Part shown: positions 1 through 32,000 of the stretch, in pieces
Numbering within the stretch: the stretch's first letter is position 1
Layout: each line of letters opens with the position of its first letter
Assembly: GCF_000400465.1 (NCBI RefSeq)
Contig: NW_008806288.1
Location: 210,001-242,000, forward strand
From: Wallemia ichthyophaga EXF-994
Taxonomy: Eukaryota > Fungi > Basidiomycota
Length of the DNA: 32,000 nucleotides
Direction: 5' to 3'
The notes under the pieces: generated by a model
The model's input: the letters and a program-made list of their open reading frames with translations, nothing else
What the model was told of the DNA's origin: nothing
Databases searched by the model: none
Program-made: the position numbers and the translations under genes

Positions 1-813
1 GCTGGGCATGTGTAGCTACTCAAATGAGTAAAAAAGGTTGATATAGTAACGCCTAGACTCCATAAATCTGTGCTGCGCGCATCGTAGCATCTGCTACCGA
101 ATATAAGCTCTGGCGCTCTATATGCACCCGTTGCAAGCTCAAAAAACATGCCGCCGTTCGGATGCTCATTTTCCATACCCAGACCATCCTCATAGGCAAC
201 ACCAAAGTCAAGGAGCTTTACACAGCCATTACCATCGAGTGCAACATTGGAGGGATTGACGTCACGATGGGCTACTCCGACCTCAGACGAATGCAAGTAC
301 TCGACGGCGAGAAGAAGCTGATAGATGATAGACCTAGCTATGTGCGTAAATGGAGAGAATGAAGGGACGAAGTCCGGGTAAGAGAGTATCATGGATAGTG
401 GGAGCGGTTGCAGCGGTAGAGCAAGAATGTAAATTCTATCAGACTCGTAGGCATTAAGGAGGCTGATAATGTTTGGATGGTGTGTGCGGGATAGTATAAA
501 TGACTCCCTGAGCGCATCGTGAGGCAGCCTCTTCTTGTTGATGAAGACGTTAACAGCCTTCAGGGCGATCCAGCCATTTATACCGCCGATATTGTCATTT
601 ACTCGTCGCTGGCACCGGTAAAGCAGTCCATGTCTGCCTTCCGTCAGCGGCTCAAGAGTGTCCTTTGTTTAGTCGTGAGAAAACGACCAAGTGCGGAAAT
701 GTACAAACCTCGTCTATAGCTAAGCCATTGCCTTTAAGAATACCCATTGCAATTAAAGTCTGTGGATTAGCATCGTTTAGATCGCTACCGGCAATCAATG
801 ATGTTGAGCTCAT
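1..813 (-). CDS. Ser/Thr protein kinase, CMGC/CDK-like, probably fungal Csk1/Cak1-like CDK-activating kinase; 3' end lies outside the window
   Basis: Manual translation of the minus strand. Exon 813-709 (MSSTSL...AIDE), intron 708-663 (GTTTGT...CTAAAC-AAAG, 46 nt), exon 662-<1. Kinase motifs in order: degenerate G-loop EGRHG, WIALK, PHDALRE (alphaC Glu), HPNII, HRDVNPSN, KLLDFG, TGAYRAPELIFG, DLWSLG. Not in the ORF track because the frame runs off the window. Confidence 0.9.
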
Positions 814-946
814 CAGCGTGTGGGCATAACGAACAAATTGCCTTGAATTGGTGATCAAAGTGTTATTTTGCTAAGATACATTTGTATTGGCTTTACATTC
901 TAAACTTATTCGATGCATTTAAACTCATCCGTGCCTTTCAGCGTGC

Positions 947-2216
947 CTATGGCTTTAGACTGCCGACGTCACACGACGAGGCTTTTCCGTCTATCATAAT
1001 CTCACTCAGTACCTTACCAGTACCTGTATGTGCGTGAGCTTAAGATTACCCATTTACGCCAAAACCCACCAACTCCAAGTGTTATTCCCCATACTGTTTC
1101 AGATATCAGTCATTGCGATAATAGAATATCAGGTAGTTACTCACCCGCATGGCCAGCTCCAATAAAGACTCCATCACTCACCTTTCCAACTATTGGAGAA
1201 TGTGATGCTGATATTGGCAAGTAGCACGCTTGTTCCTTTTCAACAGACATTGAGCTGTCGAAGTAATCCGATATCAATGCCGATTGTGATTTGAGGTCTG
1301 CGATGGCGGATTTTGATGGTACTACTTTAGACGCATCTTCGGGGAGAGGAACTGTGTCGGAAGCACCACAAATATATGCTGTGCCTTGAGGTCTGCAGTA
1401 GATCTCTGGCTCGTGGGTCGTCGTTCTCTCCTTCACCATAGTGAATAGACAGTGGTCAGTGAGTGTTTTGCCCTGGCTTGGCCTAACGATTATAGAGTGC
1501 GCTCTCTGTCCTGTCACGCTGCACTTTCTTGCTTCTGCTGGTGACAGTAGCTTCTGTGCGAGTCTGCCTGTCCATGGGCCAGCTTTGAGGCTTTAAGCAT
1601 AGAAAAAAAGCCAACTGCAATACCCACCTGCTAAGACGACATCAGTTGCAGGTATTTCAACAGAGTTACCCTCTTTCGTCTGCGCTCGAACCGAGAAGAT
1701 ATTGCCATCGTTGTCTCGATTGACCTGCTCAGCTGACGCGATTACCACATCTGCTTTACTCAGTTCAGCGAGAGTTTGAACCAGAGGTTCTGGTGTAACT
1801 TGTGCTGTGCTTGGTGGTGTACCGAGAACGCTGCACTTGTCAACGACCTTGTCACTCAGCCAATGAGCGCCCTTCTTTTTTGCATCATCCACTTTGCCTT
1901 TCTTTGGGCCAACTTGACCCATAAGGCTGAGTGCGTTGACAGGCCTGTATTCCCAGTTGTTGACACCGTCGTACTCATCGGAGAGCTGCTTGTGCAAGCT
2001 GTAGGAAAGCTCTGCGAGGCCCTCTGTATCTGGGCCATGCCAATCTTCTGCTAGAAATCCGCCTGATTTCCCAGATGCAGCTGATGCAATGGCTGTTGAT
2101 TCGACAATAGTAATCTTGTCGCTGTCTGGATTAAATTGGGAATGCTTGCTTATGTAGTATGCTGTGCTGCTGCCTATTATACCGCCGCCAATGACCACGT
2201 ACTGTCTGGCTGTCAT
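947..2216 (-). CDS. TDA3: FAD-dependent oxidoreductase, DAO family, similar to yeast Tda3
   Basis: Exons 2216-1628, 1582-1145, 1093-1070, 1023-947 (1128 nt). Motifs: N-terminal VVIGGGIIG dinucleotide-binding motif, ASGKSGGFLA, VVLAAGPWTG restored across intron 1, EQACYLP, GHAVWGITLGVGTG restored across introns 2 and 3. The gene symbol is from family recall only. Confidence 0.85.
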
Positions 2217-2348
2217 TTTCGTTATCTTTGGAGAAGCGAAACAAACGTCGATAAATATTTTAGGCCGACAAATCAAATATTAGCTGTCATCTCCCATCTC
2301 TCAAATATATTCCATGTTCTCGCTCTGTCTTCTCAAACTGCTACTGCG

Positions 2349-5300
2349 ATGGACTTAGCGACTGTTTTACTCGGAAGTCTGTCACCAGACACAGCGCAGA
2401 GAATGTCTGCTGAGCAGTATCTCGAGACTTCTCAGTCAGATCCAAATTTCCCGCTCGCGCTCACAGATCTCATCGGCAACGTCGACAACCCAATACACAC
2501 GCGTCAGATAAGTTGATATCTCTCGCGCCCTTTTCCAAGCTTACAAGGTAGTCCACTCAGCTGGAATTATTCTCAGAAAGTACGTCAACGAACGCTGGTC
2601 GCCTTTCTTCGTCGCGTTCAAAGGAAGTCCACCACCACCAGATGTAAGTTTGAGCTATTTGAGCTATTTCCAGGGATTACATGTTGTACTGATACTATCA
2701 CAGATCAAGGATATCATTAGGCAACGCTTGTTCTCTCTCCTCTCAACCTCACACAAGCAGATCAGAACAGCTTGCGCATACGCCTTGGCTTCTATAGCCA
2801 GCTGCGACTATCCAGAGCAATACCCCTCTCTACTTCACGATCTCGCTCAGCTTTTCCAGCAAGCTCAAAGGGATGGTGTTCACGGCGCAATGAGAGTTCT
2901 TCTCGATTTCGTCAAGGCGGATCTTACAGAGACGCAACTCGTCCCTGTCACTCAGGAGCTGCTACCACTATTGCTTCACATCCTCAAAAACCCTACATAT
3001 GCAGACAGCACGCGTGGTTTGACTGTCGCTGTCCTACGCCAGTGCGTCCTTACTCTCGAAATGGTCAAATCGACCTACCCAGATGCTGTTAAAGAGATTG
3101 TGAATAGTGTTATACCAGTGTGGATTGACGGTTTCATTGCTCTTCTCCAAGTACCGCCTCAGAAGGAAACCAGGTCCCAGTGGGGTATTAGGTTCGAGAT
3201 CATTAAGACAATCGCATCCGTCTTCTCGACTTTCAAATCACTCATCACTACAAACAACAACATTGAAAGCTTGACACGCATTTTGATAGATCATTTAGTG
3301 ACACTGTTGCCCATCTTTTACGATCGACAGGTCTATGATACCCAGTCATATGAACAACCTGAAGGCGAAGAGGAAGACGACGGTGCTGCTGTTGAAGAGC
3401 TCATCTGTCCTATTATTGACTTGTTGACTGGTTTTGCGAACAACAAACATACTAAGGGTACCATCGAACAGGCTATTCCATTGCTTGTTAAACTTTCACT
3501 CGAATGGGGTCAAATGACTGTTGAAGATGTAAGCCGTGAGTTTTCGCTCATAAGTATGCTAAGAATCCCATAGGAAGACACCTGGATCTCAGATCCGAAC
3601 GCATTTGTTGATGACGAAGACGATGAAACGGAAAATTACAGCCTAAGAATAGCCACTCATGACTTGCTGGGAGTTCTGCTCGACAGATATCCAACACCAA
3701 CTGCAAAAGTTTTGGGTCCAGTGACTGCTGAGCTGTTGTCTACGTCCCAATCTGCTTCACAAGAGGGTAAGCAGCATTGGTGGAAGCCAATCGAAGCAGC
3801 ATTGGCAGCAATTGGCAACCTTTCTAATCAGCTTGGCGATGAGGACAACGAAGCAGCTGAGCACTTTGATTTGATGGGATTGTGTCAGAGTGTCGTTATG
3901 CAATTTGTAAACGCGAACGAGTCTCCTTTCTTACAAGGCAGAGCATTTGTATTTGCCTCCAAATTTGCCGGTAACCTGCCACCTGATCTCGCAGGCGCAT
4001 TCGTTGATGCTGCTGCCGCGATGCTCAACCACAGCAATGCAGGTGTACCGGTAAAAATCAGCGCTGTGCGCGCGATTCGCAACTTTGCCAATGGACTAGA
4101 TGATGAGATAGTGGGACCAAAAGCATTGCAGATTCTGTCATCGATCGTACCCCTTCTTGCCCACACTACAGAATCGACTTTAGGATTGCTTGTTGAAGCG
4201 GTGGATAGTGTACTCGATACGCTCAACACTGAAGCTTTGACAACAGAACTCGTTGTTCAGCTATCGTCAGTTATTCTGCCAGTCTGGGAGAAGAACGTCA
4301 ATGATCCTCTACTGGCTTCGCAGTTGGATGATCTCTTTGTCACGCTTTCTGAATCAGGCTCCAAGGCCCACTCGGCGCTTGTTGGCATAGCTGTCAAACC
4401 GCTTATCGGCGCTGTTAGTCGCGCTGCACCGGGACAGCCAGGTGGGGAGGATGTTGATGCGCGCTTGTTGGCAAGTTCCGCTATTCAACTTATCAATTCT
4501 ATCGTCAGGGCTAGAAGTGAAGGTCTAGAGCCTGGTGTGATAGCCACGACTTGTCCCGCCCTCTTCAACATACTCGAGAGTGCCGATGATCGCACACTAA
4601 TGCAAGATGGTATTGAGTTGTTGACGACATATATACGCAAAGACATACAAGGGTTGTTGGAATGGAAGAGTGACTCGCTCGTTCGGATTCTCAACATCAT
4701 TGCCAAACTTCTTCAAACGGATTCAGAAGGCAGTGCACTTTTTATCGGCGATGTCGTAACACATCTCTTCCGTAACGTGTCCAAGGATATACTCGACCCA
4801 GCTCTCCCCCAACTTCTCAAAGTAATCTTAGATAGATTGGCACTGAGTAAGACATCAGCATTCACACAGAACCTAGTTATACCATTCACATACCTGATTC
4901 ATACTCGCAGAGAAGTCATTTTGGAATATCTCTCTAATACTGCCGTGCTTGATGTTAATAGTAACAGTATGGTCAGTGGATTGGAGGTTTTGTTGAGAAT
5001 GTGGTGCGATAATGCAGAAACTTTTAGGGGTTTCTGGGCCATTAGAATTAGTACTCTTGCATTAGTGGATCTGTACACTAGTCAAGATCCTCGCCTAGAT
5101 AGCGTAATGGTCAAAGGCGACCAAATTATTGATGAGTCGAATCGGAACACCATTATGACGCGTTCCAAGACCCGCAATGCGCCTATTGAATTTACGAGCA
5201 TACCCTTCCCGCTCAAAGCCATCAAATTGCTTCTTGGTGAAATACAGAATGTGGGCACGTCGGCTGCTAAGTCTAACACTGTCAAAGATGTAGATGAGGA

Positions 5301-5678
5301 TGATGATGATGATGACTGGGAAGATGACGATCCACTTGCTGGTGCTGATGATGAGATCCATTATCTTTCAGGTGGGTTTTCGTGTGGCTAAGTTGTTTTC
5401 ATCTAACTTACGCCAAACAGATCTGCTTTCACCAGGTGGTGATCTTCTCGACGATGGTGATGCAGATGCTGAAGATATGCGCGATGATCCAGACTGTCAG
5501 ATCGACATTGGGGTTTGTTTTTACAAGTCAAAGCTGGCACAACTAACACCGCTCACAGAATTACTTGTCCGACTTCTTAAGAACGGCGTACACAGCTAAC
5601 ACATTCAACACACATGATAGATGCGCACATTTGAGTGCTCAAGAACAGGCTATATTTCAACATGCCATGGTAAATTGA
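2349..5678 (+). CDS. IPO9: Importin-9 / Kap114-like karyopherin-beta
   Basis: Exons 2349-2507, 2557-2643, 2704-3528, 3574-5371, 5421-5512, 5559-5678 (3081 nt). IBN_N motif RQSAGIILRKYVNERWSPFF, IASCDYPEQYPSLL, WISDPNAFVDDEDDE, HEAT-like helical content, acidic loop DEDDDDDDWEDDD and C-terminal D..DDP..QID motif. Confidence 0.9.
2508..2556 (+). other. Candidate AT-AC intron (U2-type signals), importin-9 intron 1, 49 nt
   Basis: CAG|ATAAGT...GCTTAC...GTCCAC|TCA GCT gives RQSAGIILRK. The GT-AG alternative 2512-2560 (donor GTTGAT) gives RQITGIILRK. Confidence 0.7.
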
Positions 5679-5693
5679 TGTAGAAGCCTGTGT

Positions 5694-5714
5694 TGGTTAA
5701 TGGTTAATGGTTAA
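5694..5714 (+). repeat. (TGGTTAA)x3 microsatellite between the convergent importin-9 and seipin stop codons
   Basis: Three exact 7-nt units. Confidence 0.8.
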
Positions 5715-5745
5715 TTTAATATGATCACATGACTGCAGCCGAATT

Positions 5746-7026
5746 TCAACCGTTGGTGTCATCATTGTCATCGTCCGAAGCCCGGTAATCTCTGCCTGTT
5801 CGATGACGCAGGTTGGATGGTGTGAGGCTTCTTTCGGGTGTTGATGCTGTTGGCGTTTCCACGGAGTCTTCCGATTCACTACTATCGTAGGCGTGCCATG
5901 GCGATGAAACGAATGATTCGACCGACTCTGCTGAATCGGCTGGATCGGCTGACTGTCCATCGAGCGTGGCTGATTCTGACAGTGTTTCATCGTCTATTGA
6001 TTGTTGCGCTGTTTCTTCCCCATCTTCGATTGTGTCTTGTGGTGTTTCTAATTTCTCTTCTAGCTGTTTAGGCTGACGCGTGCCACACCACACTAGCATA
6101 GCTACTGACCAGATACTGACAAAGGAGAGAGCGGTAAAAATTATGAAGGAACTTATTGGGAAAGCGACGAGTAGCCAGCTGTGAATTGCATTGTTAGCTT
6201 AACTTCCGTTCTTAACTCTCAACTCACCTCAAGCCTGCTAGACGGATATTAAAGAGAAGGGCAGCGTCATAGACGTGCAGCTCCTTTTGTGGGAGGGTAT
6301 TATTAGCTGTGCCAATCCAATCCTGTCGGCCTACTGTCACTGTCGCTGCTGTGATGGTCATCTGGCGGAGTGAGCGCGTAGATGGTTTGAGTATTTGCGT
6401 CGATAATGGTATCTTCATTGTTTGGGTATTCTTGTAGAGGATGGATGTTATCACGCTTGGATGCTGCCAAGTAAGCAGAGCCTTACGTGTTAATGTTAGT
6501 TTATATGATTTTGATCACTCCTGCACGTGACAAGTAACACGTAACACAGACACGCACTGGTTTAGAAGTAACTAGTTCGCTGCTGAACGTGTTCTCTAGC
6601 TCAAGCGTTATCATGAAATTGCCTGGGATGAATCAGACATGACACAAAGAACAACAAAGCAGCCAGCCCACCCAGATTGAGATTATTGATGCTGTTCGGT
6701 ATGTGCATCTCGAGTGTGATGTCATAGGTCTGGTCCGCAGAGACCTTTTGCGTTGGGATGCTGATTGTATCGAAAGGCACCTTGCCCACGCTGAAGGGAA
6801 TAAGCTTGGTGTTGCGATGTCGATGGATATTGGAGACGCACCCATATTGCAGATGCACAGGCACTGACCAGCCGCGTGAAGGTACAATATACCATCTAAA
6901 CGAACTGAACGACAATACAGCGCTAATTATACTGAGATACGTTATGATGAAAAACACAGCGACCCTCAACAGCCATCGAAGCAGCCGCGAGTTGAGTATT
7001 CGCGATAAAATAGCATTCGCTGTCAT
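5746..7026 (-). CDS. SEI1: Seipin (BSCL2/Sei1/Fld1), lipid-droplet biogenesis protein
   Basis: Exons 7026-6842, 6790-6672, 6622-6558, 6481-6228, 6178-5746 (1056 nt). N-terminal TM helix, VPVHLQYG, DQTYDITLEMHIPNS-N-NLGNFMITL, ELHVYDAAL-F, second TM (LRWLLVAFPISSFIIF), acidic disordered tail. Confidence 0.88.
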
Positions 7027-7029
7027 TTG

Positions 7030-7190
7030 CGGACTGCCTCGTCTTGGTGGTTGAGGTTAGAGAGACCAAGCGATGATGTCAAACTTACTATTACTAGGAT
7101 TATCGCTCAAAGCGGACTTTGAACGGACTGCCAGGTCTTATTGAAGGTTAGAGAGTTAGACGAGTGAGAAAGCTTACTAGGAGTAACGCA
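7030..7190 (-). repeat. Imperfect tandem duplication (~94 nt period) in the seipin 5' leader; each unit resembles an intron plus exon start
   Basis: On the + strand CGGACTGCC..GTCTT..GGTTAGAGAG..CTTACTA starts at 7030 and again at 7124. On the - strand this gives intron-like segments 7088-7043 and 7177-7137 with GTAAG donors, CTCTCTAAC branch points and AAG acceptors. Confidence 0.65.
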
Positions 7191-7495
7191 GAATATTTAC
7201 AGGGAAAGGCTTATACCCACCTTACTATGGCCCCCAAGACGGCGAAACGCTAGGAAAATAGGAAAGAAGTGCGCTCCCCTTTAATACCACAGCAGTGACC
7301 AAAAAGCACGTGGCTCGTGCCTTGCCTTTGTTTGTGTTTCACGAACCCGCTACTCTCGTTCCTACTCACGCGGCTAACGACGTACACGCATATGCTCAGC
7401 TAATTGTCCTCGAAGCTCTCGGTACATTTATTGATCTTAATTCTGACTGTTGGTTCTCGATTAACTTCGTTCCTAGTCAAGTGTTTACAAGCAAC

Positions 7496-8426
7496 ATGGA
7501 TATTGGAATGTTGGTCGATACGCACTGCCACCCTACTGATAGCAGTGTTGTAAACCTCAGTAAAAGTACTGCGTCTATGTATGCCATATGTGCTATGTCG
7601 ACGCATATTGAGGATCAAATTAAAGTTGAGGAGCTACACGGCGTGCATCCGGACGTTGTGAGGCCTTATTACGGTGTGTAAGGGGTGTGTGTGTAAATAA
7701 TGCTCATTCTACACAGGATTCCATCCGTGGTGGTCGCATATTTACACTTTCACGGAAGGCATAGGGAAGAAGGAGCACTATGAGGCGTTGTTCCTTAATG
7801 GTAAGAAGGAAGACATCAAGTTGCAACAGATAGACGCCTTATTAGATGCATTACCATCTCCTATCCACTTTCAGATACTGCTCGATGACGTAGAGAGAAG
7901 ACTGCAGCGTAATGCACGAGCACAGGTCGGCGAAGTAGGAATAGACAAAGTGTTCAGAGTAAAGGGTAAAGACGGCAAGTTGACGCTGCTGCAGACGTCT
8001 ATTGAGCATCAGAAACGAGTCGCTGTGGAACAAATCAAGCTGGCTAAGAAATACAATCGGGTGGTGAGTATGCACAGCGTATCAGCGACTCAAGGCAGTA
8101 TGGATATCATTAGAGACGCGGCTTATCAGAAAATAGTCCTCCATAGCTGTGGAATTGGCAAAAATGGCATAGATTACTGCCAGCGACAGTTTCCTGGTGT
8201 GCACATTGGATTCAGCACAGCAATAAACACACGCTCAATGAAAGTACTGGAAGATAGTATCGCAGTCACGCGTCTAGACAGAATACTCAGCGAGAGCGAT
8301 CTTCCTGTTGAAACAGAGTACGCGAATGCAGTTGAGTCAATTGTGGAGATAATAGCCAGAGTTAAGAATAAATCCCGCTCGGAGATTGTACACTACATCA
8401 AATCCAACTTTGATAAATTATTCTGA
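7496..8426 (+). CDS. TatD-family metal-dependent nuclease/amidohydrolase
   Basis: Exons 7496-7673 and 7717-8426 (888 nt). Motifs DTHCH, GFHPW (restored across the intron), VGEVGIDK, SMHSV, VLHS, LSESD cover the full set of TatD metal ligands. Confidence 0.88.
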
Positions 8427-8459
8427 TTACATCGCCACTCTTTACCACATACGTCCACG

Positions 8460-11400
8460 ATGAGTGGAAAAGAGAACGTGAGATTAACGCTATTGTTTAG
8501 AAATACGCTGACAATAGCAGCCCCAGCATGCTCAGTTTCAATACGCGGCCATGTCGTCGCTTGTATTGCAATCCAACAGGTCAGCGAGGCCAGATGAACC
8601 AACAGGCCAGGCAGAAACCTTGGCTGGCAAAGTAACCGCAAGAGATATGGGTACACGAGCCACAAGAGAAACTGTGAAAGATAAGGACAAGAAGAAGCTC
8701 AAATCGCAGATGGACGACGATGGCTCTTCCACAGCCAAAAGATCAGCTTCTAATAAAGGCTACGGATACAGCAATATTTTAGAAGCTACACAAGATATGG
8801 AGGGTTTGGATTACAGGCCTAGAACAGCGGAAACCACTCAAGTCTACGAGTTGATTCTCTCAGTCGTCCATTCGATACTCGGTGATACTCCTCAAGATAC
8901 TATCAGATCAGCTGCCGACGTTGCCCTCGGTGTTCTCAAAGATGAAAGCTTGAAAGATTTCGACAAGAAACGTGAGATTGAAGGTTTCGTCGGCCATATT
9001 TCTGAGGAGCTCTACTCCCAGCTGCTAGGCCTCTCCAAGAAAATAACCGACTACGGCGATGCAGATGTCGTTATGGCCGATCCGGACGCTGAAAAGAAAG
9101 AGGGCGAGATCGACGATGAAGGTGTCGCACTTCTTTTCGAAGATGATAACGAGGAAGATGACGACGAAGAGCGTTACGAGGTTGGTGATGATCAGTCAGA
9201 AGATGAAGAGAAAAATGATGTCGAAGAGGAACAAGAGCAGCTTGACGATGATGGCAATGCACTCGTCATTGGCGGAGAGAAGAAACAGTCAGCTGAATCG
9301 CGTGGCAAGCTAGCAGCCACCGACGTTGATGCTTTCTGGCTTCAAAGAATTATCGCTCAACACTACCCTGACCCTGTTGAAACTACCGAGAAGACGTCCG
9401 CGGTATTCGATCTTCTGGCATCTGAAGCTGGTGCAAGAGAAGTCGAGAATGGGTTGATGGATCTATTTGATTACGAGAGAGACCTTTTTAAACTTGTTCA
9501 ACTACTGCTCATCAACAGAGATTTGATATATTGGTGCACAAGATTAGCGAGAGCATCCGATGACGAGAAAATGGATATTGAAGTCACAATGCGTGAGAAG
9601 GGTGTTGGATGGATTCTTCGCGAGCTTAAGGGTGAAAAGCCAAAGCGGGAAACTGGTGAAATGGCTATGGAGGTTGATCAGAGTAAACAAACCGTACCAA
9701 GCAAGGCTACCCTCGCTCCTGGATCCACCGTCGCTCCAAAGCGCGTTGTAGACTTGGATAGCATGACTTTCTCGGCCGGTGGTCATCTGATGTCAAACAA
9801 GAGGGTCAAGCTCCCTGATGGCTCATTCAAGCGCTCGAAGAAAGGATACGAGGAAATTCATGTCCCTGCTCCTAAAGTTACTCCTGTCAAGGAGGGTGAA
9901 TTGGTTCCACTTACCAAGTTGCCGGAGTGGACGAGAAAAGCATTCCCAGGTACCAAAGCGCTCAATAGAGTGCAGTCTAAGCTTTACCCTGTCGCTTTTG
10001 GTCAAGATGATCCAATTCTGCTTTGTGCCCCAACTGGTGCAGGAAAGGTGAGTATGTACAGAAAGAATGACTTATGCTAACTTTTTTTTCAGACAAATGT
10101 GGCAATGCTTACTATTTTAAATACAATTTCACAATATAGAGACGAAGAGACTGGTGCTATTGATTTGGATGCGTTCAAGATTGTTTATGTCGCACCAATG
10201 AAGGCGCTTGTACAAGAGCAAGTCGGCAGCTTCAGCAAGAGACTGGAGCCATTTGGCGTCAAAGTTAATGAGTTGACTGGTGATAGCCAACTCACCAAGC
10301 AACAGATTGCTGAAACTCAGGTTATTGTCACTACACCAGAGAAGTGGGACGTCATCACCCGTAAATCAACTGACACATCGTACACTAACCTCGTAAGACT
10401 GATGATTGTTGACGAGATCCACTTGCTTCACGATGACAGAGGTCCAGTACTGGAGTCGATCATTGCGCGTACAATTCGTAAAATGGAGCAAAACAACGAA
10501 TACACGAGAGTTGTCGGTCTGTCAGCTACTCTTCCAAACTATCAAGACGTAGCAGCATTCCTCAGAGTGGACATCAACAAAGGTCTCTTCTACTTTGACG
10601 GCAGTATGCGTCCGTGTCCATTGCAGCAGCAATTTGTAGGTATCACCGAGAAAAAAGCTATCAAGCGTTTCTCCACAATGAACGAGGTTTGTTACGAGAA
10701 AGTGTTGGAGCAAGCTGGCAAAAACCAAGTCATTGTCTTTGTTCACTCGCGCAAAGACACTGCAAAGACAGCTAAATTCCTCCGTGATATGGCCATCGAA
10801 AAAGATACTATCACTCAATTTGTCAACGCTGATTCAGCGAGCAGAGCCATTCTGACAGAGGAAGCTGAGAATTCCAGTAGTGGTGATATGAAAGACTTGC
10901 TTCCATTTGGTTTCGCTATTCACCACGCTGGTATGACTCGAGCAGACAGAAACGCATCTGAGGATCTTTTCGATAAAGGACACGTCCAAGTGTTGGTCTG
11001 TACGGCTACATTAGCCTGGGGTGTCAATTTGCCTGCACACAGTGTTATTATCAAGGGTACACAGATCTACAATCCAGAGAAAGGTAGATGGTGCGAATTA
11101 TCTCCACAAGACGTCTTGCAAATGCTTGGTCGCGCAGGTAGGCCGCAGTATGATACATTCGGAGAGGGTATTATTATCACAAACCATACTGAGCTACAAT
11201 ACTACCTCAGTTTGATGAATCAGCAGTTGCCAATTGAGTCGCAATACGTTAGTCGACTCGTCGACAACCTCAATGCAGAAGTCGTTCTCGGATCGATCCG
11301 TAATCGTGACGAAGCTATTCAGTGGCTCGGCTATACTTACTTGTACATTAGAATGCTGCGCTCACCAAGCTTGTACTCTGTTGGCGAGGACTATGATGAT

Positions 11401-14400
11401 GACCTTGGGCTGGTGCAGAAGCGCTCCGATATCGTCCACACTGCCGCTGTTCAATTAGATAAGGGAGGTTTGGTGAAGTATGATCGCAAGTCTGGAATAC
11501 TACAAGGTACTGAATTGGGTAGAATCGCTTCCCACTTCTACATCACAAATACTTCCATGGCTGCTTATATGAAGAATCTCCGTCCGACGATGAGCTTGAT
11601 TGAGTTGTTCAGAGTGTTTGCTTTGTCCAATGAGTTCAAACTCATTCCAGTACGTCAGGAAGAGAAGCTCGAGTTACAAAAATTGATGGAGAGAGTCCCG
11701 ATACCCGTAAAGGAATCAGTCGATGAGCCAGCCGCCAAAATCAACGTGCTTCTGCAAGCATTTATCAGTGATTTAAGATTAGATGGTTTGGCATTAGTTA
11801 GTGATATGGTCTTTGTTCAACAGTCAGCTGGTCGTATCATAAGAGCTATTTTTGAAATTTGCTTGAAGAGAGGCTGGGCAGCGCTCACGCGTGATGCGCT
11901 GGATTTGTGCAAGATGATCGACAAGAAGTTATGGAAAACGATGACTCCACTTCGTCAATTTAAGGGTATTCGCCAAGATGCATTCCAGGAAGTCGTCAAA
12001 AAAGCTGAAAGAAAGGAATTTCCGTGGTACAGATACTTTGATCTTGATCCACCAGAACTTGGCGAGTTAATCGGTAATCCTAAAGCTGGAAAATTAGTGC
12101 ACAAGATGGTACACTCGTTCCCAAAGCTTAACTTGCAAGCCAATGTTCAACCCATCACAAGGTCGTTGCTTAGGATCGACCTCAGCATTCAACCTGATTT
12201 CGAGTGGGATGAGAAGAATCACGGTACTTCCGAGCTTTTCTGGATTTTAGTTGAAGATGTCGACGGCGAGATTATTCTTTTCCACGACACTTTCCTTCTG
12301 CGCGAGAGATACTCACAGGATGAACACTACGTCACTTTGACTGTGCCAATGTCAGAGCCTATACCGCCAAATTACTATGTTACAGTGATGAGCGATAGAT
12401 GGTTGCATTCAGAGACGACGCTGCCAGTCTCATTCAAGCACCTCATTTTGCCAGAGAAGTTCCCACCTCCAACCCCTCTTCTTGATCTGCAACCATTGCC
12501 GATATCAGCGCTGCACAACAAAGCCTACGAGAACATTTACACTCCATCAAATGACAACGAATATGCCATCGAGTCATTCAATAAAATCCAGACGCAAGTA
12601 TTCCAAGCTCTTTACACCTCAGATGATAGCGTCATTATTGGCGCTCCTACTGGATCTGGAAAGACAATTTGTGCAGAGTTTGCTTTGTTGAGATTCTGGC
12701 AAAAGAGCGGGTCTTCTAGAGCGGTTGTCATTGAGCCATTCGATGATGTCGTTAGCCAGAGAGTGGATGAGTGGTCGCAGAAGTTTAGTCGTCTTGATAA
12801 AGAGATAGTCGGATTGACTGGTGATATGTCTGCTGACTTGAAGTTGTTGGAGCGCGGCGATGTTATTATAGCAACTCCTCAACAGGTGAGTAAAAATCAA
12901 TAAACACGCTTATGCGTACTAAAGGCTTGCTAAAGTGGGATATGCTTTCACGTAGATGGAAGCAGCGCAAGAATGTCCAAAACATAGGTCTCTTTGTTGC
13001 TGATGAAGTTCAACTCATTGGCCAGCCTGATATCGGACCAACTTACGAAATCATTGTGTCGAGAATGAGATACATCGCCGCACAAACTGAAAATCCCACT
13101 CGTATTGTTGCTTGTTCAGTCTCACTATCTAATGCGAAGATTATCGGTGATTGGATCGGTGCTGGCTCACAAGGTATTTTCAACTTCTCACCAAGGTGTG
13201 TATTGTGTATGTTGGAGAATCTCCACTAACGAAACCCAGCTCTCGTCCACTGCCAATGGAGGTTCATTTGCAAAATTACTCAACGCCTCACTTCCCATCA
13301 TTGATGCTGTCGATGGCCAAGCCAGCTTACTTGTCGATTACTGAATGGGCAGCTAGCAAGTCCGTCATTGCATTCGTACCATCTCGCAAGCAGTGCTACC
13401 TCACTTCTCAAGATATTCTCACTTACTGCCAAGCTGATGGTAGTGACAGGAGATTCTTAAACATTGAGTTGTCAGAACTTGAACCACACTTAGAGCACGT
13501 TCAAGACGAGGAATTGAAAGAGGTTTTGAAATACGGTATTGCATACTACCATGAAGGTCTATCTAAGCAGGACAAGGTTATAGTAGAGACGCTCTACAAT
13601 GCCAACGCTATACAGCTTGTCATAGCATCGAGAGATGTCGCGTGGTCAATCCCAATGAGATGTTTCATGGTTATTATTATGGGTGTTCAAGCATTCGACG
13701 GTCGTGAGCATCGCTACGTCGACTATCCAGTCACCGACATTCTCCAAATGATTGGCCGTGCATCGAGACCAGCTCAAGATAGCACATCCAAATGTGTATT
13801 CATGTGTCAATCATCTCGCAAAGACTATTTCAAGAAGTTCCTGGCTGAGCCCCTTCCAGTAGAATCACACCTGAAATACGTTCTCCCAGATCACTTCAAT
13901 GCCGAGATTGTGACCAAGACTATTGAGAACAAGCAGGATGCTATTGATTATCTCACTTGGACTTACTTCTATAGACGTATGCAGTCTAATCCTAACTTTT
14001 ACGAGTTGTCAGGTACTTCACACGCTCATCTTTCTGACTCGCTTTCGGAGCTTGTTGAAGATACGCTAAACCAGCTGGTTGAAGCTAAGTGTATTACTAT
14101 TGAGGATGAGATGGATACCCTGCCACTCAACTTGGGTATGATCGCTAGTTACTACTACATTTCATCATTCACCGTGGAAACTTTCCAATCTTCACTTAAG
14201 GCTACTACTAAGCTGAAGGGTATTTTGGAAATCGTCGCTAGTGCCGCTGAATTTGAATTGGTACCTATTAGAAAGGGAGAGGTAGGTAACTTTTTGCGTA
14301 TGAAATGAATATTGATGAACAATTCAAGGCCAACATTCTTCGCAGATTATATGACAGAGTTCCCGTGAAGCTTGATCGTATCGATTTTGAGTCACCTTAC

Positions 14401-15233
14401 TTTAAGACATTCGTACTCCTCCAAGCACATTTCAGCAGGTTACAATTACCAGCTGATTTATTACAAGACCAAGCAGAGGTATTGAAGAGAGTGCTGAATT
14501 TGCTTTCGGCAGCTGTGGACGTAATGTCTAGTAATGGATACTTGGGTGCGATTGGAGCGATGGATCTCTCGCAGATGGTTGTACAAGCTATCTGGGATCA
14601 AGATGTCTCTATCAAGCAAATACCACATTTCAATGAGCAAATCATCTCAAGAGGTAAAGAAATGCAGATTGAGAGTGTATATGATATTATGGAGATGGAA
14701 GATGAAGATAGGTCCAAGTTGTTGGCTGGATTAGACAAGTTTAGGGTACAAGATGTAGCCAAGTTTGTCAACAACTACCCATCTATTGATGTGGAGTACG
14801 ATATCGACACTAAGCAGGATATGAGAGCTGGTGAACCAATACCACTCACTGTTAGATTGAGTCAGGATGTCGAGGAGGATGAGGAAGTAGACCAGAGTGT
14901 AATGGCACCATTTTACCCATTGCACAAGATGTGTAATTGGTGGTTAGTTGTTGGTGACACGAGATCTAAATCACTCCTGGGTATCAAGAAGGTATCGGTT
15001 GCGAAATCACTCAATGTCAAGTTAGACTTCCAGTTAGAAGAGGAGGGTACATATAAGGATGTCAAGTTGTATTTGATCTGTGATAGTTACAGCGGATGTG
15101 ACCGTAAGTGTTAAAATTTTTAGCATAGTTTAAACTAATAAGTAATCACACAGAGGACTTCCAATTACCTGAATTAGAGGTGCAAGAAGGATTAGAATCA
15201 GATGAAGATGAAGATGAACAAATGTCAGAGTAA
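8460..15233 (+). CDS. BRR2: U5 snRNP 200 kDa RNA helicase Brr2
   Basis: Exons 8460-8477 (18-nt micro-exon MSGKEN), 8521 (or 8518)-10047, 10093-12885, 12936-13195, 13240-14281, 14329-15103, 15154-15233 (about 2165 codons). N-terminal [12 protein letters not shown] motif, PWI-like region, APTGAGKT, DEIH, SATL, two Ski2-like helicase cassettes each followed by a Sec63 unit. Confidence 0.97.
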
Positions 15234-15361
15234 AATTTTTTGCTAAGTTATAATTTAATTTCAAATATAAGTGTGTATAGCTGTTATCGTTTGATTTGGC
15301 TGTGAAAGAATGTTCAAGTGTATCGTGCTCGTCGCGGCAACTGAGTAAGGGCAGGGCGGTA

Positions 15362-15393
15362 CGGAGATAAATGAACGAAATGACGATGAGTCA
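15362..15393 (+). promoter_or_regulatory. HGATAR site (CGGAGATAA 15362-15370) and Gcn4/AP-1-like TGAGTCA (15387-15393) upstream of the GATA factor
   Basis: Exact motif matches about 90-120 bp upstream of ATG 15481. Function is not demonstrated. Confidence 0.35.
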
Positions 15394-15480
15394 AGTTGCC
15401 TTTGAAACTAATACAGTGTCGTACATGATAGTATATCGCAATAATATAAGGCTATCTGCTCTCGATCAACAACCATCATC

Positions 15481-17770
15481 ATGTCGAGTGGGAGCGGAAG
15501 CAAGCCCAACTTTGTTTTGAAGTTTAAGGTGAGTATGCTGATGTGTATATATGACATATTTCCAATTAAAATCCAGGGAAACAAGAGCTTTAGCCCTTTC
15601 CTGAATATCAATGATGAGGATACACTGATCGAGATCTGGAGATGCTCAACGAAGATCAAGGGTCACTTGGAGAGGTAATTGAATATAAAACCTTAGAATT
15701 ATCACGCTGATTCCGATTAGTGGCCATAGAATGGAGAACCTGAGCTGGAGACTGCTGTATATGCATAATTTACTAGTAGACGATAATAAATCTGCAAAGG
15801 GTTTTAAGAAACTTTCAAAGAACGCTTCAGAGAAACTGAACAACGAGAAGAACGTCGAGTTATCCGATCTCAAAGCACCGAAATTTCAGAGGAACAACAG
15901 CTCAGATTTGGTTTTGAAAAAGGGTCATGAGAGGTCTACAAAGCTAGATACATCAGACAGTACACAAGAAGACCCTTTTAATCTGGATTTGGACTCGATA
16001 CCTGGATTTGAGAATATATTTGATCAGCCACTCATTCCCCATTCACAGCAGGCGCAGCATTCACAGCAGTTACAACAGTCACAGCATTCCCACTACTCAC
16101 ACTCTAACACTGAATCCCATGATCATCACCTACAGTCAGATCAAACACAAGAACCACAGAATTACAGCTATCAAGATCCGCAATTGCAGCCGACACAGAG
16201 TTACCAAGATTCATCCTCAAAGCCAAGCTGTAGTAATTGTGGAGCACTCTCAACACCACTCTGGAGAAGGTCTACGGATGATCAACTACTTTGCAATGCA
16301 TGTGGTTTATATTTGAAGTTGCACAAAAGCCATAGACCTAAATCACTCAAGTCGAGTAGATCATCTATACATGCACATCCTCCTGGGGAATGGTCGAATT
16401 ACAAAATGGACTTTGACTTAAGTAGTAACCCTTCAATATCGTGCGCAAATTGCGATACAACAAGGACTCCTTTGTGGAGGAAAGCTGAGAATGGACAGAC
16501 GCTATGCAATGCGTGTGGATTATATCTGAAGTTGCACAAATCTCAGAGACCTCTATCGATGAAGACGGATACGATCAAGAAACGTACACGATATGACCCC
16601 ATTGATAAGAACGGCAAGTTTAATTCGTTCGAAAGATCGCCGAATGGGTCACCGATGGTTTCTAGGATGTCTTCTCCCGTAAGGGAGCTCACACAGTCTG
16701 CGCTGGCTGGCATAGGATTACCCATACCTGGTTTCGGGAATGTACACCAACAGTCAAACCAGCAAAAGATGGAGGCGACAAATTATGAGAGCTTGAATGA
16801 TGTGAACAATCCAGCAGCGTATGAAGTAGATTTTGATAATGCTACTATTCCCGCTGTTGCGTCGTCTGCCCCATCGTCCACATCTGGAACTGTATCAAAC
16901 TCACTCAGGAAGGAAGGAATCGAAATACCTAAGCGTCGGAGACTCACCAATGATAGCTGTCTATCAGCATTACAACCGATGACTCCTGTAAACACACCAG
17001 GTAATCCAGCAAACCCAATACCACCACAATTTAGTCAACCGCAACCGCAATCGTTTACACCAAACAACACACCACCATTTCACACCCCAAGCAGTTTATC
17101 TAATATAGAACCAACGAACTTAGGAAACACATCGATGGGAAGTTCACCTTATACCACGTATGGGGGGGTGATGCAGTCTTCCACCAGAGCGTCTAGTCTA
17201 GATCTACCCTTCGAGCAGCAGATGTCGTTCGATCAACTCAATTTTGAGAGACGATCTTTTGACGCCGATGGGAGTGCGACATTCGGTGGAGCACCGGCAG
17301 GTCAACCGGCAGCAGTTCCACCGGGTCAAAGCTCAGCTCCGACGCCCGGAGAACATCAGAGAGCACCGCATTCATTTGAAAGTCGGCCCTCGTATGAGCA
17401 TACCAATTCATTCGACTCTGGCTCATTGTCGTCAGCCTCAATGCCATTCACAACAGCATCACAGATAGATCAATTGGGGCAGCATAATTTTGCAACACCA
17501 GCTTCAGCTACATCTAGCCAACCGATGTCGCTCCATAGCAGTTCAGATCAGCATCAAAACAGTTCGCATAACTTTAATGCTCACCATGCAGGGACCAGTT
17601 CACAGCAGCAAATGATGCCACCACAGCAGATATTCGGACATCATCAGCTGCAGCATAATGATCATAATTACGACTTCGGATTATTTGGGGGTGATTTCAA
17701 TACGAATGATATATTAGGGCATCATCCTAAGGGATTAGGGATTGATATTGATGGAACTGGATTTAGATAG
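15481..17770 (+). CDS. GATA transcription factor with N-terminal DUF1752 (AreA-type) motif and two C-x2-C-x17-C-x2-C zinc fingers
   Basis: Exons 15481-15528, 15577-15674, 15721-17770 (2196 nt). Splicing restores IWR...K......[12 protein letters not shown]. Fingers at 16229-16303 and 16442-16516, each followed by GLYLKLH. Q/H/S/P-rich low-complexity regions. Confidence 0.92.
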
Positions 17771-17910
17771 TATTGTATTTTTCGTTGATAGAGATTCTTT
17801 CATTTGTATTACTAAACACAGCAACATTTATACCTTTCAATTGATAGTGTGCTAATATGAGGGCTAAAGTGTGCGCACGCTAAGAGTTTAAACGATCGTA
17901 GCAGCGATGG

Positions 17911-17919
17911 CGGAGATAA
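17911..17919 (+). promoter_or_regulatory. CGGAGATAA (HGATAR) upstream of guanine deaminase
   Basis: Same 9-mer as upstream of the neighbouring GATA gene, about 150 bp before ATG 18072. Confidence 0.3.
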
Positions 17920-18071
17920 GCAGGTATAGCGAGTAACCAGCGGAACCATTTCGTCCGTGCGCTTTGTTCTTCGATTTAATTTAACTGATTTGCACGGAAT
18001 ATCGCTATGCTAAGACCGATGCATGCGTTTTATATCGTTCAGTCTTCTGGAATTCTCTGAGGTTGAAAACA

Positions 18072-19496
18072 ATGATATACGTATTTCCTTTAATACACGC
18101 CTTAGACGTGGATAGACTGGAGTACATCCAACGGGCAGCCATCGAGGTCAATCATTCTGGCACGATCACCAAAGTAGAACATCTTAAAGAAGATGAGAAC
18201 ATAGACGGTGACGATGTCGTGCATGCTCATCCTAATGAGTTCTTGGTACCAGGATTCGTCGATACGCACTCGCACGCACCACAATTCTCTAACATTGGCT
18301 TCGGTTTCAACCTCGAGTTGTTGGACTGGCTCAGTCAAGTAACGTTCCCAACTGAATCCAACTATCAAGATGCACAAGTTGCGCAGATTGATTTTGCTAA
18401 AGTCGTTGAAGCCACCCTCTCAGTCGGTGTGAGTGGGGTATTAGTTGCGCTGGAATGAAGATACTTAATGTCTATAACAGACTACTACGTGCTCATACTA
18501 TTCAAGTCTGCATCTAGACGCTACCAAGATCCTCGCAGCTACTTGTCATTCCAAAGGTGGGCGTTTCCGTTTGTTTGTGATGACAACGTACTAAACATTC
18601 ATTCAGGACAGCGTGCACTCGTTGGGAAAGTTAATATGGACAGTCATTGTCCAGATTATTATAAAGATGAATCACCAGAGGTCTCAATGGCTCAAACAAA
18701 AGAATACGTGGATTACGTCAGAAACAATCTGAAATCTGCTATAGTTCATCCAATAATCACACCTCGATTCGCTATTTGCTGTTCACCAGAACTGCTCGAA
18801 CAAATGGGGGAATACCTCAAGGACGAGAATCTACATATCCAGACACACCTATGTGAAAATAAGGGTGAGATAGATTTCACCATGTCTTTATACCCGAATG
18901 ATGAATCTTACACCCACATCTATGCCAATAGAGGTATATTGTCAGACAGAACGATACTTGCACACTGTTGCCATCTCACTAACAGTGAAATGGATCTCAT
19001 TAAGCAATATGACTGCGGTATAAGTCATTGCCCAACTTCCAATTTTAATCTGCGTAGCGGTATAACAGATGTGAATCAATTGCTGACTGACGGAATTACC
19101 AAAGTTGGTTTGGGGAGTGATTGCAGTGGTGGCTACGAAGCAGGTATACTTCAGTCACTCAGGGATGCTTCGACTGCCAGTAAGGCTCTATCTATCTTTC
19201 ACAATAAACCTACGTATCTCAGTCTAGAAAAGTTATTCTATCTCGCTACGTTGGGAGGAGCCCGCGCCCTTGACTTAGAAAAGCAGATCGGTAATTTCAT
19301 AGTGGGCAAGCAGTTCGATGCTCTGGTCATCGACCCACTCACAATCGCCAATAAATCCCTCATTGATTCAAGTAAACAGTCTTATATATCACCATTAGAC
19401 AGACTGAAGCGCAACTTTGAAAGATGGCTGTTCGCAGGTACGTCTGCTAATCTTCAGGCTGTATTTGTGGATGGCAAAAATATCAATATCAAGTAG
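18072..19496 (+). CDS. GUD1: Guanine deaminase (amidohydrolase superfamily)
   Basis: Exons 18072-18428, 18481-18556, 18607-19496 (1323 nt). Motifs PGFVDTHSHAPQ, LLDWL, GTTTCSYY, GQRALVGKVNMD, ITPRFA, QTHLCEN, LAHCCHL, HCPTSN, GLGSDCSGG. Confidence 0.93.
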
Positions 19497-20519
19497 ATGC
19501 ACACTTTAGATAAGATAGTATTTTCCATCTTGAGCAAATTCCTGGATCGAGTGTGCCTTGGTATGTAAACTCTTTTGTTGTGTTGTCGACAATGTCCCAT
19601 TCGGTTATCCCCCTCTCATCCGGAACTAAGCCGTATTCTTTTGCCAGTCTGAAGAACTTGGCGAGTGCTAAAACTGTAAGACATATTCACCACTCAAAAC
19701 AACGCTTACGTGGCCTGTTGGTGTGGAAGCCTGCTATGATGACTACACGTGAACTTTCATCTTGCTTGTCGATTGTCGCGGTGAGACTTGAGATAATAAT
19801 TGTGAATGAAAGCAACACAAAGCTCGCCTGCCTACCTTTTGAGCAGATTCTCGAGCTGGTCGCTCATCCAGAGCGTATCAGCACAGAGGATGAGGTTGAA
19901 TTTACGACCATCGCTGTGGAGCGATAAGGGTGGTTTGTGAGTGTAAGTTGACTACCCACGGAATCAATGGGGCCACGTCCTGTCCCCAGATATGACCCAC
20001 GACATCCACATTCCGCACCGAGTTCGCTGTGACGTTCCGACGGAGGTTGTCGATCAGATAGTGATCATCGTAGTCAGAGCACACGACGTGCGGACTACCT
20101 TTTAAAGCAGAAAGAAGAGAAGGCAATCCTGTACCTGCACCAAATTCCAAGACACGCTTATTCGATAAGTTATGAAATGGACCTCTGCCATCACAGATCA
20201 TGTCACACAGATAAAGACCGCTATCCCATTGCATTTGACTAAATAGACCGTTTGTTGGTTGGTCTGGTATACGCATGTCGAGAGTCTTCCACGGACTCTA
20301 CTGGTTGATTAATAAGCACTGTATTGAGTCAAGTGTTTTGACTTGCTTTGAAGGTAAATTTGGCTCCAGGTTCACCTTGACTGGGCTGCGAGCGTCAGGA
20401 TTGCAAATGGATCCGTCGAATGAGCACACCTGATGATGACCGAAGATGGATTCAAGCGAGTCGCTGAAGAGATCTTCAGAAACCCCTGACTCTTCATGGA
20501 AGTCAGCCCTATTCGACAT
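19489..20519 (-). CDS. NNT1: Seven-beta-strand SAM-dependent protein methyltransferase, NNT1/EFM7-like (METTL21 family)
   Basis: Exons 20519-20430, 20385-20347, 20297-19960, 19913-19836, 19786-19710, 19667-19489 (801 nt). Motifs QWDSGLYL, VLEFGAGTGLPSL, VVCSDYDD, GHIWG, LILCADTLW, AGFHT. Confidence 0.85.
20298..20346 (-). other. GC-AG intron (GCAAGT donor) with tandem CAGTAG acceptor, methyltransferase intron 2
   Basis: This is the only splice that keeps ...KFTFK|SPWKTLDMRIPDQP in frame. The GT at 20342 does not restore frame with either AG. Confidence 0.75.
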
Positions 20520-20592
20520 AGCGTGATGAAAGATGGTGTTCGAGTTTGATAAGAAAGGCACAGAAAGGCACAAAGTGGAGTTTAAATACATG

Positions 20593-21541
20593 TCAGCTAA
20601 ATCCGAATCCTTTTACAGGCGCATTTTCCATCAAATCATCAAATTTACTCTCCTCCATCTTCTTTGTCCATTCTCGCGGTATCGGTGCCTCTACTTTTAC
20701 TTGCTCTTTGTGGGCTTTGCCTGATCTGCTTTTGTAGAATCTCTGTAGTGATAGTGAGCGAAAGAATGCCTGTGCATTGTCGCATACCTCAAATTCAACT
20801 GAACGGGCGTGCAGATGAACGACACTGGACGATTTGGTTGATTTTGACTGTCCATACAGCCTGTCACCGAGAATAGGCCATCCAAGTACATGAGATGCAT
20901 GCAGCCTTATCTGATGCTTGCGTCCTGTTTGTATAACGAACTTGCACAATCCGACGCAAGTCTCCGGCTGGGTTTAAGTTTTCTAAGAATTCTGTTGGAA
21001 GGGCTGATAGCAACGCACATTATATCGCAGCACCTGCCATTTCGTAAAGGCTTTTTTATCCCCACCTATATAAGGTCTGCCTGTGCTGGACAGGGAGATT
21101 GGATCTTGGACTACACCTTGATCGTGATATACTCTATCCATGTTTTCGACTAGTCCCCAGTACTCCTTTGTTATTTTGTTGTTGGCTAGTGCGCTGCTGA
21201 ATTGCTTCGCTGCTCTCTCTGTTCTACCGAGCATCAGGCAACCTGAAGTAGTGTAATCGAGTCTATGCAGTGGCTTTGGAGGGTAATCAAAGTCGAATTT
21301 GAGATCTGAGCGAGTTGAATGAACTTCTATCGCTTCTATCGGATCCAATTCACCCACCGTCCAAATAATTTTCAATTGATAGCCTCTATATATGTTATGT
21401 CAGTATACACGCGCAGCTATGATAAAGACCGCGCACACTGTGATTTCCAGCTTGGCTTAGCATACCAGGTAACTTATTTACCACTAGAATCAAATTATCC
21501 TTGAAAATCACATTCAGTCTTGGCTTGATAATGGACGTCAT
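20593..21541 (-). CDS. RluA-family pseudouridine synthase (Pus5-like, possibly mitochondrial rRNA)
   Basis: Exons 21541-21437, 21385-21358, 21305-21019, 20967-20788, 20742-20593 (750 nt); an in-frame upstream ATG exists at 21574. Motifs VVNKLPG, catalytic HRLD, KEYWGLV, TGRKHQIRLH, PILGDRLYG, HLHAR. Confidence 0.88.
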
Positions 21542-21669
21542 ATTCAAACAAGGTTTTGTACAACAGGATATCATTTGTACACCAGAGAAGGTAAAATTGA
21601 GAAATTGGAAATTATCTTTGTCATAATTGAATGTGGTATATGTGATATACGTGTATATACTTGTATATT

Positions 21670-22523
21670 CTAACGCTTGCGTGAGTTGGATGCACAAGTT
21701 GATGATCTTCTCCTGCTTTGAGTCTTTGAGTCTTTATCATGTACTCTAAGGTGCTGATACATCTGTGAACAGCTTCAGTTATTAATTTAATCCTATTAAA
21801 CACACTCACGTTATCTAACCGGGTGAATCTCTTGTTACACCCAGCATCTAAACATTCAAATGGTTTCTCGTCTCTATGTAAGCTCTTGATATGTCTCTTG
21901 AGATGCTCGTTCCTGACAAATACCTTCTGACAGCGAGCATCTGGACATTTAAACACGCGCTGATTGTCTTGCGTAGGCACTCTCCGTCCTCTACTACGCT
22001 TAGTAATATCCGTGTCAACCATTGGCGTTGGTGACTTTGCTCTAGGGTGACTATAAGCTGACTGTCCCCGTTTGGCTGAGGTACCGTGCTCGGCATGTGC
22101 ACAACCCCAATCGTCATCATCGTCGAAATCTCCTTCAACGAAATCATCAGCGTAGTCATCGTCATCTAATTCTTTCTCATCCAAGCTATTTTCTTCCTGT
22201 TGCTCGTATCTTGGACATGTGATAGTCACGCCGTTATCGTCAGTCAAACGCAAGCCGAGATCGAAATCGAGTGGAGGCGGTACAGTGATATGTGATGGAT
22301 TGATGGATAACTCATTCATTGGTATAGACGATGGCAGTGATCTGCTGTTATTAAACGTTGTCTCCCGCCCGAGTATGTTTATCGGCGGCAATGAGGAGCT
22401 GTACTCTGGTGGGCTATCCACGCCCATTGACGATAGACTGTAGTTGTTGGATGCATTCGTTGATGGCGACCAAAGCAAATCGTCATTCGGCTGCCTGTAG
22501 TCTGTGTACTTTTCCGCGCTCAT
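21670..22523 (-). CDS. C2H2 zinc-finger transcription factor, Msn2/4-Seb1 type (STRE-binding family)
   Basis: Exons 22523-21810 and 21762-21670 (807 nt). Two fingers: FKCPDARCQKVFVRNEHLKRHIKSLH-RDEKPF-ECLDAGCNKRFTRLDN|MYQHLRVH. The second finger is completed only after splicing. Confidence 0.88.
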
Positions 22524-22834
22524 AGATTAGCGTGATTAGCGTGATGATAGGATAATTCAAAGAAAATTAAATGCAATTAATTCCGATTTTCCTTTCCTGT
22601 TTACCAAATCGGCCAAGTCAAGCCGAGGTTCTTGATTTCCTATCGTTCTGTCTCTCAATCCCAGACACGTGCTGTGCTTTGGGAAAATTTGACTTTATTC
22701 ATGCATATGTCAAAGAAATTTGTGATTTCTTCGAATTTATTGATTCTAATTGACATTTTTTACTTAAGCCGCGGTATTTATCACAATACAAACTCATCTA
22801 GGTGAAAATATGCATAGTTATTGTACAACATTCG

Positions 22835-24193
22835 TCAAACCAATCTCAAACTCAATTTGAAAGGTAAGTTAGCGTCAGTGACAAGAATAGTCTGTCCTTT
22901 ATAATCTGAGAGTGATTTACTCAGATTTTGGCGAGTATATTCCTCTAATTGTGGTGGGTATTGAAGATAGATATTCCCTTGATCGTTACTGAGTGAAGGC
23001 TTCCTCACTTGAAACTCTGCTTTCTGCTTCAATATCTCAAGCAAGTCCTCCACAATCATTTCGTCTTTAACTTCCAAGTCCATCGTTTCACCACCGCACA
23101 CCACGCAGCTCTCCCTCTTCTGGTGCTCGAATGTATAGGTGAAGACACCCTCATTTCCTATGAACATCATGTAATTGTTCAAATATGCAGCTGTTGTCGT
23201 CGCTATTTTGAATGCTTCATTGCAGCAACTTGCAGCGATGATTGCGTTTGTTGATGCGACTGATGGTATTATGTTTTTTACGACGCCCTGTACCAATGAC
23301 CAATTCACTCCCTCAATATTAAACTCCGTGGCTCTGGTGAGAGATTTGTTGAGCAGCCACTCGATGTGATCTGGGTCGTCGTTATCGAGCTTTTTAGATG
23401 GGAACACTTTAGGCCATTCCAGCACACTGGCCCATTCAATGCAGTGCTCGGGCAAGCGTGGAGTGTTTGCAATTGTACAGATCGGGAAGGTAGTCGGTGG
23501 TGTGAGCATATCCAAGCTACACTCGTAGCAACTGCTGATGGTGGGTAAAATTACTCTCGACTGGCCTTTAAAACCCTCCGTACCGCCATCGATCAATGGC
23601 TTTAGCGACTCTGGGTTATCGTCATCGACCATGTTGTAGAGAGTTGCGTTTATCCAGCGCCGAGCTTCCACGCTATCCAAACCACAAACCACCAAGTTGA
23701 ACTGCATATAAAAATCATCACCAAAGTCTTGTATCTTGTTGTGGTGGGCTGTTACTTTAACGTTGGGTATACGCTTCATCACAAAGTCTGCAGCGGCAAC
23801 TGCCTTTGATTTGCCAACATCTGAGGATCTGAACAGGAATTGACGGTTGAGATTTGAGACGTCAATGGTGTCCTTGGAGGTCGTGAGCCTTCATCGCTAC
23901 ACGAAGCCTAATACTAACCATATCGATGATATGAAGATCTGAGAAGCCAGTGAGAGCGAGATTAGCTACAATCTCACAGCCTAATCCACCGGCACCGATG
24001 ATAAGAACTTTGCATTGCTCCCTCAAGAACTTCTTAACCTGAGATTACTCAGTCAATTGAAGTAATTAAGTCTTACAACACCCACATCTTTTCCAGCTTG
24101 AAAGTACTCGTCTGTAAATGGCCCTCCTTTCTCCAGTACCTTATCTACGTGCGCGTGTGTCTGTGTATGTGCCTGTCCATTTCCGTGGCTCAT
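22835..24193 (-). CDS. UBA3: NEDD8-activating enzyme E1 catalytic subunit Uba3
   Basis: Exons 24193-24086, 24038-23919, 23872-22835 (1266 nt). Motifs [49 protein letters not shown], catalytic [16 protein letters not shown]-terminal E2-binding domain. Confidence 0.96.
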
Positions 24194-24278
24194 CCTTGCT
24201 CACTGTTTGAGAAGCAAAGCGCAAATGACGAAATGAGCAAATAAATATTCAAGAAAATAAATGAGATTACAAATTACT

Positions 24279-27200
24279 TTAATTGTTTCTACTCTTTTTG
24301 TTGCTGCGTGTATCTGAAATACTCGATGAAGCTCGCTTATGCGAAGGCTGAGGACTCATCGTGTTGTATCTATTCCTAAAGTCATTCAGATTGCTCACTG
24401 CCATCTTCTCCAATGCCTTGGCTGATAATGAAACAGGCGCATCTGCTCCATTGTAAAGTATTGCGTTGTGCGTCATTAACTTTATATCACCCTCAAACGC
24501 ATCCACCGACGGATATTGATCTTTTTCCAGTTTCGTCTGTATCAAAGACAGATCTCTCATGTTCTCTTTAGGTATTACTTCGTTATAATTTGGAATACCC
24601 AATGCAATTGGATCAACCTATATATAATCGTTAGCATGTTTCAATTACGCCATTCCAAAACGTACCGGCTGTAAGAACCAGAAAGCATGCTCATTCTTGT
24701 ACCATACTTTCATCATCGATAGCAAGCTCCTCTTTTCATTGTGCGGGATCTTCGGCGTCATTAGTATCTTCCACTCTTTCCTCAAAGCTCTCTCCACTGG
24801 GTCGCAAGTCTGCGCAGTCAACATACTTGTCTCACCAGGACCATTGAATTGTCTGCAATTCTTAAATATTTGTTCTATATCTCCGATGAATTGATCGCCA
24901 TTCTCGTACTTTTTCTCGTCCAACTTCCTGTTTATTGTAGAGAAGTCCATCGGATGCTTGATCTCATCCAGATACGTTGGACAACCATGCAATATGGGGT
25001 CGACTGGCTGTAAGAATATTGCGGCCTCAGGCATGCTCATCAGTTTTCTAATCAAAATCTTGGCTTTTCTGTTATCAAGATGACCGTCCGGTAGCTTTGA
25101 AGGAGTGCTTGAAGATGCTTTGGGAGGTGGAGGCATTTTTTGCACTGGTTTGTTATCTGACAGAGCCAGAAGCTCATCATCGAGTGCGTCTTCGTTGCCA
25201 TTCTGCACTGGAGCAGAAGTAGGAGCTGGAACAGGCGCAGGCGTAGACGTAGGTTCATTTTCTTCTGGTAGACTCTGTTGAGCTGGAACTGACTGTGCTT
25301 TTTCCATAGGTTCTTCTGGTGCCTCTGATACCGTGACCGGAGCTTCAGGAATAGGTTGAGATTGAGATTCTTGCATACTTGGTGCTGCAACAGGCTGTGT
25401 GTCAGCTGGTGTAGCGTCAGTCTGGATTTTTTCTGCGGTTGATTCTGGTTCAGGCGCATCTGATTGAGCAGTTTGCGGTGCTGCCGCTGTATCCACCACC
25501 CCATTAGCTTCAGGTTGCTTTTCCTTATCGCCATTACTATCAACAGGCTTAGGCGGTTTCAGCTTAAGAGAAAGCCTAGGCTTGGCTGGTTGTGCTGGAG
25601 GTGGACTTGGTTTAGATGGCGAAGAAATTGCCGCAGCCGGTTCTGGTTCTGGTTCTGGTTCTAGTGCTGGTGCTGGTTCTGGCCCCGTCGGAGGACTTGT
25701 CATCTTATCATTGACTTGCACAGTAGGCTTACGTCCTGTAGCGGCATTGAGCGTGTTCGTCATTCGCTGCCATTGCTTATCGAAGACTGCATCTAGCTCC
25801 AGCGCGGTCTTGTGCACTGGTGACGATGGACCATTGTAAGTCGTTGCATTTTGAACGATCAACTTAAAATCAGCTTCATATTCGAACCTGTTGGCGTAGT
25901 GTCCACCATCCAACTTAGCTCCCATGGTTCCAATGTCCATTGGCGTTTTAATCACCGAAAAGTAATCAGGCGCACCGTCTCTGACTGGGTCAACTGGATA
26001 TAAGAACCACCCTGCCAACTTGTGTGATTGTAAGCGCTTGTGAAGAGCTCTACAAGCAGTGACGTCTTGACTAGCCATACCATTCCTTTGAGCTTGAGGA
26101 ACAGCTTTGTCTTTCTTCTTTCTAAGCGAAACATTCAATCCACCTCCACCAACAGGTTCAGTAACGTGTCCGTTTGCTGTACCATTCATCTCTGGTACTT
26201 CAGGCTCAGGTGTCTCATCTTCCATACGAACCGGCACAACGGGATCCATACTGACTGGTACAGGCTGCGCTGGTTGTGACGTCGGCGCCTTGAGCTTGAT
26301 CTTCATCGGCATTGCAGATGCTGGCTCTGCTGGCTGATGAGGTGCTGGGGCAGGTAACTTGAATTTAACTTTAGGTAACGGCTCAGCATTGCCTTTGTAT
26401 AGAACATCACAGAGCTGTAGCAGCGTCCATCTAACGTGGTAATCGACTTGAGGGGATAGCAACACAGCCATGATACCCATTCTCAAACTAGCAATTTTTC
26501 CGACATCCTTTCGAAGCCCCTTCAACTGCCGATCCAATTCGCTCTTACTAGAATCTTTCTCTTTCGCTTCGCTCAGCTTAGCATCTTCTTCAATGAATTG
26601 CGGTTCCTTCTTCTGAATAGCAGCCAATTCCCCAGTGGCCATGAGAACAATCAGCGATTCGATCATCGATTGGGCAAGCGACCTTCTGACTACTCTTGAT
26701 TCATCGTATCCAAGTATTGTTGAGAAATATTGAATAATTGGTCGATGGCGGAGAGAACCGAGCAGCATCAAGCAATCGAAAGCGACTATCCTTAAAGGAG
26801 GATAGTTACCCTCTCTGCACGAACTGTAAGTAACGTAAAGGGACGTGTTATGTTTTCTCACCTTGTATAAGGAATAAACAAAGGTGCGTTGTATGGTAGT
26901 ATACCGGCAATCATTAGTTTGACGTTGAATTCAAGGGTAGCTACGGATATAACGTTCTGATAAGATGGTACGAGTCTATCCATGGTTCTATACCTCTCAA
27001 CCTCTTCGACAGCAGCACGTCGAATGAGGGGACCAAATGGATGGTCATCTGCATCCGGATCCTCGTCCTGTTGAAGTACGCTGGCCTCATGCTGAACCGT
27101 CGGCACTAGTGCGATAGCCAAGCAGTTGATGATACCAGATAGGTAATAGCTGTCTGAGTACTAAAACAGAGTAAGCGGTGAGACTCTCAAACAAAAGTCA

Positions 27201-30191
27201 CTCACTCTATTTGTCGAATTGTCATTGTATTTGAGCTGATCGACGAGGAACTCTCTAATGTTCAGCATAGATCTACTCGTTTGATCTCTGATAGAAGTTA
27301 AAGAAACGATGACAGCCTTACGAACGAAATATTCGCTGAGGTCGTCAAAGTTGTTAGCCAGCGGTATACACTTGAAACCAAAAGGATCCATAATTTCTTG
27401 CGGAGGTGGATAGCAGAATCTTGACTGGAATATCTTAAAGAGGTGGAACATTCCAACATAATCCAATTCAGGAGTTGCACAGGTATGCAGCACCATAGCA
27501 GCTTCCATTCTAATTCTAAAGAAGTAATTGGTGACCAGAACAGTCCTGGTTAGTTGAGTGGAAACCAGTTTGGAAGGAATAGACTTGAGCGCGTGGACAG
27601 CTTCCAACTGAGCAACAACATCTCTATCACGCTGTAGTTGGGACACCCACATGAAATCAGGTTGCTCAAAAGTAATCATGGAGATCCATTCAAAGTCTGC
27701 ATCAACTCTGATCCACTCGTACGTTGCTTGTGACATAGCAGCTTCATCATCCTCGGTCCAATCTTCTACCTTCCATCTGTCTCTCTCCGATTCCTGTTCC
27801 CAATCGTTGAGCTGGAAACCCAAATCTATCATACCAATAGCCTCAGCAGCCTCTTCATCACCTTGGGCAGCAGCAGCAGCAGCAGCTTGTCTAGCTTGAT
27901 AACGCTTTGTGTTCCTTCTAACACGCTTATATTTCGTGTTGAAAGGCACATCGAATCTCTTGTTGGGTTCCTTTATATCCAAAACATGCTCATATGGTGT
28001 ACCATCAGCTTCGTGAATTCTAACAGTCATCTGACCTTCAAAAACTTGGGTTGGCCTGTTAAAATGAATTTCAGGTGTATCGGGTGTATGTGCGTCATAT
28101 GCTGGTGATTCTTGCTTTACTGTCATTTCAACGCACATTTTCTTTCTGTTAAAATTGGCTCCAATCATGAATCTAGGTGTACCAGATCCAAAAATCCATT
28201 GATCAGCAAACGTTCTTAAATCAACTCCGGCAACTTTTCTGCAAGTCCTCAAGAATCCATTTGTTGATATAATAACGTCACCAGAAAGCGCGCCCAGGAA
28301 GATTTTTGGCAGAACTCTAGACAATCCATGAGCTGTACCAGATTTAGATAGCTTTCTATCGAGAATGTGCAAGACAAGTGGTGCTTTCAAGAGTAAAAAT
28401 GGTGCGTCGTTATCATTTGGTGGTTCAAGCGCATTTGGTACGCTAAGTGGTGGTAGTTGGCCCGTATCATTCATTGCTAAACGATCCATATCCTTCTTCA
28501 TTCTAAAGAAATACTCATTGTTACCCATAGATTTCTTCAAAAAAAGATTTGCAATATAGCTAGCTAAGCCTTGAACTAGCCACATATCAGACCAAGATCT
28601 TGGCATGATATTAATACCAGACCATTGAGTGGCAAGAGCGTGTGATATTTTATGGCGAGTATCCAACGTCTGTTCGATAGCAGATGCAGGGTGCAGAAGA
28701 TCTAGAGACATGATAACGACAGTAGAATACACAGTGACGTCTACCGGAGGATCATGCACGAAAACGACTTTGAAGGAAGAAAATGGGTACATACCATGCT
28801 CTGAGCTGTAGAAATGAAGAGCACGTGGAACTATAGCTACGGAGGCGGCCAACTCTTTAGCAGAACCAGGTGGACCAAAAGCGTGTAGGGAAGTGGATTG
28901 GGTGGTGCTAGAAGTATGCGGTATTGGTAGGACGTTGAAAGGACCAGCTGCAAAAGCAATATGCTGTACGGAAGTGGGTAGAGATTGAGCAAAGTGGAAG
29001 ATAGTCTTGGAGGATATCGATGGATGAGCGACTTGTTCGACTAAATCACCTGAAGAGACGACAACGACAGGCTCATCTTGTTCACCTTCAACGCCATCCT
29101 CGCCAACAGCACTTAAAAAGCGTGGAGTGATATATTCCAATTCCCACGTACATCTCTCCCAAAGACTGTCAATACAGGGGACCCAACAGCGGGCAGCATC
29201 GGGGCATGTAGGAGAGGTGTAAATGTGAGGGATGCGATAAGGGGAAGTTTCTGTTGGCTTGACGACTTGTAGGCCTTCGAATGGATGAGTGATAGAAAAC
29301 TCAACGAAGATGGTGAGAGGGGCGAAGTCTTGAGAGTTGTTAGCAGCCTCCTTGCTTTCCTTCTCCTTTTCTTTCTCTTTTTCTTTCTCGCTTTGCTTTT
29401 GCTTCTCTTTCTCATTCTCGTCGTGCTTTTCTTGGTTGTGGTTCTCTTTATCCTTCTCTTTGTCATCCATGTGCTCTGCTTGCTCGTCTTTATGCACTGA
29501 TTGCTCTGTACCATTCTCTGCGTGGCCTGCATCTTTCTCTGCTTGCTCTTTATCGTTATTATCTTTCTCAACGTCTGTCTCGTCAATCCGCTTCTCCTTA
29601 TCTTGAGCAGAAGGCTCATCAGGAAGTAGGGAAACCTGATCGCCTACGCCACGCGAGATACAACGAGGCGGGAGGACAATACTCAGCTCGCCTTCATCGC
29701 CTTCAGAAAGGGCAGAATAGACTTTACGCTTGAGTTCGGGATGGCGGTGTACGTCGATCTTGCCGTCTTTGCCATGGCGTTCGCTAAGGGCGATATTCGA
29801 CTGAGGGTCGAAGTGGGTGAAATCAGCGTGAGCGGGGGCAGCGTGAGCGTGAGGTGGGGTGACGAGGACTCTGTGGATATCTGTGGAGGTGTGAGCCAAA
29901 TGGGCGTAAAGGATCACCGCCCAACTCACTCGCCTGCCTCGAATGGATGTTGACCGTCTTGAGAGCGTCTGTAGTGGGAGTGATAGTGAGTTCGGTGAAT
30001 CCCTGAAGAGTGTAAGCGTGATTTCAAGGCGTGCAATTGCCGCTTCACGCACCCTGAAAACACCGCTGAAATCGACCTCGAGACAGACTCGCTGGTGGGT
30101 TGTTTGCGGGCGTTAGAATGACCGCGTAAATTATCAGTATAATCACTTATAAGCTAAAGCCGCGCTTGTGCGCTTCTCGTGAAACGGCCAT
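24279..30191 (-). CDS. TAF2: TFIID subunit Taf2 (aminopeptidase-like fold) fused to three C-terminal bromodomains
   Basis: Exons 30191-30151, 30101-30053, 30002-29930, 29880-27206, 27160-26862, 26814-24666, 24617-24279 (5625 nt, 1874 aa). Motifs FSLTHQRVCLEVDF, ARCWVPCID, WSDMWLVQG, GQMTVRIHEADGTPYEH, EWIRVDADFEW, WVSQLQRDRDVVAQLEA. Three bromodomains follow (see findings). Confidence 0.95.
30102..30150 (-). other. AT-AC intron (U2-type signals), TAF2 intron 1, 49 nt
   Basis: AGC TT|ATAAGT...TTCTAAC...GCAAAC|A ACC CAC CAG gives RGFSLTHQRV. Read-through hits TAA, and the nearby GT lies after that stop. Confidence 0.8.
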
Positions 30192-30220
30192 CTTCACTGA
30201 TCAACTACCTATCTTTCGAG

Positions 30221-32000
30221 ATGATGGCTGTTGCTTCACAAGCGACTTCGAGTGAGGCGATACACCGTCTGATGCACCAATCCACTCAGCCTGTCTCGCT
30301 GGCTGTGATTAATTCCAAACGCAATCCTCCCCATCCGCCTCGCCCGCCACCCAGACAGAAGCGTCAGCGCAGGACTGCTTCCACTGCGCTAGTCCTTCTA
30401 GGAGCCGCAGATACTTCTTGTAGCGATAGAGAGGCTTTATTAGCAGCACTGCGTGATGCAGACAGTAGGATTTGTGGGTCTCCTCTTTTTTCCTGGTTTT
30501 TTCTCATTCTGTGGCGCAGTCGATGGCCAGCCGCTGCTCGAACCCGATCAGTTATTCGCGGTGGGCGATGTAGCGGGACAGCCTCTCTCGCCATCTCCAT
30601 CTCCGTCTCCATCGCCCTCGCTCTCGCCGTCTCAACGTCAGCCTCCTCCCGCTAAGGTCAAAGGCGCGACACCGTTCGAACGCGTTGACGTCGGCTGCAG
30701 CGACGACGACGGCGACGGTGTGGTCGACATCACAGACGAGTTGCGCGAGAAACATCACAAGCGGTGTGAGTACGATGAGCGACGCATTCGCAAACTAGAG
30801 AAAGAGCAACTGGTGCATGACCGGTACAAGTTGCAAGAGAAGCAAGACGCACTCGCGGCGCTTGAGTTGGAGGACAGCGAGGATATACCCGAGGAGGTGA
30901 TAGCACTGTCGAGTGGGATCTCCCTCGAAGACCGCCCACTAGCTCTCGAGCTACAGCAGAAGCTGTTGTACGAGAACGACAAGATGCTCCAACGATACGA
31001 CCTTCTCCTCAAATCTGATATTAAGGGGAGAGTATATCCCAAACCGCAGTACTCCTCTAACCCGTCCCCGTTCGATGTTCGCTGTGTTGGCGATAAGGGC
31101 ACGTACTCCGCCAGCGAACAGATGCGCAGCTTGGAGCAGAGAGTGTTCAAGGTGGACATGCAGTCGCCGTTTAGAGTCAGATTGAAAATGCCTCCCTCGA
31201 CGAGAAAGTCGCTTAAGTCTTCTCAGAATATCTTAGCCTCTCCACTCAGTCGCTTCAGGACGCCTCTGACTCCCAAGACACCTGCTGCTGCTGCTGCCAC
31301 TAGCAATGCTCCTTCGGCTCTCTCTATAGCTGCAGATGCCCGCCTTACCTCACGATCACAAGACAAAAGTAGAAGAAAGTCACAGCGGTCGCTCGTAGCT
31401 TTCGGTGTGAATATACCCAATGAAATCGATAAGGAGCGTGAATTCAGTCTCGTAGATGCAGCCGAGGGTTATGGGCTGTGGACTGGGACAGAGAACGAGT
31501 TTGACAGTAGGAGGATGTGGGAGGACGCTTTGTCGTGCAGAGAGCGAGGAGAAGCGCATGTTTTCGCAACCACAAGTGCAGATGCCGCGAAGCCAACCGT
31601 ATCTCTGCCAGTGGGAACGATGACGACGCCTAAGAGGACTTTAGCTGGGGCTGACGCTGCTTCAGCGTCTGCATCTGCATCTACTTCAACTACGCCTGCG
31701 TCGGATGAAATGGAGTGGGTCGAATCACCTGCATCACCTTCATCACCACCTTCTTCTACGCCTAAAACGTCACGGGAGATGTATGCACAGCTGTCAACAC
31801 CCAAACGAGGCAAGAAACGCGGTAGGAAATCGCCGATGCGCGCTGAAAGCAGTAAAAGTATTAAAATCGATAATAAAAAGACATCATCGGTGACGGGTAG
31901 AGGACGAGGTAGACCGCCGCGGTATGGTGAGAATGTTGAAAACAAACCGCAGGAACCGAAGCTTAAACCGGGAACGGTAACTTCCACGATTAGAGGAAAG
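30221..32000 (+). CDS. SAS4: Sas4-domain protein (SAS histone acetyltransferase complex subunit 4-like); 3' end lies outside the window
   Basis: Exon 30221 (or 30272)-30473, intron 30474-30519 (alternative donor 30465), then a frame open to 32000. DITDELREKHHKRCEYDERRIRKLEKEQLVHDRYKL resembles the Sas4 domain. Also SLVAFGVNIP...EFSL, an SP repeat and AT-hook-like GRGRGRPPR. Domain identity is from recall, not a search. Confidence 0.65.

Follow-up and report, generated by a model that had tools for sequence, protein, structure and literature searches.

Two predicted U2-type AT-AC introns in a gene-dense window of the Wallemia ichthyophaga genome, probably frozen relics from distant ancestors

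The window analysed here is the whole 32,000-nt stretch of contig NW_008806288.1 from Wallemia ichthyophaga EXF-994. It is unremarkable for a compact basidiomycete genome: gene-dense, with a GC content of 45.5% and introns of the standard short U2-type. All gene models were rebuilt with our own dynamic-programming gene finder and manual curation, and were compared with Pfam and with L001 and L003, two relatives that share synteny with the window. The resulting catalogue lists 14 genes, with 41 coding introns from position 663 to position 30519, and every coding sequence translates without stops. Neither an Rfam scan nor a tRNA scan gave a match in the window. Gene-finder output that fused adjacent genes or introduced false introns was dismissed through homology, comparison with L001 and L003, and frame logic; the false candidates include two apparent GC-AG introns with donors GCTAGG (7249) and GCATGC (20902), a 130-nt bridge between the TatD and Brr2 genes, and a 56-nt AT-AC variant at 30095.

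On the minus strand, GT-AG introns interrupt a partial protein kinase gene (663–708, 46 nt, donor GTTTGT; the span considered in the first-pass annotation of this DNA starts at the same base), an FAD oxidoreductase (DAO) gene (1583–1627, 45 nt, GTGGGT), a seipin gene (6841–6791, 6671–6623, 6557–6482 and 6227–6179; 51, 49, 76 and 49 nt), an RluA-type pseudouridine synthase gene (21436–21386, 21357–21306, 21018–20968 and 20787–20743; 51, 52, 51 and 45 nt), a C2H2 zinc-finger gene (21763–21809, 47 nt) and UBA3 (24085–24039 and 23918–23873; 47 and 46 nt). On the plus strand, they are found in a TatD gene (7674–7716, 43 nt, GTGTGT), in Brr2, which has six (8478–8517, 10048–10092, 12886–12935, 13196–13239, 14282–14328 and 15104–15153; 40, 45, 50, 44, 47 and 50 nt), in a GATA factor gene (15529–15576, 48 nt; 15675–15729, 55 nt, GTAATT), in a guanine-deaminase-like amidohydrolase gene (18429–18480 and 18557–18606; 52 and 50 nt), and in a gene divergent from TAF2 (30474–30519, 46 nt, GTGGGT), whose intron closes the span of the first-pass annotation.

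Intron length lies between 40 and 55 nt in 39 of the 41 cases, with a median of 48 nt; the modal length is 49 nt, which occurs exactly in eight introns. The outliers measure 60 nt (2644–2703) and 76 nt (6482–6557), and the latter, in the seipin gene, is the longest intron of the window. The first-pass annotation had counted 43 introns, 41 of them of about 40–55 nt; the pattern holds, and the present count is 41 with 39 in range, the other two introns of the first count not having been found. Its description of donors that are loose at +3 and +4 and nearly invariant at +5 G is borne out. The 38 GT donors have G, A or T at +3 (26, 9 and 3 cases) and A, G, T or C at +4 (16, 10, 6 and 6 cases), and the variants that it listed (GTGGGT, GTTTGT, GTGCGT, GTGTGT and GTAGGC) are all present. 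G occupies +5 in 40 of the 41 introns and in 37 of the 38 GT donors. The exception is GTAATT of the GATA factor gene at 15675, the only donor in the window without it. Each of the three non-GT donors, ATAAGT at 2508 (plus strand), ATAAGT at 30150 (minus strand) and GCAAGT at 20346 (minus strand), opens an intron of 49 nt.

The GCAAGT donor belongs to a Methyltransf_16 (lysine methyltransferase-like) gene at 19489–20519 on the minus strand, which codes for 266 residues with an intact Pfam match and has five introns (20429–20386, 20346–20298, 19959–19914, 19835–19787 and 19709–19668). Intron 2 (20346–20298, 49 nt, phase 0, aaa/GCAAGT...CAGTAG/agt) is GC-AG, and no other solution keeps the frame; L003 shares the conserved exon PSQGEPGAKFTFK and has a GT-AG intron about three codons away. 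Other GCAAGT sites are on the wrong strand or within exons, and 20346 alone was kept as a donor. As in other GC-AG introns, which make up the mismatch by a stronger consensus (Sheth 2006, PMC1557818), the U1 mismatch at +2 is offset by consensus AAGT at +3 to +6. One such intron in 41 is compatible with the usual ~1% and is nothing unusual.

The first AT-AC intron is located in an importin-9/Kap114-like gene at 2349–5678 on the plus strand (1026 residues, Pfam IBN_N and HEAT_IPO9_c), which contains five introns (2508–2556, 2644–2703, 3529–3573, 5372–5420 and 5513–5558) and has syntenic orthologues in L001 and L011. Intron 1 (2508–2556, 49 nt, phase 0) reads cag/ATAAGT...CTTAC(N12)AC/tca, and its spliced product, HTRQ/SAGIILRKYV, restores the conserved RQ-SAG motif. 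Relative to L001, it behaves like all other introns, with a dip in identity (0.53 in the interior, 0.81 in the flanks) and an indel that is not a multiple of three (net 2 nt). The first homology search with the importin yielded three proteins only, and the distant orthologues came from an exhaustive representative search. The arrangement AT[AG]AGT...AC, in phase 0 after RQ and with a diverged interior, is found in six taxa (the window, L001, L011, L007/L008, L012 and L013), and AT-AC splicing gives RQ-SA[GS] in every one of them. Other importin orthologues read RQSAS, RQSAG, RQSAA or RQSAT, and P0055 reads RQAAG. Judged from these alignments, the importin-9 intron is common to at least five further basidiomycete species, both close and distant, with class names that are partly tentative and with tentative species names for L011, L012 and L013; two distant annotated genomes are among the sharers.

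The second AT-AC intron is in the TAF2 gene, which occupies 24279–30191 on the minus strand, runs on into bromodomains (1874 residues in all), and has six introns (30150–30102, 30052–30003, 29929–29881, 27205–27161, 26861–26815 and 24665–24618). Intron 1 (30150–30102, 49 nt, phase 2, ctt/ATAAGT...TCTAAC(N10)AC/aac) splits the codon for Leu14 after its second base, just before THQ. Without splicing, a TAA at the donor ends the frame; with splicing, the product reads KRGFS-L-THQRVCLEVDF and the conserved GFS-L-THQ is restored. The window sequence aligns to residues 24–80 of human TAF2, and the intronless relatives P0014 and P0032 align without a gap across the junction. AT...AC termini at the identical phase-2 site are found in five taxa: in the window, in L003/L006, in the Agaricomycetes Stygiomarasmius and Suillus (L009, L010), and in salmon (L014), whose junction, AAA TT/ATAAGT..CACAC/G ACT CAC CAG, has the identical codon and phase. 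The horseshoe crab Limulus (L015) also has an intron at the identical codon and phase, but with an AA end. In human and Drosophila, TAF2 is known to contain such an intron of the AT-AC II kind (PMC1557818), and intron 1 of the human gene has served as a U2-type AT-AC control (PMC8280824). By alignment, intron 1 of the window gene is this published intron, the human match being made by its literature rank, “intron 1”. The window and animal introns share the gene, the Leu codon before T-H-Q and the phase (salmon and Limulus) or the rank (human), whereas the window intron differs in its 49-nt length and fungal CTAAC branch site from the introns of the animals examined, which measure 140 nt to 2.4 kb.

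Comparison of relatives provides evidence that both AT-AC introns are real, as AT...AC recurs at the matching codon and phase in those examined, apart from the AA end in Limulus TAF2. Splicing at exactly these two junctions is predicted from comparative genomics, and when splice alternatives were compared across taxa, no GY-AG alternative was common to all of them for either intron. In each gene, the AT-AC junction is the one in-frame choice by which the conserved motif is recovered. Readings that do away with the introns, through a faulty assembly, a pseudogene or a start codon further downstream, are almost certainly wrong, given the matching structure in independent assemblies of four to six species, the purifying selection on TAF2 exon 1 (MAVSREAHKRGFSL identical in L003, with synonymous changes only), the lack of an in-frame ATG in TAF2 exon 2 with TAA upstream, and the in-frame TGA and non-3n length of 2508–2556. 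Across TAF2 exons 1 and 2, the window and L003 differ at 18 synonymous and 4 non-synonymous codons.

The sequences of both introns, together with the human orthologue, place them in a known kind, the U2-type or “AT-AC II” introns. This kind was reportedly described by Wu and Krainer in 1997. The two introns resemble it in their AT and AC termini, in a donor that otherwise follows the U2 consensus, in the lack of U12 motifs and in deep conservation. The first-pass annotation had tentatively placed them in the U2-type class, and that placing is supported, since the donors resemble GTAAGT and not the U12 motif RTATCCTT. ATAAGT differs from GTAAGT only by an A for the G at +1, and it otherwise agrees with the U2-type consensus, as in the definition of Sheth 2006; the orthologous donors (ATAAGT, ATGAGT or ATACGT) keep +5 G and +6 T throughout. 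The probability that both are instead U12-type introns, removed by a minor spliceosome, is negligible. Such introns have the same terminal dinucleotides and a branch site similarly close to the 3’ end, and the 11–13 nt measured here falls inside the U12 optimum, but the GT-AG introns of the window have equally short distances. Unlike U12-type introns, neither has an RTATCCTT donor or a TCCTTAAC branch site. The donors are ATAAGT and not ATATCCTT, and the donor sequences ATAAGTTG and ATAAGTGA do not match [AG]TATCCTT. RTATCCTY and TCCTTAAC are absent from both introns, RTATCCTY occurring seven times in the window but each time elsewhere, and the region 10–15 nt from the 3’ end holds no TCCTTAAC, the sites GCTTACA and TTCTAAC being ordinary fungal CTRAY-like sequences. 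Human TAF2 intron 1 is both classed and used as U2-type (PMC8280824). For Basidiomycota, a minor spliceosome of any kind is weakly supported, and this lineage very probably has none.

The importin intron could also be drawn 4 nt further downstream, with GT-AG termini (2512–2560, GTTGAT...CTCAG, 49 nt) and the product HTRQ-IT-GIIL. This version is in frame and stop-free in the window, L011 and L007, and it is used in the annotated protein P0043, the NCBI model of L011. However, the AG that it needs is missing from L001 (TCGG), L012 (TCCG) and L013 (TCTG), and none of its donors (GTTGAT, GTCCAA, GTGTAC and GTTTAA) has G at +5, as 40 of the 41 window introns do. The shift also turns the family-wide RQ-SA into RQ-IT and lowers the Pfam IBN_N score from 47.9 bits for the AT-AC product to 43.8 bits. 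Variation between TCA and TCG and among GCT, GCA and GCG is synonymous, as expected of Ser-Ala codons. The shifted intron is, on balance, very improbable. The in-frame GT-AG alternatives 2503–2551, 2512–2551, 2503–2560 and 2512–2560 were all rejected, as none is shared across taxa and the RQ-SA motif is broken.

Within the window, the two AT-AC introns and the GC-AG intron do have features in common. All three non-GT donors carry the full AAGT at +3 to +6 (ATAAGT twice, GCAAGT once), compared with 2 of the 38 GT donors (Fisher p = 0.0009), and, as first described, both AT donors are paired with AC in 49-nt introns that are the first of their gene. It had been proposed from this that the termini are negotiable when AAGT is perfect. 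As compensation, the proposal agrees with what is published for GC-AG and AT-AC II introns (PMC1557818); as a requirement, it fails. AAGT is not obligatory, because the orthologous TAF2 donor in Stygiomarasmius and Suillus is ATACGT and the orthologous importin donor in L013 is ATGAGT. Neither first-intron rank nor 49-nt length survives as a feature of these introns: the importin intron is intron 2 in L007, L012 and L013, and the orthologues measure 47–61 nt in fungi, 140 nt in salmon and ~2.4 kb in Limulus.

AT-AC introns make up ~0.02–0.1% of introns in fungi and overall, with published fungal values of ~0.02–0.03%. The suggestion that two of them far exceed the fungal norm stands for a random window, where 2 in 41 has a probability of about 1e-4 to 1e-3 at background rates, and some enrichment in this lineage may exist, but somewhere in a 9.5-Mb genome with 10–20 AT-AC introns one pair within 28 kb is expected, by computation, 0.26–1.1 times. 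If the lineage had a large class of U2-type AT-AC introns of its own, in which the termini are tolerated whenever +3 to +6 is AAGT and which may include regulated first introns, this would account for a frequency ~100 times the published fungal rates and for AAGT in all non-GT donors, and public gene models do overlook AT-AC introns, so that true rates are probably underestimated. Such a class is nonetheless unlikely. First, both introns come from ancestors shared with Agaricomycetes, and the TAF2 intron from one also shared with animals. Second, some orthologues dispense with AAGT, and neither rank nor length is conserved. Third, a further ~16 kb from two relatives revealed no additional credible AT-AC intron (~25 predicted introns, all GT-AG), and a pattern scan gave no other credible candidate. 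Pattern matches at 4802–4847 and 5598–5657 of L003 are attributed to chance in AT-rich non-coding or junk sequence. The first-pass idea of a large unannotated lineage class is supported in that public fungal models err, and unsupported as to the lineage, given the ancient orthologues and the lack of extra AT-AC introns. There is a slim chance that the lineage carries an enlarged U2-type AT-AC set (at least 1% of introns) with terminal-base discrimination relaxed under perfect U1/U6 pairing. A lineage-specific AT-AC class or a negotiable splicing code is not supported.

It is far more probable that the two are genuine U2-type AT-AC introns and frozen relics from distant ancestors, owing nothing to special splice-site rules; the distance of 28 kb between them is most simply a coincidence. 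Established splicing biochemistry suggests a mechanism. Positions +3 to +6, here a perfect AAGT, would provide most of the 5’ splice-site recognition by U1 and then U6, and the usual CTRAY-like sequence would serve as branch site, 11–13 nt before the 3’ end. The first and last intron bases, which make a non-Watson-Crick contact during the second catalytic step, would here be A and C in place of G and G. In yeast, a G1A mutation is rescued by a G-to-C change of the last base (cited in PMC1557818), which is the mechanism by which A...C would replace G...G in a U2-type intron, although the yeast pairs are engineered and splice inefficiently whereas those of the window are natural and conserved. 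Persistence is most likely explained by the two coordinated substitutions that a return to GT-AG would need, each harmful alone. This barrier therefore points to frozen relics and not to relaxed rules.

Public annotations handle both introns wrongly. Four of the five NCBI fungal models inspected force GT-AG, changing or inserting residues in conserved motifs: the importin models of L011 and L013 read RQITG and RQMRV, and the TAF2 models of Stygiomarasmius and Suillus read GFSIYVF.... The fifth has AT...AC, but ends 6 nt early. Therefore the published fungal AT-AC frequencies of ~0.02–0.03% are probably underestimates, and fungal annotations may misrepresent AT-AC II introns systematically and so count too few of them. 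Fungal gene predictors should permit AT-AC introns with a U2-type donor.

We found no mention of the fungal TAF2 occurrence or of the importin-9 case in the accessible AT-AC II literature, and the importin-9/Kap114 intron may be a second AT-AC II intron of deep conservation that has so far gone undescribed. The TAF2 AT-AC intron may be older than the animal-fungal split, and its shared codon and phase favour the view, put forward by Sheth et al., of “frozen relics”. With representatives in vertebrates, a chelicerate and basidiomycetes, the TAF2 AT-AC II intron is among the oldest traceable non-canonical U2-type introns.

The 32 kb window has a GC content of 45.5% (45.41% for Wallemia ichthyophaga; PMC6738226) and carries densely packed eukaryotic genes split by very short introns. 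Gene models were built with a dynamic-programming exon chainer, and every gene was then curated by hand, aided by frame logic, Pfam matches and syntenic contigs of relatives. These contigs comprise a Logan assembly of a close relative (L001; exon nucleotide identity ~88–90%, syntenic with window positions 1–14030), ENA metagenome contigs of a relative with 30% GC (L003–L006; syntenic with 18260–30200), and the annotated, syntenic NCBI genome GCA_004918025.1 (L011; 41% GC). The window contains 14 genes, and every CDS translates cleanly. They encode a partial protein kinase, a DAO-type oxidoreductase, an importin-9/Kap114-like protein (+), seipin, TatD (conserved start at 7496), the U5 snRNP helicase Brr2 (8460–15233, +; 2165 aa, six GT-AG introns), a GATA factor, an amidohydrolase, a Methyltransf_16 protein, an RluA-type pseudouridine synthase, a C2H2 protein, UBA3, TAF2 with bromodomains (24279–30191, −) and a poorly conserved product. 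Brr2 shows 94% identity to L001 over its long exons; its six introns are ordinary, and the protein has no conspicuous peculiarity.

The genes contain 41 coding introns, where the first-pass annotation had claimed 43; its remaining numbers agree with the curated catalogue. All introns but two (60 and 76 nt) are 40–55 nt long (39/41; median 48). Among the GT donors, +3 (G in 26, A in 9, T in 3) and +4 are loosely constrained and +5 is near-invariant, with G in 37 of 38 and GTAATT at 15675 as the exception. Exactly three donors are not GT, namely ATAAGT at 2508 (+), ATAAGT at 30150 (−) and GCAAGT at 20346 (−), each opening an intron of 49 nt. The association of AAGT with non-GT termini is significant within the window set, since just 2 of the 38 GT donors read GTAAGT (Fisher p = 0.0009).

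The AT-AC intron of the importin gene spans 2508–2556 (+). The unspliced frame hits a TGA immediately, and AT-AC splicing yields ...NPIHTRQ/SAGIILRKYVNERW, which is the signature motif of the importin-beta N-terminal domain. Compared with L001, the 49 nt show an identity of 0.53 inside versus 0.81 in the flanks and a net length difference of 2 nt, as is typical of all other introns. An AT...AC intron occupies the identical site in all relatives fetched: L001 (ATAAGT..CTAAC..TAC, 51 nt), L011 (ATAAGT..GCTAAT..TTAC, 47 nt), the further orthologue loci L007/L008 (ATAAGT..CTAAC..ATAC, 52 nt), the distant annotated basidiomycete genome L012 (ATAAGT..CTGACCAGCAC, 61 nt) and L013 (GCA_000512565.3, presumably a Kwoniella of the Tremellomycetes; ATGAGT..GCTAAC..CACAC, 61 nt). 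The intron interiors are unalignable across taxa, and six of six spliced products read RQ-SA[G/S]. Farther orthologues read RQSAS, RQSAG, RQSAA or RQSAT, and P0055 alone reads RQAAG.

The serious rival is a GT-AG intron shifted by +4 on both sides (2512–2560, 49 nt), giving RQ-IT-G, which is the structure adopted by NCBI model P0043 in L011. However, the AG that it needs is absent in L001 (TCGG), L012 (TCCG) and L013 (TCTG), and its donors (GTTGAT, GTCCAA, GTGTAC, GTTTAA) lack the +5 G present in 40 of 41 window introns. It also loses the conserved Ser-Ala, and scores 43.8 bits against Pfam IBN_N versus 47.9 for the AT-AC product. Among every in-frame, stop-free option listed for each taxon, no GT-AG or GC-AG alternative is common to all taxa. 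The shifted pair is therefore rejected in favor of the AT-AC junctions.

The second AT-AC intron lies in TAF2 at 30150–30102 (−). The sole ATG (30191) starts MAVSREAHKRGFS, which runs into a TAA at the donor when unspliced; exon 2 is preceded by an in-frame TAA and has no ATG. The AT-AC product, KRGFS-L-THQRVCLEVDFSG, is a gapless match to the intronless relatives P0014 (KRGFSVTSQKVSLEVDFSG) and P0032, and the spliced protein aligns with human TAF2 residues 24–80 (RPYKLTHQVVC...). The 30%-GC relative shares this intron (ATAAGT...ACTAACTTCCACAAAC, 55 nt). Across exons 1 and 2, 18 of the codon differences between the two genes are synonymous and 4 non-synonymous, with the first 18 residues identical, and thus exon 1 is translated in this frame. 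The best named TAF2 matches are from Agaricomycetes (~50–55% identity), which places the window in a basidiomycete outside that class; its GC content, its compact genes and its synteny with L011 suggest a Wallemia-like fungus. Two annotated Agaricomycetes, Stygiomarasmius scandens (L009) and Suillus hirtellus (L010), have introns of 61 and 59 nt (ATACGT...TACTGAC...TAC) that interrupt the same codon in the same phase.

Positional homology of the TAF2 intron extends to two animals. The window junction, AGC TT/ATAAGT...CGCAAAC/A ACC CAC CAG, has counterparts in sockeye salmon (L014 1066–1205, 140 nt; CCT TTT AAA TT/ATAAGT...CCCACAC/G ACT CAC CAG) and in a 2.4 kb intron of Limulus (TTC AAA TT/ATAAGT...CATGCAA/A TCC CAT CAA), with the same Leu codon, the same phase and the same ATAAGT donor in all three. 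This agreement implies that the intron predates the animal-fungal split, and it may, judging from these alignments, be roughly as old as the opisthokonts. Sheth et al. (PMC1557818) list an AT-AC II intron in human and fly TAF2, and de Wolf et al. (2021; PMC8280824) used human TAF2 intron 1 as an AT-AC control for the major spliceosome; the window intron is the orthologue of the published human and fly intron and as such is already known. The Limulus polyphemus intron (L015 1063–3508) begins ATAAGT and ends CATGCAA/A, the junction adopted in RefSeq model P0197. Its termini are thus AT-AA, or TA-AA when the junction is moved by one base. Either this A-A pairing of the ends is natural or the assembly is in error here.

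The TAF2 frame stays open through a long C-terminal extension, in which two or more Pfam bromodomains lie within 24666–26813 and a third is visible by eye. In L003, bromodomain ORFs directly follow the TAF2 ORF in the same arrangement, and the Stygiomarasmius annotation places a bromodomain gene of its own right after TAF2. The locus may represent a TAF2-bromodomain fusion, in which a Bdf1/TAF1-like module has joined TAF2.

A motif check found no U12-type donor or branch motif in either AT-AC intron. Their branch sites are of the ordinary fungal CTRAY type, 11–13 nt from the 3’ end, like those of the GT-AG introns in the window, and a minor spliceosome in Basidiomycota has weak support (PMC2396436). 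Together these features classify both as predicted U2-type AT-AC II introns, in line with established splicing biochemistry, and the pair provides new fungal examples of this kind. The importin-9 intron appears, from sequence, to be a second deeply conserved case, and no earlier description of it was found in the literature. Both donors would pair perfectly with U1 and U6 at +3 to +6, and in the second catalytic step the contact between first and last intron bases would be A-C in place of G-G, an arrangement demonstrated by suppression experiments in yeast and human (cited in PMC1557818). The proposal that a strong +3 to +6 compensates for unusual termini is sound; it is, however, already known, and the stronger remaining consensus of GC-AG donors is likewise textbook knowledge (PMC1557818). 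The AAGT need not be perfect, since orthologous introns carry ATACGT or ATGAGT; the invariant positions are +5 G and +6 T alone. Nor is the shared length of 49 nt special, being the modal length in the window (8 introns), with orthologues ranging from 47 nt to 2.4 kb. The shared first-intron rank is an accident of upstream intron loss: in L007, L012 and L013 the importin AT-AC intron comes second, after an additional GT-AG intron.

AT-AC introns make up 0.1% of introns over 61 species (PMC3033335); for fungi the published figures are ~0.02% from annotations (PMC7072748) and 0.03% from gene models guided by RNA-seq (PMC4084796). At these rates, two among 41 in a random window has P = 7.5e-5 to 8e-4, a probability that does not apply directly because the window was picked out for its AT-AC pair; 0.26–1.1 pairs ≤28 kb apart are expected anywhere in a 9.55-Mb genome, assuming 10–20 such introns. 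An additional ~16 kb of sequence from relatives yields ~25 more predicted introns, all GT-AG, and the only AT-AC pattern matches there are not credible. Both window introns are inherited and thus say nothing on a lineage-specific class. The sizeable AT-AC class proposed for this lineage is very improbable; a modest enrichment is possible.

Several further differences distinguish the window from its relatives. L003–L008 share 65–82% protein identity with the window, yet their base composition is far apart (30% vs 45.5% GC). Their donors move with composition (GTTAGT, GTAAAT and GTAAGT in place of GTGAGT and GTGGGT), and both AT-AC donors remain ATAAGT despite the shift. L001 has two additional introns of ~44–46 nt, in the kinase and DAO genes (L001 ~7695–7726 and 8913–8958; window sites ~470 and ~1483), the window intron 20429–20386 is missing from L003, and the RluA gene of L003 has an additional intron. 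Intron gain and loss continues inside this clade. The ~500 bp between seipin and TatD (~6960–7480) has no L001 counterpart (alignment identity 0). It includes a 139-codon stop-free stretch (7262–7678) ahead of the conserved TatD start; this stretch lacks conservation and probably does not encode protein. A well-formed 46 nt GT-AG element upstream of the kinase start codon (1024–1069, −; GTGGGT...ACATACAG), where identity to L001 dips (0.61 vs 0.85), was left out of the coding-intron count and is possibly a 5’-UTR intron.

Public gene models mishandle both AT-AC introns. NCBI models of TAF2 in L009 and L010 impose two different GT-AG solutions, both of which add spurious residues: P0005 reads GFSIYVFHQ and P0011 reads GFSIYVFSFYPAFQHYQ via a 29-nt 'intron'. 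For importin, P0043 reads RQITG and P0048, from L013, reads RQMRV, while P0045 takes AT..AC and ends 6 nt early. The L011 annotation also fuses neighboring genes (NGP1 with Mon2-like, DAO with kinase, TatD with Brr2). Overall, the observation of the first-pass annotation is confirmed and its interpretation partly supported, and a lineage-specific splicing code is not supported. The analysis yields as by-products evidence that these AT-AC introns are mis-spliced in public fungal gene models (L009–L013), and evidence that the TAF2 intron may be roughly as old as the opisthokonts.

What the first reader, a model, noticed from the sequence alone, without database searches (positions are those of the whole stretch)
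2508..2556. Second ATAAGT...AC intron, in importin-9
Seen in sequence: after ...HTRQ the DNA reads ATAAGT, then a GCTTAC branch-like site and CCAC|TCA GCT GGA. AT-AC splicing (49 nt) gives RQSAGIILRKYV. A GT-AG alternative shifted by 4 nt gives RQITGIILRKYV but needs the donor GTTGAT, which lacks the +5 G present in all but one of the other donors I traced. Established: the IBN_N motif is RQ-x-A-x-x-x-L-(K/R), with a strongly conserved Ala. Inference: AT-AC is the more likely junction, though this case is less forced than TAF2 because the alternative is also in frame.
Basis: partly seen in the sequence, partly recalled or inferred. Interest (0 to 1): 0.72.

Follow-up and report, generated by a model that had tools for sequence, protein, structure and literature searches.

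The report
Conserved AT-AC intron in fungal importin-9
The first intron of the importin-9 gene of the salt-loving fungus Wallemia ichthyophaga very probably starts with AT and ends with AC instead of the usual GT and AG; mushroom-forming fungi and their relatives share this rare boundary, it seems to descend from a "minor-spliceosome" intron, and many public gene models get it wrong.

Summary
The window is Wallemia ichthyophaga (99% protein identity). ATAAGT sits at 2508-2513, a CTTAC branch site at 2540-2544, and CAC|TCAGCT at 2554-2556|2557. Removing 2508-2556 (49 nt) joins ...HTRQ to SAGIILRKYV.

AT-AC is the only junction that works in all six Wallemia-lineage sequences. Two of them read TCG, not TCA, so they have no +4 GT-AG option. 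The same AT-AC intron is present in Armillaria and Kwoniella. It also occurs in 46 of 47 distinct orthologous introns from soil and wood metagenomes. Their donors are AT[A/G]NGT and never ATATCC, and only 17 of 46 offer the shifted GT-AG.

Human importin-9 (RQLA) and yeast Kap114 (RQFA) keep the alanine.

In the early-diverging fungus Calcarisporiella the orthologous intron is a textbook U12-type ATATCCTT...AC. This suggests a U12-to-U2 takeover that kept the termini.

GenBank holds five different models of this junction within Wallemia. Only the JGI W. mellicola model encodes RQSAG.

The intron belongs to a known kind, the U2-type "AT-AC II" introns. It is a new, deeply conserved member. No RNA reads were available here.

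The parts
2349..2507 (+). Importin-9 exon 1 (MDLATV...NPIHTRQ, 53 codons, ends in phase 0)
   Evidence: Translation. 99% identical protein annotated in W. ichthyophaga. IBN_N domain spans residues 21-96.
2508..2556 (+). Intron 1, 49 nt, AT-AC termini, U2-type signals
   Evidence: Sequence. Orthologous AT-AC introns in 5 other Wallemia-lineage sequences, Armillaria and Kwoniella and in 46 of 47 distinct metagenomic introns.
2508..2513 (+). 5' splice site CAG|ATAAGT: the U2-type consensus GTAAGT with A at +1
   Evidence: Orthologues carry ATAAGT, ATGAGT, ATATGT, ATACGT and ATAGGT, with +5G and +6T essentially fixed. None carries ATATCC.
2539..2545 (+). Branch site GCTTACA, probable branch A at 2543, 13 nt before the 3' end
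   Evidence: It aligns with GCTAAC, GCTAAT and TCTAAC in the relatives. CTTAC is also the best branch candidate in two GT-AG introns of the neighbouring TAF2 gene. Branch-to-3' distances in the window are mostly 10-15 nt.
2554..2556 (+). 3' splice site CAC (the YAC analogue of YAG)
   Evidence: The last three bases are CAC or TAC in every AT-AC orthologue.
2557..2643 (+). Exon 2 (SAGIILRKYVNERWSPFFVAFKGSPPPPD)
   Evidence: Translation. SAGIILRKYVNERW is invariant in the four aligned Wallemia-lineage proteins.
2512..2560 (+). Rejected alternative: +4 shifted GT-AG (donor GTTGAT, acceptor TCAG|), giving RQITG
   Evidence: The acceptor AG is missing in L001, W. hederae and 29 of 46 metagenomic orthologues. 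The donor is weak, and Thr replaces the conserved Ala.
2503..2560 (+). Rejected alternative used in the EXF-994 reference model (GTCAGA...CAG, giving HT-P-GIIL)
   Evidence: Inferred from the sequence of P0251. It deletes RQSA. The donor GT is absent in L002/L003 and the acceptor AG is absent in L001/L007.
2512..2538 (+). Rejected alternative used in the 2019 strain models (a 27-nt 'intron', inserting ITY[N/K]VVH)
   Evidence: P0124 and P0244-P0250. 27 nt is far below the 43-60 nt of the other introns. The insert is absent from all homologues.
2644..2703 (+). Intron 2, an ordinary GT-AG intron (GTAAGT...CTGAT...CAG, 60 nt)
2704..5700 (+). Rest of the importin-9 gene: exon 3 2704-3528, intron 3529-3573, exon 4 3574-5371, intron 5372-5420, exon 5 5421-5512, intron 5513-5558, last exon from 5559. 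The stop coordinate was not computed. The model is 1026 aa.
   Evidence: 99% identity to W. ichthyophaga importin-9.
30102..30150 (-). Sister case: TAF2 intron 1, 49 nt, ATAAGT...TCTAACG...AAAC, phase 2
   Evidence: The junction GFSL|THQRV matches orthologues and a cDNA-like contig. Same position and phase as the ATACGT...CTAC intron in Stygiomarasmius. TAF2 intron 1 is a published U2-type AT-AC intron in human and fly.

Best explanation
Positions 2508-2556 are the first intron of the Wallemia ichthyophaga importin-9 (Kap114) gene. It is removed at AT-AC boundaries, which joins ...HTRQ to SAGIILRKYV.

It is a U2-type ('AT-AC II') intron. Its 5' site CAG|AUAAGU can pair with U1 and U6 at every position except +1. 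It has an ordinary fungal branch site 13 nt from the 3' end. It ends in YAC. In the second catalytic step, the A(+1)-C(-1) pair replaces the usual G(+1)-G(-1) contact.

The intron is ancient. Basidiomycetes keep it as AT-AC at the same codon boundary. It most likely descends from a U12-type AT-AC intron that the major spliceosome took over when the minor spliceosome was lost. The termini were kept because changing either one alone would break splicing.

Shown here: the boundaries, their conservation, and the U12-type orthologue. Inferred: dependence on the major spliceosome, the direction of conversion, and the reason for persistence.
For: (1) AT-AC is the only in-frame junction shared by all six Wallemia-lineage sequences. 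L001 and W. hederae read TAC|TCGG and have no shifted AG.
(2) Armillaria gallica and Kwoniella dendrophila have ATAAGT...YAC|TCN GCN at the same position.
(3) Among 47 distinct orthologous introns from metagenomes, 46 are AT-AC. Their donors are ATGAGT, ATATGT, ATAAGT, ATACGT, ATAGGT and ATAAGC, and none is ATATCC. Their last three bases are CAC or TAC. Lengths run 47-91 nt in all three frames. The serine codon after the junction is TCA 16, TCT 14, TCG 12, TCC 3, so the downstream AG is incidental.
(4) The alanine after RQ-x is conserved in human importin-9 and yeast Kap114. IBN_N scores 48.8 bits for RQSAG against 44.8 and 42.0 for the alternatives.
(5) The JGI models of W. mellicola CBS 633.66 and A. 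gallica encode RQSA.
(6) The intron's length (49 nt) and branch distance (13 nt) are typical of the window's 15 GT-AG introns.
(7) Calcarisporiella thermophila has ATATCCTTT...TCCTTAAT...CCAC at the same codon boundary.
(8) Basidiomycota lack U12 snRNAs and U12 introns (PMC2846911; PMC11347168).
(9) A G1-to-A change can be rescued by a last-G-to-C change in U2-type introns, and AT-AC II introns are documented (PMC1557818).
Against: I could not examine RNA-seq or cDNA from W. ichthyophaga, so the junction is inferred from DNA comparison and protein homology.

In W. ichthyophaga itself the +4 GT-AG is in frame, so minor use of it cannot be excluded.

The U12 origin rests on one non-Dikarya orthologue. 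Its branch-like TCCTTAAT lies about 26 nt from the 3' end, further than I recall being optimal for U12-type introns. I did not check whether Calcarisporiella has a minor spliceosome.

Whether the JGI RQSA models rest on ESTs is unknown.
Confidence: 0.92

Rival explanations
1. The intron is an ordinary GT-AG intron shifted by 4 nt (2512-2560), and the protein reads RQITGIILRKYV.
For: It has canonical dinucleotides, is in frame and has the same length. The 2019 GenBank models of W. mellicola use this solution. Eleven other basidiomycete models read RQ-[MI]T.
Against: The acceptor AG is absent in L001 and W. hederae and in 29 of 46 metagenomic orthologues. The donor GTTGAT lacks the +5G present in 15 of 15 other donors. 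Thr replaces the alanine kept in human and yeast, and the IBN_N score drops by 4 bits.
Confidence: 0.04
2. One of the other published models is right: GT(2503)-AG(2560), giving HT-P-GIIL (EXF-994 reference), or a 27-nt intron 2512-2538, giving RQ-ITYKVVH-SAG (2019 strain annotations).
For: Both are deposited gene models with GT-AG termini.
Against: The first deletes the invariant RQ-x-A. Its sites are absent in relatives: there is no GT in L002/L003 and no AG in L001/L007. The second needs an intron of 27 nt with no branch site, where the window's smallest intron is 43 nt. It also inserts seven residues found in no homologue, one of them polymorphic (N/K) among strains.
Confidence: 0.02
3. The intron is removed by a minor (U12-type) spliceosome.
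For: It has AT-AC termini. Its orthologue in Calcarisporiella is a U12-type intron.
Against: The 5' site is ATAAGT, not ATATCC. Orthologues vary at +3 and +4 as U2-type sites do, and none of the 46 AT-AC metagenomic introns has ATATCC. The branch site is CTTAC or CTAAC, not TCCTTAAC. Basidiomycota lack the minor snRNAs and U12 introns.
Confidence: 0.02

Closest known systems
U2-type AT-AC ('AT-AC II') introns, e.g. human SCN4A intron 2 and SCN5A intron 3, and TAF2 intron 1 of human and Drosophila (Sheth et al. 2006, PMC1557818; de Wolf et al. 2021, PMC8280824)
   Same: AT and AC termini. The 5' site equals the major-class consensus except at +1 (ATAAGT). An ordinary branch site. Conserved boundaries in orthologues. 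Extreme rarity (0.003-0.008% of introns in animals).
   Different: It lies in importin-9, and I found no paper that describes this intron. It is fungal and only 49 nt long. It is conserved as AT-AC across Basidiomycota and has a U12-type orthologue outside Dikarya. Dependence on the major spliceosome is inferred here, not tested.
U12-type AT-AC introns (minor spliceosome)
   Same: The terminal dinucleotides. Same position and phase as the U12-type intron of Calcarisporiella importin-9.
   Different: It has no ATATCCTT 5' site and no TCCTTAAC branch site. The host phylum lacks the minor spliceosome.
Documented U12-to-U2 intron conversions (Burge et al. 1998, as cited in PMC1557818, PMC2846911 and PMC10639083)
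   Same: A same-position intron is U12-type in one lineage and U2-type in another that lost minor splicing.
   Different: The conversions described in the papers I read (e.g. Trichinella to C. elegans) are reported simply as U12-to-U2 changes or splice-site shifts. Here the AT-AC termini were retained over a long period, with rare later escapes to GC-AG (Sporobolomyces) or GT-AG (L045).

Membership tests
U2-type AT-AC (AT-AC II) intron | The intron begins with AT and ends with AC at the true exon boundaries | tested here: met
   It is the only junction conserved and in frame in all orthologues read. It restores the RQ-x-A motif. This is DNA and protein evidence only.
U2-type AT-AC (AT-AC II) intron | The 5' splice site matches the major-class consensus apart from position +1 (criterion of Sheth et al. 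2006) | tested here: met
   CAG|ATAAGT against CAG|GTAAGT. Orthologues are AT[A/G]NGT with +5G and +6T fixed.
U2-type AT-AC (AT-AC II) intron | Excision depends on U1/U2/U4/U6 and not on U11/U12/U4atac/U6atac | not testable with these tools
   Inferred from the reported absence of minor snRNAs and U12 introns in Basidiomycota.
U2-type AT-AC (AT-AC II) intron | The spliced mRNA carries the AT-AC junction | not tested
   No W. ichthyophaga transcripts were available. Indirect support: the JGI models encode RQSA, and an intron-free, cDNA-like Logan contig from an agaricomycete-like fungus reads RQSASIVLRKY.
U12-type AT-AC intron | 5' splice site ATATCCTT | tested here: not met
   The window has ATAAGTTG. 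None of the 46 AT-AC metagenomic orthologues, nor the named basidiomycete genomes read directly, has ATATCC.
U12-type AT-AC intron | Branch site TCCTTAAC about 10-15 nt from the 3' end | tested here: not met
   The window has GCTTACA, and the relatives have GCTAAC or TCTAAC.
Importin-9 / Kap114 (importin-beta family) | N-terminal IBN_N domain plus importin-9 HEAT repeats, with importin-9 as the closest characterised relative | tested here: met
   IBN_N at 48.8 bits. Human importin-9 is the best match among solved structures (E 5e-33), followed by yeast Kap114. HEAT_IPO9_c is recorded on the 99%-identical protein. The EXF-994 record is named Importin-9.

The most novel reading that the evidence does not exclude
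Importin-9 intron 1 of Basidiomycota is a 'fossil' of a U12-type AT-AC intron. When the minor spliceosome was lost, its 5' site and branch site changed to major-class signals. The AT-AC ends have since been held in place across the phylum. Either end mutating alone would block the second splicing step, so the pair sits in a fitness valley. Only rare lineages escaped, to GC-AG or GT-AG. If so, AT-AC II introns in general, TAF2 intron 1 included, may be captured minor introns rather than relics of an old U2 subclass.
Probability: 0.65. Interest if true: 0.6.

Novelty: new member of a known kind. Interest (0 to 1): 0.5.

Why it matters
First, annotation. This one junction is modelled five different ways within Wallemia alone. 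Among 120 public basidiomycete importin-9 representatives, at least 39 read into the intron or shift the site, and 31 more have no recognisable RQ...LRKY N-terminus. Gene predictors that allow only GT-AG and GC-AG damage a conserved motif of the cargo and Ran-binding N-terminal domain.

Second, evolution. U2-type AT-AC introns are among the rarest intron classes. This one gives a natural series at a single site. The site is U12-type AT-AC in an early-diverging fungus. It is U2-type AT-AC in Wallemia, Armillaria, Kwoniella and the mostly agaricomycete-like metagenomic sequences. It is GC-AG or GT-AG in two further sequences (Sporobolomyces and metagenomic locus L045). That makes the origin of AT-AC II introns, and the co-variation of first and last intron bases, directly testable.

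Third, two such introns (importin-9 and TAF2) lie 28 kb apart in one small genome, which argues for a genome-wide census.

Tried and rejected
- ORF-based scans for candidate introns with arbitrary terminal dinucleotides gave similar counts for every dinucleotide pair. They did not discriminate and were abandoned in favour of hand-traced introns.
- The first protein search, with the N-terminal 357 aa, returned only three relatives.
- The first metagenome scan, with Wallemia-only patterns, found nothing. A second scan with agaricomycete patterns succeeded.
- Rfam found no RNA gene in the window.
- The TAF2 protein search returned only relatives of about 55% identity or less in its top 120. I therefore could not examine TAF2 intron 1 in the closest Wallemia relative.
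- No paper holds both 'IPO9' and 'U12'.
- Read-through of the intron was considered and rejected, because it hits TGA after two codons.
- AT(2508)-AG(2551) splicing was considered and rejected: 44 nt shifts the frame.
- The GTCAGA(2503)-AG(2551) option (TLHSAG) was rejected. It has the lowest IBN_N score, and that AG exists only in the window.

Full report
**What is in the window**

The + strand carries an ATG at 2349. Exon 1 ends ...CAC ACG CGT CAG at 2507 (HTRQ). Then come ATAAGT (2508-2513), GCTTAC (2539-2544) and CCAC (2553-2556), followed by TCA GCT GGA ATT ATT CTC AGA AAG TAC GTC. Reading straight on gives ATA AGT TGA, so an intron has to be removed.

Four GT-AG options and one AT-AC option can be drawn:
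- AT(2508)-AC(2556), 49 nt, giving RQ|SAGIILRKYV.
- GT(2512)-AG(2560), 49 nt, giving RQ-IT-GIIL.
- GT(2503)-AG(2560), giving HT-P-GIIL.
- GT(2512)-AG(2538), 27 nt, giving RQ-ITYKVVH-SAG.
- GT(2503)-AG(2551), giving T-LH-SAG.

The rest of the gene has ordinary GT-AG introns (2644-2703, 3529-3573, 5372-5420, 5513-5558) and encodes a 1026-aa protein.

**Identity of gene and organism**

The protein has an IBN_N domain. Its best match among solved structures is human importin-9 (E 5e-33), followed by yeast Kap114. A full-length search gave 99% identity to Wallemia ichthyophaga proteins, 85% to W. hederae, 78% to W. mellicola, and about 40% or less to the other basidiomycetes listed. The EXF-994 reference record is named Importin-9. 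The window's GC content of about 45% and its short introns fit the published genome: 45.35% GC, 11,786 introns, mean length 61 bp (PMC3849046). The neighbouring genes are a kinase, DAO, seipin, TatD, Brr2, a GATA factor, an amidohydrolase, a C2H2 protein, a ThiF/E2-binding enzyme, a bromodomain protein and TAF2.

**Protein-level test of the junction**

IBN_N scores 48.8 bits with RQSAG, 44.8 with RQITG and 42.0 with TLHSAG. Human importin-9 (RQLASVILKQYV) and yeast Kap114 (RQFALLSLRK) align without gaps and keep the alanine two residues after Q.

**DNA-level test within the Wallemia lineage**

I read the orthologous site in five further sequences:
- Wallemia sp. (Logan contig L001): CAG|ATAAGT...GCTAACG...CTAC|TCGGCT.
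- W. hederae: CAG|ATGAGT...GCTAACA...TTAC|TCGGCT.
- W. mellicola: CAG|ATAAGT...GCTAATA...TTAC|TCAGCG.
- Two AT-rich metagenomic relatives (L002, L003): CAA|ATAAGT...TCTAACT...ATAC|TCAGCA.

Intron lengths are 49, 51, 51, 47, 52 and 52 nt, covering all three frames. The interiors barely align, but the six donor bases, the branch motif and the final AC are conserved. With AT-AC, all six give RQ|SAGIILRKYV. The +4 GT-AG needs TCAG after the AC, and L001 and W. hederae read TCGG, so they have no such option. The EXF-994-style donor GT is missing in L002 and L003.

**Beyond Wallemia**

Armillaria gallica has CAG|ATAAGT...GCAC|TCTGCG, and its JGI model reads RQSASIVLRKYV. Kwoniella dendrophila has CAG|ATAAGT...ATAC|TCCGCA, and its deposited model (RQ-IS-VLLQQ) uses a GT-AG seven bases further on and loses SAG. 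Sporobolomyces johnsonii has a GC-AG intron (GCAAGT...CAG) at the same codon boundary.

A metagenome scan with agaricomycete patterns returned 80 loci. Of these, 69 had a recognisable junction, representing 47 distinct introns:
- 46 are AT-AC and one is GT-AG.
- Donor hexamers are ATGAGT 27, ATATGT 9, ATAAGT 6, ATACGT 2, ATAGGT 1, ATAAGC 1 and GTCAGT 1. None is ATATCC.
- The last three bases are CAC 28, TAC 18 and CAG 1.
- Lengths run 47-91 nt in all three frames.
- The first exon-2 codon is TCA 16, TCT 14, TCG 12, TCC 3, with two GCN. The 'AG' that creates the shifted alternative is therefore just a synonymous-codon accident.
- The shifted GT-AG is available in only 17 of the 46 AT-AC introns.

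**Class of intron**

The donor is the major-class consensus with A at +1. Across orthologues it varies at +3 and +4 exactly as GTRNGT sites do, and keeps G at +5 and T at +6. The branch site is the ordinary fungal CTRAY type. In the window it lies 13 nt from the 3' end, like those of the 15 GT-AG introns I traced (43-60 nt long, all with +5G, branch distance mostly 10-15 nt). CTTAC is also the best branch candidate in two TAF2 GT-AG introns.

Basidiomycota are reported to lack minor-spliceosome snRNAs and U12-type introns (PMC2846911; PMC11347168). U2-type AT-AC introns ('AT-AC II') are documented: 15 in human, 6 in mouse and 3 in fly. A G-to-A change at the first intron base can be rescued by G-to-C at the last base (PMC1557818). 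I therefore file this intron as AT-AC II. Major-spliceosome dependence is inferred, not tested.

**Origin**

In Calcarisporiella thermophila (phylum Calcarisporiellomycota, outside Dikarya) the intron between RQ and AAGIALKNY reads ATATCCTTTTTG...TTATCCTTAATTCC...CTCCAC (92 nt). That is a perfect U12-type 5' site, a TCCTTAA(T) branch motif about 26 nt from the end, and AT-AC termini. The simplest reading is that an ancestral U12-type AT-AC intron was converted to major-class signals in the basidiomycete line while keeping its ends. Later escapes went to GC-AG (Sporobolomyces) or GT-AG (one metagenomic lineage, L045). The literature treats conversion as running from minor to major (PMC10639083). 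This step rests on one outgroup and is an inference.

**Public annotation**

Within Wallemia the junction is modelled five ways:
- EXF-994 reference: HT-P-GIIL.
- 2019 W. ichthyophaga strains: RQ-ITY[N/K]VVH-SAG.
- W. hederae: HT-HLNIQANKRFY-SAG.
- 2019 W. mellicola strains: RQ-IT-GIIL.
- JGI W. mellicola CBS 633.66: RQ-SA-GIIL.

Only the last agrees with AT-AC. Among 120 basidiomycete importin-9 representatives:
- 47 read RQ-xA.
- 39 continue with M or I after RQ. These are MS or IS insertions, MT or IT shifts, or short deletions, which is the expected trace of reading into AT[G/A]AGT.
- 31 have no recognisable RQ...LRKY N-terminus.
- 3 fall into other categories.

A caveat applies: 'IS' alone cannot tell ATAAGT from ATATCC. 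Every basidiomycete AT-AC intron I read directly had AT[A/G]NG[T/C].

An intron-free, cDNA-like contig seen in eight sequencing runs reads RQSASIVLRKY. Without its genome this is only suggestive.

**The sister case**

TAF2 on the minus strand starts at 30191 and has ATAAGT...TCTAACG...AAAC at 30150-30102 (49 nt, phase 2). The GT alternative runs into TTA TAA. The spliced GFSL|THQRVCLEVDFSG matches agaricomycete TAF2 proteins and a JGI cDNA-like contig (GFTISHQKV). Stygiomarasmius scandens has ATACGT...CTGAC...CTAC at the same position and phase, and its deposited model inserts 'YVF'. TAF2 intron 1 is already published as a U2-type AT-AC intron in human and Drosophila.

**Verdict**

It is a new, deeply conserved member of a known rare class, with a likely U12-type ancestry and a clear cost for automated annotation. 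What is missing is RNA evidence from W. ichthyophaga itself and more outgroups for the origin.

Noticed in passing
window 30102-30150 (- strand); L004 about 1556-1615: TAF2 intron 1 is also ATAAGT...AC (49 nt, phase 2). An AT-AC intron (ATACGT...CTAC) sits at the same position in the agaric Stygiomarasmius scandens. TAF2 intron 1 is a published U2-type AT-AC intron in human and fly, so it may date back to the common ancestor of fungi and animals.
   Followed up: partly
L008 1028-1119 (Calcarisporiella thermophila): The orthologous importin-9 intron is a textbook U12-type AT-AC intron (ATATCCTTT...TCCTTAAT...AC). I did not check whether this fungus has minor-spliceosome snRNAs.
   Followed up: partly
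L011 751-828 (Sporobolomyces johnsonii); L045 (metagenome): The intron at the same position is GC-AG (GCAAGT...CAG) in Sporobolomyces and GT-AG (GTCAGT...GCAG) in one metagenomic sequence with a Sporobolomyces-like exon-2 motif (SASFALKKY). The Microbotryum saponariae model P0239 reads through an 'IS...DH' insertion, which suggests AT-AC there.
   Followed up: partly
Proteins P0124-P0266: Public importin-9 models disagree at this junction: there are five versions within Wallemia. At least 39 of 120 basidiomycete representatives carry insertions, shifts or deletions that begin with M or I right after RQ.
   Followed up: yes
window 30003-30052 and 29881-29929 (- strand): Two TAF2 GT-AG introns are stop-free and keep the reading frame open, so a plain ORF finder reads straight through them (the 983-codon ORF 30112-27164). 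The same holds for importin-9 intron 2 (2644-2703) and for intron 1 of the relative L001 (51 nt, read through in P0001).
   Followed up: partly
L002 525-576 and L003 2384-2435: The AT-rich relatives have an extra GT-AG intron inside exon 1. They lack the intron that the window has at 3529-3573. Introns have thus been gained or lost around an unchanged AT-AC intron.
   Followed up: no
window 24648-30191 (- strand); L004: TAF2 is followed directly by a bromodomain gene both in the window and in Stygiomarasmius. This gene order is conserved between Wallemia and an agaric.
   Followed up: no
window 30158-32000: This GC-richer stretch (52-55%) has long open frames on both strands: + strand 30444-32000 (519 codons, no Pfam hit) and several on the - strand. 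The coding strand is unresolved.
   Followed up: no

Follow-up and report, generated by a model that had tools for sequence, protein, structure and literature searches.

A probable U2-type AT-AC first intron in a basidiomycete TAF2 gene and its likely orthology with intron 1 of animal TAF2

Introduction

U2-type AT-AC introns are usually treated as animal curiosities. They are very rare: 15 are counted in human and 3 in fly, with none found in worm or Arabidopsis (PMC1557818). Those of metazoans carry a strong /ATAAGT consensus at the 5' splice site (PMC5029451; also PMC1557818; here and below a slash marks an exon-intron boundary). The closest described system is the TAF2 gene itself, in which Sheth et al. 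(2006) reported a U2-type AT-AC (type II) intron conserved in human and Drosophila (PMC1557818); intron 1 of human TAF2 serves as a major-spliceosome (U2-type) AT-AC control (PMC8280824). According to the summary in PMC1557818, U2-dependent AT-AC introns also occur in SCN4A and SCN5A, sodium-channel genes of vertebrates. Like the one described here, these introns have AT-AC ends next to a 5' splice site of the U2 type and are conserved over long evolutionary distances; their genes, however, form an unrelated, animal-restricted family whose U2 dependence is experimental, whereas that of our intron is deduced. In yeast, Parker and Siliciano (1993; cited in PMC5029451 and PMC1557818) rescued introns with a G1 -> A change by changing the last G to C, and yeast can splice an engineered AT-AC intron (PMC5029451). 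As these citations present it, the A-first/C-last pair replaces the G-first/G-last pair in the second step of splicing; the same rationale would hold for our intron, although the yeast introns are artificial and the present one is natural and apparently ancient.

Among fungi, 13 AT-AC introns were catalogued in the Agaricomycete Ganoderma lingzhi, one of them validated by RT-PCR (PMC11590231). They resemble our case in being basidiomycete AT-AC introns that are rare (0.014%) and break gene models, but the validated one lies in another gene (with a zf-C4pol domain), and the catalogue mentions neither TAF2 nor cross-kingdom orthology (PMC11590231). Ascomycota and Basidiomycota are reported to have no minor introns and to have lost most or all minor snRNAs (PMC10639083). 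Conservation of the TAF2 AT-AC intron in fungi is unreported within the literature that we searched. What is new here is this fungal extension, the AT-AC intron in TAF2 intron 1 having already been described for human and Drosophila.

Results and Discussion

The TAF2 gene and its first intron

The window, i.e. the whole 32,000-nucleotide stretch of basidiomycete DNA that was analysed, has a GC content of 45% and holds compact, intron-poor genes. A UBA3 fragment within it finds its best matches at 66-72% identity, in Basidiomycota only, and the organism is about as far from any one of the three subphyla as from the others. The host gene of the intron is TAF2, as identified by Pfam matches (TAF2_3rd, TPR_TAF2_C, and Peptidase_M1) and by PDB matches to human and yeast TAF2 (Table 1). 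Past its 5' end, the ORF of the gene is intact over ~1,850 codons and contains all TAF2 domains; in its approximately modelled 3' part, the C-terminal repeats of TAF2 are followed in the same frame by three bromodomains, and the same bromodomain ORF also comes after TAF2 in a close relative (L001).

Exon 1 (ATGGCCGTTTCACGAGAAGCGCACAAGCGCGGCTTTAGCTT) reads on in frame into TTA TAA. The first-pass annotation had placed here an AT-AC intron of 49 nt with TTCTAAC 11 nt from its end, and recomputation confirmed it at 30150-30102 on the minus strand, with the sequence ATAAGTGATTATACTGATAATTTACGCGGTCATTCTAACGCCCGCAAAC (ATAAGT...TTCTAAC...CAAAC). The 5' splice site and the preceding TT form an in-frame TTA TAA stop whenever this intron is retained; the spliced product of the TAF2 5' end is MAVSREAHKRGFSLTHQRVCLEVDFSGVFR. 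The same annotation had likened its length and branch distance to those of ordinary introns, and indeed introns 2 and 3 (50 and 49 nt) are of similar size and have branch-like motifs 10-11 nt from their 3' ends.

Table 1. Features of the TAF2 gene, with positions counted in the window
Feature	Position	Strand	Remarks
TAF2 start codon (ATG)	30191-30189	minus	
Coding exon 1	30151..30191	minus	encodes MAVSREAHKRGFS plus TT, the first two bases of a Leu codon
Intron 1 (AT-AC)	30102..30150	minus	49 nt; phase 2; in the Leu codon preceding T-H-Q
5' splice site ATAAGT	30145..30150	minus	U2 consensus GTAAGT with G1 -> A
Putative branch site TTCTAAC	30112..30118	minus	predicted branch A at 30113; distance to the last base of the intron (C, 30102) 11 nt
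3' terminal AC	30102..30103	minus	inside CAAAC
Exon 2	30053..30101	minus	encodes (L)THQRVCLEVDFSGVFR
Intron 2 (ordinary GT-AG)	30003..30052	minus	GTGCGT...CAG; 50 nt
Exon 3	29930..30002	minus	encodes GFTELTITPTTDALKTVNIHSRQA
Intron 3 (ordinary GT-AG)	29881..29929	minus	GTGAGT...CAG; 49 nt
Exon 4 (long)	27206..29880	minus	Peptidase_M1-like, TAF2 Ig-like, and first TPR parts
Exon 5	27160-26862	minus	a short intron (26861-24) and further exons come after it (approximate)
Remainder of TAF2 gene	24279..27160	minus	approximate model; stop at about 24281-24279

Alternatives within the window

Only the splice from 30150 to 30102 gives the peptide RGFSLTHQRVCLEVDF, which can be aligned to its human (TAF2) and yeast (Taf2) counterparts; the whole spliced N-terminus was aligned to residues 24-80 of human TAF2 and to Komagataella Taf2. 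Residues like the FSLTHQ of the window are kept in these homologues (RPYKLTHQVVC in human, FKIAHQKV in Komagataella). In an exhaustive enumeration of the TAF2 5' end, no ORF was open without splicing, and every GT-AG or GC-AG solution lost the L-T-H-Q residues. A GT-AG pair from 30185 to 30092 (giving MA-RVCLEVDF) exists on paper, but its donor, GTTTCA, is poor and the conserved residues are lost, in agreement with what the first-pass annotation had said of this alternative. The remaining GT-AG/GC-AG combinations, and an upstream ATG at 30334, were rejected for non-consensus donors or for loss of the conserved residues. Without the splice there is no in-frame ATG ahead of THQ, and the next in-frame Met is deep within exon 4. 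That intron 1 has to be removed to obtain the conserved TAF2 N-terminus is supported. Another AC stands in frame at 30100-30099, 3 nt downstream, and splicing to it would yield GFSFHQ; it could act as an alternative 3' site, albeit one that homology disfavours.

On the strength of homology and of the relatives, AGCTT^AACCCAC is the junction predicted for this species. A protein search with the spliced N-terminus retrieved ORF-style fragments only, and zero full-length or transcript-derived proteins from the window species.

Conservation among fungal relatives

Aligning the TAF2 5' ends of related sequences, as the first-pass annotation had proposed, gave 60 distinct relatives bearing the motif: one is intronless at the site, and the other 59 all carry an AT-AC intron in the same codon and phase. 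These 59 genomic sequences, with three close relatives and 55 Agaricomycete-like metagenome or Logan sequences among them, are in many cases closely related to one another and do not amount to 59 independent lineages. The AT and AC termini are constant in 59/59, while the intron interior has diverged, and this pattern is far beyond chance. Position by position, the donor shows A at +1, T at +2, and G at +5 in every one of the 59, and T at +6 in 58. By type, there are 39 ATACGT, 14 ATAAGT, 5 ATGCGT, and 1 ATAAGC, so that the pattern over all copies is AT[A/G][C/A]G[T/C]. The 3' AC is found in 59/59, as is a branch-like motif of the CTRAC/CTTAC type, 11-20 nt from the 3' end. With the ordinary GT-AG intron 2 taken across loci as the control set, the 5' site and branch site of intron 1 proved to be under stricter conservation than those of this neighbouring intron.

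The three close relatives (L001, L002, and L005; about 75% amino-acid identity) retain TT/ATAAGT...CAAAC/ around a diverged interior; the exon 1 peptide is encoded with synonymous changes only in L005 and is nearly identical in L001 and L002. The genomic relatives in which the intron was lost or never present (L069 and L075/L076) read GFSVTNQKV and GFILSSQKV in this region.

One further sequence (L050) is cDNA-like: it has an uninterrupted ORF of 610 codons behind a leader of 168 nt, and is without at least 5 introns that are present in its genomic relatives L057 and L059 (roughly 85% identical). Its junction, TCTAT^TAGT, is exactly that predicted for AT-AC splicing, with the AC used and not the AG 3 nt downstream; splicing of the AT-AG kind to that TAG in Agaricomycetes was rejected, as L050 keeps TAGT. 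The sequence may be a metatranscript or a retrogene, and the comparison was with the genomic loci of its relatives. A match in hamster is an intronless retrocopy that records the mammalian spliced junction, AAATT^AACC.

Animal counterparts

The genomic TAF2 loci of Oncorhynchus nerka, Sarcophaga bullata, and Ctenocephalides felis read AAATT/ATAAGT...AC/, and that of Rhipicephalus microplus reads AAATT/ATGAGT...AC/. In each the intron is in phase 2 and splits a Leu codon, as in the window (TT/A in the window and the flea; TT/G in salmon, fly, and tick), and in all four animals this codon precedes (T/A/S)HQ. AT-AC termini were thus present in four of the five animal loci examined; the fifth, Limulus, has AT-AA or an ambiguous boundary, and therefore the 3' base is not absolutely fixed. 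With intron 1 of human and Drosophila TAF2, the window intron shares the gene, the Leu codon, the phase, the TT/ATAAGT donor, and the AC end, as well as being the first coding intron (human). It differs in its basidiomycete host; in its length, 49 nt versus 70-140 nt and up to kilobases in animal TAF2; and in its branch site, which is of the fungal CTAAC type and lies 11 nt from the 3' end, unlike that of the animal intron.

From these shared characters the window intron appears to be the fungal orthologue of animal TAF2 intron 1, and the AT-AC state was probably already there in the common ancestor of animals and fungi: the same intron occupies the same spot in human, fly, and fungal TAF2, and would therefore have been kept since the animal-fungal split. 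As the window holds the fungal orthologue of an intron already known from human and Drosophila, it is less novel than the first-pass annotation implied.

Intron class

We read the segment 30150-30102 (minus strand) as a constitutive, U2-dependent AT-AC type II intron and as the direct orthologue of animal TAF2 intron 1, a reading to which the sequence comparisons lead us to give a probability of about 0.9. The intron displays these sequence characters of the U2-type: AT...AC ends, an /ATAAGT donor that is consensus apart from +1, and a putative branch site that is U2-like and at the usual distance. Its U2 dependence is suggested by these signals, by the literature on Dikarya, and by the fact that the human orthologue is treated as U2-type.

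Most AT-AC introns of animals and plants are of the U12-type (PMC7072748, PMC1557818), and on that count removal by the minor spliceosome has to be considered. U12-type AT-AC introns, however, share with the window intron nothing but the terminal dinucleotides. They have a ATATCCTT donor and a TCCTTAAC branch site, and the window intron has neither: its donor is ATAAGT. In the 59 copies, the branch sequences TCCTTAAC and TCCTTRAY were each found 0 times, and none of the 59 relatives starts with [AG]TATCC. An Rfam search of the 32-kb window found no RNA family, a result that speaks for the window only and not for minor snRNAs in the whole genome. The U12-like reading of GTATCCTTT after ATGC in an Agaricomycete group (L034, L056) was set aside, since this sequence is limited to a single clade, is not in frame, and has no U12 branch site. 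Together with the reported lack of minor introns and of most or all minor snRNAs in Basidiomycota (PMC10639083), and with the experimental handling of the human orthologous intron as major U2-type (PMC8280824), this makes U12 dependence highly improbable. The first-pass annotation had argued likewise: the U2-type donor and branch without U12 signals, on which it relied, hold in the window and in 59/59 relatives, and the literature supports both the absence of a minor spliceosome from basidiomycetes (PMC10639083) and the assignment of ATAAGT-like AT-AC introns to the U2-type (PMC1557818, PMC5029451).

Proposed splicing mechanism and rival readings

The steps proposed here are drawn from established splicing biochemistry. 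Positions +2 to +6 of the 5' site (UAAGU), a perfect consensus, would be read first by U1 and then by U6, and the branch site TTCTAAC would pair with U2, the A at +1 being tolerated in the first catalytic step. In the second step the intron's first and last bases must make a non-Watson-Crick contact; A-C would take the place of the normal G-G contact, and the AC 11 nt past the branch A would therefore serve as the 3' splice site. Excision would join AGCTT^AACCCAC, making the Leu codon TTA and restoring the conserved N-terminal strand of the TFIID subunit TAF2; left in place, the intron would end translation at the TAA that its own 5' splice site creates. The AT-AC ends have probably persisted because altering one of them alone, to GT-AC or AT-AG, would severely impair the second step.

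Upon this reading a regulatory layer could be laid that leaves the structure as it is: a slow or incomplete second step would retain the intron, and the TAA would stop translation after 14 codons, tuning the dosage of TAF2. The in-frame TAA at the 5' site of the window clade, fish, fly, flea, and Limulus agrees with this idea, as do the tighter conservation of the 5' and branch sites relative to the adjacent GT-AG intron and the remark of Sheth et al. that introns with A first and C last splice 'less efficiently' in mutational tests (PMC1557818); it is striking as well that animals and fungi alike retain the AT-AC state. The Agaricomycete donor AT/ATACGT, on the other hand, does not give a TAA as the immediate stop, the tick has ATGAGT, the fungal lineages L069 and L075/76 lost the intron with no visible compensation, and the need for both ends to change at once, a mutational trap, accounts for the persistence without any function. 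We consider such regulation unlikely. Also unlikely, taken as a whole, is a broader proposal in which the inherited intron would be more than 1 billion years old and possibly descended from a U12-type intron of earlier eukaryotes, and would have been kept not just by the mutational trap but as a dosage control through its slow second step and built-in stop. The statement of the first-pass annotation that the intron 'gates expression' of TAF2 was pure conjecture and finds no support.

Exon 1 might also be taken for a conserved upstream ORF of 14 codons, with TAF2 made from a downstream start or from a GT-AG message (e.g. 30185 to 30092) lacking F-x-L-T-H-Q. The ATG...TAA unit is in fact a complete and conserved small ORF, and the GT-AG pair is there to be drawn. 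We nevertheless judge this very unlikely: alternative donors are as poor as GTTTCA, no in-frame ATG ahead of THQ is available unless the intron is spliced, and G-F-S-L-T-H-Q spans the junction just as intronless homologues, human TAF2, and yeast Taf2 would have it; the cDNA-like L050 and the hamster retrocopy, moreover, hold the joined sequence. As for errors of assembly or sequencing, or decay into a pseudogene, by which a GT-AG intron had two bases miscalled or mutated, nothing but the rarity of AT-AC introns speaks for this. The same two bases recur in 59 assemblies, made by different projects, as well as in the genomes of four animals, and the remainder of the gene is intact, which reduces the probability of this explanation almost to nil.

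Significance for spliceosome studies and gene annotation

With the codon and the ATAAGT donor shared between basidiomycete fungi and animals, TAF2 intron 1 would be among the oldest traceable non-canonical introns of the major spliceosome. Its host phylum is reported to be without a minor spliceosome and therefore offers a natural control for the U2 dependence of such introns, and laboratory mushrooms provide a tractable system in which to ask whether the AT-AC ends have a regulatory role or are simply a frozen accident. TAF2 is an essential subunit of TFIID, and in hundreds of genomes of fungi and animals its model can be expected to come out truncated or with a wrong start from gene finders that allow only GT-AG and GC-AG introns. 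The first-pass annotation had predicted that the gene will be mis-annotated by standard gene finders, and this is plausible. The risk is real, and at least one public model is wrong in just this way: in a fly annotation (P0066), the reading frame at the N-terminus runs through the intron's 3' part.

A U2-type AT-AC intron at the 5' end of TAF2

Exon 1 of TAF2 opens with MAVSREAHKRGFS from an ATG at 30191, and its unspliced frame runs into TTA TAA. Excision of intron 1 would fuse AGCTT with AACCCAC to give the product MAVSREAHKRGFSLTHQRVCLEVDFSGVFR, an N-terminus that aligns with residues 24-80 of human TAF2 (RPYKLTHQVVCINNINF...GFVELTIFPT) as well as with Komagataella Taf2 (FKIAHQKVQLDVDL), both from solved TFIID structures. 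The branch-like motifs of introns 2 and 3 lie 10-11 nt from their 3' ends. The TAF2 5' end was enumerated exhaustively, combining all ATGs with all GT-AG, GC-AG and AT-AC pairs that reach exon 2 in frame; there is no unspliced ORF into exon 2, and no canonical pair among those enumerated preserves L-T-H-Q. The one GT-AG route named in the first-pass annotation (30185 to 30092) is present, but its donor GTTTCA is weak and L-T-H-Q is not kept. The in-frame AC situated 3 nt past the predicted 3' splice site could act as an alternative acceptor, as judged from the sequence, yielding one residue fewer (GFSFHQ); the arrangement AAC|AAC or AAC|GAC is common to the window and its three close relatives.

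Features of TAF2 and of BRR2 in the window
Feature	Position	Strand	Description
TAF2 exon 1	30191-30151	minus	
TAF2 intron 1	30150-30102	minus	AT-AC, 49 nt, ATAAGTGATTATACTGATAATTTACGCGGTCATTCTAACGCCCGCAAAC
Putative branch site	30118-30112	minus	TTCTAAC, branch A 11 nt from last base of intron 1
Second in-frame AC	30099-30101	minus	AACAAC|
TAF2 exon 2	30101-30053	minus	
TAF2 intron 2	30052-30003	minus	ordinary GT-AG, 50 nt
TAF2 intron 3	29929-29881	minus	ordinary GT-AG, 49 nt
TAF2 exon 4	29880-27206	minus	Peptidase_M1, TAF2 Ig-like and TAF2 TPR domains
Low-complexity insert	~29330-29780	minus	~100 residues, highly charged (DKEKRIDETDVEKDNNDKEQ...KEKEKEKEKESKE)
Three bromodomains	24279-26823	minus	PF00439, in the TAF2 frame
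BRR2	8551-15114	plus	plug, PWI, two helicase cassettes, Sec63

Conservation among fungi

Fungal contigs from Logan, ENA and JGI were reached through ORF fragments matching exon 4. The close relatives (L001, L002 and L005, ca. 75% amino-acid identity) read ...GGCTTTAGCTT|ATAAGT at the donor, followed by CTGAC or CTAAC, and at the acceptor CACAAAC|AACC (L001, L002) or CACAAAC|GACT (L005); the interior of the intron is unalignable, and exon 1 of L005 differs from that of the window only synonymously. The distant set, from samples of soil, mycorrhiza and fungus-garden type, comprises L006-L008 together with a further 75 loci that a single scan of JGI metagenomes with an alignment of the HPELKRKVYSAL region brought up, and has the form ...GGNTTCTCNAT|ATACGT...CTGAC...TAC|TAGY CAY CAR AAR.

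After identical sequences were collapsed, 59 of 60 relatives carry AT-AC termini at this site and one is intronless. The donors are ATACGT (39), ATAAGT (14), ATGCGT (5) and ATAAGC (1), with G at +5 in 59/59 and T at +6 in 58/59; the neighbouring GT-AG intron 2 in these loci is looser (50/57 and 33/57, respectively). Every AT-AC copy has a CTGAC/CTAAC/CTTAC-type motif at a distance of 11-20 nt from its 3' terminus; neither an ATATCC start nor TCCTTRAY near the 3' end occurs in any of the 59 fungal AT-AC copies. The proposal of a U2-type AT-AC intron is borne out: the intron is real and robustly conserved, and these copies have U2-type donor and branch signals and no U12 signals.

In the Agaricomycete-like loci (L006-L083) the last 8 nt of the intron are unusually conserved, GT(A/C)T(A/C)TAC. 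Exon 2 there starts almost always with TAG, since the Ser codon is always AGY and never TCN, and this start puts an unused AG 3 nt beyond the AC.

Evidence for the splice junction

Locus L050 (contig Ga0315919_1000011, 1-1998) has a 168-nt leader, after which the reading frame stays open without a break for at least 610 codons. Over the same stretch its genomic relatives L057 and L059 (ca. 85% nucleotide identity in exons) and the more distant L052 and L006 are interrupted at least five times. Whether metatranscript or retrogene, L050 is therefore probably mRNA-derived. At the junction it reads GGCTTCTCTAT|TAGTCATCAG, the exact AT-AC splice product expected from its relatives; the site used is the AC and not the AG 3 nt past it. 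Intronless genomic relatives encode RGFSVTNQKV (L069) and RGFILSSQKV (L075/L076), so that continuity of the coding sequence across the junction is independently attested.

The orthologous intron in animals

Animal loci were found by searching with the human TAF2 N-terminus, after which annotated or ORF-bearing loci were fetched. All five introns split a Leu codon (TT|N) before (T/A/S)-H-Q, and protein alignment pairs this codon with the Leu of the window.

Intron 1 of TAF2 in five animals
Species (locus)	Exon 1 end	Donor	Length	Intron end	Exon 2 start
Oncorhynchus nerka (L087)	CCTTTTAAATT	ATAAGT	140 nt	CACAC	GACT CAC CAG
Sarcophaga bullata (L084)	CCATTTAAATT	ATAAGT	75 nt	CAGCAC	GGCC CAT CAG
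Ctenocephalides felis (L085)	CCGTTTAAATT	ATAAGT	70 nt	TTTTAC	AGCT CAT CAA
Rhipicephalus microplus (L089)	CTTTACAAATT	ATGAGT	134 nt	GTTCAC	GTCC CAC CAG
Limulus polyphemus (L086)	AAATT	ATAAGT	2446 nt	TGCAA (AT-AA or ambiguous border)	ATCC

The Limulus intron (KI900150.1, about 3082-5507) becomes TA-AA if the border is slid one base, and its AT-AA ending reflects either genuine variation at the 3' terminus or a mistake in the assembly. The hamster match is an intronless retrocopy with the mammalian spliced junction AAATT|AACC CAT CAG, identical in its eight central bases (TTAACCCA) to the TT^AACCCAC predicted in the window. This coding stretch (...RPYKLTHQVICINNINFQ; Cricetulus griseus JAPKFS010002487.1, ~34090-34200) lies inside a gene annotated as hypothetical protein, and is apparently a processed retrocopy of TAF2 that became part of a different gene model.

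Since gene, codon, phase, termini and even the TT|ATAAGT donor are the same, common descent is the only reasonable reading of the fungal and animal introns, and the AT-AC state is therefore older than the animal-fungal split. This split dates to the order of a billion years ago.

The intron of the window is accordingly the fungal orthologue of a documented animal intron and not a new kind: the survey of U2-dependent 'AT-AC II' introns by Sheth et al. (2006, PMC1557818), which counts 15 for human, 6 for mouse and 3 for Drosophila, includes one shared by human and Drosophila TAF2, and 'TAF2 (intron 1)' served as the major, U2-type AT-AC control for RT-PCR in the CENATAC study (PMC8280824). A strong /ATAAGT consensus marks U2-type AT-AC introns in Metazoa, and yeast can splice an engineered one (PMC5029451). 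Ascomycota and Basidiomycota have no convincing minor introns and retain few or none of the minor snRNAs, according to Larue and Roy (2023, PMC10639083); in Ganoderma lingzhi 13 AT-AC introns (0.014%) were annotated, one of them, in a different gene, being validated (PMC11590231). No paper tying TAF2, AT-AC and fungi together was found in the searchable literature. What is new is the depth of conservation and the presence of the intron in a phylum without the minor spliceosome.

Mechanism and persistence

From established splicing biochemistry (summarised in PMC1557818 and PMC5029451), U1 and U6 would read donor positions +2 to +6 and U2 the branch site; the first step would tolerate A at +1, and in the second step, for which the two terminal bases of the intron must touch, A...C would replace G...G. 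The near-perfect consensus at the remaining signal positions is in keeping with a role in offsetting the unusual termini. The simplest explanation for the persistence of AT-AC is a two-hit barrier, as GT-AC and AT-AG, the two single reversions, should each be defective. An intron can be lost precisely via an mRNA intermediate, and loss is seen in L069 and L075/76.

Were the message left unspliced, the TAA made by TT|ATAAGT would cut translation off after 14 codons, and this TAA is conserved in the clade of the window and in several animals. The idea that the intron 'gates' TAF2 expression is unsupported. The Agaricomycete (AT|ATACGT) and tick donors differ, and some lineages are intronless; a regulatory role seems to us unlikely.

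Annotation and gene context

The warning in the first-pass annotation that gene finders would misannotate this intron was justified: the public Sarcophaga bullata model (P0066) opens with an unrelated exon and continues straight through the 3' portion of intron 1 (...FFLYPFTSTAHQIV). This deposited model (QOCX01019267.1, locus 824-2170) makes no use of the true exon 1 (...RPFKL, ending AAATT), from which exon 2 is separated by 75 nt downstream. Several other TAF2 database entries start at internal methionines.

The TAF2 frame of the window runs past the C-terminal repeats into three bromodomains, for a protein of ~1,850 residues, and in L001 the same bromodomain ORF directly follows TAF2 (6013-6339); the arrangement is a TAF2-bromodomain fusion. 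The bromodomains of TFIID are carried by TAF1 in animals and by Bdf1 in yeast. The charged insert comes after the N-terminal strands and before the conserved FAPLTIFVEF region, with no counterpart seen in the Agaricomycete ORFs or human TAF2.

The window is eukaryotic and gene-dense; besides TAF2 it encodes BRR2, a GATA factor, importin-like genes and UBA3. A UBA3 fragment has its best matches solely in Basidiomycota, at a flat 66-72% identity across Agaricomycotina, Pucciniomycotina and Ustilaginomycotina, which makes the organism a basidiomycete whose lineage belongs to none of the well-sampled classes. BRR2 (the orthologue of SNRNP200, a spliceosomal helicase) has only a few long exons, illustrating an intron-poor genome, and has no direct link to TAF2 intron 1.
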